This document shows positions 1 to 64,000 of a DNA stretch of 64,000 nucleotides, in pieces. Location of the stretch: assembly GCA_038042445.1 (NCBI GenBank), contig JBBTED010000059.1:1-64000 (forward strand). The letters run 5' to 3'. The notes under the pieces were generated by a model. That model was given only the letters and a program-made list of their open reading frames with translations, made no database searches and was not told the DNA's origin. The DNA comes from Candidatus Firestoneibacteriota bacterium (GTDB lineage Bacteria > Oederibacteriota > D2-FULL-39-29 > JBBTED01). Both the position numbers and the translations under genes were made by a program. The number at the start of each line of letters is the position of its first letter. Position 1 is the first letter of the stretch.

Positions 1-15
1 AAAACTCTCTACTTC

Positions 16-192
16 TTAAATTACCCTTTCTTCCAATAAGTCCTGAACTTCAACATAATCGAGTTTTTCTTTTGTAATAGAAAATGTTTTATTACATTTT
101 ATGCATTTATATCGTTGCTTTTTTGAACCCTGTGCTAAATAAGAACCTGATGCATTAGTTTCACTTCCACAATATGGACAGCGTTGGCTCAT
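16..192 (-). CDS. Small zinc-ribbon protein (IS1 InsA / IS1595 N-terminal-like), part of the integrative element
   Basis: CPYCGS...QRYKCIKCNKTF two-CxxC ribbon; ATG at 192 preferred over the ORF-track start at 225. Confidence 0.55.
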   Translation of the reverse strand: MSQRCPYCGSETNASGSYLAQGSKKQRYKCIKCNKTFSITKEKLDYVEVQDLLEERVI

Positions 193-400
193 AGATAAAT
201 TCTCTTTTGCTAACTTCAGCAACAATAAAGCGTAACAAATCTTTTTTTATATATCAAAATAATTATACGACTTCGTTATTTTACTAATAAATTAAAGGGA
301 AAACAAGATAAATACAAAAAGTTTCATAAGTAAAATTACGGCAGTATAATCATTATAGATAAAGGATAACAATTGTTACTTACAGGATTTAAAATATATA

Positions 401-680
401 CATTTTTATGCTTATTAAATAAAGGTTTTTGGATATTATATTTTGCATAATAGGTAGAATGATTGAAATGAGATTATAAGCATATTTACCGTTCAAAAAG
501 ATAGAATAATGAGTGAAATTATAAGTGAAATGCATTTTAATGCTTATAGAATAAGGATTTTTGACTGAATGTCTTGATGGATATTATATTTTGCATAATA
601 GGTAGAATGATTGAAACTGGACTAAAACATATTTATCCTTCAGAAGATAGAAAATGTGTGAATGATGAGTGAAAAAAATA
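401..680. repeat. Imperfect tandem duplication upstream of the primase gene with an identical 39-bp core
   Basis: TGGATATTATATTTTGCATAATAGGTAGAATGATTGAAA at 430-468 and 578-616; flanks also similar. Confidence 0.85.
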
Positions 681-745
681 GTAAGGGTTCAAAAATAGAA
701 GAATCTTGTAAAATAAAGGTTAAAAAGTAGTTTTTAGGGGGGATT

Positions 746-3196
746 ATGAATCAATATAGAGAAGAGTTTAAGTTTGTAGAATTAGGTGCAATGATACCAA
801 ATGGATTTACTAGAAATTGTTTTACAACAAAGGATAACGCAAAAGATTTTATTGCAAAGTATAATAACAAAGATGTTTATCAGACTGTTTGTTTATATGA
901 GAAAGGCAACCTACCGGGTGATGAAAGTTTGCTTTTTGGTGATTTTTATATGGATTTTGATTCTACTGAAGATATCGGTAAAGCAAAAGAAGATCTTTTG
1001 TGTGTAATAAAACAATTTAAAGAGTTAGGTGTCGAAGAAAATAAATTACAGATATTCTTTAGCGGAAATAAAGGATTTCATTTGATAATTCCTGCAGAGT
1101 TATTTGGTATTAAACCGAGTAAAAATTTGAATAAAATTTATAGAAAAATGGCAAAATCTTTTTGTGAAAAAATACAAAATAAAACATTAGACTTAGGAAT
1201 ATATGATAGACGAAGGTTACTAAGAATACCTAATAGTATTAATTCTAAAGCAAATTTGTATAAAATACCTTTAAGTTTTGAGGAACTACAGAAGTCAATC
1301 GCAGAAATAAAAAAGCTTGCAAGTAATCAGCGAGAGATTGCAATGATACTAGAACAGATATGTGTAGACGAAGTGATTAAGTTATATGAATCTTGTGAAG
1401 AACAAATATCAAAAGAAGATAATTTGTCAGCTGTTACAGATAATTTTTTTGAAGATAAAAAGATAAAAGATATTCCACCTTGTATTCAATATCTTTTAGA
1501 TAAAGGTGTACATGAAGGTGAAAGAAATAATGCAACATATCTTTTAACTAGTTATTTTAAAAATAACAAGGGCTATAAAAAAGGAGAAATTTCAAACAAG
1601 CTTCAAGTGTGGAATAAATTGAATAGACCACCTTTATTTGACGAAGAATTGAATAGGATAATAGATTCTACGATTAAAAAAAGCTACCAAATTGGTTGTT
1701 TGACTCCTTTATTAGAAACTTATTGTGATAAATCCCATTGTCCCTATTACTGCAGTAATATACAAATTCTTTCACGCGATAAAAAAAGTATTTGCTTATC
1801 CCAAGATTTTGTTGATGGAAAAATGTTATACACAGTGTATGTTTCTACCCAAAACGGAGAGATACCGGTTATTATTACAAATGAAAGAGAAATAATTCCT
1901 TTAAATATCCATAATTTAAATAAGCGAAATTGGGATGTTGATGATATATATAGGAAAAAAAGTGAAATTGTTTTTTTAGCAAATCATAGACGATGGAGTA
2001 ATGATTCAATAAATTCTTTTATATATAAAAAAATGTTGGTTGTTCCATGGGAGCTTTTTGGCAAAATAAAAGAGTTACTAGAAAAATATATAGATTTTTC
2101 TATCCCTGCTTATTACGATTTATTAACAATATGGATTATGGGTACATACGTATTTATGATTTTTGATTCTTATGGATACATTTTTTTATTTGGAACAAAA
2201 CGTGTAGGAAAAACTCGAACTTTAGAGCTTGTTGAACCATTAGCATTTAATACAGTTATGGCTAGTAGTATTTCAGGAGCAAGTATTTACAGATTAGTGG
2301 CTTTTGATCGTTGTACTATACTTTGTGATGAGGCTGAAAAAATAGTGAGTGCTAAAGCTTCTATAAATACAGAGTTACTTGAAATTTTAAGGGCAGGATA
2401 TAAACATAGTGGTTATGTGTATAGATGTCAGGGTGAAGAAAATAAACCTACAAAATTTCCTACTTATAGCCCTAAAATTTTAAGCAATGTAACGGGATTA
2501 GAAGAAGCTTTAGAAGATAGAACTTTTTTAATTTCCATGTATAAAGCTACTAAAAAGCTTCCTCGTTTTATTCGTCGTAAGGAAGAAGCAAATTTTAAAA
2601 ACTTGTGTAATGACCTTTATATTTTTGGATTAACTTGTGCTAAAAAGATTTATGAATTATATAGTAGCGATTATAATACGGAACATTTAAGAGATAGAGA
2701 AGAAGAAATTTGGACTCCTATTATCACTATTGCTCGTTTTTTAGATGCTTGTGCAAAGGATTCAACTGATGAAACATTAGAAAGTAAAATGATGGGGCTT
2801 TCTAAAAAAATGAAGGAAGCAAAAGAAATGGTAGAAGAAGAAGAAAATTTTGATATAAAAATTATTCAAGAAGTTTGGGCGCATATGAATAGAATGCCAA
2901 AAACTGGAAATACACCTGATATCTATATTGCTAAAGAGCTTTTAGAAGGGATTAAAATTCAGAATTCAGATTTGGAAAATTTGACTGCAAATAAACTAAG
3001 TAGAACTTTGCGAAAATTGGGTATTATAAAAAATAAGACAGACAAACCTTTAAAAGATAATCAGCGATGCTATAAATTAACGGAAGATAGAATAAGAGAA
3101 TCTGCTAAAAGAAATGGTATTCCATTATTAGACGACCCTGATATTCCTACGACAGAAGAAAGTAAGAATACTGATCTTGGAGAAAAAACAGATTAG
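746..3196 (+). CDS. Archaeo-eukaryotic-type primase (PrimPol) with PriCT-like domain and C-terminal P-loop ATPase/helicase-like region
   Basis: DFYMDFD, FSGNKGFH, RLLRIPNS AEP motifs; PPCI..GERNN PriCT-like segment; GTKRVGKT Walker A and ILCDEAE Walker B. Confidence 0.8.
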   Translation: MNQYREEFKFVELGAMIPNGFTRNCFTTKDNAKDFIAKYNNKDVYQTVCLYEKGNLPGDESLLFGDFYMDFDSTEDIGKAKEDLLCVIKQFKELGVEENKLQIFFSGNKGFHLIIPAELFGIKPSKNLNKIYRKMAKSFCEKIQNKTLDLGIYDRRRLLRIPNSINSKANLYKIPLSFEELQKSIAEIKKLASNQREIAMILEQICVDEVIKLYESCEEQISKEDNLSAVTDNFFEDKKIKDIPPCIQYLLDKGVHEGERNNATYLLTSYFKNNKGYKKGEISNKLQVWNKLNRPPLFDEELNRIIDSTIKKSYQIGCLTPLLETYCDKSHCPYYCSNIQILSRDKKSICLSQDFVDGKMLYTVYVSTQNGEIPVIITNEREIIPLNIHNLNKRNWDVDDIYRKKSEIVFLANHRRWSNDSINSFIYKKMLVVPWELFGKIKELLEKYIDFSIPAYYDLLTIWIMGTYVFMIFDSYGYIFLFGTKRVGKTRTLELVEPLAFNTVMASSISGASIYRLVAFDRCTILCDEAEKIVSAKASINTELLEILRAGYKHSGYVYRCQGEENKPTKFPTYSPKILSNVTGLEEALEDRTFLISMYKATKKLPRFIRRKEEANFKNLCNDLYIFGLTCAKKIYELYSSDYNTEHLRDREEEIWTPIITIARFLDACAKDSTDETLESKMMGLSKKMKEAKEMVEEEENFDIKIIQEVWAHMNRMPKTGNTPDIYIAKELLEGIKIQNSDLENLTANKLSRTLRKLGIIKNKTDKPLKDNQRCYKLTEDRIRESAKRNGIPLLDDPDIPTTEESKNTDLGEKTD

Positions 3197-3474
3197 GGAA
3201 AGGTTTAATATTAACAATTTATGTTTCTCGGAATCGTTAAGAAATCATTAATTAACAGAAATAATATTGAAAAATATGGGGTTTACAGAAAGAAATAATG
3301 ATTTAACGATTTTTTTGTATTATCAGAGTTTATATAGAGAAATTAATGACTACTCACGTTTGTAAGAATGAGAAGATATATAAAAAATGGTTAAATGGTT
3401 AATAGAACGGCAAAAATGCTTTATATATAAGGGGTTATGATTTACTTAATGATTTTTTAATTAATTATTAAAAT

Positions 3475-3696
3475 ATGGAAAATTTAATAGATGATAAATG
3501 GCTTATATCTGTGAAAGAGCTATCTATAATAACTAGCATTGCAGAGGATACTCTATATGGTTGGTCTGAGAGAGGATTGATTCCTTCATACAAGATTGGT
3601 CGGTTAAGAAGATTCAATTTAGGCGAAGTCAAATCTTATCTGGAAAAATTCAAACAAAATGTGAATGAAAAAAATGTAAAAGTAAATTTTGGTTGA
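3475..3696 (+). CDS. Excisionase-like helix-turn-helix DNA-binding protein
   Basis: ISVKELS...TLYGW...IPSYKIGRLRRF pattern, immediately upstream of integrase. Confidence 0.8.
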   Translation: MENLIDDKWLISVKELSIITSIAEDTLYGWSERGLIPSYKIGRLRRFNLGEVKSYLEKFKQNVNEKNVKVNFG

Positions 3697-3731
3697 TATA
3701 TCTTAAAATAAAAGTGTAGAATAAAGTTGAT

Positions 3732-4802
3732 ATGAGTAAAGTAAAATATATTGGGCATGGACTTATACAGTATAAAAATGGATGGTATGGTATTGAATAT
3801 CGTGATAAAGAATTTCATAAGGTTCGGGAAAAAATAAGTCCGCATAAAAAAGATGCAGAAAAATCCTTGGCAGTACGGAAAACTGAAATAATACAGGGTA
3901 AATTTCATTATTCAAACGAAAAGAAAAGTCCATTATTTAGAGATTTTGCCCAAGAATGTCTGGAGTATACAAAAAATAACTTTAGGTATTGGAAAAGTGT
4001 AGAGTTGTATATCAGACATATGGAGAAATGTTTTGGGAATATGAAGTTATCTCAGATTACTGCTCAAGATATTGAAAAATACAAAGTTGACCGCAAGAAT
4101 TATGTAAAAGAGGCAACAGTAAATCGAGAATTATCATGGCTTAGACGAATGTTTAATCTAGGGATTAAATGGGAAAAGGCTACAATTAATCCTATGAAAA
4201 ATGTAAAATTTTATCATGAGGTAAGAATACAAGAAAGAATTTTGTCTTCTGAAGAAGAGTCTAAACTGTTTTCTGTTTGTACAGGATATATAAAAGTTGT
4301 AATTATTGTTGCTTTATATACGGGTTTAAGGTTACGAGAAATATTGAATTTAAAATGGTCTAATGTTGACTTAGAAGAGAAAAATATTTTTGTTGAAAGG
4401 GGTAAATGGGGTAAGCAAGCTCTTATCCCAATAAATTCATATGTTGCTACCGTTTTTAATGAATGGAAACAAAATAGTCTTAATCAGGAATATGTTTTTG
4501 TAAATCCTAAAACTAAAAAGCCATATTGGGATGTATCTAAACCTTGGTATAAAGCTATACTATTATCGGGAATCCCCCATATAAGATTTCATGACCTAAG
4601 GCATAATTTTGCTACGAGATTAGCTCAAAAAGGAATAAATTCTATTCATATTGCCAAATTAACCCGACATTCTTCTTTAGAAATGGTAGAAAGATATGTG
4701 CATCCTATTTTTTCAGATCTGAGAAAAGGTGTGGAATCCTTGGTTGAATCTGCCGACTTTTTGCCGACCCCTAAAATTGTTGACAAAGTAGATGTGCAAT
4801 AA
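3732..4802 (+). CDS. Tyrosine recombinase / phage integrase
   Basis: TGLRLREI (R), FHDLRHNFAT (HxxR), TRHSSLEMVERY (H, Y) catalytic residues; ATVNREL SAM-like segment. Confidence 0.95.
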   Translation: MSKVKYIGHGLIQYKNGWYGIEYRDKEFHKVREKISPHKKDAEKSLAVRKTEIIQGKFHYSNEKKSPLFRDFAQECLEYTKNNFRYWKSVELYIRHMEKCFGNMKLSQITAQDIEKYKVDRKNYVKEATVNRELSWLRRMFNLGIKWEKATINPMKNVKFYHEVRIQERILSSEEESKLFSVCTGYIKVVIIVALYTGLRLREILNLKWSNVDLEEKNIFVERGKWGKQALIPINSYVATVFNEWKQNSLNQEYVFVNPKTKKPYWDVSKPWYKAILLSGIPHIRFHDLRHNFATRLAQKGINSIHIAKLTRHSSLEMVERYVHPIFSDLRKGVESLVESADFLPTPKIVDKVDVQ

Positions 4803-4809
4803 GTATAAT
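4780..4809 (+). promoter_or_regulatory. Consensus sigma70 promoter for tRNA-Gly, overlapping the integrase 3' end
   Basis: TTGACA 4780-4785, 18-bp spacer, TATAAT 4804-4809. Confidence 0.7.
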
Positions 4810-4833
4810 AAAAACAATAGATTTTTACTGTAT

Positions 4834-4905
4834 GCGGGCGTAATTCAGTGGTAGAATGCAAGCTTCCCAAGCTTGACGTCGTGGGTTCAAGTCCCATCGC
4901 CCGCT
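4834..4905 (+). tRNA. tRNA-Gly(CCC), CCA not encoded
   Basis: Acceptor GCGGGCG/CGCCCGC, anticodon arm CAAGC-TTCCCAA-GCTTG, T-loop GGTTCAAGTCC. Confidence 0.95.
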
Positions 4906-5158
4906 TTTCAAATTATAGAGGGACTTGAAGCCAACTCCGAACGCCGAGCAAAGCGAGGAAGAAGAGAGGAGTGGCAGGTTTCGGAGGAGCTAACGAAGTT
5001 AGCGTGGGAGAAAAAGTCCCATCGCCCGCTTTTCAAATAATGGAGGGACTTGAAGCCAACTCCGAACGCCGAGCAAAGCGAGGAAGAAGAGAGGAGTGGC
5101 AGGTTTCGGAGGAGCTAACGAAGTTAGCGTGGGAGAAAAAGTCCCATCGCCCGCTTTT
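4889..5158 (+). repeat. 125-bp tandem repeat (2 units plus a third tRNA-end copy), each unit starting with the tRNA-Gly 3' end
   Basis: GTCCCATCGCCCGCTTTT begins at 4891, 5016 and 5141; units differ at two positions. Confidence 0.95.
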
Positions 5159-5176
5159 TGAATTTATGAAACATTT

Positions 5177-5319
5177 GTCAGGCAAGATGCCTGACCTATT
5201 AACTAATAATGAATTGGGGTAATAATATGGAATATTTGTATGGTTAGGCAAGATGTCTGACCTATTAACGTTGCGATGGAATCTTTGATTAAATAGGTCA
5301 GGCATCTTGCCTGACAAAT
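5177..5319. repeat. REP cluster (3 palindromes) upstream of RAYT
   Basis: GTCAGGCAAGATGCCTGAC-CTATT at 5177, variant at 5243, inverted copy at 5297. Confidence 0.9.
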
Positions 5320-5328
5320 AATGAGATT

Positions 5329-5787
5329 ATGAATATTTCGAGATTAAATCTATCGCATTATCCTTCATTTATTACTACGAAGACTTTTAATAATTATCCA
5401 TTTTTTAAGAAACCAGATAACGTAGAAATTTTAATATCCTGTATTTATTTTGGGAGAACAAATAATTGGTTTGATCTTATTGCTTTTGTAGTAATGCCTG
5501 ATCATTTGCATTTGATTGTAGTCCCAAAAGATAAGAATATTTCTCAAGTAATGCATAGTGTTAAAAGTTTCTCGAGTAAAGAAATAAATAAAATCAATAA
5601 GGAAAATGGAAATGTTTGGCAATCAAGTTTTAGGGATTTTACAATTTCAACTAAGTCTGTATTATTTGAAAAAGTAAATTACATACATAATAATCCAGTT
5701 AAAAAAGGTATAGTCGCAGATGCAGGTCTTTATGAGTTTTCATCTGCTAATTCAATTTATGAGACAGACATTTTGAAAATATTGTAA
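5329..5787 (+). CDS. REP-associated tyrosine transposase (RAYT, IS200/Y1 HUH family)
   Basis: FVVMPDHLHLIV HUH motif, WQSSFRD, YIHNNPVK catalytic Tyr; flanked by REPs. Confidence 0.9.
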   Translation: MNISRLNLSHYPSFITTKTFNNYPFFKKPDNVEILISCIYFGRTNNWFDLIAFVVMPDHLHLIVVPKDKNISQVMHSVKSFSSKEINKINKENGNVWQSSFRDFTISTKSVLFEKVNYIHNNPVKKGIVADAGLYEFSSANSIYETDILKIL

Positions 5788-5792
5788 AGTGT

Positions 5793-5934
5793 GTCAGGCA
5801 GGATGCCTGACCTATTAACTAATAATGAATTGGGAAATAATATAAAATATTTGTATGATCAGGCAGGATGTTTGACCTATTAACGTTGTGATGGAATCTT
5901 TGATTGAATAGGTCAGGCATCTTGCCTGACAAAT
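5793..5934. repeat. REP cluster (3 palindromes) downstream of RAYT; direct repeat of 5177-5319
   Basis: REPs at 5793, 5858 and inverted at 5912 with the same spacers as the upstream cluster. Confidence 0.9.
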
Positions 5935-5951
5935 TAAACAATTGTTATTTT

Positions 5952-8105
5952 ATGGCGAAAAGGCAAGAAAAAATATTCTTAATTGTTTTGCTGGTTTTTA
6001 TTACAGCTATTGCAATGTATTTGGGTTTAACACATAAGGGCGCAAAGGTTGTATCGGAAAAAGAAAGCCAAATAAAAACAAAAGAGGAAGAAGAAAAATT
6101 TGAACGTTCAAAAGCGGTTTTGCAGAAACTGATTGCTCCAGTAAAAGAAAATGTGTTAGGAAAAGATGATAATAAAACAGAAGTGGAGGGAATTGCTAAA
6201 AAAGAAAAGAAAAAATCTACAGGCAAAGTTATCGGTAAAGTTAATATAGATGGGGTTGCTGATTTTAGCAATGTTACTATTGCACTTGAAGAAATAAGCG
6301 GGAAGTCTACTTCTATTGTTTCATCTTTTTTGCGTGGAGATTTGCCTGCAAAATTTAAAGGATTGGGTAGTTTGACATCTGGTGTACTTAAATTTCCAAA
6401 TTTTGAAGATTTATCATCTGAATTTGATATGATTGCAAAAGCTAATTTTGATGGGTCATTTTCTTTTGATGATGTTAAAATTGGCAAATATACTCTGTAT
6501 GCTTATGATAATAAAGGTAAAAAAGGATTGGCGCAGAATATTAACGTTAAATCCGAAGTAGAAAACAGAGTTGATGTTAATCTTTTTCAGACTGGTCAGA
6601 TTTCAGGAGTCGCGAGATTAGGCAAATCAAATTCAGGAAATTATGGGATATTGGTATTTATAGAAGGGACGTCTTATGCAGTTTATACAGATGATTCCGG
6701 TTCATATACAATAATTGGGGTTCCTCCCGGTAAATATACGGTTGTTACAAGGCGGGAAAATTACAAAGAAGGTAGTGCGCCAAATATTATTGTAAAAAAA
6801 AATGAAGAGACAAAAGTAAAAAATATTTCATTGTCGCAGCTTACTTTGGAATTAAAGCCACGTATAATTAATACAAAACCTGAAAATAATTCGTTAGTAG
6901 ATGTCCCTCAAATTTGGGAAGAAGATGGTGAAAATGTGCAGACACAGTTATACATAGTTGTAGATTTTAGTAAGGATATGGATAAGGAATCAGTTGAAAA
7001 ATCAATAAATGTTTTTCCTTCACTTGGATATATTATTGAATGGAAGGGGAATATCAGGTTGCTTTTGAAAGTAAATACACTTGGAGCTATTGACTTGCTA
7101 AAACTTAATACTAAATACAAAGTAACATTAGGTGAGAAAATTTGTTCTATTGAAGGATATAAATTAGGTATGCCTTATTCATTTGAATTCACAACAGGAA
7201 AACTTAAAGTAATTGCAACTAATCCTGAAAATAAAACCCAAAGCCATGCTCCTGCTGATTGTAATCTTTCTATAATATTTAATGCTCCAGTTGTTATGTC
7301 AAGTGTCCGAGAAAATTTTAATCTTTCTCCTCAACTTGATGGTGGTTTTGGATCTGTTACTGATAAAAACAAGGTGTTATGGAGTGCAAGAAAAGGATTT
7401 ATGACTAAAACCACTTATAAAGTTAATCTTGGCTCAGATATTTCGGATGGACAAGGAAATAAATTGTCTATACCTTATACATTTTCTTTTACAGTGGCAC
7501 CACCGCAGGTTACAGGTATTTGGCCAGCAGAAAGTGAAAAGAAAATCAGCACAAGCGGTTATCCGTATATATTTTTTAATACCACAATGAATCATGAAGA
7601 AGTAAGAAGTTCTTTTTCAATTACTCCTGAAATTAGTGGAAATCTGATGTGGTATAATTCACCAAAAGGAGAGTATTGTATTTTTAAACATTTGGATTAT
7701 TTTGTCAGTTCTACTACTTATAACATAACAATTGATAGAAGTGCTGAGGATATATGGGAGAACAAATTAGAGGGTAACTATAAGTGGTCTTTTGAAACTG
7801 AGGTTCCAAAGGTTGGTTACACTGTTCCTCAAAATGGAGGTGTGATTTCTTTAAAAGGAGAGATTCGTTTTGTTTTTAATACTGTTATGGATAAAGATAA
7901 AACTAAAAAAGCATTTTCAATTTCTCCAGAAGTGCCTGTCCGATTTGACTGGGGAACTCAGAATGGTTATGATGTGTTTGCAATAAGGTCAAGTTCATCT
8001 TTTGCTGCTTCACAGACTTATATTGCAACTATTGATACATCTGCTTGTGATGTTGCAGGAAATCAATTGGATAAAAGTTTTTCATTTACTTTTTCAACTA
8101 AATAA
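5952..8105 (+). CDS. Membrane-anchored surface protein with carboxypeptidase-regulatory-like domains and about four Ig-like (Big_5/SbsA-type) repeats
   Basis: N-terminal TM helix; repeated ...P.N....I.FN..MD...V..SFSISP...Y.FSFTT pattern; start moved to ATG 5952 because the ORF-track extension is REP sequence. Confidence 0.7.
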   Translation: MAKRQEKIFLIVLLVFITAIAMYLGLTHKGAKVVSEKESQIKTKEEEEKFERSKAVLQKLIAPVKENVLGKDDNKTEVEGIAKKEKKKSTGKVIGKVNIDGVADFSNVTIALEEISGKSTSIVSSFLRGDLPAKFKGLGSLTSGVLKFPNFEDLSSEFDMIAKANFDGSFSFDDVKIGKYTLYAYDNKGKKGLAQNINVKSEVENRVDVNLFQTGQISGVARLGKSNSGNYGILVFIEGTSYAVYTDDSGSYTIIGVPPGKYTVVTRRENYKEGSAPNIIVKKNEETKVKNISLSQLTLELKPRIINTKPENNSLVDVPQIWEEDGENVQTQLYIVVDFSKDMDKESVEKSINVFPSLGYIIEWKGNIRLLLKVNTLGAIDLLKLNTKYKVTLGEKICSIEGYKLGMPYSFEFTTGKLKVIATNPENKTQSHAPADCNLSIIFNAPVVMSSVRENFNLSPQLDGGFGSVTDKNKVLWSARKGFMTKTTYKVNLGSDISDGQGNKLSIPYTFSFTVAPPQVTGIWPAESEKKISTSGYPYIFFNTTMNHEEVRSSFSITPEISGNLMWYNSPKGEYCIFKHLDYFVSSTTYNITIDRSAEDIWENKLEGNYKWSFETEVPKVGYTVPQNGGVISLKGEIRFVFNTVMDKDKTKKAFSISPEVPVRFDWGTQNGYDVFAIRSSSSFAASQTYIATIDTSACDVAGNQLDKSFSFTFSTK

Positions 8106-8113
8106 TTTATTCA

Positions 8114-8232
8114 GTCAGGCAAGATGCCTGACCTATTAAGGTAAATACTGATTTTTTTGGGTCGGATAAATCCGACCACTACAAAAACATTTGAATTTAT
8201 TGATAATTGTAGGGGTTTGATTTATCAAGCTC
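8114..8232. repeat. Mixed REP patch between convergent genes
   Basis: RAYT-type REP at 8114-8137; GTAG-type palindromes at 8160-8183 (inverted) and 8208-8232. Confidence 0.8.
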
Positions 8233-8237
8233 GAAAT

Positions 8238-8861
8238 TTACGATTTGACTCCGATTGATTTCCAGATAACTTCAAGGGCATTTGCATCAGGGAATATGAA
8301 AAATTTACCTTTAATTTTATTGTCTGTTTCTATAAATTCAGATTCTACAACTACTAAATATTCAGATATTTGTTTTACTTCATCAAAAATTGATTGGACA
8401 AGTGATTCTGTATGGTTGAATGCAAATTGAGGGACAGAAGGAATAAATGTCATTTCCAGAAAATCTGCAAGTGCGTTGAGGCAGGCAGCAGTTAGAATAG
8501 TTCCTGTTTCTTCAAGTGCTGATTGGTCCATAGCAGTAAGCATTCGCGAAAAATTCTTAGGTCTTTTCATTAATACATCTGCCAATGCAAGCGCGCTATC
8601 TTTACTGTATGTTATTAATATTCTTCCAGATGCTTTGCCAAGCACTCTGAAATATATGCCAACCAGTATATCTTCTTTGCTTTGTGTTTCTAATAGTTTA
8701 GGAAATTCTATTAATGGAAGAATACTTACCTGTGGCACTTTAATTAGGATTTTTTTATTTAACATCTTTGAAAGCGCTGTTGCTGAATGGCTTACACCAA
8801 TGGATGCTGTTTCAGAGAGTGCATCTAATTGCATTTGTGTTAATACAATATTTTTTTTCAT
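8238..8861 (-). CDS. cheC: Chemotaxis phosphatase CheC
   Basis: [21 protein letters not shown] and [18 protein letters not shown] repeats; che context. Confidence 0.85.
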
Positions 8862-10492
8862 ACTTTAAATTTTTGCACAGCGTCTACAAGTTCATTTGAT
8901 GTTTTAGAAAGCTCCTGAGAGTATACAGCAATCCGCTGGGCTAATTTTGTCTGTTCTTCTGCTTCAGTTCTGGCTTCTTCTGTGGAATGTGCTTTTTCAT
9001 TTGATACAGTTGCAATGGCTGAGAAGGCATTTCTTACTTGTTCACAACCAGAGACTTGTTCCTGAGTGGATTTTGAAATTTCTTGTGCAAGTGCTGCGAC
9101 TTCCCACATTACTTTTAGCATTTCATCAAGAGCACTTCCGGATTTATTTACCACAACCATTCCTTCAGAAACTTCTTTTCTTCCGACTTCCATTGATAAT
9201 ACCACTTGTGTAATATTTGTTTGTACATCTTTGATAAGCCGCGTAATTTGTTCAGCGGATTTTGCAGTCCACTCTGCTAATTTTCTTACTTCTTCCGCAA
9301 CAACAGCAAATCCACTTGCAGCTTCACCTGCTCTTGCAGCTTCTATTGATGTGTTTAATGCTAACAAATTTGTCTGTTCTGCGATTTTAGTGATTACATC
9401 CACAATTTGTCCTATTTGTTTTGAACGTTCGTCCCATTTTCTTGCGGCTAATGCTGATTTGCTTACAGTATCGTTTATTTGTTGCATTTTTGCTATAGCT
9501 TCTTTTGTAGCTTCACTTCCTCGTTGTGCTATATTGCTTGCCACAGTAGTTTTTTCTGCAGTTATTTGGGAACGTGATGCAACTCTTGCAACAGAAGTTA
9601 GCATTTGTTCTATAACTTGTGATGCTTTTTCTACCTGCCTGACTTGTAACATTGCTCCTCTTGCAATATCATGAGATGTTTGGGCAATATGTTGTGATGC
9701 AGATTCAAGTTCGGAAGAAGATAATGAAAATTCCTGGATAGAAGTAGATGTTTTTTCAGAGGCTGCTCTTATTCGTTTGACTAATCCATTTAAATTTGAA
9801 ATTAATGTATTAAATACTTCTGCAAGTTTTCCCATTTCGTCTTTGGATTGGACAAATACACTTTGCGTAAGATCTCCTTCTTTACTTGCTGTATCTATAG
9901 AAATTATCAAACGTTTAATGGAGTTAACAATTCGGTATGATATATTAAGAGACAGTAATAATGTAATAACCACTATGCCTATAGCAAATGCTAAAGTTGT
10001 CAGCTTAATATATTCTTTTCTCTTTGAAAAACGTTTTTCTTCCATTTCTGAAAATTTCCCTACACCTTTGATAAAATATGGCATAGCGTACATTAAATCT
10101 GTATAAATAGTTTCTTTTTCCTTTTCGCCTTTTATTGCCTTATTGATTTTAGATATTATTTCATCTACTTTTGATTTGTTTTCGCCTAATATGTTTATTA
10201 ATTCTAAATTGCCTGTATTTCTTGCCTGGTCTAATCGCTTATTTGTCTCATCCGCAAATTTGTTTATTACATTTTGCAGTCCTTTTAAATGGTCATATTT
10301 TTGTGTTAATTTATAATCTTTAAGCTCTAATTCTGCAGATTTTAACATTACAATGGAATCGAGTTTTTCAGTAAATAGTTGGGTGTTGGCACGCAAAAGT
10401 TCTGTATAGCTATAAATGATTATAGTCATACCTGCTGCCATTAGTAATACAGTGGTAAGAATCATAAACCCTATTTTTTTTCCAATTGTCAT
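8858..10492 (-). CDS. Methyl-accepting chemotaxis protein
   Basis: Two TM helices, HAMP (DEMGKLA), [21 protein letters not shown] signalling tip. Confidence 0.95.
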
Positions 10493-10528
10493 AATTTAAT
10501 TTCCTGTTGTTTCCATACAAAATCCATA

Positions 10529-12037
10529 CTAATTAACTAATGCATTTATATCTAAAACTAATGCTACTTTGCCGGTTCCAAGTATAGTTGCACCTGCAAA
10601 TTCCTTTATTTTTTTGCCAAGAAATCCAAGTGGTTTTATCACTATTTGTTGTTGTGATAGAAATGATGAAACAGCTAACCCGATTTTTTTATTAGCTATT
10701 TCAATAATAACTATTTTGCATTCTTCGGATTTTTTATGCCCATTTTCCGGGAGATCCAGAATTTTATACAAATTTATCAGCGGCAAATTTTCAGAATTAA
10801 CATTTACAAATTTTTCATCAGGAGATATATGGTGTTTATTAGTTATCAAAGTTTCTTTGACTGACAATAATGGTATGGCATATATTTCTTTTTCAACTGT
10901 TACAAGTAAAGCCTGAATTATTGCAAGAGTTAATGGTAATCTTAATATGAATGTACTGCCTTTGCCGGGTTCAGATTCTATGCTTACAGTGCCGCCGCAG
11001 GCTTCTATTCTTGTTTTGACTACGTCCATTCCAACACCGCGTCCGGAAACTAATGTTGTAGAATCTGTAGTGCTAAATCCTGGTTTTGCAATTAACATTA
11101 TTGCTTCCCGTGGTGAAAGTTTCAAAGCTTCTTCTTGGGTTATGAATTTAAGTTTCACTGCAGTATTAATAATATTTTTTGGTTCAATACCTTTTCCATC
11201 ATCTTTTACTGAAATTACCACATATCCACGTTCACGTTTTGCAGATAAGAAAATATTGCCTACTCTGTTTTTGCTTTTTTGTATTCTTTCTTCCGGTTTT
11301 TCTATGCCATGGCTTACAGAATTTCTTAAAAGATGAACAAGTGGTTCATTGATTTCTTCTAATATAACTCTATCCAATCCAATGTCTTTTCCTTCTAAAA
11401 TGAAATTTATTTCTTTTTCCTGCTCTCGTGCTAAATCTCTTATCATTTTTGGGAATCTGTTAAATGTATTGTCAACAGGAACTATACGTGCAGATAAAAC
11501 CATATTTTGGAGATCTGTAATTGTTCTGTTGAATCCATCAAGAAATCTTGAAAGTTCATCATTGTGGTAATTAGATGCCAGGTTTTTTAATCTGGCATTA
11601 CCTATTACTAATTCTCCGGTTAAATTTACAAGTTTATCCAATAGGTTTACATTGATACGTACAGTTTCAAGTTTGTGGCCTTGCAAATCTTGTTTTTTTG
11701 CATCTGGTTTTACTTCAGTTCTTATTTCATCAAATAAATTTTCAAAGCGGGTTGTTCCTTCAAATAAAAGTTCAATAATATCAGGAGTTAAGAGTGATAA
11801 ATCTCTCCTGATTTTGTCTAACATATTTTCTAATTCATGGGAAAGTTTTGTTACTTTTTCAAATCCCATTGTTGCGGACATACCTTTGATGGTGTGGATT
11901 ATACGGAAAAGTTCATTGATTAATTCCTTGTTTTTCTGGTCTTTTTCAAGGCGAAGCAAATTTTGGTTAAGTGATGTTAAAAGATCAGTTCCTTCAGCAA
12001 GAAATGCATCTTTATAAGCAGATAAATCTGTATTCAT
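10529..12037 (-). CDS. cheA: Chemotaxis histidine kinase CheA (compact)
   Basis: HPt HTIKG, HLLRNSVSHG, DDGKG, SGRGVGMDVV, C-terminal CheW-like domain. Confidence 0.95.
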   Translation of the reverse strand: MNTDLSAYKDAFLAEGTDLLTSLNQNLLRLEKDQKNKELINELFRIIHTIKGMSATMGFEKVTKLSHELENMLDKIRRDLSLLTPDIIELLFEGTTRFENLFDEIRTEVKPDAKKQDLQGHKLETVRINVNLLDKLVNLTGELVIGNARLKNLASNYHNDELSRFLDGFNRTITDLQNMVLSARIVPVDNTFNRFPKMIRDLAREQEKEINFILEGKDIGLDRVILEEINEPLVHLLRNSVSHGIEKPEERIQKSKNRVGNIFLSAKRERGYVVISVKDDGKGIEPKNIINTAVKLKFITQEEALKLSPREAIMLIAKPGFSTTDSTTLVSGRGVGMDVVKTRIEACGGTVSIESEPGKGSTFILRLPLTLAIIQALLVTVEKEIYAIPLLSVKETLITNKHHISPDEKFVNVNSENLPLINLYKILDLPENGHKKSEECKIVIIEIANKKIGLAVSSFLSQQQIVIKPLGFLGKKIKEFAGATILGTGKVALVLDINALVN

Positions 12038-12042
12038 AGATA

Positions 12043-12408
12043 TTATTCACCTAAAATATTTTTCACAGTTTCTATAACCTGTTGTGCCTGAAATGGTTTT
12101 ACTATGAAGCCCAAAGCACCTGCTTGTATAGCTTCATCTACTAATGACTGTTGTCCCATTGCGCTTACCATAATAACTTTAGCGTTTGGGTCATTTTTTT
12201 TTATTTCTTTTACTGCATCAATACCATTCATTTCAGGCATAATCATATCCATTGTAACTAAATCAGGTTTAAGCTCTATATATTTTCCTGCTGCATGTTT
12301 GCCATCAGTGGCTTCTCCAACCACAGTATATTTTTCTTTGATTAATATATCCTTTAACATCATTCTCATAAATGCTGAATCATCCACCAATAAAATTTTT
12401 TTTGCCAT
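12043..12408 (-). CDS. cheY: Response regulator CheY
   Basis: VDDSAFMR, MDMIMP, SAMGQ, KPF; in che operon. Confidence 0.9.
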   Translation of the reverse strand: MAKKILLVDDSAFMRMMLKDILIKEKYTVVGEATDGKHAAGKYIELKPDLVTMDMIMPEMNGIDAVKEIKKNDPNAKVIMVSAMGQQSLVDEAIQAGALGFIVKPFQAQQVIETVKNILGE

Positions 12409-12493
12409 TTTTGCCTCCTATTAAAAATTCTCATATTGTGAAAAGTTTTTAACAATATTCTTTTATTTCTTTAATTACATGTATTTTAAAATT

Positions 12494-12728
12494 TGTAGTC
12501 GCTCATTTATGAGCATAATTTAAAAGCCGATAAATCGGCAACTACAAAAAACTTAATACGTTTGTATTAGTTTGCTTTTAATCCCCTGTTTTAAGTTCCC
12601 TCTCCCTTATGAAAGAGATTTAACCTTTATTTATCAGTATTTATGAAATTTTCTTTCATAAAACTTTTTACATTACCAAAATTCTCCTATCAAAACCCCA
12701 CTTTATTAAAGGGGGGTAGGGGGGATTT
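12494..12728. repeat. REP-rich spacer between cheW and cheY
   Basis: Inverted pair of TGTAG-headed palindromes 12494-12546; poly-C/poly-G palindrome 12696-12728. Confidence 0.75.
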
Positions 12729-12731
12729 GAT

Positions 12732-13196
12732 TTAAGACTCTAAATCATTCTCTACTAATTTGTTTGCATCTATAACGTAAAATATTCCTTCTTTTGTTTC
12801 GTATATTCCTTTTGCTAATTTTTTAACTATGGCCTGTATTTTTCCACCAGACCATAATTGTGTTAGATTAATATCATCTGTTTGAAATGATTTTAATTGA
12901 ACAGTATCTGGAATCTTGAGAAATTTTGTTGCTGAATCTATCATAAGCCCTATTTTGTTTTCCACAGTTTCTGTTACAATTATTCTTTTTAAAGAGGGAG
13001 TTGGCATTTCATTAAATAAAACATTCAAGTTAAGGATGCCAATTATCTCTCCTCTGTAGTTTGTAATCCCACTTATATTAGATGTACTCTTTGGGAGCTT
13101 TGTTATTTCGCCGACGGATATAACTTCTTTTACATCAGCTATGTCTATAGCAAAGTTTAGTTTTCCAACTGTGAATATTAAAAAAGTATTATCCAT
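12732..13196 (-). CDS. cheW: Chemotaxis coupling protein CheW
   Basis: FAIDIADVKEVI, ITKLP, GITNYRGEII, IGLMID. Confidence 0.85.
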   Translation of the reverse strand: MDNTFLIFTVGKLNFAIDIADVKEVISVGEITKLPKSTSNISGITNYRGEIIGILNLNVLFNEMPTPSLKRIIVTETVENKIGLMIDSATKFLKIPDTVQLKSFQTDDINLTQLWSGGKIQAIVKKLAKGIYETKEGIFYVIDANKLVENDLES

Positions 13197-13254
13197 CCAA
13201 GCTTTTTTAATAATATATCAAACCATATTCCCAGTCAATAGAAAAATTTATAAC

Positions 13255-13284
13255 TTGACAGGGCGATTTTTATTTTTTTATAAT
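13255..13284 (+). promoter_or_regulatory. sigma70 promoter for the ABC operon (divergent from cheW)
   Basis: TTGACA 13255-13260, 18 bp, TATAAT 13279-13284. Confidence 0.65.
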
Positions 13285-13339
13285 ACCATATAGTAGTAAA
13301 TAACGCATATATTTATTTTAAAAGAGAGGAGGGGTTTTT

Positions 13340-14299
13340 GTGATAGAAGTTGAAAATCTAAATAAAAGTTATGGTCAGCTTAAAGCATTAAATAATGTAT
13401 CTTTTAAAGTGGAAAAGGGGCAAGTGGTTGGTCTTCTTGGTCCTAATGGTGCTGGAAAAACTACGATGATGAGAATTTTAACAGGATATTTTTCTGCTGA
13501 TAGTGGAAATGCAAAGGTTGCAGATTATGATATTTCAGAAAATCCAATGGAGGTAAAAAGAAGAGTAGGATATATGACAGAAAATCCTCTTTTGTATACT
13601 GAAATGACAGTTTGGGATTATCTTAGTTTTCTTGCAGATATAAAAGAAGTACCTGTCAGGGAAAAGAAAAATCGGATAGAAAAAACTATGGAGGAGACAG
13701 GTGTAAGCCAAATGAAAAATAGAGTGATAAGCAGGCTTTCACGCGGGTATAAACAGCGTGTTGGTTTAGCTCAGGCTCTTATACATAATCCTGAAGTATT
13801 AGTTTTAGATGAGCCTACAGTAGGTTTAGATCCAAAGCAGATAATAGAAATAAGAGAATTAATAAAGGGTTTGAGTGGACAGAAAACTATAATTTTAAGT
13901 ACGCATATTTTACCTGAAGCAAGTATGATTTGTGAAAAAATTGTAATAATTGATAAGGGTAAAATAGTTGCAGTTGATACACAAGAAGAATTGATGCGTA
14001 GATTAAAAGGTGCTGAGAGAGTATATCTTGAAATAAAAGGAAATAAAGAAAAGATTTTACAGCTGATACAGAGTATAAAAGGTGTTAAAAGCTGTGTAGA
14101 AGATGTATCAAAAGATAAAAGCCATTTTGTAGCTAATATAGATTGTGAACTTGGTACAGATGTGCGGGAGGATATTTTTAGAATAATCGCCCAAAATGAT
14201 GGTGTAATTTATGAAATGAGACCTGTTGATATGAGCCTTGAAGAAGTATTCTTAAGATTAACCACGACTGAAAATCAAGAAGGGGGTGCGGTGATATGA
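13340..14299 (+). CDS. ABC transporter ATP-binding protein (GldA-like)
   Basis: GPNGAGKT, LSRGYKQR, LDEPTVGLDP. Confidence 0.9.
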   Translation: MIEVENLNKSYGQLKALNNVSFKVEKGQVVGLLGPNGAGKTTMMRILTGYFSADSGNAKVADYDISENPMEVKRRVGYMTENPLLYTEMTVWDYLSFLADIKEVPVREKKNRIEKTMEETGVSQMKNRVISRLSRGYKQRVGLAQALIHNPEVLVLDEPTVGLDPKQIIEIRELIKGLSGQKTIILSTHILPEASMICEKIVIIDKGKIVAVDTQEELMRRLKGAERVYLEIKGNKEKILQLIQSIKGVKSCVEDVSKDKSHFVANIDCELGTDVREDIFRIIAQNDGVIYEMRPVDMSLEEVFLRLTTTENQEGGAVI

Positions 14300-15003
14300 A
14301 AAAGATATGGGCAATAGTTAAAAAAGAAATAAAATCCTTTTTTATTTCACCAATAGCTTACATAGTTATTGCTATGTTTTTACTCATTTCAGGATATTTC
14401 TTTTCAATTATAGTTTTTAACACTCAAATGGCTGATATGAGAATAATTTTTCACAATATGGGTATAACTTTGCTTTTTATAAGCCCTATTATTACAATGA
14501 GGACTTTTGCTGAAGAAAGAAAACTTGGAACTATAGAGTTGCTATATACGTCACCTTTAACTTTACAGGAAATAGTTTTTGGAAAATATTTGTCCTGCAT
14601 AGTACTTTTTCTTATTATAACTGGTGTTACATTAGAATATCCATTATTACTTCGGCTTTTTGGCAAACCTGATTGGGGTCCGATTTTAACAGCGTATCTT
14701 GGGTTTGTTCTACTTGGAATGACTTTTCTTGCAATTGGAGTATTTGCTTCAAGTTTGACAGAAAATCAAATTGTGGCAACAGTAGTTAGTTTTTCTTTGC
14801 TTTTGTTATTATGGATTATTGGATGGGCAGGAGATACAGTGGGTGGAATACTTGGTAGATTTTTATCCAGTATTTCAATATATAACCATTTTGAAGATTT
14901 TGTGAAAGGGGTTGTTGATACAAAGCATATAATTTATTATCTGAGTGTAATATTCTCTGCAATATTTTTAACAATCAAACGTTTAGAGTGGAAGAGGTGG
15001 TAA
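14296..15003 (+). CDS. ABC-2 permease (GldF-like)
   Basis: ITMRTFAEERKLGTIELL, six TM helices. Confidence 0.85.
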   Translation: MKKIWAIVKKEIKSFFISPIAYIVIAMFLLISGYFFSIIVFNTQMADMRIIFHNMGITLLFISPIITMRTFAEERKLGTIELLYTSPLTLQEIVFGKYLSCIVLFLIITGVTLEYPLLLRLFGKPDWGPILTAYLGFVLLGMTFLAIGVFASSLTENQIVATVVSFSLLLLLWIIGWAGDTVGGILGRFLSSISIYNHFEDFVKGVVDTKHIIYYLSVIFSAIFLTIKRLEWKRW

Positions 15004-15006
15004 CAT

Positions 15007-16494
15007 ATGAAAATCAAAATAAATTTTAAAGATATTTTGTCTACAGGCAAAACTGTATTGAAATCAAAAACTGCAAAGTATGGAACAAATCTTACTGTTT
15101 TTGCATTAGTTGTTGTAGGTATAGTAATTTTTGTAAATGTTATACTGTCGCGTCATAGCTTTAGACATGATTTTACTGTGAACAAACAGTTTGATTTGTC
15201 CGGGCAGACCAAGAAAATATTGAAAGGTTTGGATAAAAAAATAAAAATCACAGCATTTTCCAAAAAGGGAACATATAATGACAGAATGATAAAAGATATG
15301 CTTGAAGAATATGCACAGATAAGTAAAAAAATTGAATTGGATTCTATTGATCCTGATTCAAATCCAGGAAAGGCACGTCAATATGGAATTACCACTTATA
15401 ATACAGTTGTATTTGAAACAGGGACTGGCAGAAAAGATGTTTTGGAGAAAGATTTATTCGTATATGATTATAGTAATTCTTATGGAGGGCAGCAGCCTCC
15501 GCAATTTCAGGGTGAACAGACTTTTACTGCGGCAATAATGAGTATTACACAGGAGGGACAAAAAGTAATTTATTTTCTTAAAGGGCATGGGGAAAGAGAT
15601 GTAAATGATTCCGGAAGAGAAGGATTTAGCGAGGCTAAAAAAACTTTAGAAAGAGAAAATTATGTAATAAAAGAATTAGATTTAGCAACTACTACTAAAA
15701 TCTCTGAAGATTGCCAGCTTTTAATTGTTCCTGGACCTAAAAAGGGGTTTGCAGAAAAGGAAATTGAAATTGTTGAAAAATATCTGGCAGGTGGAGGTAA
15801 AGGTTTGTTTATGTTTGACCCCGGAGTTAATACAGGTTTGGAGGGTATGCTAAAAACTTATAAGATTGATATTGGGAATGATTTAATTTTAGATCCTGCG
15901 AGTTGTTATTCCGGTGATGCAATGGCTCCAATTCCTGCATATAAATCGCATGATATAACAAATGAATTACAAAAACAGCGTATTGGTATTATTTTGGCGG
16001 CAGCACGTAGTGTGAGTGAACCTAATGGTAATTCAGATGGTGTAGTTGTTTTTCCACTTCTTGAAACTAGTGATAAGGGATGGGCAGAGAAAGATTTAAG
16101 AACACAAAAGGCAAAATATGATGAAGGTGTAGATAAAAAAGGTCCTGTTACTATTGCGGTAGCAGTTACTAAAACCGTGACCGAAGGGAATACTGGAAGT
16201 GTTACTCAAAAAGATAAGACAGAAGAAATGCGTATGGTTGTTATAGGAGATTCAGATTTTGTTACAAATAAAATAATGGGAATTCAGGGAAATGTGGATT
16301 TCTTTGGGAATTCTGTGAATTGGATATTGCAGGAAAAAGAAAAAATAGCAATTAGACCAAAGACACTTGAATTAAGAAAAATGGATTTATCCAGATTTAA
16401 AGGTAAATTTATATTCTGGGTGACAGTGGTGCTTACTCCTTTATCTGTATTAGTATGTGGTATTACAGTTTGGGTAAAACGACGTAAGAAATAA
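15007..16494 (+). CDS. GldG-family ABC auxiliary protein
   Basis: DFT..KQFDLS, YFLKGHGE, VVIGDSDF, N- and C-terminal TM helices. Confidence 0.85.
   Translation: MKIKINFKDILSTGKTVLKSKTAKYGTNLTVFALVVVGIVIFVNVILSRHSFRHDFTVNKQFDLSGQTKKILKGLDKKIKITAFSKKGTYNDRMIKDMLEEYAQISKKIELDSIDPDSNPGKARQYGITTYNTVVFETGTGRKDVLEKDLFVYDYSNSYGGQQPPQFQGEQTFTAAIMSITQEGQKVIYFLKGHGERDVNDSGREGFSEAKKTLERENYVIKELDLATTTKISEDCQLLIVPGPKKGFAEKEIEIVEKYLAGGGKGLFMFDPGVNTGLEGMLKTYKIDIGNDLILDPASCYSGDAMAPIPAYKSHDITNELQKQRIGIILAAARSVSEPNGNSDGVVVFPLLETSDKGWAEKDLRTQKAKYDEGVDKKGPVTIAVAVTKTVTEGNTGSVTQKDKTEEMRMVVIGDSDFVTNKIMGIQGNVDFFGNSVNWILQEKEKIAIRPKTLELRKMDLSRFKGKFIFWVTVVLTPLSVLVCGITVWVKRRKK
16179..16200 (+). repeat. Dispersed 22-bp motif GACCGAAGGGAATACTGGAAGT (other copies at 17517, 18171, 20761, 61085)
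   Basis: Exact match with 61085-61106; 21/22 at 20761, 20/22 at 18171, 17/22 at 17517. Confidence 0.85.
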
Positions 16495-16551
16495 AACGAT
16501 TATCTTTTGTAGTCGCAGGCTTTAGCCTGCGAAGTATTAAAAGGAGTTCTT

Positions 16552-17559
16552 ATGAAAAAATTTAAAGCTACATATATAGTAATTGGAATTTTTATACTGT
16601 TAGCAGTATATATTTATTTTTTTGAAAGAGGCGAAGTTCCAAGCAAAAAAATAAAAATTTTTAGTGATATTAAAAAAGAAGATATAAATAAAATAGAATT
16701 AAATAATGTAGAGAAAAACGAAACAATAATTTGTGAAAAAATCAGAGATAATGAATGGCAGATAATAAGTCCTAAAAGGTATGACATTGAGCAGGACGAA
16801 ATAGATTCTTTGGTCAATAACTTTGTTAATCTTGATATTGATAGAGAATTCAAGGATAAAGAACTACGAAATTTAAAGGATTATGGTTTGGATGCTCCCT
16901 CTTTTAAGGCAATAGCATATTTTAAAAATGGGAAATCAGCAACTTTGTTTTTTGGCCAGAAAACACCATCTAATAGTTATTATTTTGTTCAACCATCTGA
17001 TAAAAACGTAGTTTGCACAGCAGCTACTTATAGTGTTGAAAATGTTAAAAAAGATATTCCAAAATTACGCAAAAAATCAATATTTTTATTTGATACTGAA
17101 AAAGTAACCAAAATTTTACTGGCAGGAGATAAAGGTCCAATAGAGTGTGAGAAAGATGACAAAGGTGATTGGAGAGTTAAGTCTACTGTAAGTGTTCCGG
17201 GTGATAAAAATGCCATTGAATCAATTGTCAATACTGTTAAAAATTCAAGAATTCAAGAATTTATAGAAGATGAGCCAAAGGATTTGGGAAAATATGGACT
17301 TAAAAAATCAAAAATAAGTATAAAAATATGGGAAGGGAAGGATAAAGTTATTGCATCGCTTTTATTTGGTAAAAAAATGGAAGGCAAAGAACAAGTTTAT
17401 GTGAAGAATGAGTCAGCAAAACCTGTTTATGCTGTTTTTAGTTCTATTGCTACAGATGTCCACAAAGGTATAGATGACTTAAAAGATAAAAAGATAGAAG
17501 AAAAACCTAAGTCTACGACCAAAGGGAATGGTGGAACCATTGGTACTATAAAAAAGTAA
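16552..17559 (+). CDS. DUF4340-like periplasmic protein
   Basis: Two repeats with L.DYGL..P and L.FG motifs; usual partner of GldG operons. Confidence 0.75.
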   Translation: MKKFKATYIVIGIFILLAVYIYFFERGEVPSKKIKIFSDIKKEDINKIELNNVEKNETIICEKIRDNEWQIISPKRYDIEQDEIDSLVNNFVNLDIDREFKDKELRNLKDYGLDAPSFKAIAYFKNGKSATLFFGQKTPSNSYYFVQPSDKNVVCTAATYSVENVKKDIPKLRKKSIFLFDTEKVTKILLAGDKGPIECEKDDKGDWRVKSTVSVPGDKNAIESIVNTVKNSRIQEFIEDEPKDLGKYGLKKSKISIKIWEGKDKVIASLLFGKKMEGKEQVYVKNESAKPVYAVFSSIATDVHKGIDDLKDKKIEEKPKSTTKGNGGTIGTIKK

Positions 17560-17601
17560 TTGCAATCGTACTTGTTTTTTGTCACATTATTTTAAAATCC
17601 T

Positions 17602-19605
17602 ATGGAAGATAAATTAAAAACTCTTATTAGTTTTATGCGAACCCTTCGCATTGCAATGAGTAATATCCAGTTGTATTCTACTACGAGTGCTATAGTTCAG
17701 GATACAGTTAATATGTGTTATGGCACGCTTATACAAATATTAGAACAAGATAAAACTTTGATGTTGAGTGAATCTGAAAAATCTATTCTTGTAGATGGCA
17801 AAATGTTGGATTTCACTGGAGTTGAAAAGGGATTTATTAATAATTTTGCAGAAACTTTAATTTCCCAAAAAATAAGAAGTATTACTTTTAAATATGGTAT
17901 TTCTAAAGGTGAATTAACAGCTTTTCTCGAGGTATTAAGTAAAAGAAAAAGATTAGCTGGAATGGAAGGACATATTTCACAGCTGTTAATTAAAAAACAA
18001 ATTTCCAATATACAATTGGATGAAAAAATATATGTTGTTGCTGATGATAAAGATAAAGAGAAACAAGGAGATAATATTGTTACTCAAGAACAAGAAGTAG
18101 TTGCACAGGAATCTGCTCAGTTTGCCTCGCCGGATGAAACCACAGTTTCAGGACAAGATGCTGGAAGCGAGATCAAAGGGAATACTGGAAGTAGAAAATA
18201 TGCTTCTGCAGGAATAGGTGGTATAGGACAAGCAGGAAGTATGGGGCAGGGTGAAATTATTTATAGAACAAAGGAAGAAAAATTATATAGTGATGTAGAT
18301 AATGTACTTAAGAAAGACAGAAAATCACTCCTTGAAGAAACTCACAAAAAAGCGCTTCCACAGATGTTAAAGGATTTAGATGTTATTGAGAGAACGGATC
18401 TAGCAGGAAAAGTTGTAGATGGATTTGCAGAAAATCTGGATGATACGGTTCCTTCTGTCCGATTAGAGACAGTTCGTTCTTTTAAAGAATTTAGTTCTAC
18501 TATTGAAGGATTAAGCGATAAAAAAATAATAGGCAAATTAGAAGATAAATTTATAGATACTGAAGATAAGGAATCAGAAGAGCAAATATATCTTGAATTA
18601 GCAGATTTATTAGAAGAAGGTGTAAATAGGCTGCTTGTGCGAGGAGATTATGACAAGTCTGGTAGAATACTTACAATGTTTCAACGGCATCGTACAGCTA
18701 AATACGAAGTATTTGCAGAAAGATGGCAATGTGCTGAGAAAGTTTTGGAACGTATTGCAAATAGTCATTTTATTTCAATACTTGTAAGTGATTTGCGTTG
18801 TGATGATGTAAAAAAGCAAGAACAAGCATATTCAATAATACTTAAAATGGAAGAAATGTCTATAGAACCTCTTATTGAAGCATTAAAAGAAACAGAGGAT
18901 TTACATCTTAGAAAAGTTATAGCTTATGCATTAAAACGTATGGGAAAAGAAGCAATAGAGAAATTGTTAGATGTATTGTCAAATGAAACATCGCCTGTGG
19001 AAATCAAAAGGATTGTTGAAATAATTGATATATTAGATGTAAAAGATAAAATAATAGAAACTTTGAAAGGAGTATTTGGACATTATAGTTCTTTAGTCCG
19101 TAAGAATATTCTTTATGTTTACTTTAGAATAGGAAGTGAAGAAGCAAAACAATTGTTAGCTGAAGCAATTAATGATGTTGATGTTGAAGTTCAATTAGAA
19201 GCTATTAAGCTGGTTGGAAAATTAAAATGTGAAATTGCAGTAGATGTTTTGATTGCAAAAATTGTATCAGTCAAACTTTTCAGTAAAGAAATAGTTAGCG
19301 AAGCTGTTCAAGAAGAGATATGCGTTTCATTGGGTAAAATAGGGCACTCTTTGGCTATTACTGCCTTATTTAATACTGCATTATCACAATCATTTTTAAG
19401 TTTTAAGTCCACAAAACCGCTAAACGTTAGATTGTCTGCAGTTATGTCACTTTCAGGTTTTTCTAATAATGATGCAAAATTATCTCTTGAAAAATTGTCT
19501 TTAGATAAGAATTCTCAGGTTAAAAAAGCAGTTGCAGAAGCTTTAAATAGGCAAGCCAAATTAATATCTCAAAAGGGTGAAAATTTAGCACAAAAAGTAC
19601 TATAG
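17602..19605 (+). CDS. HEAT-repeat protein
   Basis: Repeated VRL.A...LG helical motifs in the C-terminal half; low-complexity linker. Confidence 0.65.
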   Translation: MEDKLKTLISFMRTLRIAMSNIQLYSTTSAIVQDTVNMCYGTLIQILEQDKTLMLSESEKSILVDGKMLDFTGVEKGFINNFAETLISQKIRSITFKYGISKGELTAFLEVLSKRKRLAGMEGHISQLLIKKQISNIQLDEKIYVVADDKDKEKQGDNIVTQEQEVVAQESAQFASPDETTVSGQDAGSEIKGNTGSRKYASAGIGGIGQAGSMGQGEIIYRTKEEKLYSDVDNVLKKDRKSLLEETHKKALPQMLKDLDVIERTDLAGKVVDGFAENLDDTVPSVRLETVRSFKEFSSTIEGLSDKKIIGKLEDKFIDTEDKESEEQIYLELADLLEEGVNRLLVRGDYDKSGRILTMFQRHRTAKYEVFAERWQCAEKVLERIANSHFISILVSDLRCDDVKKQEQAYSIILKMEEMSIEPLIEALKETEDLHLRKVIAYALKRMGKEAIEKLLDVLSNETSPVEIKRIVEIIDILDVKDKIIETLKGVFGHYSSLVRKNILYVYFRIGSEEAKQLLAEAINDVDVEVQLEAIKLVGKLKCEIAVDVLIAKIVSVKLFSKEIVSEAVQEEICVSLGKIGHSLAITALFNTALSQSFLSFKSTKPLNVRLSAVMSLSGFSNNDAKLSLEKLSLDKNSQVKKAVAEALNRQAKLISQKGENLAQKVL

Positions 19606-19616
19606 TATTTTAACTA

Positions 19617-19703
19617 TGGTGCGGAAGGGGGGAGTTGAACCCCCAAGGAGTTGCCTCCACTAGACCCTGAATCTAGCGTGTCTGCCAGTTCCACCACTTC
19701 CGC
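19617..19703 (-). tRNA. tRNA-Leu(CAG)
   Basis: Reverse complement GCGGAAGTGGTGGAACTGGCAGACACG-CTAGATTCAGGGTCTAG, long variable arm, ends CCA. Confidence 0.95.
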
Positions 19704-19870
19704 AAAGCTAAAACCATTATATTTAAATAAATACCAAAAGTCAAAAAAAAATGTAAATCATACAGAAATTTTTCAAAACGATATTTTTTGTAGTTACTCA
19801 ATTTATTGAGCTTAAAAAACGCTTGATTTTACAGTTGATAATTACTATAGTTATACAAGAGGTGGGATTT

Positions 19871-20287
19871 ATGTCAAGAAGATGTAATAGAGTGAATTCA
19901 GCAGAAGAGAAAGTAATGGCGGAAATAAATATTACTCCTTTAACAGATATTGCATTAGTGTTATTGGTAATATTTATGGTGACAACGCCTTTGATTTTGC
20001 AGGCAGGAATAAAAGTTAAACTACCGAAATCAACTACTGCAGAAATTGGAGCAGAAAAATCTATTAATGTTTCAATAACCGCGGAAGGAAAAGTATATAT
20101 TAATAACAGAGAAATTATTGGTGATGTCATTGCTCAATTAAAAAATGCTTTATCATATACATCAGAAAAAGTGATTGTATTAAATGCAGATAAAATAGTA
20201 CCGCATGGAAAAGTTGTAGAAATTTTGGATGCTGCTAAAAAGTCAGGTGCACTTAAATTAGTTATAGCTACAGAAAAAATCAAATAA
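19871..20287 (+). CDS. exbD: Biopolymer transport protein ExbD/TolR
   Basis: EINITPLTDIALVLLVIFMVTTP; NADKIVPHG; RBS before ATG 19871. Confidence 0.9.
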   Translation: MSRRCNRVNSAEEKVMAEINITPLTDIALVLLVIFMVTTPLILQAGIKVKLPKSTTAEIGAEKSINVSITAEGKVYINNREIIGDVIAQLKNALSYTSEKVIVLNADKIVPHGKVVEILDAAKKSGALKLVIATEKIK

Positions 20288-20292
20288 AGTGT

Positions 20293-20316
20293 GTCAGGCA
20301 AGATGCCTGACCTATT
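20293..20316. repeat. Solo RAYT-type REP between exbD and tonB
   Basis: GTCAGGCAAGATGCCTGACCTATT identical to the copy at 5177. Confidence 0.9.
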
Positions 20317-20326
20317 TACTAATAAA

Positions 20327-21145
20327 ATGAATTTAAAACTTCCCCACTATATTTTTATATCAACAATTGTGCATATTATTCTTGCGTTTGTATTTTCTGC
20401 AATAATTATTCAAGGTGGAATAAAGCAAATGACATTGTTTACAGAGGTTACTTTGTTAGGTGGAGGAATTCCTAAAGGTGTAGGTATGGGGCAACGTGGC
20501 GCTCTTGAAAGTAGAGTTATTCCTCGTGTTGCAAAGTTAGTTAAAAAATCTGCTTTAATTCCTAAAGAAGTTGAAAAATCTAAAGTTGCTATAAATATAC
20601 CAAAAATAGTTCAACCTGTTGAGGAAAAAATTGAAAAAATTAGTGCAGTTCAACCTGTTGTTAATAATGCATCTCAAGAGAATTTGTCTACTACACTTGG
20701 AGAAAAAGCTTCAGGTAAAGGTGATGAGAAAAGTTTAGGTTTTGCAGAGGGTAGTAGTATGACCGAAGGAAATACTGGAAGTATTGGTGGTGGAGTTGGT
20801 GAAGGCACTGGATTTGGTGATGACCCAGGACTTGTTGGTATTGCTGAAGGTAATCCAGATATACAAGGACCAATAGCTCAGCGTGGTATTCGGTATTCCT
20901 ACGTTCCTCCATATCCTGAATGGGCAAAAAAAACAGGTGCAGAAGGTGATGTTAAAATTCAAATTGTAGTTTCACCTGCTGGATTTGTGCGGTATAATGT
21001 TAAAATATTGCAAACATCAGGATATAGAGAATTTGATGAAATAGTAATTGAAAGTATAAAGAAATGGAAATTTGAACCTTTACCAGGTACTGTTACACAA
21101 TTAGATCAGCAAGGTGTGATTGCATTCAAGTTTAAAATCAAATAA
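20327..21145 (+). CDS. tonB: Energy transducer TonB family protein
   Basis: N-terminal TM with S...H, C-terminal PPYPEWA..EGDV..SG..FD...IKKWKFEP; start moved past the REP. Confidence 0.8.
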   Translation: MNLKLPHYIFISTIVHIILAFVFSAIIIQGGIKQMTLFTEVTLLGGGIPKGVGMGQRGALESRVIPRVAKLVKKSALIPKEVEKSKVAINIPKIVQPVEEKIEKISAVQPVVNNASQENLSTTLGEKASGKGDEKSLGFAEGSSMTEGNTGSIGGGVGEGTGFGDDPGLVGIAEGNPDIQGPIAQRGIRYSYVPPYPEWAKKTGAEGDVKIQIVVSPAGFVRYNVKILQTSGYREFDEIVIESIKKWKFEPLPGTVTQLDQQGVIAFKFKIK

Positions 21146-21189
21146 ATCAAACCATAATTCTAAAATTTTCCTTAGTTTTGCGTTTTTTT

Positions 21190-21266
21190 TGGTGCGCCTG
21201 AGTGGATTTGAACCACCAACGCGCGGCTTCGGAGGCCGCTGCTCTATCCAGCTGAGCTACAGGCGC
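21190..21266 (-). tRNA. tRNA-Arg(CCG)
   Basis: Reverse complement GCGCCTGTAGCTCAGCTGGATAGAGCA-GCGGCCTCCGAAGCCGC...CCA. Confidence 0.95.
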
Positions 21267-21270
21267 AAAA

Positions 21271-21354
21271 GTCAGACAATAGACTACAGACTAAAGACAT
21301 TAGACTCTGAAGTCTATTGTCTTTAGTCTGTTTTAAAGTCTATAGTCTGTAGTT
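21271..21354. repeat. Inverted array of 7-bp repeats (AGACTAN / NTAGTCT)
   Basis: CAGACAA TAGACTA CAGACTA AAGACAT TAGACT followed by AGTCTAT TGTCTTT AGTCTG...AGTCTA TAGTCTG. Confidence 0.75.
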
Positions 21355-21409
21355 GTAGTTTATCAAATCTTATTGACAATATAAAGTTATTTCTGCTAAT
21401 ATTTTCTTT

Positions 21410-22498
21410 ATGAGCGTTGTAGGTTTGGATATAGGGACTAATGTTGTTAAAATTGTACAAGTAAAAGAAGCAGGAGATAAATTCCAGCTTATAAACCTTG
21501 CTATTTCTGAAATTTCCTCTGAACCGGTTGAAGAATTAGAGCCACAAGCTCGTTTTAATCTAACAGTAGAAGCCATTAAAAAAGTAGTTAAGGAAAGTGG
21601 AATAAAAAGTAAAAATGTAGCTTTATCTTTAAGTGGAGATGGAGTTATTGTTCGCTACGTACGTCTTCCATTTATGAGTAGAGATGAATTAAAAGCTATT
21701 GTAAAACATGAAGCAGAGCAGTATATCCCGATTGGTATTGATCAGGTAATGCTGGATTTCCAAATTCTTGGCGAGGTAAGTGAGGATAATCAGAAAAAAA
21801 TGGATGTTTTGCTTGTTGCAGCAAAAAATGAATTGGTTGACCAATATATAAATATTGTGCAATCCGCTGGATTAATTCCACTATTAATAGATGTAGATGT
21901 ATTTGCACTCGGTAATTCTTATGAGGCGAATTTCGGCAAAAAAGAAGGAGAAACTGTCGCTTTAGTGAATATAGGTGCAAAAATAATTTCAATCAATATA
22001 TTGGAAGATGGTGTAACGAAGTTTGGCAGAGATGTTGCTGCTGGAAGTAATATTATAACCAAAGATATACAACGGGAATTTAAATTAAATTATATTGATG
22101 CTGAGAAATTTAAAAAAGAAGAAGCAACTGTTATTATTGAATCAGATGACGAGTTACTTCTAACACGTATACCAGACAAAGAAGATAAATCAATGAAAAC
22201 CCATGAAGCAATAATAGGTAATTTAAATAAAATGGTTGCTGAAATAAGACGTGCACTTGATTTTTATGAGTCCCAGGCTAAAAAACGTGTGGTTAATAAA
22301 GTTTTACTAAGTGGTGGTGGCTCTTTGCTTAAAAATATGGATAAATTTTTAAATGATAAATTGCGTATACCTGTGGAATTTAATAATCCATTAGCTAATT
22401 TTGAAGTTAAACTGGACAATTTTCCAGCAGATAAAATTTCCGGGTTGGCATCACAACTTGCTGTTGTTATTGGTTTATCAACCAGAAAAGCAAAATGA
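21410..22498 (+). CDS. pilM: Type IV pilus assembly protein PilM
   Basis: VGLDIG, EAEQYIP, VLLVAAK, VNIGA, LSGGGS actin-like motifs. Confidence 0.9.
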   Translation: MSVVGLDIGTNVVKIVQVKEAGDKFQLINLAISEISSEPVEELEPQARFNLTVEAIKKVVKESGIKSKNVALSLSGDGVIVRYVRLPFMSRDELKAIVKHEAEQYIPIGIDQVMLDFQILGEVSEDNQKKMDVLLVAAKNELVDQYINIVQSAGLIPLLIDVDVFALGNSYEANFGKKEGETVALVNIGAKIISINILEDGVTKFGRDVAAGSNIITKDIQREFKLNYIDAEKFKKEEATVIIESDDELLLTRIPDKEDKSMKTHEAIIGNLNKMVAEIRRALDFYESQAKKRVVNKVLLSGGGSLLKNMDKFLNDKLRIPVEFNNPLANFEVKLDNFPADKISGLASQLAVVIGLSTRKAK

Positions 22499-23043
22499 TC
22501 ACTATAAATTTATTACCAGAAAAATATTATAAAGCACGCAAACTTAAGCAATTGCTGGCTATTTTAATTGTAGGTGGTTCTGTAATAGTAGCAGTTTTAA
22601 TTTTTTTATATTTTATACAAGTTAAAAATGTGGCTAAACTAAACAAACAAATTAAAGAAGTTGAGGTTGAACAGGAAAAATATAGGCCTATTCTTGAAAA
22701 GATGGAAATGATAAAAAACAAAGAAGCCTTTCTTCAATCAAGAATGAAAGTTTTGAAAGAGTTAACAACTAAGCATTCTGTGTGGCCACGACTTCTTGAT
22801 GATTTAAATAGAGTAGTTCCATTTAATATCTGGCTTACCAAAGTGGATAGTAAAGCACAGGCAAAAGGCAGGATTTTTACAATAGATGGTATTAGTCTTT
22901 CAAAAGAGGGAGTTGCAGATTTTATGACTAATCTTCAAAAATCCACTTATTTTGAAAATGTTGTTTTGCTTTCTCTTGCAGAAAGTTTTGTTAGTGGAAT
23001 GTCTCAAGTTTCATTTAGAATTACTTGTTCAAGTAAAATATGA
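22495..23043 (+). CDS. pilN: Type IV pilus assembly protein PilN
   Basis: INLLP motif, TM helix, coiled coil, VADFMTNLQKS. Confidence 0.85.
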   Translation: MITINLLPEKYYKARKLKQLLAILIVGGSVIVAVLIFLYFIQVKNVAKLNKQIKEVEVEQEKYRPILEKMEMIKNKEAFLQSRMKVLKELTTKHSVWPRLLDDLNRVVPFNIWLTKVDSKAQAKGRIFTIDGISLSKEGVADFMTNLQKSTYFENVVLLSLAESFVSGMSQVSFRITCSSKI

Positions 23044-23600
23044 TTTCAACTAATGACTTTCGAAAAGGGGTAATTATAGAAGTGGATAATATTTCTTGTG
23101 AAGTGATTGATTTTCAGCATGTAAAACCTGGTAAAGGTGGTGCTTTTGTAAGGACAAAGTTAAAAAATGTTAAAACAGGAGCAGTGCTTGATAAAACTTT
23201 TAATGCCGGGATAAAAGTAAAATTGGCAGATTTGGAAGAAAAATCTGTGCAATATTTATATAAATCCGAAAAAGAATACCATTTTATGGATGATAGAACT
23301 TATGAGCAGATATATCTTACCCAAGAGCAGATTGGAGACAACATAAAGTTTTTAAAAGAAAATATGACTTTGGATTTAGTATGTAAAGACGGGGTAGCGC
23401 TTACCATTAAATTCCCAACTTTTGTTGAATTAAAAATAACTGATACTCCTCCAGGTGTAAAAGGAGATACTGCAGCTACAAATTCAAAACCTGCAACTGT
23501 AGAAACAGGAGCATTAATTCAAGTGCCATTTTTTATCAATATTGGTGACGTTATAAAGATTGATACCAGAACAAATGATTATGTAGAGCGGGTAAAATAA
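23040..23600 (+). CDS. efp: Elongation factor P
   Basis: HVKPGKGGAFVR, PPGVKGDT, KIDTR. Confidence 0.97.
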   Translation: MISTNDFRKGVIIEVDNISCEVIDFQHVKPGKGGAFVRTKLKNVKTGAVLDKTFNAGIKVKLADLEEKSVQYLYKSEKEYHFMDDRTYEQIYLTQEQIGDNIKFLKENMTLDLVCKDGVALTIKFPTFVELKITDTPPGVKGDTAATNSKPATVETGALIQVPFFINIGDVIKIDTRTNDYVERVK

Positions 23601-23641
23601 TTATGGTCTGGTGAAAGAAGACAGACCATAAACAGAAAATT

Positions 23642-24100
23642 ATGAATATAAAAGAAATAAAAGAATTAATAGATTTAATACATAATACTGATGTGGCTGA
23701 ATTGGAATTAGAACGTGAAGGGACCAGAATACGAATAAGAAAGGCAAGCGGAGATTTGCCAAAAGAAGTTATCACTATGATTAATACTGCAAAGCAAGTT
23801 CAGAATGTTCCTGATGCACAGGTTGTTTTACCACAAAAAGAAAAGGCGGCAGAAAATCTAATTACTATTACTGCTCCAATGGTTGGGACTTTTTATAGAG
23901 CGAATGCTCCAGATGCTTCACCTTATGTGCAAGAGGGCGATGTTGTAGCTGATGGTCAGACTATCTGTATTATTGAAGCTATGAAACTTATGAATGAAAT
24001 AAAATCTGAAACTAAAGGTAAGATTGTAAAAATATTGGTTGAAAGTGGACATGCTATTGAATATGGTCAACCATTATTTTTGTTGGAGCCTGTAACCTAA
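23642..24100 (+). CDS. accB: Biotin carboxyl carrier protein of acetyl-CoA carboxylase
   Basis: [18 protein letters not shown]. Confidence 0.95.
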
Positions 24101-24102
24101 CA

Positions 24103-25449
24103 GTGTTTAGCAAAATTCTTATTGCAAATCGTGGTGAAATAGCATTACGTATAATCCGTGCTTGTAAAGAAATGGGAATTCGAACAGTTGCCGTTCATTC
24201 TGAAGCAGATGCAGATTCTCTTCATGTCCGATTTGCCGATGAAAATATATGTATAGGTGCACCATCTCCTGCCAAAAGCTATCTAAATATTGCCGCCATT
24301 ATAAGTTCTGCTGAAATAACTGATGCCGAAGCTATACATCCGGGTTATGGTTTTCTTGCCGAAAATGCACATTTTGCAGAAATTTGTGCTGAATGTAATA
24401 TAAAATTTATAGGTCCTACACCAGATATTATGAGGAAAATGGGAGATAAAGTTGCGGCAAGGCAGACAATGAAAGCTGCAGGTGTGCCTGTAATTCCTGG
24501 AAGCGATGGTGTTATAAAGGATGAAAAAGAGGCGCTAAAAATTGCAAAGCAGATTGGCTATCCAGTTATAATAAAAGCTGTAGCCGGTGGTGGTGGAAGA
24601 GGAATGCGTGTTGCGCATACAGATGTAAGTTTGACAAATGCTTTTCATACTGCAAGAGCTGAAGCAGAATCATCATTTGGAAATCCTGATGTTTATATTG
24701 AAAAATATGTAGAAGAACCAAAACATATAGAAGTGCAACTTTTAGGTGATGAAAAAGGCAATATTTATCATCTTGGTGAGAGAGATTGTACAATTCAAAG
24801 GCGGCATCAGAAATTAATAGAAGAATCACCATCACCTGCTATTAGTAATGCATTGCGTGATGAAATAGGTAATGCTGCACTTAAAGGAGCTGAAAGTGTA
24901 GGATATGTTAGTGCTGGAACAATAGAATTTTTGCTTGATAAAAATAACAAATTTTATTTTATGGAAATGAATACCAGAATACAGGTTGAACATGGTGTTA
25001 CAGAAATGGTTACTGGATTAGATATAGTTAAAGAACAAATAAGAATAGCTGCAGGAGAGGAACTTAAACTTCCTAAAAAAGAAATTGGGTTAAGAGGGCA
25101 TTCTATAGAATGTCGTATAAATGCAGAAGATTCTGAAAAAGGGTTTATACCTTCTCCCGGTAAAATTACAAGTTATTATGTTCCGGGTGGTCCTGGTGTT
25201 AGAATTGATACACATGTTTATGAAGAATATGTAATACCGCCATATTATGATTCACTTATTGCAAAAGCTATAACACATGGTCAGAGTCGTATAGAAGCTA
25301 TAACGCGTATGGAAAGAGTTCTTGATGAATTTGTAATAGAAGGTATAAAAACCACAATACCGTTTCACAAAAAAGTACTTTCAAATCCATTATTCAGACG
25401 TGGAGAAATTCACACTGATTTTATAAAAATGTTGGAGGAATCTCAATGA
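24103..25449 (+). CDS. accC: Biotin carboxylase
   Basis: [30 protein letters not shown]. Confidence 0.97.
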
Positions 25450-25793
25450 AACAGGATATTACAAGAAATCCATTGGGAGTTTTAAATATTTCTATAGAAG
25501 CAATTGCTTCTATATCTGCTATTGCTGCATCTAAAGTGCCGGGAGTTATTGGAATGAGTGGGGGAGTTATAGATACAATTGCACAGTTTTTAGGTAAGAA
25601 AGGTGTTGATAAAGGTATCAGAGTTACAGTAGATGAAAAGGAAGTTGGTTTGGATTTATTTATAATTGTAAATTTTGGTTCAGATATTTCAGAAATTGGC
25701 GCACAGGTTCAGGAAAAAGTAAGAGATGCAGTTGAAAATATGACAGGTCTTTCAGTTCGTGAAGTTAATGTTACAGTTCAGGAAGTAAAATAA
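25446..25793 (+). CDS. Asp23/Gls24 family protein
   Basis: [29 protein letters not shown]; typical position after accC. Confidence 0.85.
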
Positions 25794-25807
25794 ATACTAA
25801 TAATATT

Positions 25808-27067
25808 ATGAATTCCAAAGATATTGTTTTGAAAAGTTTAAAGCATCAGGATATTGAAAAAGTACCTGTGGATTTTGGTGCAACTGCAGTTACAGGGATA
25901 CATATAAGTTGTGTTGCAAAGTTGCGTGAGTATTATGGATTGAAAAAACTTCCAGTTAAGGTGATTGAGCCATATCAGATGCTTGGTGAAATAGATAAGG
26001 AATTGAAAAATATAATAGGCGTTGATATTGAAGGAGTATTTCCAAAAAATAATATGTTTGGTTTCCCAAATGAAAATTGGAAAGAGTGGAAAATGCCTGA
26101 TGGTTTGATTGTTTTAGTGCCTGAAAAATTTAATACTACAGTAGATAATAATGGTGTTACATACATTTATCCGCAGGGTGATACTAATGTTTTTCCATCT
26201 GGGAAGATGCCTGCAGATGGTTATTTTTTTGATGCTATAATACGGCAGGAACCACTTGATGAGGAAAATCTTAATCCTGAAGATAATTTGGAAGAATTTA
26301 AAATTTTTACAGATGAAGATATTGCATATTTTGAGAATGCAATAAGAAATGCATCATTAACAAATCGTGCAGTTATTGCTACTTTTGGTGGGAGTGCATT
26401 TGGTGATATTGCATTAGTTCCTGCGCCATTTCTTAAACATCCAAAGGGTATTCGGGATATTGAAGAATGGTATATATCTACAATTGCAAGACAGGATTAT
26501 ATTCATAAAGTATTTGAAAAACAGTCAGAGATTGCTATTTTAAATCTGGATAAAATATATAAAAGTGTTGGTAATCTTGTTAATGTTGTTTTTGTCTGTG
26601 GTACTGATTTCGGAACCCAAAATTCCACGTTTTGTTCGTTAGATACGTTTCGTAATCTGTATATGCCTTATTATAAAAAAATAAATAATTGGATTCATAA
26701 AAATACACAATGGAAGACTTTTAAACATTCTTGTGGAGCAGTTGAGTCTTTTATTCCATCTCTGGTTGAATCAGGGTTTGATATACTAAATCCGGTCCAA
26801 TGTTCTGCTAAAGGTATGGATGCTGAATTATCAAAACAGAAATATGGAAATATAATTTCTTTCTGGGGTGGAGGTGTTGATACACAAAAAACACTTCCAT
26901 TTGGTACACCTTCTGAAGTACGTGAACAAGTACTTAAAAGATGTGAAATATTTTCAAAGAATGGCGGATTTATATTTAATACTATCCACAATATTCAGGT
27001 AAAAACTCCAATTGAGAATATTGTAGCAATGATTGATGCGTTACATGAATTTAATTCTGCAAGATAA
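25808..27067 (+). CDS. Uroporphyrinogen decarboxylase superfamily protein (possible methylcobamide methyltransferase-like)
   Basis: GTDFGTQ, KHSCG, ILNPVQ, FWGGGVDTQ, HNIQ. Confidence 0.8.
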   Translation: MNSKDIVLKSLKHQDIEKVPVDFGATAVTGIHISCVAKLREYYGLKKLPVKVIEPYQMLGEIDKELKNIIGVDIEGVFPKNNMFGFPNENWKEWKMPDGLIVLVPEKFNTTVDNNGVTYIYPQGDTNVFPSGKMPADGYFFDAIIRQEPLDEENLNPEDNLEEFKIFTDEDIAYFENAIRNASLTNRAVIATFGGSAFGDIALVPAPFLKHPKGIRDIEEWYISTIARQDYIHKVFEKQSEIAILNLDKIYKSVGNLVNVVFVCGTDFGTQNSTFCSLDTFRNLYMPYYKKINNWIHKNTQWKTFKHSCGAVESFIPSLVESGFDILNPVQCSAKGMDAELSKQKYGNIISFWGGGVDTQKTLPFGTPSEVREQVLKRCEIFSKNGGFIFNTIHNIQVKTPIENIVAMIDALHEFNSAR

Positions 27068-27273
27068 AATATATTAATCACTATAAGTTTCATAAATAAC
27101 ATCATTTGACAAGATAGGGAAATACAATAGTTTTGCTTCTTTCGTATTTTAGGGTGCATTATTAGTATTTATTTTGTAAGAAAGTATATATATTAGGTCA
27201 TTCTGAACGAAAGTGAAGACGAAAGAACCATAAATTTCTTGATTTTTCATTATATTTCTGGTATTTTTATAGC

Positions 27274-27564
27274 ATGAATAAAGAAGAAATAAAAAACATT
27301 CTTAGTTCTCAACTTTCTTTTCTAAAAGAAAAATACCATGTCAAAAAATTAGGCATTTTTGGTTCTGTCGTTAGAAATGAAGCAAAAGAAGATAGTGATG
27401 TAGATGTAATGGTAGAGTTTGAATCTCCAATCGGTTTTTTTGAATTCATCAGGTTAGAAAATTTCTTAAGTGAAAAAATTCAGCAAAAAGTTGATCTTGT
27501 TTCTACAAAAGCGATAAAACCAATTATAAAGAACGATATTCTTAAGGAAACAATTTATGTCTAA
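27274..27564 (+). CDS. Minimal nucleotidyltransferase antitoxin (MntA-like)
   Basis: FGSVVR...DSDVD, KVDLV; overlaps downstream HEPN gene. Confidence 0.9.
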   Translation: MNKEEIKNILSSQLSFLKEKYHVKKLGIFGSVVRNEAKEDSDVDVMVEFESPIGFFEFIRLENFLSEKIQQKVDLVSTKAIKPIIKNDILKETIYV

Positions 27565-27904
27565 AAGAGAATCACGGCTTTATCTTGAAGATATAAAAGA
27601 CTCTATTGGCAAGATAGAGAGATACATTAAAGATTTATCTTTTGATGAATTTACTGAAGACGATAAAACAATTGATGCTATTGTTAGAAATCTGAGCATA
27701 ATTGGTGAGGCTGCAAGAAATATTCCTGAGGACATAAAGTTAAAGAATCCCGATATTGCTTGGATTGAAATCATTGGTATGAGAAATAAAATCACTCACG
27801 AATATTTTGGTATTGATGAAGATATTTTATGGAAGACTATAAAAGAAGATTTGCCAATCTTAAAAAATCAGATTTTGGAATTATTAAAAAATTTTTTGAT
27901 ATAA
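27557..27904 (+). CDS. HEPN ribonuclease toxin (HepT/DUF86)
   Basis: IIGEAA, GMRNKITHEYFG (RxxxxHxY). Confidence 0.9.
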   Translation: MSKRESRLYLEDIKDSIGKIERYIKDLSFDEFTEDDKTIDAIVRNLSIIGEAARNIPEDIKLKNPDIAWIEIIGMRNKITHEYFGIDEDILWKTIKEDLPILKNQILELLKNFLI

Positions 27905-28065
27905 AATACCAACAATAGTTTCCTAAAATTTAGCATTTCAAAATATCAGTAACCCTTAACATATTAAAATACTAACATCATCTGATTTTAAAATATTGAA
28001 GATATAATTTATAAAAATAGATTTACTTAATTGGAAACAATTGTTAAAATTTACAAAGAAATAAT

Positions 28066-28395
28066 ATGAAAACAACTAATATTGTTGGTTTTGATGAGTC
28101 TATTACAATAGAGTGGAAGCCATCAAAAACTGACGAATATAGTTTTATAATAAATATTTATTCTGCCAAAGACAAGTTTGTAGGAGAAGAGGAACTTCCT
28201 GAGTTTAATGAAAGACAGAAGAAAGCAATAGAATATGTAAAGAAGAAAGGCTCTATCAGTAGAAAAGAATATAAACAACTTAATGGAATTTCTCATACCA
28301 TTGCGCATAAAGAATTAAAAAATCTTGCAGAAAAAGATATTTTTAAAATACAAGGTGCTGGTAAATATTTACGATATGGGTTGACGCAAGGTTGA
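28066..28395 (+). pseudogene. Probable internally deleted Schlafen/AlbA_2-wHTH regulator remnant
   Basis: N-terminal ESITIEWK joined almost directly to FNERQKKA...ISRKEY...ELKNL..G.GK.LRY winged helix. Confidence 0.5.
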
Positions 28396-28628
28396 CGCAA
28401 TAAAATTTGAAGAATAAGAGATAAATTCCGTATGATGTTTAGCATAAAAATATTGGCAGTTGTTACTCAACAGATTGTATTAATAAACAGTTTGTTGGGT
28501 AATAGTAGAAAATATGAAAGGTGTGTTAAAAGGTATTTTATCAGAATAATTTGAAAATTCTATTCGGATGAAACAAGAATATGAATAGGCTTTAAGAATA
28601 TTACCAAAATGTAACAAATATTAAATTT

Positions 28629-30008
28629 ATGATTGATCAAAATACACATAAAATAAAAGCGATGTACGATAATTTGTTGGGTTTAATGGAAAAACTAATT
28701 TTTGTTTTGTCTACGGATTATAATAGTGATAAAAGTAATGATAAAGTTGTGCAAAAGTATATATTAGGTGAAAATGGTTGGAGTATAGGGGATATAAAGG
28801 TTAATGAAAGATTGTATTCGCATAGTAATATTATTCATTATATGGACAGTATTTGTGACATGAAAAAATCGAAAAATTTGTTTAAAGTTTTGTTAGGCAA
28901 TAAATTTATTAAAAATCCATCTTTTGTAGATTCAAATAATAATACTGTTGAAAGTCCTGATGAAAAATCTGTTTTATGGTCCGGATTGTTACATGGCAAT
29001 ATATTTTATTTTATTAGTAGATATTTAGACCAAATAGATACATTGAATTTTGATAAAAATATTTTTGATAAATTGTATTGCGATTTTGAAAGTTATACCA
29101 TTAATGAAAAAGCAAAATTTGTTGGATATATACCATTGTTGAATTTTTCATCTGATATGAAGAATACAAAATTTGATAATGGAGTAGAAATAATATATTT
29201 AGAACCAAATAAACGAGAATACTTTGCAAATTCCTTATTTTACAGAGAACCGAATACAGGAGATTTATGCGATGTAGATGGTATCTTTAAATCTGGCTTT
29301 GCTTTTAAATTTATTTTTGAAGATAATAAAAGATCATCTTTGTCAGGTGAATCTATTAACTGTATTGTAAAAAAAAGCGAAAAAATTATTACTGCTTTAC
29401 GCCTATTAAAATCTGGGGATCTATATCTGTCTAATTTTATTTTTTCAGAATCTATTAATAATTTCAATCCGCCACTAGTTGAGCCATTGAGGAACTCTAT
29501 ACATAGCAATTTTGCATCAGATAAATATTCAGGAGAAATCTTTAATTTTAATAATAATAGCGATTTTAAAATATGCAATGATATATTCAAAGTACTTATA
29601 GAAGATAATTTAGATGTAATTGAAATTGCACTAAGAAGATTTAGCGATATTTATAGAAGAGAGTTATCAGAAGATAAAATAATTGATATGGCTATATTGC
29701 TTGAAAGTATTTTGCTTTATGGTATTAGTAATGAATTGAGTTATCGCTTTTGTTTGCGAGGAGCATATCTTCTTGAAAACAAAAGAGAAAAAGACAAGAC
29801 ATTTAAAACATTAGGAGAATTTTACAGAATTCGTAGTAACATTGTACATGGAAATGATAAAAAGAATTATTCTTGTGAAGTCGTTGAAGTAGAAAATATA
29901 TGCAGAGAAATAATAAAATTAATAATTGAAGAATTACACAATAAAAATTCGTTGGAAAATATTATAAAGAATATAGATAAAAGCATTTTATATAAAAATA
30001 ATGTTTAG
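28629..30008 (+). CDS. ApeA-like HEPN-domain protein, putative antiphage effector
   Basis: ILLESIL, ELSYRF, FYRIRSNIVHG (RxxxxH); very AT-rich. Confidence 0.7.
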   Translation: MIDQNTHKIKAMYDNLLGLMEKLIFVLSTDYNSDKSNDKVVQKYILGENGWSIGDIKVNERLYSHSNIIHYMDSICDMKKSKNLFKVLLGNKFIKNPSFVDSNNNTVESPDEKSVLWSGLLHGNIFYFISRYLDQIDTLNFDKNIFDKLYCDFESYTINEKAKFVGYIPLLNFSSDMKNTKFDNGVEIIYLEPNKREYFANSLFYREPNTGDLCDVDGIFKSGFAFKFIFEDNKRSSLSGESINCIVKKSEKIITALRLLKSGDLYLSNFIFSESINNFNPPLVEPLRNSIHSNFASDKYSGEIFNFNNNSDFKICNDIFKVLIEDNLDVIEIALRRFSDIYRRELSEDKIIDMAILLESILLYGISNELSYRFCLRGAYLLENKREKDKTFKTLGEFYRIRSNIVHGNDKKNYSCEVVEVENICREIIKLIIEELHNKNSLENIIKNIDKSILYKNNV

Positions 30009-30044
30009 TATTAATATGAAGTGTAATATACTTTATGTAAATTT

Positions 30045-30129
30045 GCGAGGGTGGCGGAATTGGCAGACGCGTTGGACTTAGGATCCAATGCCGAAGGGCA
30101 TGGGGGTTCAACTCCCCCCTCTCGCACCA
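30045..30129 (+). tRNA. tRNA-Leu(TAG)
   Basis: GCGAGGGTGGCGGAATTGGCAGACGCG-TTGGACTTAGGATCCAA, variable arm, ends CCA. Confidence 0.95.
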
Positions 30130-30188
30130 TTATAAAGATATTGAAATATAAAGAGTTTTTGTGTAGAGTAAAAGTGAGGTGATATGTA

Positions 30189-30374
30189 ATGATAACTGTA
30201 AAGCAAGAAGTTATTAAAATGATAAGTAACTTGTCAGACAAAGTTGATTATGATGAAATTATGGCTGAAATATATTTTAGACAAAAAGTTGATAAAAGCT
30301 TACAGCAAATTGAAGAACAAAAGATTGTTAGTCATAAAGAGGCAAAAAAGCGGATATCTAAGTGGATAAAATAA
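30189..30374 (+). CDS. Small putative type II antitoxin-like protein
   Basis: Strong RBS GAGGTG; KVDKSLQQIEEQKIVSHKEAKKRISKW resembles RelE/ParE-partner antitoxins. Confidence 0.55.
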   Translation: MITVKQEVIKMISNLSDKVDYDEIMAEIYFRQKVDKSLQQIEEQKIVSHKEAKKRISKWIK

Positions 30375-30385
30375 AGGGGAATATT

Positions 30386-31489
30386 TTGAAAAAAACAATT
30401 GGGGTGTTGACAGGTGGTGGGGATTGCTCTGGTTTAAATGCTGCGATAAGAGCAGTAGTTAAAACAGCAATTAATGATTATGGTATGGATGTTATTGGTT
30501 TTAAAGATGGATATCTAGGGCTTGTAGAATCTCAATTTAAAAAATTTACTTTAAATGATGCTTCAGGATTACTTACGATAGGTGGAACTATACTTGGAAC
30601 ATCAAATAAAGCTGACCCATTTAATTATGTTGTATATACTAAAAAAAATAAATTCACAAAAAAAGATATGTCGAAAATTGCATTGAAAAATTATAAAAGA
30701 TTAAAGCTGAGTGCTCTTATATGTATAGGTGGAGATGGTACATTATTTATTGCCAATAAATTAAGCAAAATCGGGCTCAATATTGTTGGAATACCTAAAA
30801 CAATAGACAATGACCTTTGTGCTACGGATGTGACTATTGGTTTTAATTCTGCTGTAGCAATAGCTACTGATGCAATTGATAAACTTCATTCTACTGCAAT
30901 GTCTCACCATAGAGTTATGATTATTGAGGTTATGGGAAGATATGCAGGGTGGCTTGCTTTGGAATCTGGAATAGCGGGTGGTGGTGATATAATATTGATA
31001 CCTGAGATACCTTATGATATAAAAATTGTATGTCAAAAAGTGTTGGAACGTCATCATAAGGGTAAACGTTTTAGTATAATAGTTGTAGCAGAAGGAGCAA
31101 AGCCAATAGGTGGAAATATGAGTATTAATAAAATTGTTAAAGATAGTCCTGACCCAATAAGACTTGGTGGTATAGGAACCTTGCTTGGAAATGAAATAGA
31201 AAAAAGGACTGGTTTAGAAACAAGAGCAACTATTCTTGGGCATTTACAACGTGGAGGAATACCAACTGCTTATGATAGAGTTCTTGCTACAAGACTTGGC
31301 AGAGAAGCAGTCCATCTTGCAGAAAAAAAATTATTTGGCATAATGGTTGCTTTAAAAGGTAAGGATATTGTTGCTGTTAAACTTGAAGAAGCAGTAGGAA
31401 AGTTGTGCAAAGTAGAATGCAATTCTTCTTTAATTGCAGCAGCTAAATCACTTGGAGTTTCTTTTGGAATAAAAAAAGGAGATATTTAA
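30386..31489 (+). CDS. pfkA: 6-phosphofructokinase
   Basis: TGGGDCSG, GGDGT, PKTIDND, EVMGR, LGHLQRGG; TTG 30386 follows AGGGGA (alternative GTG 30362). Confidence 0.93.
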   Translation: MKKTIGVLTGGGDCSGLNAAIRAVVKTAINDYGMDVIGFKDGYLGLVESQFKKFTLNDASGLLTIGGTILGTSNKADPFNYVVYTKKNKFTKKDMSKIALKNYKRLKLSALICIGGDGTLFIANKLSKIGLNIVGIPKTIDNDLCATDVTIGFNSAVAIATDAIDKLHSTAMSHHRVMIIEVMGRYAGWLALESGIAGGGDIILIPEIPYDIKIVCQKVLERHHKGKRFSIIVVAEGAKPIGGNMSINKIVKDSPDPIRLGGIGTLLGNEIEKRTGLETRATILGHLQRGGIPTAYDRVLATRLGREAVHLAEKKLFGIMVALKGKDIVAVKLEEAVGKLCKVECNSSLIAAAKSLGVSFGIKKGDI

Positions 31490-31490
31490 A

Positions 31491-32582
31491 ATGAGTGATA
31501 CCGAATACATAGATGCACCTTTGGAAGAGATGCATTTTTTATTAAAAAAAACAATTGAAAAAAAAGCGTCCGATTTAATTATTACTCCAAATTCTTCTCC
31601 TAAATTTAGAATTGATGGTAAATTGGTTTCAGGAGAATTTTCTATTCTTAGTGCAGAACGTACCTCTGCACTATTACATAGCATACTTAGTGAGGCAGAA
31701 TTTGAAACTTTACTAAATAAACATGAGCTTGATTTTACCTGTGGAGTTTCTCATGTAGGCAGATTTCGTGTAAATGCATATTTTCAAAGAGGAAGTATTG
31801 CAGCAGCTTTTAGACCGATACCATCGCATATTCCAACTTTAAAAGAACTTCATTTGCCACAGTCTTTGGCAGATTTGGTAGATTATCCTAATGGTTTGGT
31901 TTTACTTACTGGGCCAACTGGTTGTGGAAAATCTACTACATTGGCGACATTAATAGAAATAATAAATGAAAAATATAATTATCATGTGATAACTATAGAA
32001 GATCCAATTGAATACATTTATAAAAACAAAAAAAGTGTAATAGACCAAAGAGAAGTTGGTGCAGATACTGATTCATTTGCCAATGCACTGCGGAATGTTG
32101 TTCGGCAAAGTCCGGATGTTATACTTGTTGGAGAAATGCGGGATTTAGAGACAATTTCTATGGCTATTACTGCTGCTGAAACAGGACATCTTGTGTTTTC
32201 TACTTTACATACTATAGATGCAGCTCAATCTATACATCGTATTGTAGATGTTTTTCCTTCACATCAACAGCAGCAAATCCGAGTGCAATTGGCAGGTTGT
32301 TTGCGTGCTATTGCAAGCCAGTGTTTGTTGCCTAAATTAGATGATGAAGGAAGAATACCGGCATTAGAAGTAATGGTTGTTAACTCTGCTATACGTTCTA
32401 TGATTACTTTGAATGATATTCAGCAAATTCCAAGTGTTATACAAACTGGAGCAAAAGAGGGAATGAAAACATTGAATCAAACACTTAAAGAATTAGTTGA
32501 GAAGAAACTTATTTCTTATGATACAGCTATAATTAAGAGTAGTAGCATACAAAATTTCTTTGGTAGATTTACTATTGATTGA
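31491..32582 (+). CDS. pilT: Type IV pilus retraction ATPase PilT/PilU family
   Basis: GPTGCGKSTT, TIEDPIE, PDVILVGEMRD, ETGHLVFSTLHT. Confidence 0.9.
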   Translation: MSDTEYIDAPLEEMHFLLKKTIEKKASDLIITPNSSPKFRIDGKLVSGEFSILSAERTSALLHSILSEAEFETLLNKHELDFTCGVSHVGRFRVNAYFQRGSIAAAFRPIPSHIPTLKELHLPQSLADLVDYPNGLVLLTGPTGCGKSTTLATLIEIINEKYNYHVITIEDPIEYIYKNKKSVIDQREVGADTDSFANALRNVVRQSPDVILVGEMRDLETISMAITAAETGHLVFSTLHTIDAAQSIHRIVDVFPSHQQQQIRVQLAGCLRAIASQCLLPKLDDEGRIPALEVMVVNSAIRSMITLNDIQQIPSVIQTGAKEGMKTLNQTLKELVEKKLISYDTAIIKSSSIQNFFGRFTID

Positions 32583-32603
32583 TAATTAAAAGGAGAATAC
32601 AAA

Positions 32604-34781
32604 ATGGATGTGATTGAACGAAGACGTGCTGAAAGAATAACAATGCTGGCTGGTGTAAAGCTGAAGGAAAAAGAATATGGAATAGTAACTGAAGGGACAA
32701 TAGTTAATATAAGTACACTTGGGCTTGGAGTTTTATCTTCTCAAACAATTCCAAGAGGAAAACAACTGTCACTTTTTTTTGATTTGTCAGGTAATATTAA
32801 TTTTGAAAATTTATCTGCGCGTGTAATACGAGGAACGCAACTTGTTGACAATCATTATTTGGCACTTGAATTTACAGATATAACAGATGAACATAAAGGA
32901 AAAATAGATAAATTTGTAGAATCTTTTAAATGCAATTTTTCAATAATTTTTCAGCCGTATGGCAAAAAAATAGTTGTTCCTGCAGGGACAAAAATTAAAG
33001 AAGCAGCTGCGCTTGCCGGAATAATGATTGAGACCCCATGTGGTGGCCAGAGTAAATGTGGTAAATGTTATGTTGAAGTTATTACAGGTCTTATGCCGGC
33101 AAATGCAGAAGAGTCTAAAATATTGCAGGATGCACAGTTGCCAAATAACTTTCGTTTGTCCTGCAAAAGTGTTATTCAGACAAATACAGTAGTTAGAATT
33201 CCAGAAGAAACACTGCTATATACACAAAAGATTTTAGCAGAAGGTGTGGGGACTAAAGTGGTTGTTCAATCTGCTGTCAAAAAAATATATATTGAAATGG
33301 AAAAACCAAGTTTAGATAAACAGATAGGCGATTGGGATAATTTAAAATATAATTTAAAAGGCATAGTGAATTCTCCAATTTCTAATTTAGATATGTTAAA
33401 GAATTTGTCAAAAAAACTCAAAGAATCAGATTTTAAAATAACTGTTACATCTGTTAATAATGAAATAATTGATATTGAAAAAGGTAATACTGTGAGTAAT
33501 TCTTATGGTATGGCATTTGATATAGGCACAACTACAGTTGTTGGAAGCCTCATAGATTTGGGCACAGGCGAAGTTAAAGCAGTTGTTCCTGCGATGAATC
33601 CACAGGTAGTCTATGGTGATGATGTAATATCAAGAATAAAATTTTCTATAACTGAATCCGATGGTTTAAAAAAAGTACATAGTAAAATAATAGATTTAAT
33701 AAATGATTTAATATCAAAAGCTGTTAAAGTATGCAAGATTGACAAAAAGTCAATTTATGAAATAACTATTGTTGGAAATAGCACAATGCAGCATTTTTTT
33801 CTTGGTGTTTCTCCGGAAAATCTTGGGTTTTTACCGTATGTTCCTGTTATTCAGGAATCCTGTGATATAAAGGCGTGCGATTTAAAATTAGATATTAATC
33901 CAAATGGCAATGTTCATATTTTACCTAATATTGCTGGTTACGTTGGTGCAGATACAGTTGGGGTAATACTATCCGCTTCTTTACATAAAAGTGAAAAAAT
34001 AAAATTAGCTATAGATATTGGAACAAATGGAGAGATAGTTCTGGGTTCTAAAGATTTGCTGGTGTCTTGCTCTACTGCTGCTGGTCCTGCATTTGAAGGA
34101 GTGCATATTTCTTGTGGTATGAGAGCTGCATCAGGTGCTATTGATAAAGTAAAAATAGAAAATGATGATATATTTATTAATGTGATTGAGGGTGCAGTGC
34201 CACATGGTATATGTGGGACTGGGCTTGTTGATGCTGTTGCAGTGCTTTTAAGTGCTGGAATAATAGATGAGACAGGAAGGATTTTATCAAAGGGAGAATT
34301 AGATAAAAAAGTGTCTGCTAAGTTGGCTGCTCGTATTGTAGAAGGGAAAAGCGGGTATGATTTTATATTGTGGCAGTCTGATACTAAAAAAATATTATTA
34401 ACCCAAAAAGATGTCCGGGAATTACAATTGGCAAAAGGTGCTATAAGAAGTGGAATTGAAAGTTTGAAAAAAAACCTAAAAATTAGTAATGCTGATATTG
34501 AAGAAGTTCTTTTGGCCGGTGCATTTGGAAATTATCTTAAGCCAGAAAGTGCATTGCGTATAGGATTAATTCCGGATTTTCCACTATCCAAGGTTAAATC
34601 AATAGGAAATGCTGCATTTGAAGGCGCAAAAATGGCACTTGTGTCTGTTTTGGCACGTAAAGAATCTGATGAAATAGGTAGAAAAGCAAAATATATTGAA
34701 TTGTCAACTGTGCAGGATTTTAACGAAGAATTTTCTAATGCTATGATGTTTCCAAAGTGGCAAGATATTGCTACGAAATAA
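32604..34781 (+). CDS. PilZ domain fused to [2Fe-2S]/ASKHA reductive activator of corrinoid proteins (RACo/DUF4445)
   Basis: ERRRAER and NISTLG (PilZ); CGGQSKCGKC...RLSC; DIGTTT, DIGTNGE, AAGPAFEG, LAGAFG. Confidence 0.85.
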   Translation: MDVIERRRAERITMLAGVKLKEKEYGIVTEGTIVNISTLGLGVLSSQTIPRGKQLSLFFDLSGNINFENLSARVIRGTQLVDNHYLALEFTDITDEHKGKIDKFVESFKCNFSIIFQPYGKKIVVPAGTKIKEAAALAGIMIETPCGGQSKCGKCYVEVITGLMPANAEESKILQDAQLPNNFRLSCKSVIQTNTVVRIPEETLLYTQKILAEGVGTKVVVQSAVKKIYIEMEKPSLDKQIGDWDNLKYNLKGIVNSPISNLDMLKNLSKKLKESDFKITVTSVNNEIIDIEKGNTVSNSYGMAFDIGTTTVVGSLIDLGTGEVKAVVPAMNPQVVYGDDVISRIKFSITESDGLKKVHSKIIDLINDLISKAVKVCKIDKKSIYEITIVGNSTMQHFFLGVSPENLGFLPYVPVIQESCDIKACDLKLDINPNGNVHILPNIAGYVGADTVGVILSASLHKSEKIKLAIDIGTNGEIVLGSKDLLVSCSTAAGPAFEGVHISCGMRAASGAIDKVKIENDDIFINVIEGAVPHGICGTGLVDAVAVLLSAGIIDETGRILSKGELDKKVSAKLAARIVEGKSGYDFILWQSDTKKILLTQKDVRELQLAKGAIRSGIESLKKNLKISNADIEEVLLAGAFGNYLKPESALRIGLIPDFPLSKVKSIGNAAFEGAKMALVSVLARKESDEIGRKAKYIELSTVQDFNEEFSNAMMFPKWQDIATK

Positions 34782-35543
34782 ATGCCGCTGTATAAAACCC
34801 AAGCCATAGTTGTTAATTCTGTCAATTTCGGCGAAGCAAATAGAATACTGACATTATATACTTTTAAATTCGGAAAAATTCAGGCTGTAGTTAAAGGAAT
34901 ACGGAAGATAAAAAGCAGATTTGGTAGTTCAATGGAACTTTTTACAAACTGCACACTGATGCTTTATAGAAAAGAAGGAAAAGAATTATATACAGTAACA
35001 CAGGTTGAAGTAATTAATTCGCTTAGATTTCTAAAAGAAAATTTAAAAAAGATGGTATTTGGAAGTTATATTCTTGAGATTCTTTTGCATTTTGTTCCTG
35101 CCGAAGAAAAAAATGAAGAATTATATAATTTATTAATAAAAACTCTTATAAATATCGAAAAAAAAGATTATGTTGAGAAGATTGCATTGACTTTTGCAAT
35201 TCAGCTATTATCTATTGCAGGATATAAAATGAGAACTGATGTTTGTGTAATTTGCAAAACAAAACCTTTAGATAAAGGTTCTCTTGGGTTAAGCTATGTT
35301 TTTGGAGGTATTTTATGTGCTAAATGCTCTTTAAATGATGAAGAAGCTCTTAGTATTTCACAGGATATATTTAAAACTATAAAAAATGTATATAAGGCAA
35401 ATATAGATACAGAAAATTCAATGAATACAAATACAGATTTAACTATGGAAACCATTTTATTGCTGAATGTTTTTTTTGAAAATATTGTAGAAAGAAAATT
35501 TAAAGTTCCGGCAGTATTGAAAAAACTTGCAATTGCATTTTAA
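34782..35543 (+). CDS. recO: DNA repair protein RecO
   Basis: FGEANRIL, GKIQAVVKG, CxxC...CxxC. Confidence 0.9.
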   Translation: MPLYKTQAIVVNSVNFGEANRILTLYTFKFGKIQAVVKGIRKIKSRFGSSMELFTNCTLMLYRKEGKELYTVTQVEVINSLRFLKENLKKMVFGSYILEILLHFVPAEEKNEELYNLLIKTLINIEKKDYVEKIALTFAIQLLSIAGYKMRTDVCVICKTKPLDKGSLGLSYVFGGILCAKCSLNDEEALSISQDIFKTIKNVYKANIDTENSMNTNTDLTMETILLLNVFFENIVERKFKVPAVLKKLAIAF

Positions 35544-35544
35544 G

Positions 35545-36630
35545 ATGATGAAAATACTTATATCTGGATATTATGGGTTTAAAAATGCAGGAGATGAATT
35601 GATACTTGAAGCACTGCTTGGCAGGTTTAAAAAAATATTGTCTGAAAAAGAAGAAATTGTGATTTTGTCAAATATTCCTTCTGTTACATCAAAGTTATAT
35701 GGTGTTAAATCTATTAACCGTAAAAATTTCTGGTTGATAATAAAAGAATTATTAAATACCAATTTGTTTATTACAGGTGGTGGAGGGCTATTTCAGGATG
35801 TAACAAGTATTAAAAGTTTGATGTATTATTTATTTTTGATTTTTATTGCACAAATTTTGAATGTAAAAACAATGCTATATGCTTGTGGCATAGGCCCGAT
35901 TAATACAAAAATTGGAAAGTTTTGGACACGTTTGATTCTCAAAAAAGTTGATTATATAACTTTGAGAGATAATTTTTCGTATGAAGTATTAAAGTCAATA
36001 GGCATATATAGAGAAGATATTGTGATTTGTGCAGATCCAGTAGTAACTTTAAATGAGGGGAATAAAAGTGCAGGGGAAATACTGCTAAAAAAGATATTTA
36101 AAAATACCAATGTCCCAATTTTGGGAATTGCTCCACGTGCTTGTTCAACATCTATTGATTTTTGCAAAGTAATTGCTGAATTTTCAGATAAGTTAATTGA
36201 AGCTAATAATTGGAATGTTATTTTTATTCCATTTGATTTACAAAATGACATAACAGTTATAAAGAATATTACTTCTAAAATGAAAAAGAAACATTTTGTA
36301 TTAGATAATTATACTTTAAGTGAACTTGTTGATGTTGTATCTGCATTGGATATTTTACTTGGTATGAGGTTGCATTCTTTGATTTTGGCTTGCGCAAATA
36401 AAATTCCTGCAATAGGTATAAATTATGACCCAAAAGTAAAAAACTTTCAGCAATTGATAGATATGCCTTGTTTTGAAATCCCCGAATTATCTGTAGAACA
36501 ATTATTTGATAAGACAATTAAAACTTATGAACAGCGGGATAAATATTCTAAAATACTTGGGTTGAAACTTCCTGAGCTTGTAGAATCAGTAGATAAACCA
36601 GCTGTGATAGTTTCTAACTTATTTTTTTAA
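35545..36630 (+). CDS. csaB: Polysaccharide pyruvyl transferase CsaB family
   Basis: ISGYYGFKNAGDE, GGGGLFQD, GMRLHSLI, YDPKV. Confidence 0.88.
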   Translation: MMKILISGYYGFKNAGDELILEALLGRFKKILSEKEEIVILSNIPSVTSKLYGVKSINRKNFWLIIKELLNTNLFITGGGGLFQDVTSIKSLMYYLFLIFIAQILNVKTMLYACGIGPINTKIGKFWTRLILKKVDYITLRDNFSYEVLKSIGIYREDIVICADPVVTLNEGNKSAGEILLKKIFKNTNVPILGIAPRACSTSIDFCKVIAEFSDKLIEANNWNVIFIPFDLQNDITVIKNITSKMKKKHFVLDNYTLSELVDVVSALDILLGMRLHSLILACANKIPAIGINYDPKVKNFQQLIDMPCFEIPELSVEQLFDKTIKTYEQRDKYSKILGLKLPELVESVDKPAVIVSNLFF

Positions 36631-37230
36631 CTGACTAATTGTTGTTTTTAATTTTTCTATTAATAGTGTGGTTTCTATTGAAGTAGCAACCTGGTTTGCT
36701 AATATTTCTAATATTTCCAAATCTTCTGTTGTCCAAATTTCATTATTTACTTTATTCACAACCTCAAGAACTCCAATGATTTTGTTTTTTTCAAGTTCTT
36801 CGTTCACTTTAACTGTTAGAGGTGTTGCTATAATAGATCTTGTAGTAAATCCGCTTTTTCCATCAATATCCGTATTGAATCTTGTATCATCTTTTACATT
36901 ATTAACAATAATTGCTTTTTTTTCTTTTATGACCCATCCTGCAATACCCTGGGAAATTGGCATTCTTATTCTTGAAACAGCATTTGCCTTTTTTCCATGT
37001 GCTATTTCAAAATACAATTCATTTTTTTCTCTATCAATTAAAATGACAGAGCTACCTTCTGCCTGTAGTAATTCAGCTGTAACTGACATTACATACGGAA
37101 GCAACTTTATTATATCTAAATTTAAAGCCAATACTGTGTTGATATCCAATAGTGTTGATAGAGTTTCAACCTTTTTCTTTAATAATTCTACTTCCGGATT
37201 TTTATTACTCATATAACGTAATTCTACCAT
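36619..37230 (-). CDS. Stand-alone GAF-domain protein
   Basis: GIAGWV, DDTRF, GFTTRSIIATPL, IGVLEVVNK, DLEIL (NKFDE-like). Confidence 0.85.
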   Translation of the reverse strand: MVELRYMSNKNPEVELLKKKVETLSTLLDINTVLALNLDIIKLLPYVMSVTAELLQAEGSSVILIDREKNELYFEIAHGKKANAVSRIRMPISQGIAGWVIKEKKAIIVNNVKDDTRFNTDIDGKSGFTTRSIIATPLTVKVNEELEKNKIIGVLEVVNKVNNEIWTTEDLEILEILANQVATSIETTLLIEKLKTTISQLKK

Positions 37231-37307
37231 ATTTGACTATTTTTGTTCCACAAAAATTTTTTAATTGAAAGAAGAAGCAGTTTTTGGTATAAATAACACA
37301 ATATAGT

Positions 37308-37398
37308 TTAAAATGTAAAGTGAAAAACGTAAAACCAAAGCTAAAAATTTAAAATTTTAAGCTATAGTTTTTTGCTTCTAGTTTTAAGTTTTTAGCTA
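37308..37398. repeat. Degenerate inverted 7-bp repeat array in the oxidoreductase leader
   Basis: A-rich heptads (AAAATGT AAAGTGA AAAACGT...) followed by T-rich heptads (CTTCTAG TTTTAAG TTTTTAG). Confidence 0.55.
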
Positions 37399-37455
37399 TA
37401 TAGTAGCGCTAACGTTTTGCAATTGCATAGCAATTACAAAAAGGGGGATAGTGGT

Positions 37456-38427
37456 ATGGCAGATGTTAAAATTGGGTTTATAGGCACTGGTGGTATAGCA
37501 AATGCACATGCAGGAGTGCTTTCACAATTGCCAGATGTGAAAATAATTGCTTGTACTGATGTAGATGAAAAAAAAGGTAATGAATTTGCTTCAAAGTATA
37601 GCGCAAAATTTTTAAAAGATTATAAGGCTTTATTAGATATAAAAGAAATAGATGCTGTTTATATATGTACTCCGCCATATTTGCATAAAGAGCAGGTAAT
37701 AGATACAGCAAAGGCAAAAAAACATATATTTTGTGAAAAGCCAATAACATTAAATTTGGCTGATGCTGATGAGATTGCAAAAGTAATTAAATCGGCAGGT
37801 GTAAAATTAATGGTGGGTTATATTTTGCATTTTTATCCGGCTTGCAAAACTTTGAAGGATATATTTGAATCTGGTAAACTTGGCTCATTACTTACTTGTT
37901 GGTCAAATAGGTTAGGTTATTTTAATACTGCAAAAAAATGGATTTCTGATCCTTCTAAAAGTGGAGGTATGACAGTTGAGTTTTTTACACATGATTTGGA
38001 TTGGCTTAAATGGGTCGGTGGTGAAGTGTTATCAGTATATGGAAAAGTGTGGCGTGTTCATCCTGATACACAGACAGAAGATAATATATGGACTATTCTT
38101 ACATTTAAAACTGGAGTTGGTGTAGGTGGTGCAAGTTGGGCATCTCCACTTGGAAATACTACAATGGGAGTTATAGGAACAAAAGGTGGAGCAATAATGT
38201 TAGATTGGACTAAAATAAAAGTAAAAGAAAATAATGGAGAAGAAAAAATAATTGAAGTAGAACCTACGGGTGTGGCTATGGTTAATGAAGATAAACATTT
38301 TATTGAATGCATAAAATCAGGTAAAGATCCTATAAATAATATAGTAGATGCACGTGAAGTTTTAAGAATAGCTTTAGCTGTTCAGCAGTCTTCACGTGAA
38401 AACAAAGTCATACAATTGGGGGCATAG
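37456..38427 (+). CDS. Gfo/Idh/MocA family oxidoreductase
   Basis: GFIGTGGIA, HIFCEKP, HDLD; RBS before ATG 37456. Confidence 0.9.
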   Translation: MADVKIGFIGTGGIANAHAGVLSQLPDVKIIACTDVDEKKGNEFASKYSAKFLKDYKALLDIKEIDAVYICTPPYLHKEQVIDTAKAKKHIFCEKPITLNLADADEIAKVIKSAGVKLMVGYILHFYPACKTLKDIFESGKLGSLLTCWSNRLGYFNTAKKWISDPSKSGGMTVEFFTHDLDWLKWVGGEVLSVYGKVWRVHPDTQTEDNIWTILTFKTGVGVGGASWASPLGNTTMGVIGTKGGAIMLDWTKIKVKENNGEEKIIEVEPTGVAMVNEDKHFIECIKSGKDPINNIVDAREVLRIALAVQQSSRENKVIQLGA

Positions 38428-38493
38428 CCAAGCGGCTAAGGCAGCAGTCTGCAAAACTGTTATTCATCGGTTCAAGTCCGATTGCCCCCTCCA
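38418..38493 (+). tRNA. tRNA-Cys(GCA)
   Basis: Acceptor GGGGGCA/TGCCCCC, anticodon loop CTGCAAA, U discriminator plus CCA. Confidence 0.92.
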
Positions 38494-38525
38494 CAAATTA
38501 AATATAATAGGTTAGCGTTTCTAAG

Positions 38526-38597
38526 TTGTCATTGCGAATGAAGTGAAGCAATCCCGTTTTTAGATTGCTTTGTCACTAATGTTCCTCGCAATGACAA
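38526..38597. repeat. Structured palindromic repeat (GTCATTGCGA...TCGCAATGAC type)
   Basis: 12-bp terminal inverted repeat with internal AAGCAATC/GATTGCTT stem; related fragment at 27197-27218. Confidence 0.7.
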
Positions 38598-38612
38598 ATT
38601 ATAGGAGAAAAG

Positions 38613-39476
38613 ATGTTTAAATTAGGGATTTTTACTGACGAGGTTTCACAAGAGCTTGATGTTGCTATAAAACTTGCAAAAGAATTTAATTTGGATTCTG
38701 TTGAAATTAGAACTGTATGGAATAAATCACCGCATCAGTTGGACAACAACGATATAGACAAAATTAAGCAATTACTTGATAGTGCGAATCTAAAGATTTC
38801 CTGTATTGCTTCTCCATTTCTTAAATGTGATATTGACAATGAAAAAGAATATTTAGAACACATAGAAATTTTTAAAAAATGTATTATCGTTGCAAAAAAA
38901 CTTGGCACAAATTTGATTCGTGGATTTACTTTCTGGCGAAAGGGAGAATTAGAGCAATATTACTCAAAAATTATTGATAAATATAAAGAGCCAGCCAGAA
39001 TTGCAAAAGATGAAAATATTATTATTGCAATAGAAAATGAAGCATCTTGTTTTATTGGCAGAGGCGCTGACCTCGGAAAGTTTCTAAAAGATATTAATTC
39101 GAAAAATGTTTTAGCTGTATGGGATCCTGCTAATGAGATATATGATCCAAAAGGCGAAAATCCGTATCCTGATGGGTATGAACATATTAAAAAATTTATG
39201 ATACATATGCATCTTAAGGATGCAGTGCATAAAGGTGAAAATAGTGCAGAATGTGTGGAAATTGGCGAAGGAGAAATTGATTTCCCAAGTCAATTTAAAG
39301 AACTTAAAACATCTGGTTATAACGGATATGTTTCTTTGGAAACACACTGGCGTGCAAAAGGTAATTTAACTGAGTCACAGATGAACAGACCAGGTGGTGG
39401 CGCGTTTTCAGAATCTGGGGAAATATCGTCAAGAATTTGTCTGGAAAATTGGATGAGAATTCTTAGATCTATATAA
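38613..39476 (+). CDS. Sugar phosphate isomerase/epimerase (xylose-isomerase-like TIM barrel)
   Basis: IENE, WDPAN, HMHLKD, SLETH. Confidence 0.85.
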   Translation: MFKLGIFTDEVSQELDVAIKLAKEFNLDSVEIRTVWNKSPHQLDNNDIDKIKQLLDSANLKISCIASPFLKCDIDNEKEYLEHIEIFKKCIIVAKKLGTNLIRGFTFWRKGELEQYYSKIIDKYKEPARIAKDENIIIAIENEASCFIGRGADLGKFLKDINSKNVLAVWDPANEIYDPKGENPYPDGYEHIKKFMIHMHLKDAVHKGENSAECVEIGEGEIDFPSQFKELKTSGYNGYVSLETHWRAKGNLTESQMNRPGGGAFSESGEISSRICLENWMRILRSI

Positions 39477-40402
39477 TGCAAAATAAGTTGTACGATATAA
39501 TAATAATAGGTGGTGGTCCTGCTGGTTTGACTGCAGGTTTATACTGTTCACGTGCAGGGTTTACCACTTTGCTTTTGGAAAAAGGACTTTTAGGCGGTAA
39601 ATTAACTGATATAAGTGATATAGAAAATTATCCCGGTTTTCCAGATGGTGTAAATGGTGCAGAGCTTGCATTAAAAATGCAGAACCAAGCAAAACGTTTT
39701 GGATTAGAAGTTGTCCATTCAGCAATTGAAAGTATAAAACTTGAAGAAAAAATAAAACACGTAAAAACTAATTCCTCACAAATCTACATTTCAAAAGCAA
39801 TAATAATAGCTTCAGGTTCTGATTCTGTTAAATTAAATGTTCCCGGTGAAGATAATTTGCGTGGCAAAGGTGTATCATATTGTGCCACTTGTGATGGTCC
39901 TTTGTTTAAAAATGCTTCTATTGCTGTAATAGGTGGTGGAGATTCTGCATTAGAAGAAGCGTTGTTTTTAACCAGATTTGCAAAAAGTGTTACTATAGTT
40001 CATAGACGCGATTCTTTGCGTGCAGTTAAAATACTTCAGGATAGGGCTTTAGCAAATGAAAAGATAAAATTTATATGGAATTCTGTAGTTTCTGAAATAC
40101 AAGGCAGTAGTAGTGTTGAAAAATTAATTCTGGAGAATGTGAAAACAGGTAAAAAAGAAAATTTTGTATGCGATGGCATATTTGTATATATAGGTTTAAA
40201 ACCAAATACTGCATTTTTGAATGGTATTATTAAAACGAATGAATATGGATATATAATCACAAATGAAAATTTAGAATCATCATCTCCTGGAATTTTTGCA
40301 GCAGGCGATGTTAGAAAAAAACAGTTGCCGCAGATATCAACTGCAGTAGGAGATGGTGCATTAGCTTCATTTTCTGCACGTAAATACTTAGAGGAGTTTT
40401 AA
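39476..40402 (+). CDS. trxB: Thioredoxin reductase
   Basis: GGGPAG, GVSYCATCDG, GGGDSA, FAAGDV. Confidence 0.96.
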   Translation: MQNKLYDIIIIGGGPAGLTAGLYCSRAGFTTLLLEKGLLGGKLTDISDIENYPGFPDGVNGAELALKMQNQAKRFGLEVVHSAIESIKLEEKIKHVKTNSSQIYISKAIIIASGSDSVKLNVPGEDNLRGKGVSYCATCDGPLFKNASIAVIGGGDSALEEALFLTRFAKSVTIVHRRDSLRAVKILQDRALANEKIKFIWNSVVSEIQGSSSVEKLILENVKTGKKENFVCDGIFVYIGLKPNTAFLNGIIKTNEYGYIITNENLESSSPGIFAAGDVRKKQLPQISTAVGDGALASFSARKYLEEF

Positions 40403-40749
40403 TGCCGAAATTGTGTGACAGGTGTTTTAAACCAATTACAAAGTCAATGCAAAGATATACTGTAAAAATAGAAGTGTATGCATCTGCCGATGAAAAACTT
40501 GCCATTACAAAAAAGGATTTGCAAAAAGATTTTCATAAAGAAATAAAAGATTTAATCAATATAATGAAAAATATGAGCTCTGAAGAACTTATGGAAGATA
40601 TATATGTAAAATTTATGTATAACCTATGTCCTAAATGCCATAGTTTATATGTTTCTGCCTTAAAAGAAGAAGTAAAAGATAAGATGTTATTTAAAAAAAT
40701 ATCTTATAAGCATTTAAATTCACAAATTCTTTCCGAAAATAAAAACTAA
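40402..40749 (+). CDS. Hypothetical zinc-binding protein
   Basis: CDRC...LCPKC; translationally coupled to trxB. Confidence 0.6.
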   Translation: MPKLCDRCFKPITKSMQRYTVKIEVYASADEKLAITKKDLQKDFHKEIKDLINIMKNMSSEELMEDIYVKFMYNLCPKCHSLYVSALKEEVKDKMLFKKISYKHLNSQILSENKN

Positions 40750-40761
40750 AATAGTGTTCAC

Positions 40762-42357
40762 TTATTTTTCTTCATGTAATAATTCAAGAAATTTGTTAAA
40801 TTCTTCTGCAGCTGTTAGACCTTCACCTATTTCTTCCAAACATAAACTTAATACGTAATGTGCTCTAATATGCTTGGAGTTAATTTTTATTATTTCTTTG
40901 CATATATTTATCGTTTGTTGATATTCCTCCATTTTCCAGTAACAATAAGCCGTGGAATATTTTTTTTCTAGATTATTAGGATCTATTTGCACTGATTTTT
41001 TAGCTAAACTTAATGCTTTTTCAAAATTGTGTTTTTCTAACTCTGTAATAATTGCAGTATAATAAGCGTCCGAAAACTGTGGGTCTTTTTTTATTGATTT
41101 AGATATATAAAAATCAGATTTTTTTAGTTTTTCTATTTTTCTATGTGCTATACTAATATTACGATATAAATTAGCCATATTTGAATCTAACTTGATGGCT
41201 TTTTTCCAACTTAATATAGCTTTTTCATATTTTCCTCTATCATAGTATGTAATTCCTTGTTTGTTTAGTCCAGATGCTATTTCTTCTGCTTCTATCTTTT
41301 TTGGTTTTGCAACAAATAATGCAGATACAAGATATTTTTTTATTTTACTTATTTCAAAAAACTGCAATGTACTATTATCTGTTTTTTTTCCATTTACATA
41401 TGCAAAAACTATTTTCTCTCCTTTTTCTGCCCAAATTGGACAAGTGTCTGCAATAGAAAATTCAGTTAATGGTTTTCTAACTTTATTTCTAAAATTATAG
41501 ACATATAAATTAAATTTACTTTGGAATAAAATCATTTTGTCATCAGGTGACCATACGGAAGGAGTATCATCGCATACGTAATCTTTTACTAAACATGTTT
41601 GCATGCTTCCATCACTATTTGTCAACCATAATTCTTTACTTTTATAAAATACTATTTTGGTTCCATCATTTGAAAACATAGGGTATTTAATATTAGAAGA
41701 ATATTTTGTAAGTTGAGTAAATACAAAATTATTTGTTTCCAACTCTGATATTTTCCAGATATTGATATATCCATTTTTATTACTTGCAAAAATAATATAC
41801 TTATTATCAGGAGACCATGATGGATGAGCATTAAAGCTTGTTTTTAATTTATCTGTTAGATTAATTTTGCTTTTATCCATAATATCAATTGTAAAAATAT
41901 TTATATTTCTATTTTTATCTAAGTCAGTAAAAGCTATTTTATTACTATCGGGATTCCATGAAATAGGAAAACTAATTAGATTTACAGATGTTAATTCCCA
42001 TTCATCTTTGCCATCAGCAGTTACAATATTTAAACTGTATTTGCCATCAGTGCATCTAAAATATGCAATATATTCTCCATTTGGTGACCAATAAGGTAAA
42101 ATACAATCTCCATATAAAATTTTGGTTAATCTTTTTTGATTATTACCTGTAGAGTCAATTTTATAAATTAAAGAATTTGATGTGGTTGAGGCAAATGAAC
42201 TGAATACTATCCATTTTCCATCTGGTGAACATGATGGAGAAACACCATTAATGCGTATTAATCCTTTTGCTTTTGGAAGTGCGAATATATTCAAATAAAT
42301 GATATAAAAAAGAATAGCCAAAAATATCGTAGTAATTATTAGTATAAGTTTTTTCAT
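40762..42357 (-). CDS. TolB-like (PD40) beta-propeller plus TPR protein
   Basis: Repeated WSPD/WSPN motifs; C-terminal TPRs; N-terminal TM. Confidence 0.8.
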   Translation of the reverse strand: MKKLILIITTIFLAILFYIIYLNIFALPKAKGLIRINGVSPSCSPDGKWIVFSSFASTTSNSLIYKIDSTGNNQKRLTKILYGDCILPYWSPNGEYIAYFRCTDGKYSLNIVTADGKDEWELTSVNLISFPISWNPDSNKIAFTDLDKNRNINIFTIDIMDKSKINLTDKLKTSFNAHPSWSPDNKYIIFASNKNGYINIWKISELETNNFVFTQLTKYSSNIKYPMFSNDGTKIVFYKSKELWLTNSDGSMQTCLVKDYVCDDTPSVWSPDDKMILFQSKFNLYVYNFRNKVRKPLTEFSIADTCPIWAEKGEKIVFAYVNGKKTDNSTLQFFEISKIKKYLVSALFVAKPKKIEAEEIASGLNKQGITYYDRGKYEKAILSWKKAIKLDSNMANLYRNISIAHRKIEKLKKSDFYISKSIKKDPQFSDAYYTAIITELEKHNFEKALSLAKKSVQIDPNNLEKKYSTAYCYWKMEEYQQTINICKEIIKINSKHIRAHYVLSLCLEEIGEGLTAAEEFNKFLELLHEEK

Positions 42358-42468
42358 AAAATAGAAATATAATAAATTCTATCATGCTAAATAGAACTTA
42401 AGCAATTGAATTAGTAATATTTTTTTGCTTTACTTTTATATTATGGGGAGAGTAGTATAAAGTAAAGT

Positions 42469-43176
42469 ATGAAGAAAATTCTATTTAGTATAGTTATTAT
42501 AATTGGAATAACAATAACCAATATTAGTTATTCTGAAAAAGTAGTAGTTCCTACAATAATGCAAGAAATGAAACGTGATGAAGAATTGCGAAGAATTATG
42601 TTGATTGCCGAAAAAGGATTAGATAAATGGATAAAATGGTGTAGCGTAACAATTGCAAAATTTGATATTAAGCAATGCAAGAAAGAGAAAGAAGAATCCA
42701 TTCATTTTTATGAATTCGGACCTATGAATACTGAAATTTATCAATTTGATAAAATGAAGAATAAATTAGAGGTGAAATTGTATTCCTACTCGCCAGATAA
42801 AACCAAAGTTTTACATATTAATAATGGAATATTTGTTAATAAAAAAGGAGAATTTGAGTTAGTTGGTGAACCTGATTCTGCAGTGAGTTTTATCGATCTT
42901 AAAAAGGGAAAACATTATCATATATTATTTTATGGGACAATGGGCGGATTTAATGAAATGATTTGGATAGATGCCAATAATTTTATAATTACTGCAAGTA
43001 GTTGGGATGAGTTTTCTCAAGGAAAGATTCACTATACCCCCATGTTATATTTTTTTAGCCTTTCCAAAAATATAATGATTCAATATAGACATCCTGGAAT
43101 AAAAACTTCTACTGAAACATTTTTTTTAAATTGGCAACGATACTTTGAAGTAAAATTCCCAAACTTAAAGAGATAA
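42469..43176 (+). CDS. Hypothetical secreted protein
   Basis: Signal-peptide-like N-terminus; no family recognised. Confidence 0.55.
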   Translation: MKKILFSIVIIIGITITNISYSEKVVVPTIMQEMKRDEELRRIMLIAEKGLDKWIKWCSVTIAKFDIKQCKKEKEESIHFYEFGPMNTEIYQFDKMKNKLEVKLYSYSPDKTKVLHINNGIFVNKKGEFELVGEPDSAVSFIDLKKGKHYHILFYGTMGGFNEMIWIDANNFIITASSWDEFSQGKIHYTPMLYFFSLSKNIMIQYRHPGIKTSTETFFLNWQRYFEVKFPNLKR

Positions 43177-43199
43177 ATAAGTAACATTAGTTTTTAAAT

Positions 43200-44255
43200 A
43201 TGAAAAAGTTCATAATAAAATTAATAATATTATTGCTGCTTAGTTCGCTTTTTAATTTACTTAATCCTGAAAATATAATGTGCAAACAAGAAACAAATGG
43301 AAATAAATACAAGATAGCATTTGTAATGGACAAAAATATATGGATAATGAATGACGATGGAAGTGAGAAACGCCAAATAACAAAAACTAATGATGTGAGT
43401 ATTTTATTTGGCTGGTTTCCTGATAACAAAAATTTGTTATATGGTGTCGAAAACATCAAAAGCACCATAGAAAATTGTAGCAATGGATATAAGTTATGGA
43501 TATTAACAGTAGACGAAAATAAAGTAGTTAAACTCGCTCAGGAATTTAATGTATTTAAGATAAACTATTTTGATAATGAAATGGTTATATTTACTACTAT
43601 AGATAGTCGTGTGTGGAGTATAAATATGAAAAAGCATCAAATAAAAAAAATATTTGATAAAAATGGAACATTTCAAGATTTGTCGCCTGATAAAAAAAGG
43701 ATATTATATATTGATTCTCCGGAAATTTCATCTGTTGAATCTAATGAAATTGAAATTGCTGATCCTGGTATAGATATCTATTGGTTGGATATTTCCAACT
43801 TAAATGAAAAATTTTTAATAACTTCAACTTTTACTAATAATGCTCTGTGGTTATCAAATGATAAAATTATTTATTCTGAAATGAAAGGAATTTATACAGA
43901 TTTATCTGTGGTAAGGATTGATACGGGTGAGCAACAGATATTAAAATTTAAAAATTTTCCTCTAACTAATTATGATATAAAACTTTCCCCAAAACGGGAT
44001 AAAATAATTGGTCTTTGGACAACTCAAGAGTATATCAGATATACACAAAAGGATTTTCTTTGGGTGGGAAAGTTAAAAACAAAAATTGGTAAGACAATAA
44101 CAAGGGGAATAAAAAATTGTATAAATTATTGGCATTCAGATAATGAAAGAATCATATATGTTTCGGATAGAAATGGAATTTGGATTGTAGATTATGATGG
44201 TAAAAATTCAAAAAAACTTTCAGATAAAGGTGATTATCCCTGTTGCTCAAAATAA
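43200..44255 (+). CDS. Secreted TolB-like beta-propeller protein
   Basis: IWIMNDDGS, WFPD, LSPD, IWIVDYDG repeats. Confidence 0.7.
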   Translation: MKKFIIKLIILLLLSSLFNLLNPENIMCKQETNGNKYKIAFVMDKNIWIMNDDGSEKRQITKTNDVSILFGWFPDNKNLLYGVENIKSTIENCSNGYKLWILTVDENKVVKLAQEFNVFKINYFDNEMVIFTTIDSRVWSINMKKHQIKKIFDKNGTFQDLSPDKKRILYIDSPEISSVESNEIEIADPGIDIYWLDISNLNEKFLITSTFTNNALWLSNDKIIYSEMKGIYTDLSVVRIDTGEQQILKFKNFPLTNYDIKLSPKRDKIIGLWTTQEYIRYTQKDFLWVGKLKTKIGKTITRGIKNCINYWHSDNERIIYVSDRNGIWIVDYDGKNSKKLSDKGDYPCCSK

Positions 44256-44259
44256 TTAA

Positions 44260-45216
44260 ATGCAAAAAATATTTATATATATAATAATATTCTTAATTAT
44301 AGGGTTTTCTATACCAATTAATATAGTGAGTGCACAATACGATAATATTTATAAGATAAATCATATTATTAATAGTTTAGATAACCATCTTTTTTCTACA
44401 TATTATTATCTTCAGGTTGAAACAGCAAGTAATTTAGGGAAATCAGTTATGCCAATATTAATAAAATCTTTAGCCGATGAAAGGTATAATATCAGATGTT
44501 TTGCAGCAGATGTTTTAGGAAACATAAGGATGAGAGATAAGATTGCAATTCCATATTTAGTTGAAGCATCTACGGATAAACATCCAATGGTGAGACAAAG
44601 TGTTGGTATTGCTTTAACAAAATATCTTGATTTGAATAATCAAGAAGTAATTGCTTCGTTAAAAAAATTATTACAAGATAATGTATGGGAAGTTCGGACA
44701 GGTGTTCTTAACTCGTTAGGAGTTAAGAAAATCAAAATATTTATGCCAGAAATAATAAAAATGTTAAGTGATGAACATGAATGGGTTCGTGTATCTGCTA
44801 TAGATGCATTAGAAAAAGCAAAAGATATTCAAGTAATGCAATTTTTGCGAAAATTATTTGATGATCCACAAGAATTTGTTAAAGTTAGAGCATATCATGT
44901 AGCCGCAAAGATGGATAAATCAATAATAGAAGAATGTTTAATTGAGTTAAAAAATGATGATACAAATATTAGAAAATTTGCAATTAAGAAACTTGGTTGG
45001 ATAGCAGATAAAAATACGATAAATAATTTAGTAGAGCTAATATCCGAAGTAGATATAGAAGAACAAGGTTTAATAGCTCTTTCTTTGTCAGAAATATGCT
45101 GGGAAAATCCAGGATTAATAGGTGAAATAAAACATTTATGTAATAGTTCAAATAATAAGATTAAGAAAGTAGCCGAAATGATACTTTATTATATAGAACA
45201 AAGCGTATATGACTAA
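44260..45216 (+). CDS. Secreted HEAT-repeat protein
   Basis: L.D....VR..A...L repeats after a signal peptide. Confidence 0.75.
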   Translation: MQKIFIYIIIFLIIGFSIPINIVSAQYDNIYKINHIINSLDNHLFSTYYYLQVETASNLGKSVMPILIKSLADERYNIRCFAADVLGNIRMRDKIAIPYLVEASTDKHPMVRQSVGIALTKYLDLNNQEVIASLKKLLQDNVWEVRTGVLNSLGVKKIKIFMPEIIKMLSDEHEWVRVSAIDALEKAKDIQVMQFLRKLFDDPQEFVKVRAYHVAAKMDKSIIEECLIELKNDDTNIRKFAIKKLGWIADKNTINNLVELISEVDIEEQGLIALSLSEICWENPGLIGEIKHLCNSSNNKIKKVAEMILYYIEQSVYD

Positions 45217-45300
45217 TAGATAATTTTATAAATAAAATTTTTAAAAAACAGTCTTTTGAGTAAAAAAACATTGACTGTTATCATATGGGGCAACATGATA

Positions 45301-46368
45301 ATGAGAACATTTAAAAAGGTTTTGTTGGCGATAATGTTGACTGTTTTATTTGTTGCATTTGTAAATAGTGATGAGACGTTGTGGAATAAGTTAAATGAAG
45401 AAATTGGTGTGCTTTATGAAAAAGGTCAATATTCAGAAGCAGTTAAAGTGTCCGAAGAATCTTTAAGGGTTGCAGAAAAAACATTTGGCTCTAGTCATTC
45501 TAATGTAGCAGAATCACTCAATAATCTTGCATTGCTTTATGAGAAATTGGGAAAATATACAGAAGCAGAGCCACTTTATAAAAGAGCATTAAAAATATAT
45601 GAAGAGGTTTTAGGTCCAAATCATGAAGATGTTGCAACATGTTTAAATAATTTGGGAGGACTTTATTATATTCAGGGTAAATATGTTGAAGCAGAACAAT
45701 TTTTAAAAAGAGCATTGACTATATTGGGAAAATCTTCAAAAAAGAATGTCGATAATGTAGCAAGCTCTTTGAATACTTTAGCTGCTGTTTATAGCGGACA
45801 AAAGAAGTATGTCGAGGCAGAGTTACTTTGTAAACGGGGATTGGAAATTTTTGAAAAGACTTTACCTCCAGATCATTCATATGTAGCGGTATTACTTAAT
45901 AATTTAGCTATAATTTATAAAATGGAAGGCAAATATAAAGAAGCTGAACCTATTTATAAAAGAGTATTGTTGATATTAGAGAAAACTCTTGAACCTGAAC
46001 ATCCTGATATTGCAGCATTTCAGAATAATTTAGCTGCGTTTTACAAAATACAAGGAAAGTATACTGAGGCTGAGGTTTATTGCAAACGAGCATTAAGAAT
46101 ATATGAAAAAACTTTAGGTCTAAATCATCCAAATGTGGCGGCATTTTCAAATAATTTGGCAGAAATTTATCGAGTTTTAGGTAGATATAAAGAAGCCGAG
46201 CCTCTTTATAAAAGGGCATTGGCGATTTGGAAAAAAAATCTTGTTCCCAATCATCCTGATATAATACAAATTTTGGACCATATGATAGAAATGTACAAAA
46301 TGATGGGTAAAAATGGTGAAGCAAAAAAAATGCAACAGTATTTAGAAGAAATTACTTCAGAGAAATAA
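45301..46368 (+). CDS. Tetratricopeptide repeat protein (kinesin-light-chain-type 42-aa repeats)
   Basis: Repeated HP.VA..LNNLA..Y...GKY.EAEPLYKRAL.I; start uncertain (45295/45301). Confidence 0.88.
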   Translation: MRTFKKVLLAIMLTVLFVAFVNSDETLWNKLNEEIGVLYEKGQYSEAVKVSEESLRVAEKTFGSSHSNVAESLNNLALLYEKLGKYTEAEPLYKRALKIYEEVLGPNHEDVATCLNNLGGLYYIQGKYVEAEQFLKRALTILGKSSKKNVDNVASSLNTLAAVYSGQKKYVEAELLCKRGLEIFEKTLPPDHSYVAVLLNNLAIIYKMEGKYKEAEPIYKRVLLILEKTLEPEHPDIAAFQNNLAAFYKIQGKYTEAEVYCKRALRIYEKTLGLNHPNVAAFSNNLAEIYRVLGRYKEAEPLYKRALAIWKKNLVPNHPDIIQILDHMIEMYKMMGKNGEAKKMQQYLEEITSEK

Positions 46369-46583
46369 CAAAATTTCCATAAGTATTCATTTTTATCTCT
46401 TATTTTTCTTAAAAAGCTATCAGAAATATTAACATTTCAAGATACTAATTGCCAATATGCTTAAAATTAAAAATGATTGTATTGTGATTATAGATTAGAT
46501 ATAATTATATAAAAAATTATTGTAGTTGCTCAATTTATTGAGCATATTTTTATAAATGAATTAGGTGTATATGGAGGTGATAG

Positions 46584-46727
46584 ATGATGAAACAGAAAGG
46601 GTTGTTATTGGCGTATGTTATAGCAGCGGTATTGCTTGCACATTTAATTCTTGTGGTTGGATGTGGAAGAAATCCATTGCTTAGTGCTTTAGGTTCTAGC
46701 TTTAATGTAGGAGTTGGAAGGTTGTAA
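46584..46727 (+). CDS. 47-aa putative lipoprotein (absent from ORF track)
   Basis: RBS GGAGGTG; MMKQKGLLLAYVIAAVLLAHLILVVG-CGRNPLLSALGSSFNVGVGRL. Confidence 0.5.
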   Translation: MMKQKGLLLAYVIAAVLLAHLILVVGCGRNPLLSALGSSFNVGVGRL

Positions 46728-46803
46728 ATGTTTATGTGCATAAGTGCATAGGTTAAATTTGTAATTGCTAGGATAAATTTGGATAGGATAAGAGGAGGGT
46801 AAA

Positions 46804-47823
46804 ATGATAAATAAAGTGAAAAATATATTTAAAATAACAATTTTGGTAGAGTGTGTAGTTTTAGCGGTTTTAATGGGGATGAAACATTTTAGTCCTAATA
46901 TAGTTGATGCAATACAGTGGTTAGCACATAATAGTTCTGCACCTGAATCTTTTATTGTAACTGTACAAAATATAGAGTTGCAGAAAGAGGATGGAACTAA
47001 TGTTTCTGTATGGAGTGGTTCAGAGGATGTAGATATAGCAAAAGTAACTTCTCTTGCGGATGTAACAGCATTTAAAGGAGATATTCCTCCTGGAAAATAC
47101 AAAAAATTCTTTTTAACAATATCTAGCAAATACAAAGTTAAAGGTAGTGTGGTTCTAAATGGAACTACATATTACACTAAGATTGCTCATACAGGTTATA
47201 CAATAGCTCCAGCAGAATTAGAAGAAGTAGGAATACTTGGACAGAATATGCCTCAACAAAGAATTGAAAGAGTTTTTGATCCTGTAGCTCAACTTGGTGG
47301 TTCTATTTCTGAAGCACATATTCTTGTTGATATATCTAATTTCCTTACTTATTATGATGGGAACGAGCAAACAAGTAATGAATTTAATTTTGGAAGTTAT
47401 AAGCCCACAGCAGGTATGTATTTATGGAGTTATTTGCCTTATGCACTTACAATTGGTAAGCCAGCTATAAAGGAAATATATGAGTATACTAGTTCAACAA
47501 CAATAGGCACAGGACTTTTAACTATTATTTATGATAGCGATAATAATCCTATAGATGCAATGGCAAGACCACTTTATACAAATAATTCTGGTACTCAATT
47601 TAAACTTTTCCCTTCTGAAGCAGGTGTAATTACTGGTAGTAATTTACAAAAAAATTCTGATGGAACATTGAGACTTCAGATGAATCCTGCTCCAACTGAT
47701 ACTAGTGATACAATGGGTTTTGGTACTATAGTTATGTCTAATTTCCAAAGAATCAGTCATACAGGTAGTTATACATCTACAAGACAAGGAAATGGAACAT
47801 ATACAGCTACAAGAATTCAATAA
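46804..47823 (+). CDS. Hypothetical exported protein (DUF4382-like N-terminal part)
   Basis: RBS GAGGAGG; VTVQNIEL...IPPGKY pattern; Ser/Thr-rich beta content. Confidence 0.5.
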   Translation: MINKVKNIFKITILVECVVLAVLMGMKHFSPNIVDAIQWLAHNSSAPESFIVTVQNIELQKEDGTNVSVWSGSEDVDIAKVTSLADVTAFKGDIPPGKYKKFFLTISSKYKVKGSVVLNGTTYYTKIAHTGYTIAPAELEEVGILGQNMPQQRIERVFDPVAQLGGSISEAHILVDISNFLTYYDGNEQTSNEFNFGSYKPTAGMYLWSYLPYALTIGKPAIKEIYEYTSSTTIGTGLLTIIYDSDNNPIDAMARPLYTNNSGTQFKLFPSEAGVITGSNLQKNSDGTLRLQMNPAPTDTSDTMGFGTIVMSNFQRISHTGSYTSTRQGNGTYTATRIQ

Positions 47824-47888
47824 ACAATTAAAACAAAAAGTATAGTTGCATATAGATTAGTTACTATAATAAAGGGGAGGTATAGAAA

Positions 47889-48449
47889 ATGAAGAAATAT
47901 TTTTTGTATATAATGACTATAATTTTAGGAGTAACGACACTTGCACAAGCAGAAATATTTTCAGTGGATACGCGTATTGGGGAGTATTGGGTTGGTTCAT
48001 TTGTAAATTATCGTACATCACGTGTAACATTAGGTTTGCCATTTTTAGTTTCAGGAAGAATAGTCAATGGAGTATATAATGGTTTGGGTTTTAAGGGAGA
48101 GCTTAACAATTATAGAATAGGACTCCAGGGAGTTTATGATATAAGCGTGCCTGAGACAGGATTTTCTATAAAACCATTTGTAGGGTTTAGTTTAAGTAGT
48201 TCAGATACTGTTTCAAATTCAATATCATTTGATTGTGGTTCTGATGCAAAGTTTGATTTAATAGGATGGTTAGCAGGCGCTGCAGGAGCAGAGGCAACAA
48301 TATTTAGTGATTCATATATGTTAGATTACTATGCAGGACCTTCATTTCCAATAATTGAATATATAACACTGGATGTGTTATATACAGGTTTATTGACAAA
48401 TAATAATCACAAAACAGGTTTTGCCGGCAGAGTGACCTTTCAATTTTGA
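47889..48449 (+). CDS. Putative small outer-membrane beta-barrel protein
   Basis: Signal peptide AQA, alternating beta pattern, C-terminal VTFQF. Confidence 0.55.
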   Translation: MKKYFLYIMTIILGVTTLAQAEIFSVDTRIGEYWVGSFVNYRTSRVTLGLPFLVSGRIVNGVYNGLGFKGELNNYRIGLQGVYDISVPETGFSIKPFVGFSLSSSDTVSNSISFDCGSDAKFDLIGWLAGAAGAEATIFSDSYMLDYYAGPSFPIIEYITLDVLYTGLLTNNNHKTGFAGRVTFQF

Positions 48450-48464
48450 GGAGGTTGATGTTAG

Positions 48465-49394
48465 GTGGAAAATTTATCTGAAATTTCCAGAAGAAAATTC
48501 ATAAGAAATATGGCTGCGGGTAGTTTAGTATTATTAGCATCTAAAGCAATAAAAGTTAAAGAAGTTTTTGGCAAAAGTGATATATCTACGATACCTACGA
48601 TTGTTGCAGCAAATAGTCCAAATCCAGGTTTTGCGACAAAGGCATGTATAAAAGAACTTGGTGGTATGTCAAAGTTTGTTAAAAAAAATGATGTGGTTGT
48701 GATTAAGCCAAATATTGCTTTTGACCGTAGACCTGAGCAGGCTGCTACTACAAATCCTGATGTAATTGCTGCTTTAATACAAGAATGTTTAAATGCGGGA
48801 GCCAAAACTGTTAAAGTTTTTGATAGGACTTGTAATGATGCAAGACGTACTTATGAGACAAGTGGTATTTCAAAGGTAAGTCGGAAACTTGGAGCAGATG
48901 TTCATTATGTAAATGAAGGCAAATTTCATGATGTAAAAATACCGGGTGGTGTGGCATTTAAATCCTGGCCTGTTTATGATGAAGCAAGGGAATGCGATGT
49001 GTTTATCAATGTTCCAATACTTAAACAGCATGCAGTAGCAAAAGTTACAATGGGATTTAAAAACTTGATGGGAATAGCAGGTGGAAATCGTGGAATATGG
49101 CATAGGAATATAAACAATTCTATTGTAGATTTAAATTCTGTAGTTAAAGTGCATTTGACTGTATTAGATGCTTATAGAGTTTTAATAAATCATGGGCCTA
49201 CAGGCGGTAGATTAGAAGATGTTAAACTATTTAATAAAATAGTAATAGGTACGGATAGGGTGGCAGTAGATGTGTATGGAGCAAAACTTTTTGGTATTTC
49301 CGCGTCAGAATTACCATTTATTAAGCAGGCTTCAGAAGTTGGATTAGGTGAAGCAAATTTAGAAAAGGTATCAATTAAAGAAATAAATGTTTAA
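48465..49394 (+). CDS. DUF362 family Tat-exported Fe-S protein
   Basis: SRRKFI Tat motif; VVIKPN, TTNP, INVPILKQH, KNLMG, DRVAVD. Confidence 0.85.
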   Translation: MENLSEISRRKFIRNMAAGSLVLLASKAIKVKEVFGKSDISTIPTIVAANSPNPGFATKACIKELGGMSKFVKKNDVVVIKPNIAFDRRPEQAATTNPDVIAALIQECLNAGAKTVKVFDRTCNDARRTYETSGISKVSRKLGADVHYVNEGKFHDVKIPGGVAFKSWPVYDEARECDVFINVPILKQHAVAKVTMGFKNLMGIAGGNRGIWHRNINNSIVDLNSVVKVHLTVLDAYRVLINHGPTGGRLEDVKLFNKIVIGTDRVAVDVYGAKLFGISASELPFIKQASEVGLGEANLEKVSIKEINV

Positions 49395-49444
49395 TACAAA
49401 TGTATTAAGTTGTTTGTAGTTGCCGATTTATCGGCTTTTTAATT
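49392..49444. repeat. 53-bp GTAG-type REP element, inverted near-copy of 12517-12569
   Basis: TAATACAAATGTATTAAGTTGTTTGTAGTTGCCGATTTATCGGCTTTT. Confidence 0.8.
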
Positions 49445-49483
49445 CTGTCTGCCTATGCGGACAATTGCAATAGTCAAAGAATT

Positions 49484-51010
49484 ATGAAAACTACGCGAAG
49501 AATTACACAAATATTATTTTTGGTTTTATTTCTGATTTTGATTTTAAAAACCACATATCCTCTTAATTTTAAACATACACATTTATTTTTGAGTATGAGT
49601 TCTCTTTTGGCACTTACTCAAATGTTAAGTGTTAGGTCGTATGTTCATTCTTTTGAACTCGCAATTATAATAGCTATTGGGACAATATTTTTAGGCAGAT
49701 TTTTCTGTGGCTGGGTATGTCCATTTGGAACCACATTGGATATAACAGACAGGTTATTTAAAAAGAAAAAAAACATAGAAAAAAAAACACAAAAAAAACT
49801 CATATCAATAAAATACATTTTATTGATATTTTTACTTGTATTGGCAACACTTGGAATACAGATTGCTGGATGGTTTGATCCTATATGTATAAGTGTTCGT
49901 TCTTATGGTCTTGTAGTCTATACCTATTTTAATTTTTTGGCAGAGAAAACCTTTTTGATTTTGGGTAGATTATCCATAGTTGGTGGAGTAGCAGATAAAT
50001 TTTATAATTTTGCGAAAGAGAATTTTCTTGCTTATACTCAGCCTGTATTTTCCGGTTCAATTTTAATATTTTTATTTTTTATAGGTATTTTATTTCTTGG
50101 TATTTTTCTGCGAAGATTTTGGTGTAGAAATTTGTGTCCATTAGGAGCATTATTTGGTTTTTTGAGCTTAAAGCCATTAGTTTTAAAACGCTATGTTTCA
50201 GATACTTGCGATTCCTGTAGTTTGTGTGAAAGTAAATGTAAAATGGGCGCAATAACCGAAGAAGGCAAAACAGAGATAACAGGAGAATGTATTTTATGTT
50301 TTGATTGTGTCCAGAAATGTCCTAAAGGAGCAATTGACTATAAATTCACAAATCATAATTACAAATTGCCAAAGTTTGATACTGTAGATATCTCAAAAAG
50401 ATCATTTGTATTTTCTTTAGGAGCAGGTTTAATTTCTGTTCCATTTTTTGAAGTTAATTTTTTGAAAAACAAAGTCAATAATATAATTCATCCACCTGGG
50501 AGTGTGTCGTATGAACAATTTTTTGCTAAATGTGTCCGATGTGGTGAATGTATGAAAGTATGTCCTACTAATTATATACATCCTGCTTTGTTTGAAAAGG
50601 GTGTTGCTGGAATGTGGACACCTAATTTGAATGCTCGGCTCGGATATTGTGAATACAACTGTGCTTTGTGCGGAGAAGTTTGTCCGAGTGGTGCAATACA
50701 AAAACTTTCTATAGAGGAAAAGAAAAAGACAGTAATAGGTATTGCATATTTTTGCAAAAGTAGATGTATTACATGGATTGGATATGATAATTGCACGGTT
50801 TGTGAAGAAATGTGTCCTGTTCCGGAAAAAGCAATTGTGCTTAGAAAAGAACATATTATTGATCCAGCTGGAAAAAAGAGAATTTTGCTTAGACCTTATG
50901 TAATTGAAGAGCTTTGTATTGGATGTGGAATTTGTGAAACTAAATGTCCTGTTGAAGGCGCCTCTGCAATTAAAATTATAGGTTTGAAATATCAGAAAAA
51001 AATAGCATAA
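49484..51010 (+). CDS. Membrane polyferredoxin (NapH/MauN-like fused to NapG/MauM-like)
   Basis: GRFFCGWVCPFG, FWCRNLCPLG, multiple CxxCxxCxxxCP. Confidence 0.85.
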   Translation: MKTTRRITQILFLVLFLILILKTTYPLNFKHTHLFLSMSSLLALTQMLSVRSYVHSFELAIIIAIGTIFLGRFFCGWVCPFGTTLDITDRLFKKKKNIEKKTQKKLISIKYILLIFLLVLATLGIQIAGWFDPICISVRSYGLVVYTYFNFLAEKTFLILGRLSIVGGVADKFYNFAKENFLAYTQPVFSGSILIFLFFIGILFLGIFLRRFWCRNLCPLGALFGFLSLKPLVLKRYVSDTCDSCSLCESKCKMGAITEEGKTEITGECILCFDCVQKCPKGAIDYKFTNHNYKLPKFDTVDISKRSFVFSLGAGLISVPFFEVNFLKNKVNNIIHPPGSVSYEQFFAKCVRCGECMKVCPTNYIHPALFEKGVAGMWTPNLNARLGYCEYNCALCGEVCPSGAIQKLSIEEKKKTVIGIAYFCKSRCITWIGYDNCTVCEEMCPVPEKAIVLRKEHIIDPAGKKRILLRPYVIEELCIGCGICETKCPVEGASAIKIIGLKYQKKIA

Positions 51011-51691
51011 ATGCAAACTTTCGGTGTTTTATATATTGTGAGTACTCCAATAGGTAATTTAGAAGATATTACTTTAAGGGCACTTAGAATTTTAAAAGAA
51101 GTGGGTTTAATAGCTGCTGAAGATACAAGGAGAACCCGTAAACTTCTTACTCATTATGAAATACATACTCCAATTACCAGTTATTATACATATAATAAAT
51201 TTGTAAGAGGAATGGAATTAATTGAAGAGCTTAAAGCCGGCAAAAATATTGCTCTTGTATCAGATTCAGGCACACCGGGAATATCAGACCCCGGAATAGA
51301 TTTAATTAAACTTGCAATTTCGCATAGCATAAAAGTCGTTCCTGTGCCAGGTCCCTCTGCAGTAATTTCAGCATTGGTGGGTGCAGGTTTTTCAACACAT
51401 GAGTTTGTATTTGTAGGTTTTTTAAGCAAAAAAAATAGTCATAGAAAAAAAGAATTGATGGGTTTGAAAGACGAAAAAAAAACAATTATTATATATGAAT
51501 CCCCATATAGAGTAAAAGATACTATGCAGAATATTCTCGAAATTTTGGGAGATAGAAATGTTGTTATATGCAGGGAATTGACAAAGCTATATGAAGAATT
51601 CATACGTGGAAAGGCAAGTGAAGTTGTTGAGAGTTTAAAAACAAAAACTTTGCGTGGTGAATGTACAATAGTAATAAAAAATTATGAATAA
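51011..51691 (+). CDS. rsmI: 16S rRNA C1402 2'-O-methyltransferase
   Basis: STPIGNLEDIT, AEDTR, SDSGTPGISDPG, RELTKLYEE. Confidence 0.95.
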   Translation: MQTFGVLYIVSTPIGNLEDITLRALRILKEVGLIAAEDTRRTRKLLTHYEIHTPITSYYTYNKFVRGMELIEELKAGKNIALVSDSGTPGISDPGIDLIKLAISHSIKVVPVPGPSAVISALVGAGFSTHEFVFVGFLSKKNSHRKKELMGLKDEKKTIIIYESPYRVKDTMQNILEILGDRNVVICRELTKLYEEFIRGKASEVVESLKTKTLRGECTIVIKNYE

Positions 51692-52334
51692 ATTAGTAAA
51701 AATAATTATAGGAATTATATTATTATTTTTATGTATAGCATTTACTGTTTCTCTTAGTCATTCCATTGCCAAATGGGATTTTACCGAGAAATCACAACTT
51801 ATATTTTTTGGAGGTGTAGTAACATATTTTATACTACATCTTTTGTTTTTGCGGCCGATATTTGTTCACGTGATAGGGCACGAAATAACACATGCTTTAT
51901 GGGCATTGGTTTTTGGCGGCAGAGTAAAATCTATGGAGGTATCTTCAGAAGGTGGAAATGTTGTAGTTGATAAAACAAATTTTATCATAACATTAGCCCC
52001 ATATTTTTTTCCGATTTATACAATAATTTTAATTGCTTTGTATTTTTTGATAAAAATAGAATATTTGCCTTATATTGTTTTTTTTATCGGATTTACATGG
52101 AGTTTTCATATAATGCTTACAATGTATTCACTTAGAGTCAAACAGACAGATTTTAAGGAATCAGGCTTTTTATTTTCTATAACATTTGTATATTTAATGA
52201 ATATATTTATCTTAAGTCTGATTTTAGCATTAATTTCACCAAATACTATAAAATTAGAACAAATTTTGAAAAATTTCATTGATATTTTAATACAAATTGT
52301 ATACTGGGTTGTAAAAGAGGTAAAAATAAAATGA
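51684..52334 (+). CDS. Membrane protein with HExxH motif (M50-like peptidase)
   Basis: GHEITHA, ITLAPYFFP, several TM helices. Confidence 0.65.
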   Translation: MNKLVKIIIGIILLFLCIAFTVSLSHSIAKWDFTEKSQLIFFGGVVTYFILHLLFLRPIFVHVIGHEITHALWALVFGGRVKSMEVSSEGGNVVVDKTNFIITLAPYFFPIYTIILIALYFLIKIEYLPYIVFFIGFTWSFHIMLTMYSLRVKQTDFKESGFLFSITFVYLMNIFILSLILALISPNTIKLEQILKNFIDILIQIVYWVVKEVKIK

Positions 52335-53515
52335 CAAAGTTAATTCCAACAACTTTTTATATTTTATTAATTTCTATTTCTACTACTGTTGAACTTTTTG
52401 CAATTGACCAATCTTGTCCTGATATTGTGGATTATATTGATAAAACATATGGAGCAGGAATCCGGCAGATAAATAATCCGAATGGTCATGAGCATAATAT
52501 TTATTATCATCGTAATCCTTGGAATGCTGATAATACTTATCTAATCGGAATAAAATCTGATATCAATCAAAAAAATTGGAAAGTTGTTCTTTATAATGGC
52601 AAGGGTTGTTTTATTAAAGAACTTTTTTCTATAGAGAACTATGATTGGCGATTAGTGTGGGATAGGAATGACCCAAAAATTTTCTATACATGGAAAGGTT
52701 CAAATCTGTATAGATATAACGTTGATACTGATAAAGCTGATTTGTTAAAATCATTTGCACCTTTAGGTTTAAAAGTTTGTGGGCCATCATTGAATCAAAC
52801 GGGAGATAGAATTCTTGTAATTACTTCTGATGAAATTTTCCATTCTTATCATATTCCTGATATGCAAGATGAACGAACCTTTGCAGTAGGTTTTCAATCT
52901 GGCTGTTTTACTGATTGGGAAGATGAACGTTATATTGGTTATGGCAACTATATTGTTACTGGATGTAATTCTAAAGATTGGACTACTGAAATTACATATA
53001 TCTATGATGATACAGGAAAACTCTATCATAAGTTCGATGGGATATCATTTCCACATAAAGATTTTTCTCCTGATGGAAAATGGGCATATTTCAAAATGCC
53101 AACATATGCTAGACGGGGAGGTAATGTAACATCACTAGAGATACATCTTGTAAATATTGATGGAACCGATGATAAAATAGTTTATACTGTTTCTCAATTG
53201 CAGGCTGGATATATTCGGAATTTACATCTCTCTTGGCCGGACAAAGTGAATAATTGGTTTATCGCTTCTTTCTTTCCATCTGCAGAGTATCTTCCTAAAA
53301 CGTATACACCACCACTGGATGAAATTCTATTGATTAACATTGATGGTACATATAAATATCTTTGCAGAACAGAAACTACAGTATCAAGAGGTTTTTCTAT
53401 GTTTTGGGCTGAGCCACTTGCAAGTTCAAGTAGTGATGGTACGCGTATTAATTTCAATTCCAATCGTTCAGGCACAATAGACCAATACATTCTTTTTATG
53501 GAAAAAGATAAATAA
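52331..53515 (+). CDS. Secreted beta-propeller-like hypothetical protein
   Basis: Signal peptide; PWNAD, FSPDGKW, SSDGTRINFNSN. Confidence 0.55.
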   Translation: MTKLIPTTFYILLISISTTVELFAIDQSCPDIVDYIDKTYGAGIRQINNPNGHEHNIYYHRNPWNADNTYLIGIKSDINQKNWKVVLYNGKGCFIKELFSIENYDWRLVWDRNDPKIFYTWKGSNLYRYNVDTDKADLLKSFAPLGLKVCGPSLNQTGDRILVITSDEIFHSYHIPDMQDERTFAVGFQSGCFTDWEDERYIGYGNYIVTGCNSKDWTTEITYIYDDTGKLYHKFDGISFPHKDFSPDGKWAYFKMPTYARRGGNVTSLEIHLVNIDGTDDKIVYTVSQLQAGYIRNLHLSWPDKVNNWFIASFFPSAEYLPKTYTPPLDEILLINIDGTYKYLCRTETTVSRGFSMFWAEPLASSSSDGTRINFNSNRSGTIDQYILFMEKDK

Positions 53516-53516
53516 A

Positions 53517-54512
53517 ATGAAAAAACCAATTGTGCTAATTACTATGGGTGATGCCGCTGGTATTGGCCCTGAAGTAATAATTAAGGCATTATCTAATAAA
53601 AAAATACATAAAATATGTTTTCCTGTAGTAATTGGTGACTTGAGTGTAATGCAATTTGCAATTTTAAAATTCAAATCAGATTTTAAAATAAATATTGTAA
53701 CTGATATAAAAGCAGAGAAATTCATACCAAAATGCATAAATCTATTTGATATGTCAAATTTAAATGCAAGTGAAATTAAAATGGGACAGATAAATAAATT
53801 AGCTGGAAAATCTTCAATAGAATACATAGAAAAAGCAGTTGAATTAATAAATAAAAATATGGCAAATGCTGTTGTAACAGCACCTATTAATAAAGAAGCT
53901 ATTGCAAGAGCTGGGTTTTGGTATCAAGGTCATACTGAGTTTTTGGCAAAACTTACAAATACAAAACATTTTGAAATGATGTTAGTTGGTGGTTCGCTTA
54001 AAGTTGTTCTTGTTACAAGGCATATTCCTCTAAAAGAAGTAAGCAAGTTTTTGAGCAAAGAAAAGATTGTTCAAACTATTAAGATTACCAACAAATATTT
54101 AAAGGAATATTTTAATATTAAATCTCCTAAAATAGGGGTTTTAGGTTTAAATCCACATTCTGGAGAAGGTGGGTTATTTGGTTTAGAAGAAAAAGAGATA
54201 ATAATTCCCGCAATTAAATATGCAAATAAAATCAATATAAATGCAATAGGGCCACTTGTTCCAGATGCTTGTTTTTATAAAGCTCTTAAAGGTGAGTTTG
54301 ATGCATTGGTATGTATGTATCATGATCAGGGATTAATACCACTTAAAATGTTGTTTTTTGACAAAGGAGTTAATATAACACTTGGGCTTCCATTTATTCG
54401 CACATCTGCCGACCATGGGACAGCTTATGATATAGCTGGTAAAGGGATAGCTAATTGTGGAAGTATGATTTTTGCCATAGAATTGGCTGCTAGGTTTTCC
54501 CAAAGATGCTAA
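53517..54512 (+). CDS. pdxA: 4-hydroxythreonine-4-phosphate dehydrogenase
   Basis: MGDAAGIGPE, GHTE, LNPHSGE, MYHDQG, RTSADHGTA. Confidence 0.95.
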   Translation: MKKPIVLITMGDAAGIGPEVIIKALSNKKIHKICFPVVIGDLSVMQFAILKFKSDFKINIVTDIKAEKFIPKCINLFDMSNLNASEIKMGQINKLAGKSSIEYIEKAVELINKNMANAVVTAPINKEAIARAGFWYQGHTEFLAKLTNTKHFEMMLVGGSLKVVLVTRHIPLKEVSKFLSKEKIVQTIKITNKYLKEYFNIKSPKIGVLGLNPHSGEGGLFGLEEKEIIIPAIKYANKININAIGPLVPDACFYKALKGEFDALVCMYHDQGLIPLKMLFFDKGVNITLGLPFIRTSADHGTAYDIAGKGIANCGSMIFAIELAARFSQRC

Positions 54513-55369
54513 TTCTTAAAAAATCATTAGGCCAGAATTTGCTTTTCGATGAAAACATTTTAAATGAGATAGTAACTGCAGGCGAAATAACAAAAGATGA
54601 TATTGTCCTTGAAATAGGTTGTGGCACAGGTAATTTGACAAAAATTTTAGCCCAGCATTCGAAATTTGTTTTAGGTGTAGAAATAGACCATAATTTGTGT
54701 GATATTTTAAAAGAAAATATGCTACCGTACGATAATGTTAATATTGTTAAAGAAGATATATTAAAAATAGACTTGAAAGATTTAATCACAAATTTTTTTA
54801 AAAAAAATAACTTGTCGCAAATTAACACTAATGTGAAGGTTGTTGGAAATCTGCCATATTATATTACAACTCCTATTTTGATTAAATTATTAAAAGAAAG
54901 AGAAAATTTTAATACAATCGTAATTATGGTGCAAAAAGAAGTTGCAGAAAGAATTGTTGCCAAATCGGGTAGCAAAATTTATGGTAAACTTTCATTGTTA
55001 GTTCAGTATTATGCATTGCCTGAAATTATTACAAAAATTTCAGCAGAGGCTTTTAGTCCTAAGCCAAAAGTAGATTCTGCACTTATCAAGCTAAAAATTT
55101 TACCTAAGCCAAGTGTATATGTTAAAGATGAAGAAATGTTTTTCTCAATAATAAAAGCTGGTTTTGGAGGAAGACGAAAAATGTTTAAAAATACAATTAA
55201 AAATGCTTTGCATTTACAGGAAGACATTATTTTGAAGGCATTTAATATAGCGAAAATAGATGCCAAATCACGTGCAGAAGATTTAGATATGGATAAATTT
55301 GCAGTGCTTTCTGAAGAATTCACGAAAGTAAAGATGCATTGCAATGAGTCTCTACAAAAAGCAAAATGA
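54506..55369 (+). CDS. rsmA: 16S rRNA dimethyladenosine transferase
   Basis: KSLGQN, EIGCG, GNLPYYITTP, PKVDSA. Confidence 0.95.
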   Translation: MLILKKSLGQNLLFDENILNEIVTAGEITKDDIVLEIGCGTGNLTKILAQHSKFVLGVEIDHNLCDILKENMLPYDNVNIVKEDILKIDLKDLITNFFKKNNLSQINTNVKVVGNLPYYITTPILIKLLKERENFNTIVIMVQKEVAERIVAKSGSKIYGKLSLLVQYYALPEIITKISAEAFSPKPKVDSALIKLKILPKPSVYVKDEEMFFSIIKAGFGGRRKMFKNTIKNALHLQEDIILKAFNIAKIDAKSRAEDLDMDKFAVLSEEFTKVKMHCNESLQKAK

Positions 55370-56259
55370 GAAATATTAAATTTATAGTTAATCCTATTTC
55401 AGGTGATGGCAAAGGCAAAAATGCTGCTTTGCAGATTGAAAATTATTTTAAGAACAAAAAAACTAATTATTCTATAGATTTAATTCCACATCCTGGAAAA
55501 ATTTCTTTTTTAGTAAAAAATGCTGTGAATGAAGGTTATGATATAATAGTAGCAGTTGGTGGAGATGGAACTATAAACGGGGTTGTAAATGAAGTTTTTG
55601 GAGAAAATGTATTGTTTGGCATTATTCCTGTTGGTTTTGGCAATGACTTTGCAAGACATCTAAGAATCCCAAAAAATATTTCAAAAGCTTGTAAAATTAT
55701 AGAAAATGCCAATACTATTCCAATTGATGTTGGGAAAATAAAATCCCGTGGTGCAAATGATAAATATTTTATAAATAGTGTAGGTTTTGGTTTTGATGGT
55801 TTAGTGTTGCATGATGCAGAAAAATCACGTGGTAAAGCACATAGTTTAGTTCGTTATATAGTAAGTATATTAAAAACAATACGACTTTTTAAATCTATAA
55901 AATTGAAAATTATGTTAGATAAAACATACGAAATAGACACAGATACTTTAATGATAGTTATCGGTAATTCTGCGTATGAAGCAGGTGGTTTCAAAGTTAC
56001 TCCGAATGCAAAACTTGATGACGGACTTTTAGATATTTGTATATTAAAAAAAATGAGTAAATTTCAGTTTCTTATACATATGCCTAAAGCTTTTTATGGC
56101 AACCATATGGATAGTTCTTTAGTTATGACATATCAAGCTAAAACCATAGATATATTTTCCGATTCTGTCTTGTATGGTCACATAGACGGTGAAAAAATAC
56201 AATCCACACACTATAACATAAAAGTAATACCCAAAATCCTGCAACTTATAGTTCCATAA
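55366..56259 (+). CDS. Diacylglycerol/lipid kinase family protein
   Basis: NPISG, GGDGT, GNDFAR, DGE. Confidence 0.9.
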   Translation: MRNIKFIVNPISGDGKGKNAALQIENYFKNKKTNYSIDLIPHPGKISFLVKNAVNEGYDIIVAVGGDGTINGVVNEVFGENVLFGIIPVGFGNDFARHLRIPKNISKACKIIENANTIPIDVGKIKSRGANDKYFINSVGFGFDGLVLHDAEKSRGKAHSLVRYIVSILKTIRLFKSIKLKIMLDKTYEIDTDTLMIVIGNSAYEAGGFKVTPNAKLDDGLLDICILKKMSKFQFLIHMPKAFYGNHMDSSLVMTYQAKTIDIFSDSVLYGHIDGEKIQSTHYNIKVIPKILQLIVP

Positions 56260-56413
56260 ATCTTAGAAATAAACACTTGGAAATAAAAATTAGTTGCTTA
56301 TCGCAAATATTTTGTGCTAATATAATTTTAATATGGTCTGGTGGAAAAAATATCAACCATAAGGGAAAAAATTATACTGTCTCCTTAAAACACACAGTAT
56401 CAGGGAAAAAATT

Positions 56414-58912
56414 ATGAAAGCTGTTATAATGGCAGGGGGATTTGGTACACGACTTAGACCTATTACTTGTAATATTCCTAAACCGGTTGTTCCTTTAGCA
56501 AACAGACCTATAATGGAACATATTATCGAACTTCTAAAACGTTATGGGTTTGTGGATTTAGCTGCAATACTTTATCATCAACCTGAAATAATTACAGAAT
56601 ATTTTCGCGATGGTGTGGAATTTGGTGTGAAGATGAGTTATGTCAGAGCTGAGTCTGACCTTGGGACTGCGGGTAGTGTAAAAAAGGCTGTTAAATTATT
56701 AAATGAGAGATTTTTAATTATAAGTGGAGATTTGCTTACTAATTTTAATTTATCTGAAATTATAGATTATCATATCAAAAAGAAAGCACTTGCAACTATG
56801 GTTTTAACTCGTGTTGAAAATCCACTTCAGTATGGAGTTGTTATCACAGAAAAAAATGGTAAAATATCCAGATTTTTAGAAAAACCTTCATGGGGAGAAG
56901 TTTTTAGTGATACGATAAATACAGGAATTTATGTATTAGAGCCACAAGCACTTAACTATATTCCGGACGATCAGGAATTTGATTTTAGCAAAAATCTTTT
57001 TCCTCTTTTTCTTGAAAAAGGTTTGCCTCTTTATGGATATGTAGCATCAGGTTACTGGAAAGATATTGGGAATTTATCTGAATACAGGTTAGCGCATAGT
57101 GATGTTTTAAATGGCAAGATAACTCTTAATATACATGGCCGTAAAATTGAAGATAAAAATAAGAATCTTTGGATAGGAGAGGAAACAAATATTGATCCAC
57201 AGGCTATTTTGGAGGGTTCGATAATAATTGGAAAAAACTGTACTATCAAAAAGAATGTCCGAATTTCAGGTTCTGTGATTGGTGATAATTGTGTTCTTGA
57301 TGAAGATGCTGATATAAAAGATTGTGTATTATGGGATAACATATATGTGGGTCCTAGTGCAAAAATATTAGATAGCGTTATTTGCAAAGGTGTAGATGTA
57401 GGTGCAGATGCGCAAGTAGAAAAAAATGTTGTAGTTAGTGAAGAGTGTGTTCTTGGCAGGGGAAGTTTAATTAAGCAGGATGTAAAAATATGGCCTTATA
57501 AAACTATAGAAGACGGAGCTACATTGTGCACAAGTTTAATATGGGGCGATAAATGGTCAAGAGCGTTATTTGGTGAATATGGAATAGTAGGGCTTGCAAA
57601 TATAGAAATAACACCTGAATTTGCAGCAAAATTGGGAGCGGCTTATGGAGCTACTTTAGATAAAGGCGCAACAATTTTAAGCTCTCGGGATATACATAAA
57701 ACAAGCAGGATAATACATAGAGCGATAATGTGTGGTTTGCTTTCTTCAGGTGTGAATATAGTTGATTTTGGAATTACACCAATACCTGTAGCTCATTATG
57801 TGTCTAGGCCACTTGGAACTTGTGGTGGAATACATATTAGAAGGTCTCCTTATAATTCACAGGTTATAGACATTAAGTTTTTTGATGAAAATGGAATGGA
57901 TTTAAGTTCTTCAAGAGAACGGAGTATAGAAAGTTTGTTTTTTAGGGAAGATTTTAGACGTGCCCAGATTGAAGAAACAGGTGAAATATCTTTTCCATCC
58001 AGAGCTATGGAATTATATAGAGACGGGTTTTTAAATTTTGCAAATGTTAAAGAAATACAAAATGCAAAATTTAAAATTGTTGTGGATTACGCTTATGGTC
58101 CGGCTGCCACAATATTTCCTTCGCTTCTTGGAAAATTTTCCTGTGAAGTGGTTGCTTTGAATTCACATATGGATGCTTCAAAACTTACTAAAACTGCGGA
58201 GGAATTTGATCATAGCTTGAAACAGCTTTCTAATATTGTTGGAACATTAAAAGCAGATGCCGGATTTTTGATGGATGCAGGTGGAGAGAAAATTTTTATG
58301 GTTGATGAACTTGGAAAGGTTGTTTCCGGAGATGATGCATTGGGATTGATTGTGTCACTTGTATTGTCGAGCAATCCATTTTCTACAATTGCTGTTCCAG
58401 TTACTGCTTCTAGAAATATTGAAGAAATAGCAAAAAAAAATGGGTCTATTGTTTTGCGGACACGAACTACATATCGTTCTATGATGGATACAGCACAAAA
58501 AAAAGATGTGATTTTTGTAGGTGAAAATAAGGGTGGATATATATTTTCAAAATTCAATACTACTTTTGATGCAATGATGTCTATAGCAAAGCTTCTGGAA
58601 TTTCTGGCAAAACATAAAGTAAAAATATCAACAGTTTTGAAAAAATTACCTAAGTCAGTAATTATTCGCGAGCATATTTCTTGTCCATGGGAACTTAAAG
58701 GAACAATTATGCGTAATTTAATAGAAGCAACCAAGTCGCATAAAGTGGATTTAATAGATGGTGTTAAAGTGTATCATAACAGGGATTGGGTTATAATAGT
58801 TCCAGATCAGGAAATGCCATTATTACATATTAATGCTGAAGCATCTGATGAGCAAAAAGCAAGGACATTAGTAAATAAATATATAGAACAAATCAAAAAA
58901 TGGCAAAAATAA
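56414..58912 (+). CDS. Sugar-1-phosphate nucleotidyltransferase (mannose-1-P guanylyltransferase-like) with hexapeptide repeats and a phosphomutase-like domain
   Basis: MAGGFGTRLRP, EKP, left-handed beta-helix, PGM/PMM-like C-terminal half. Confidence 0.88.
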   Translation: MKAVIMAGGFGTRLRPITCNIPKPVVPLANRPIMEHIIELLKRYGFVDLAAILYHQPEIITEYFRDGVEFGVKMSYVRAESDLGTAGSVKKAVKLLNERFLIISGDLLTNFNLSEIIDYHIKKKALATMVLTRVENPLQYGVVITEKNGKISRFLEKPSWGEVFSDTINTGIYVLEPQALNYIPDDQEFDFSKNLFPLFLEKGLPLYGYVASGYWKDIGNLSEYRLAHSDVLNGKITLNIHGRKIEDKNKNLWIGEETNIDPQAILEGSIIIGKNCTIKKNVRISGSVIGDNCVLDEDADIKDCVLWDNIYVGPSAKILDSVICKGVDVGADAQVEKNVVVSEECVLGRGSLIKQDVKIWPYKTIEDGATLCTSLIWGDKWSRALFGEYGIVGLANIEITPEFAAKLGAAYGATLDKGATILSSRDIHKTSRIIHRAIMCGLLSSGVNIVDFGITPIPVAHYVSRPLGTCGGIHIRRSPYNSQVIDIKFFDENGMDLSSSRERSIESLFFREDFRRAQIEETGEISFPSRAMELYRDGFLNFANVKEIQNAKFKIVVDYAYGPAATIFPSLLGKFSCEVVALNSHMDASKLTKTAEEFDHSLKQLSNIVGTLKADAGFLMDAGGEKIFMVDELGKVVSGDDALGLIVSLVLSSNPFSTIAVPVTASRNIEEIAKKNGSIVLRTRTTYRSMMDTAQKKDVIFVGENKGGYIFSKFNTTFDAMMSIAKLLEFLAKHKVKISTVLKKLPKSVIIREHISCPWELKGTIMRNLIEATKSHKVDLIDGVKVYHNRDWVIIVPDQEMPLLHINAEASDEQKARTLVNKYIEQIKKWQK

Positions 58913-60324
58913 CTTTTGGTACATCAGGGTGGAGAGCTATAATAGCTGAGGATTTTACTTTTGAAAATGTTTCTATTGTAGCTCAGGCGATTGCAAATTA
59001 TCTTGCTGAAAGCAAAAGTAAAAGCATTGTTATAGGTTATGATACACGTTTTTTGTCTGAAAAATTTGCTCATAGTGTTGCTGAAGTAACTTCTGCAAAT
59101 AAACTACACACATTTTTAGCGCATAGAGATGTTCCTACTCCAGTAATTGCTTTTGAAATCTTAAGACGCAAATCCGGAGGTGGAATAAACATTACTGCAA
59201 GTCATAATCCTCCGGAATATAACGGGATAAAATTTTCTTCCAATTGGGGAGGTCCTGCTACTACAGATGTAACAAAACAGATAGAAAAAAATATTCAAGA
59301 AATTCTGAAGGGCAAAAAAAGCGTAAAAAAGATTTCAATTGAAGAAGGAGTTAAAAAAGGCAATATTGAATTCATACAGCCATATTTTGCATATTTTAAG
59401 AGAATAAAAGATATTGTTGACTTTAAAATTTTAAAAAAATTAAAGAAAAAAATAGTTGTGGATTGTTTTTATGGAACAGGCAGAGGATATTTAGATGAAC
59501 TTTTATCACAAGCAGGTTGTAGTACAGTAATATTACATTCAAAAAGAGATGTTTTGTTTGGTGGAAAAACTCCAGAACCATCTGGCGAAAACTTGCAGGA
59601 ATTAATTGCTACAGTTAAATCGCAAAATGCTGTATTAGGTCTTGCAATGGATGGAGATGCAGATAGATTTGGCATAGTAGATAGAGATGGAACATATTTA
59701 ACTTCAAATGAAGTGTTGGTATTACTTTTTAAATATTTGGTTGAATCCAGAAACTGGAAAGGTTGTGTTGTCCGAACTATTGCAACGACTCATCTTATAG
59801 ATGCAATGGCGTCAAAATATAATGTTCCTGTAAGGGAAACACCTGTTGGATTTAAATATATTGGTGAAATAATGACAAAAGAAGACATAATAATAGGTGG
59901 AGAAGAGAGCGGTGGGCTTTCTGTTTACAGGCATATTCCTGAAAAAGACGGTATACTTGCTTGTTTGCTTATTGCTGAACTTGTTGCTGCTTATGGTGGT
60001 AAAACTTTAAAGTCTATTTTGAAAGAAATACATAAAGAATTTGGTACATATTATAACTCAAGGATGAGTTTAAAATTAGGGGAAGACAAAAAAGTAAAAC
60101 TACTGCATTTATTTAAAAATAATCCTCCTGAAAAATTGGGGTATTTAAAAGTTACACATTTAGATACCAGAGATGGATTTAAATTTATTTTAGAAGATGG
60201 AAATTGGATGCTTATGAGGTTTTCCGGAACAGAGCCACTTGTACGTTTATATTTTGAAGCTACTAATTTGAAATCGCTACAGGCTCTAAAAAAATCCACA
60301 CGAGAAATAATATCAAAACTTTGA
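58900..60324 (+). CDS. Phosphoglucomutase/phosphomannomutase
   Basis: FGTSGWR, ITASHNP, DGDADR, GGEESGG, RFSGTEP. Confidence 0.93.
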   Translation: MAKITFGTSGWRAIIAEDFTFENVSIVAQAIANYLAESKSKSIVIGYDTRFLSEKFAHSVAEVTSANKLHTFLAHRDVPTPVIAFEILRRKSGGGINITASHNPPEYNGIKFSSNWGGPATTDVTKQIEKNIQEILKGKKSVKKISIEEGVKKGNIEFIQPYFAYFKRIKDIVDFKILKKLKKKIVVDCFYGTGRGYLDELLSQAGCSTVILHSKRDVLFGGKTPEPSGENLQELIATVKSQNAVLGLAMDGDADRFGIVDRDGTYLTSNEVLVLLFKYLVESRNWKGCVVRTIATTHLIDAMASKYNVPVRETPVGFKYIGEIMTKEDIIIGGEESGGLSVYRHIPEKDGILACLLIAELVAAYGGKTLKSILKEIHKEFGTYYNSRMSLKLGEDKKVKLLHLFKNNPPEKLGYLKVTHLDTRDGFKFILEDGNWMLMRFSGTEPLVRLYFEATNLKSLQALKKSTREIISKL

Positions 60325-60333
60325 AGGAAGAGT

Positions 60334-61086
60334 GTGTTTAAGAAAATATTGCTTAGATTCTTTTGGAAAGCTTATGATAATATAGGCAAGGTGTTTTATG
60401 TAAGTATTCTTTGGTTTGTCACCACAACCCCATTTTTTTTATTTACCACTTATGCACCATTTGTGCAATTACTCAATATGATAATAAGTCTCATTTTTGC
60501 ATTGCTTATTTTTGTTTCTGCTATTTCAAGTTTTAATGTGATGAGCATTGTGACGAGAGAAGGCAGTATTGAAGAAAAAAAAATATATCAGATGTTTTAT
60601 AGCGGAATCCTGAGTTTCTTTAAAAAAGGCACAATTCTTTTTTTTATAAATATATTAATTCTTTTTTTTGCATTTATAAATCTAAAATTTTATCTTTATT
60701 TGCCAGGCGCCTTAAAATATCTTGGTGCTATATTGTCCGGTATTATTTTTTGGATTTTGATTTTTTGGGCTACGGTACATATATATATATTTCCACTACT
60801 TGTTAAAAAGGATTTAAGTTTATGGAGAACTATAAGAACAGCATTGTTGCTTACTTTGGATAATGTTTTTGCAAGTCTTGGAATTTTTGCAATTTGTGTT
60901 TTGTTTTTTGCTGTTCTTACTGTTTCAATTGCAGGTTTTGCATTGTTATTAGTTGGAGTCCTTGCAGTGTTTTTAGATGTGGCATTTGCTGAAATATGGA
61001 AAAAATATGATAAATTGGTAGATACTGAAAGCGATGAAGAAGAAAACAGAACATTTAAAGAACTAATAAAACCCTGGGAAGCATGA
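60334..61086 (+). CDS. Integral membrane protein (DUF624-like)
   Basis: Multiple TM helices; FWKAYDN and KELIKPWE ends. Confidence 0.5.
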   Translation: MFKKILLRFFWKAYDNIGKVFYVSILWFVTTTPFFLFTTYAPFVQLLNMIISLIFALLIFVSAISSFNVMSIVTREGSIEEKKIYQMFYSGILSFFKKGTILFFINILILFFAFINLKFYLYLPGALKYLGAILSGIIFWILIFWATVHIYIFPLLVKKDLSLWRTIRTALLLTLDNVFASLGIFAICVLFFAVLTVSIAGFALLLVGVLAVFLDVAFAEIWKKYDKLVDTESDEEENRTFKELIKPWEA

Positions 61087-61111
61087 CCGAAGGGAATACT
61101 GGAAGTGAAAA

Positions 61112-61537
61112 ATGAGATTTGGCAAAAAACATAATAGAAAAACATCTGGAAGAGGTATAAAGCTAAGAAATATAATTGCTGTTCCTGTAATACAGGTGAT
61201 GCATAAAAAAAATATTTTGGTAATAGCAATATTGATAATATTAATGTGGGTATTTTTAGGCGGAAAAAAAGGATTTGTAAAATTGGCTTCGTTGTATTTT
61301 AAAAAAGTCAAGATAGAGCAGGAAGTAGAGGAATTAAAAAAGACAAATGAGAAAGCTGAACTTGAAATCAAAGAATTAAAAGAAAATCCTGCAGCATTAG
61401 AACGCATAGCACGTGAAGAGCTTGGATTTGTAAAAAATGGAGAAATTATTTATAAATTTGTTGAGAAGAACAATTCCCCCCTACCCCCCTTTAATAAAGG
61501 GGGTAAAGCAACGCCCCCTTTATTAAAGGGGGACTAA
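61112..61537 (+). CDS. ftsB: Septum formation initiator FtsB/DivIC family
   Basis: TM plus coiled coil and ERIAREELGFVKNGEIIY; start uncertain; tail encoded by a repeat. Confidence 0.8.
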   Translation: MRFGKKHNRKTSGRGIKLRNIIAVPVIQVMHKKNILVIAILIILMWVFLGGKKGFVKLASLYFKKVKIEQEVEELKKTNEKAELEIKELKENPAALERIAREELGFVKNGEIIYKFVEKNNSPLPPFNKGGKATPPLLKGD

Positions 61538-61545
61538 GGGGGAAT
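61472..61545. repeat. Inverted pair of CCCCCTTT(A/T)..AAAGGGGG palindromes
   Basis: Near-identical reverse-complement copy at 12696-12728. Confidence 0.85.
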
Positions 61546-61582
61546 AAATATTTCTCAGTTTAAAAACACAAAAAATTTTTGG

Positions 61583-61759
61583 ATGTTAAGCAGTTTAGGG
61601 CTAATGTTAGTTAGTTCAACATTTGTAGGATTAATTATAGGGTATTATTTAGATAAATGGTTTAAAACAGATCCATATCTCACCATAATATTTTTTGTGC
61701 TTGGAATAATTTCAGGTTTTTTTACTGTGTTTAGAGATGTTAAGAAAATGAGAAATTGA
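61583..61759 (+). CDS. AtpZ/AtpI-family (ATPase gene 1) small membrane protein, absent from ORF track
   Basis: SSLGLMLVSSTFVGLIIGYYLDKWFKTDPYLTIIFFVLGIISGF; true start may be further upstream. Confidence 0.8.
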   Translation: MLSSLGLMLVSSTFVGLIIGYYLDKWFKTDPYLTIIFFVLGIISGFFTVFRDVKKMRN

Positions 61760-61763
61760 TAAA

Positions 61764-62057
61764 GTGAATTTCACTGAAATTATGAATATTTTTTTAGGAT
61801 TTTTATCTGGAGTAGTCCTTGGAGCTTTAAATTTATTTTTACTTAAGATAACTGTACGTAGTGCAATTGGCAAAACGTTAAAAAAAGTCCGTCTGATTAT
61901 AATATTTAGTTATTTTGTAAGATATGTTGTTATAGCGGTTCTTTTATTAATCATAATCAAAACTCAAGTCCTAAATGTATTTGCATTTGCAGGTGGTTTA
62001 GCGATTAGCACGTTTTTATTCCCTAAATTTCTTTCACGAATCGAAAATTTATCTTGA
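61764..62057 (+). CDS. ATP synthase protein I-like membrane protein
   Basis: G...GALNLFLL, YFVRY, FAGG; follows atpZ-like gene. Confidence 0.65.
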   Translation: MNFTEIMNIFLGFLSGVVLGALNLFLLKITVRSAIGKTLKKVRLIIIFSYFVRYVVIAVLLLIIIKTQVLNVFAFAGGLAISTFLFPKFLSRIENLS

Positions 62058-62082
62058 CAATAGTTTGATATCAAACTATAAT
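62054..62082 (+). promoter_or_regulatory. marR promoter with a perfect 20-bp palindromic operator between -35 and -10
   Basis: TTGACA 62054-62059, 17 bp, TATAAT 62077-62082; ATAGTTTGATATCAAACTAT 62060-62079. Confidence 0.85.
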
Positions 62083-62088
62083 AAATCT

Positions 62089-62511
62089 ATGAAAATAAAT
62101 AATATAATATCTTTGATTTCTCAAGTGAGAGAGAAAGCAAATAAATTTTTAGTTAAAGAAATGCATGGGAAAAATATAAAAGGTCTTGTAACTTCTCATG
62201 GAGATATAATATTTTCTCTTTTTGAAGAATCAAAACTTACGATGAAAGATTTAAAAGGAAAAACAGGAAAAGATAAATCAACAGTTACTGCGCTTGTAGA
62301 TAAACTTGAAAAATTAGGTTTTGTTAAAAAAAATAAATCATTAGATGATGCAAGAATTACTTACATTACATTAACAGAAAAAGGTTTGACTTTAAAACCG
62401 AAATTAATAGAAATTTCAGAGAAATTATTTAATAGTGCTTATAAAGGAATTGCAGATAAAGAAGTAGAGTTAGTAAATAACGTTTTAATAAAAATCAAAA
62501 AGAACCTGTAA
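62089..62511 (+). CDS. MarR family transcriptional regulator
   Basis: KSTVTALVDKLEKLGFV, DARITYITLTEKG. Confidence 0.9.
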   Translation: MKINNIISLISQVREKANKFLVKEMHGKNIKGLVTSHGDIIFSLFEESKLTMKDLKGKTGKDKSTVTALVDKLEKLGFVKKNKSLDDARITYITLTEKGLTLKPKLIEISEKLFNSAYKGIADKEVELVNNVLIKIKKNL

Positions 62512-62524
62512 TTTTTTTGGAATA

Positions 62525-62544
62525 ATAGTTTGATATCAAACTAT
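62525..62544. promoter_or_regulatory. Second copy of the MarR operator palindrome
   Basis: ATAGTTTGATATCAAACTAT identical to 62060-62079. Confidence 0.8.
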
Positions 62545-62705
62545 ATATAATGGTTATGTAAAAAAACAAAAAGTGGGAGGTGGTGAAAGATGAAAGAAAT
62601 ATAAACTGTTAGGCCTTTGTTAAAAATAGAGGTCTAAAGAGGCTAAGTGTAATAAAATTAAGGCTTTTTCAATTAAAAAGCCTGGTAAAAAAAGGGAGAG
62701 TTAAA

Positions 62706-63548
62706 ATGCAAAGAATAATTATTTTCATTACTGCAATTACATTATTTGTATTTGCAGGGGATAAAACTAAGGAGGCAAGCATGAATATTTCAAACAAAGA
62801 AAAAGTTGTAGCACTTTTAAAAAGTCTTGAAACAGGAGATCCGAGTCCTGTAGGATACATTAATTCTGAAAAGTATATCCAGCATAATCTTATGGTTGGC
62901 GATGGATTGAAAGGATTTGGTGAGCTTTTGAAACAAGTTCCAAAAGGAAGTTTAAAAGTTAATGTTATTCGTGTGTTTTCAGAGGGTAATTATGTATTTG
63001 CCCATACCGACTATGATTTTTTTGGGCCCAAAGCAGGATTTGATATTTTTAGATTTGAAAATGGAAAAATTGTTGAACATTGGGACAATCTTACTGAAAA
63101 AGCAAAAGCGCCAAATCCGAGTGGACATACTCAATTTGATGGAAGCACAAAAATTTCTGATATTGATAAAACTAAAGATAACAAAAAATTGGTTGCAGAT
63201 TTCGTAAAGACAATTCTTGTAGAAGGTAAGTTTGACAAATTAGGAAACTATTTTAACGGGGACTCTTATATTCAGCATAATACAGTTATTGCAGATGGTC
63301 TTTCAGGCCTTGGAAAAGCTTTGGAGTCAATGGCGAAACAGGGCATCAAAATGATATATGATAAAAACCATATGGTATTTGGAGAAGGAAATTTCGTTCT
63401 TTCAGTGAGTGAAGGTCAATTTTCTGGAAAACATGTAGCTTTTTATGATTTATTCAGGGTTGAAAATCAGAAAATAGCTGAACATTGGGATATAATTGAG
63501 AAAATTCCGTCAAAAGATAAATGGGCAAATACTAACGGAAAATTTTAA
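62706..63548 (+). CDS. Tandem SnoaL/NTF2-like domain protein
   Basis: Two YIQHN...DG and FDIFRFENGKIVEHWD / DLFRVENQKIAEHWD repeats. Confidence 0.85.
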   Translation: MQRIIIFITAITLFVFAGDKTKEASMNISNKEKVVALLKSLETGDPSPVGYINSEKYIQHNLMVGDGLKGFGELLKQVPKGSLKVNVIRVFSEGNYVFAHTDYDFFGPKAGFDIFRFENGKIVEHWDNLTEKAKAPNPSGHTQFDGSTKISDIDKTKDNKKLVADFVKTILVEGKFDKLGNYFNGDSYIQHNTVIADGLSGLGKALESMAKQGIKMIYDKNHMVFGEGNFVLSVSEGQFSGKHVAFYDLFRVENQKIAEHWDIIEKIPSKDKWANTNGKF

Positions 63549-63565
63549 TATTGTACTATTGTATC

Positions 63566-63603
63566 AAAAAAGTCCAATCTGTATTATGCAGATTGGACTT
63601 TTT
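63566..63603. terminator. Intrinsic (likely bidirectional) terminator
   Basis: AAAAAAGTCCAATCTG-TATTATG-CAGATTGGACTTTTT hairpin after the SnoaL gene. Confidence 0.75.
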
Positions 63604-63673
63604 GTTATAAATAATTCATATATAGATTTGTGTATTTGACAAAACCTTAAAAGTGATGTATACTATATATAGT

Positions 63674-64000
63674 ATGCGAAATAAGTTTAAGATATTTAGA
63701 AAAATTGATGCATTTAGTTTGGTTGAGATTATGATTGCAGTTACAGTTATTGCATTATTATTGGTAGCTGTTCTTAAGATGTTTGCCAGTTTATCCAAAG
63801 GTGCTCTTATGGCAAAATTTAAGACAGTAGCAACAAATTTGGCGCAGGAAAAAATTGAGGTGTATAAGAATTATTCGTATGATGAGTTGGTAACAGGTAC
63901 AACTACTGACAATGTAACTATTGGTGATAAAGTGTATACTCGTAGTGTAGATGTATCATATATTGTGGAATCTTCCGGAGTGATGATAGCTTCTACTACT
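63674..64000 (+). CDS. Type IV pilin-like (PilV/minor pilin) protein, runs off the window end
   Basis: MRNKFKIFRKIDA-FSLVEIMIAVTVIALL prepilin motif; ATNLAQEKIE. Confidence 0.8.
   Translation, partial: MRNKFKIFRKIDAFSLVEIMIAVTVIALLLVAVLKMFASLSKGALMAKFKTVATNLAQEKIEVYKNYSYDELVTGTTTDNVTIGDKVYTRSVDVSYIVESSGVMIASTT

Follow-up and report, generated by a model that had tools for sequence, protein, structure and literature searches.

A fixed-length 24-nt insertion unit in genes and palindromic repeats of a Candidatus Firestoneibacteriota genome

Copies of the unit in the window

The window, that is, the whole stretch of 64,000 nucleotides that was analysed, carries copies of a short unit in several ORFs and between two others, together with a transposase-like ORF and empty copies of a palindrome (REP27).

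5293..5785, + strand: ORF for a RAYT-like Y1 (HUH) transposase (the genome has five), of the enzyme class suspected of mobilising the unit though not linked to it; a 28-nt palindrome of another kind lies on both sides
12829..12855, no strand assigned: empty REP27, the palindrome whose loop carries the 24-nt unit elsewhere in the genome
16177..16200, + strand: type-1 unit GTG ACC GAA GGG AAT ACT GGA AGT in a GldG-like ORF (15007-16494), read as VTEGNTGS
17515..17540, + strand: type-2 unit ACC AAA GGG AAT GGT GGA ACC AT in the tail of a DUF4340 ORF (16552-17559), read as TKGNGGT
18169..18192, + strand: type-1 unit with 2 mismatches in a HEAT-repeat ORF (17602-19605), read as EIKGNTGS
20759..20782, + strand: type-1 unit (1 mismatch) within the linker of a TonB ORF (20291-21145), read as MTEGNTGS
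23603..23629, no strand assigned: empty REP27, with the ATG of a 152-aa ORF 15 nt downstream
61083..61106, + strand: exact type-1 unit between two ORFs of the same direction, with an ATGA that supplies the TGA of ORF 60334-61086

A first-pass annotation had described five copies of a 22-bp motif, all on the + strand and four of them written in the same frame into unrelated proteins. The five copies are genuine, they lie on the + strand, and a single reading frame is used. In the window search the 22-mer was matched exactly at 16179 and 61085, with 1 mismatch at 20761 and with 2 mismatches at 18171; no match was obtained in 100 dinucleotide shuffles, and no minus-strand copy was found within the window, as the scan by eye had indicated. 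The copy at 17517 agrees with the motif at 17 of 22 positions, with the core exact. The unit there forms 5 of 5 hairpin pairs, and its peptide lies seven codons ahead of the DUF4340 stop. The peptides in this frame are TEGNTGS (GldG-like and TonB), IKGNTGS (HEAT) and TKGNGGT (DUF4340), as had been given. Likewise, the copy at 61085 provides the TGA (61084-61086) that terminates ORF 60334-61086, and the ATG of the next ORF is at 61112, 5 nt beyond the unit. It had also been suggested that short terminal repeats bound a 24-bp unit, from a GGAAGC placed 24 nt before the terminal GGAAGT. This is correct at 18163 and 61077, but it is not a general feature of the copies: genome-wide, the identity of the upstream GGAAG repeat was reached by 139 of 2000 shuffles and is not significant.

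The family in the whole genome

The motif is enriched in the whole genome (G000), where a count had been proposed. The core GACYRAARGRAAT occurs 49 times compared with once in the reversed-sequence control, and the 22-mer is present 22 times at up to 2 mismatches, compared with 0 times in 30 other genomes from its phylum. About 68 copies with a covarying mini-hairpin were collected in the 2.8 Mb genome, and the 24-nt consensus of the family is RWG ACY RAA RGG AAT nnn gna nnn. The host ORFs are unrelated (NadC, FabG, DnaX, RpoN, secretins, pumps and TonB). No larger parent element was recognised, the flanks of the copies having nothing in common, and an Rfam scan of 15 copy-bearing loci and the REP27 region gave no match at any copy.

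In the unit, a 13-nt core that hardly varies precedes a mini-hairpin of 5 bp with a 3-nt loop and covarying arms. The motif had been called not palindromic; this holds in part, but not for the 3' half, which is the mini-hairpin. The stem is composed of AT plus 3 bp, with the types ACT/AGT (22 copies), GGT/ACC (20 copies) and TCGCC/GGCGA. The inner stem is completely Watson-Crick in 42 of the 68 copies, and the mean number of inner-stem pairs is 2.35 compared with 1.55 +/- 0.10 in shuffled sequences, for which the maximum among 2000 shuffles was 1.94. At least 4 of the 5 hairpin pairs were formed in 27 of the 49 exact cores and in none of the 86 control hits. The hairpin is weak, with a mean DNA MFE of -1.5 kcal/mol and a mean z of -1.0. 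At core positions 3 and 7, the combinations are C-G (45), T-A (16), T-G (5) and C-A (2). The evidence of covariation comes from essentially two or three stem types.

According to phase and strand, 38 of the 51 genic copies are in the sense direction in one phase, 5 are in the sense direction in other phases and 8 are antisense; another 17 copies are intergenic. Four of the five other-phase copies are near an ORF end by position, and the fifth is mid-ORF in the DnaX ORF. Intergenic DNA makes up 10% of the genome, yet it holds 25-32% of the unit copies. Some copies lie directly 5' of start codons, and AT or ATG microhomology at start codons was seen in at least 6 cases. The 38:5:3 split may not be explained by selection alone.

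The strand bias noticed in the window is real, but it follows gene direction and is not tied to one contig strand (at up to 2 mismatches, 7 copies are + and 15 are -). When the copies were ordered by GC skew over the 181 unordered contigs, 45 were on the locally G-rich strand and 9 on the C-rich strand (5 of these 9 nested in REP27). Because 89% of the ORFs are on the G-rich strand of the draft contigs, the orientation of the unit is inseparable from replication direction; a replication-linked orientation bias of insertion is possible. The first-pass annotation had offered, as one of two explanations, a polar signal on the chromosome (of the uptake, Ter or KOPS type), which would accumulate on one replichore strand. 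The 45 against 9 copies agree with such a signal, but this skew is confounded with gene direction, and the copies are only about 68 insertions, not substitutions, that share one codon phase. Further, 13 palindrome-nested copies are directed against the downstream gene, and the 24-nt unit is found inside palindromes in another phylum. We regard a polar signal as very improbable.

Another possibility is that the peptide itself is the module, TEGNTGS/TKGNGGT being a useful flexible linker spread by slippage and gene conversion, with the DNA identity reflecting recent copying. Every genic copy is in a loop, linker or tail, and units are clustered or in tandem in linker-rich proteins: at least 5 in the DnaX ORF on contig C27, at least 4 in a secretin on C158 and 2 in a pump on C48. 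However, the 24 nt are also present in non-coding hairpin loops of G000 and of a second genome (G031, described below), where no peptide is made, and other-phase and antisense copies exist. The explanation is further weakened because unrelated genes offer none of the flanking homology on which gene conversion depends. We consider it improbable, though less so than the polar signal.

Empty and filled sites in two genomes

REP27 is a 27-nt palindrome of G000. Among its 35 sites, 23 lack the unit and 9 hold exactly 24 nt, always at the same position in the loop. The REP27-nested units number 13, all oriented against the downstream gene. An unrelated, high-GC Anaerolineaceae MAG (G031) contains the same 22-mer as G000. 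It has 11 core-bearing copies, and all 11 are inside GTAG-type REP hairpins. The filled hairpins of G031 are equal to the empty form plus exactly 24 nt, with at least 3 stem types; its empty sites (n = 86) read GGGCGCAGC-GT-GCTGCGCCC in 69 cases and GGGGCGAC-N-GTCGCCCC in 17. The unit is a discrete, fixed-length 24-nt insertion. Since filled REPs could also have multiplied through gene conversion or as one subfamily, independent insertions are fewer than copies.

The insertion has sharp borders, ambiguous by 1-2 nt. A 2-nt target duplication was inconsistent among the near-exact copies and is ruled out by the GCAGC-GT-GCTGC sites of G031. No specific target was found beyond a weak R-T ahead of the unit: the five upstream bases differ among the 10 best copies, with only a trend to T, R and W at -3 to -1. 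Hairpin-loop targeting inside genes was rejected, with spanning stems of 2.97 compared with 3.10 at random genic sites, and an intramolecular triplex at the core purine run (mirror symmetry with the REP arm) does not fit the copies outside REPs.

The insertion is also visible at the protein level. Gaps at the unit of 8 residues in NadC (against 1x1o_A) and 7 residues in FabG (against 4dml_A) were found, and where two units adjoin in the CusA/ZneA-like pump, the gaps against a solved homologue are 16 and 14 residues long. The homologues of Rpe start at query residue 11-12, just past the unit. For the GldG-like protein, the alignment of 19 homologues (the nearest 45% identical) places the unit in a linker of hypervariable length, and in the amidase and LCP-family hosts the units are outside the parts aligned with PDB entries. 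The other explanation of the first-pass annotation, a coding-tolerant mobile insert resembling the Rickettsia palindromic elements (RPEs), thus gains support from the empty and filled 24-nt sites in two genomes and from the 8-, 7- and 16-residue gaps.

In templated patching, nicks or breaks would be filled by a polymerase or reverse transcriptase that, as telomerase does, works from a short, fixed template of RNA or DNA; unrelated sites would then receive an identical 24 nt with no transposition intermediate involved. The fixed 24 nt, the sharp junctions, and the lack of a target duplication and of a linked transposase are in its favour, as is the AT/ATG microhomology at start codons (at least 6 cases), although the test of junction microhomology is weak, the observed value being reached in 63 of 2000 shuffles and so not significant. 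On the other side, a reverse transcriptase as mobiliser was rejected, with none above the Pfam cut-off in G000 (90% complete) or in G031; none of the 68 copies is conspicuous as a candidate template locus; and the covarying-stem subfamilies suggest that copies beget copies, rather than deriving from one template. This explanation is unlikely.

As for the distribution, the 24-mer was not found in 98 other genomes of the phylum or in the 300 searched genomes of the class of G031. Core-rich stretches in two further genomes (G039 and G044) have only housekeeping genes in their neighbourhoods. The viral contig collection gave 0 matches for the unit, the metagenome contigs gave 3, which is about chance level by our own estimate, and the type-2 pattern had 0 matches in the genome contig collection. 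At the copies covered by Logan contigs (4 runs, 3 studies) no 24-nt indel was seen, the strains being nearly identical and the contigs short.

These data bear on a functional nucleic-acid motif (a protein-binding site or a small mRNA or ssDNA structure) that is locally selected and spread by recombination without being selfish. The nearly invariant 13-nt core with covarying stems, the identical sequence in two phyla, the almost exclusive sense orientation of the genic copies and the set of copies immediately 5' of start codons would all suit such a motif. The lack of an Rfam match at any copy and the unrelated hosts speak against it, as do the 13 REP27-nested copies antisense to the downstream gene, the burial of all G031 copies in REP hairpins, and the lack of matches in the 98 and 300 genomes above, unlike a housekeeping signal. 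We think it no more probable than templated patching.

An assembly or library artefact, for example an adapter or linker, might be suspected from an identical 22-mer in two unrelated MAGs. The variants, however, are grouped in subfamilies, keep to the frame and show nesting at exact positions. The copies are also present in contigs from the runs of three studies, those at 16179, 18171 and 20761 being recovered in independent-run contigs from other studies, and the viral and metagenome searches gave none and near-chance matches. An artefact is hardly credible.

Proposed origin and comparison with known systems

On contig C74 a RAYT-like gene is flanked by a GTAG-type REP, and the type-2 unit aligns 16/19 with part of this REP, a score reached by 0 of 2000 shuffles. 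The core was also found inside the C74-type REP in two genomes from the phylum of G000. The five RAYT-like genes of G000 are on contigs C74, C59, C11 and (two genes) C63; none is flanked by the 24-mer, each having its own other REP type. Of the candidate families tested, Y1_Tnp alone occurs in both genomes, with 5 hits in G000 and 2 in G031. One of the G031 hits is an IS200/IS605 TnpA with TnpB and the other a doubtful C-terminal domain, and neither is a clear RAYT. IS110 was also considered as mobiliser, and none was found in G000 or G031. The activity and purpose of REP/RAYT systems are still debated.

In our reading, the type-1/type-2 family is a REP-derived, non-autonomous mini-element, the survivors of which are under purifying selection, and its mobiliser is a candidate only. 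The whole scenario, a REP-derived, non-coding and non-autonomous unit copied in trans, with purifying selection on the survivors and recent horizontal spread, has in our estimate about an even chance of being correct. The unit would descend from a GTAG-type REP hairpin repeat, and an enzyme acting on single-stranded or hairpin DNA would copy it in trans, the likeliest candidate being one of the RAYT-like HUH/Y1 transposases of the genome. It would land in hairpin loops, beside start codons and within genes, where its length of 24 nt means that the reading frame is never shifted. After purifying selection, the remaining genic copies would chiefly be those in the sense direction whose phase gives the small polar peptide T-E/K-G/R-N-T/G-G-S/T, placed in linkers, loops and tails, and other-phase copies would persist only at protein ends. 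As side effects at gene borders, the unit may provide an ATG/GTG start or a TGA stop. The identical sequence in the unrelated high-GC MAG would point to a recent horizontal spread of the unit together with its mobiliser.

A bolder version is offered tentatively, and we rather doubt it: a "nano-REP", possibly the smallest mobile DNA unit described, in which a core with a five-bp hairpin would be cut and pasted by a HUH/RAYT enzyme, would be tuned to write a harmless 8-residue linker, a start or a stop, and would have crossed recently from a FCPU426/Firestone-type lineage to an Anaerolineaceae lineage.

If the reading holds, the known size limit of mobile DNA would fall to 24 nt, and RPE-style intragenic "selfish" peptide inserts would be tied directly to the REP/RAYT world. 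Proteins would have a route to gain linkers, and genes to gain new starts and stops, without a frameshift. The empty and filled sites in two genomes would give a clean definition of the substrate, and the unit would serve as a marker of horizontal exchange among uncultured groundwater lineages.

When compared with known systems, the unit departs from KOPS, Chi and uptake sequences, which have many short copies made by substitution and switching strand at ori and ter, in being a 24-nt indel with about 68 copies. It also departs from MITEs, which have terminal inverted repeats and target-site duplications: GTGACC at one end is not an inverted repeat of GGAAGT at the other, only about half of the near-exact copies have matching flanking dinucleotides, and no target duplication is present at the empty and filled G031 sites. 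IS1397/ISKpn1 and IS1111-type elements target REP loops, and the insertion of the unit in the hairpin loop or at the arm border of a REP is similar, but these elements are complete insertion sequences that have transposase genes of their own and duplicate their targets, and no IS110-family gene was found in G000 or G031. REPs are named as IS targets by Di Nocera et al. 2013 (PMC3733652).

The unit is like the IS200/IS605 elements, which transpose as single strands, in having neither terminal inverted repeats nor a target duplication, with small hairpins as the recognisable features, and its strand bias, confounded with gene direction, would be compatible with an IS200/IS605-like insertion into the lagging-strand template. 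Elements of the IS200/IS605 type have two subterminal hairpins and a fixed target of 4-5 nt and are several times longer than 24 nt; the five bases upstream of the 10 best unit copies vary. PATEs (compare PMC6006769) are miniature derivatives of IS200/IS605.

With RPEs, which are small non-coding repeats found in frame in many unrelated functional genes as tolerated extra surface peptides, and also between genes, the likeness is closer. RPEs were reportedly described by Ogata et al. in 2000 and are said to be confined to Rickettsia, RPE-1 being more than 100 bp long and clearly palindromic. In-frame insertion as an indel relative to orthologues was found for the 24-nt unit as well (NadC 8 aa, FabG 7 aa, CusA-like pump 16/14 aa). 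The unit differs in having only a 5-bp mini-hairpin, in nesting in other palindromes and in being letter-identical in two phyla, and with 24 nt and a host outside Rickettsia it is set apart from RPEs by size and lineage. RPEs are also mentioned by Di Nocera et al. 2013 (PMC3733652).

The same paper describes GTAG/CGTC-tagged REPs as 20-40 nt long, with dimers in addition, having stem-loops of 5-13 bp with complementary changes, and the GTAG families as having a cognate RAYT gene flanked by the repeat (PMC3733652). The 24-nt unit reads GAAG, AAAG or GAAA before the stem in place of the tag, most of its copies are intragenic, and 0 of the 5 RAYT-like genes adjoin the 24-mer, the tie to the C74 REP being one of similarity. 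The GGG of the stem is unpaired in the unit because its 3' arm is shorter than in these REPs. The unit is nevertheless built in the same way, from an unpaired conserved 5' part and a stem-loop with covarying arms (5 bp, with pairing above all 2000 shuffles), and it shares with the GTAG/CGTC REPs a copy number in the tens, in-frame intragenic copies, nesting inside other palindromes and RAYT-like genes in the genome.

The 24-nt unit and its hairpin

The first-pass annotation described a dispersed 22-bp motif on the + strand at five sites of the window, and the following copies bear this out:

16179, + strand: exact match to the 22-mer GACCGAAGGGAATACTGGAAGT; ABC_transp_aux/GldG-like ORF, read TEGNTGS
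17517, + strand: diverged relative of the 22-mer with the core exact; DUF4340 ORF, read TKGNGGT
18171, + strand: two mismatches; HEAT ORF, read IKGNTGS
20761, + strand: one mismatch; TonB_C ORF, read TEGNTGS
61085, + strand: exact match; provides the TGA stop of ORF 60334-61086, with the ATG of the next ORF 5 nt 3' of the unit

Our ORFs and Pfam matches agree with the hosts named earlier and with a single common frame for the four genic copies, and the stop codon ascribed to 61085 does end its ORF. None of 100 dinucleotide-shuffled windows contained a 22-mer match. An assembly artefact was ruled out: contigs assembled from sequencing runs of other studies span 16179, 18171 and 20761 without change.

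In the draft source genome (2.81 Mb, 181 contigs, 31.9% G+C; the window is its contig C59), exact matches to the 22-mer number 5, rising to 10 with up to one mismatch, 22 with up to two and 25 with up to the three mismatches proposed for a genome-wide count. These copies are found on both contig strands (7 on + and 15 on - at up to two mismatches); the bias noticed in the window tracks the direction of genes, not a particular contig strand. From the alignment of copies, the unit is 24 nt long, R-W-G ACY RAA RGG AAT ACT GGA AGT, with a conserved 13-nt core GACYRAARGRAAT that is present 49 times compared with once in the reversed sequence.

The nine variable bases 3' of the core, together with AAT before and AT after them, form a small hairpin. 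There are two main versions, AAT-ACT-GGA-AGT-AT (type 1, the motif originally noticed; 22 copies) and AAT-GGT-GKA-ACC-AT (type 2, the 17517 kind; 20 copies), and a rarer one, AATTCGCC-TA-GGCGAAT. Our catalogue numbers 68 copies: the 49 exact cores, and 19 in which a single core mismatch is accompanied by 4 or 5 of the 5 hairpin pairs; at least 4 pairs were found in 0 of 86 control hits. The inner three pairs are fully Watson-Crick in 42 of the 68 copies, and the mean number of inner pairs is 2.35 compared with 1.55 +/- 0.10 after shuffling (0/2000 shuffles reach 2.0). Also, core positions 3 and 7 covary (C-G 45, T-A 16, T-G 5, C-A 2). We regard the covarying stems as moderate evidence for a recognised structure, because hairpin stability is low (mean DNA MFE -1.5 kcal/mol) and few stem types lie behind the covariation.

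Insertion into palindromes and genes

Sequence comparison along three independent lines, namely empty and filled sites in the source genome, the same in an unrelated genome, and protein gaps, gives good support to the unit being a discrete 24-nt insertion. The first line comes from REP27, a 27-nt palindrome of the source genome (ATGGTCTGTCTTTTTCCACCAGACCAT). Among 35 sites gathered with a loose pattern, 23 are plain, 9 hold exactly 24 nt, 1 has another insert and 2 are tandem; at least 4 more filled copies were missed by this pattern. The insert is GACCAAAGGGAATGGTGTAACCAT and variants, placed after ATGGTCTGT. The second line is a high-GC Anaerolineaceae MAG (G031), in which all 11 core copies lie within REP hairpins that have a GTAG head and represent three or more stem types. 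Empty hairpins are present there at 69 sites as GGGCGCAGC-GT-GCTGCGCCC and at 17 sites as GGGGCGAC-N(5-14)-GTCGCCCC, five of the latter being GGGGCGACCCGCCGGGTCGCCCC. The filled form equals the empty form plus GTGACCGAAGGGAATACTGGAAGT directly 5' of the 3' arm, with a junction ambiguity of 2 nt. Since these hairpins also gain 24 nt, the length belongs to the element itself rather than reflecting a reading-frame filter. Filled REP copies may have spread by conversion between REPs, in which case independent insertion events would be fewer than copies.

The third line is the expected indel of about 8 residues, which was found in conserved hosts; for GldG, a host named in the first-pass annotation, and likewise for the amidase and the LCP protein, the alignments gave no gap information at the copies.

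Gaps in homologues at the copies
NadC, vs 1x1o_A: 8 residues, opposite (M)TKGNTGS
NadC, vs 5hup_A: 6 residues
FabG, vs 4dml_A: 7 residues, at ETEGNSVA
CusA/ZneA-like pump, vs 4k0e_A: 16 residues, two adjacent units
CusA/ZneA-like pump, vs CusA: 14 residues, same two units

Homologues of Rpe align only from query residue 11-12 onward, so MTKGNSPRR is an element-encoded extension directly ahead of the true start.

Placement of the 68 catalogued copies (our own calls gave 2370 ORFs of 100 codons or more, covering 90% of the genome)
Sense, phase reading T-E/K-G/R-N: 38
Sense, other phases: 5
Inside ORFs, opposite strand: 8
Intergenic: 17

Of the opposite-strand copies, five are nested in REP27 and fall inside an ORF because its start is over-extended. 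In the other phases, four copies are near an ORF end by position (2 nt ahead of a stop, 122 nt ahead of a stop, 4 nt past a called start, and 120 nt into an ORF, the last being a doubtful one-mismatch hit), and the fifth is in the middle of the DnaX ORF on contig C27. At least seven copies adjoin a start codon as (...AGT or ACC) AT|G. In one alternative frame the forward unit contains a TGA; the reverse complement is stop-free in all frames, so stop avoidance alone would permit five of six configurations. The ratio of 38:5:3 requires strong selection for a small polar peptide, an insertion orientation bias, or both. The locally G-rich strand carries 45 copies and the C-rich strand 9; because 89% of ORFs are on the G-rich strand and the contigs are unordered, these counts do not separate replication from transcription direction. 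The hosts are unrelated, including DnaX, RpoN, NadC, FabG, Rpe, trigger factor, ArgRS, ATP synthase b, two secretins, an RND pump and TonB, and copies cluster in several linker-rich proteins.

Neighbouring repeats, proposed REP ancestry and distribution

REP27 lies in the window at 12829-12855 and 23603-23629 (sense form ATGGTCTGGTGGAAAAAGACAGACCAT; 35 sites genome-wide). It has a single orientation, mostly 13-17 nt 5' of an ATG with a conserved A-rich spacer (AGTTAAAAAATT), and the many unrelated genes after it mostly have to do with translation, judging from their N-terminal sequences (YchF, LepA, L6, L27, RimP). No Rfam match was obtained for it. It could act as a leader or operator element, or it could itself be a mobile palindrome. 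The loop is an insertion hot spot. Upstream of lepA on contig C95 (~54503, reverse-strand coordinate), a different insert of ~27 nt (CTTTCCCGCTTAAAGATTGCGAGGACAAG...) occupies the loop position of the 24-mer elsewhere. A classical GTAG REP doublet (GTAGGGGCGAGTTTACTCGCCC-AATAAATG-GGCAGGTAAACCTGCCCCTAC) is also dispersed in the source genome, with 28 hits of GTAGGGGCGA, and its head resembles REPs of the Anaerolineaceae MAG. At window 4834-5164, tRNA-Gly(CCC) precedes three repeats of its own 3' end (AAGTCCCATCGCCCGCTTTT...) at a 125-nt spacing, which look like scars of repeated integration or att sites. They sit downstream of ORF ~3948-4800, a putative tyrosine recombinase or phage integrase judging by its C-terminal residues.

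Five RAYT-like Y1 transposase genes (PF01797) were found in the source genome, each bracketed by its own palindromic repeat; the 24-mer flanks none of the five. The one in the window (~5293-5785) has doublets of a perfect 28-nt palindrome, ATTTGTCAGGCAAGATGCCTGACCTATT, on either side (5173-5319 and 5781-5949), a REPIN-RAYT arrangement with a non-GTAG head. Those on contigs C11 (~20047-20388) and C74 (~19487-19771) hold a copy of their own flanking REP within the reading frame.

The REP around the C74 gene is GTAGGGAATGGTCGCGACCATTCCCTAC, and the type-2 unit matches it at 16 of 19 positions over AGGGAATGGT-G..ACCAT (score 24 compared with 9.8 +/- 2.2 shuffled; 0/2000 shuffles reach 24). Among 99 genomes of the phylum, core enrichment is strong only in the source genome (49 vs 1), with mild enrichment in two genomes from another family, G039 (12 vs 4) and G044 (8 vs 3). 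In both, the core forms the 5' arm of an imperfect inner palindrome, itself nested in the loop of a C74-type REP, GTAGGGAACGGTC-GC-[...]-GACCGTTCCCTAC. By this comparison the unit resembles a shortened REP: its 5' part has RAAG in place of the GTAG of REPs, and next come the beginning of the REP stem, a short loop that is new and a truncated 3' arm.

In a scan of 185,579 species, one genome each, the degenerate 22-mer was found outside the source genome in one assembly only, the uncultured Anaerolineaceae MAG (~60% G+C), at 7 loci whose flanks have no similarity to the source genome. Neither 30 other genomes of the source phylum nor viral contigs (0 hits) contain it; 300 sampled genomes from the MAG's class lack its 17-nt 5' part, and the other species representatives lack the type-2 pattern. 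Metagenome contigs gave 3 hits, about chance level by our own estimate for the pattern's information content. Two such contigs (L017, L018) carry a variant, GACTGAAGGGAATACTGGAAGT, within a longer repeated unit (53% G+C contig); chance probably explains this match. The source genome and the MAG share three core variants, GACCGAAGGG, GACTGAAAGG and GACCAAAGGG, which points to recent transfer, in either direction, rather than convergence. The restriction of the REP-like type 2 and of the related REP to FCPU426-type genomes hints that the element arose there.

Proposed mobilisation and relation to known elements

The unit has a fixed length of 24 nt, sharp junctions, and subfamilies with compensatory stem changes; no terminal inverted repeats, consistent target duplication or fixed target sequence were found at it. 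Its hairpin-loop preference is present in non-coding DNA and absent in genes. We propose that the unit would be mobilised in trans, on single-stranded DNA, by an HUH/Y1 (RAYT-like) enzyme, because Y1 is the sole candidate family found in both genomes, neither has an RT above the Pfam cut-off or an IS110 match, and the unit resembles REPs in anatomy and ancestry. Three points tell against the proposal: the unit flanks no RAYT gene, the Y1 hits of the MAG are not clear RAYTs, and the unit hairpin is minimal. The choice of enzyme is a weak assignment. For the broader reading of a REP-derived, trans-mobilised mini-element filtered by selection, we put the chances at about even.

In-frame palindromic inserts (Rickettsia palindromic elements, RPEs) and intragenic or nested REPs are already in print (PMC3733652), and among the matches listed by our full-text literature search none described such a 24-nt unit. 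The unit behaves like either an RPE or a REP, but differs from GTAG/CGTC REPs in the defining tag and in RAYT flanking. It is a variant within RPE/REP-like elements, one without the GTAG/CGTC tag or a flanked RAYT gene.
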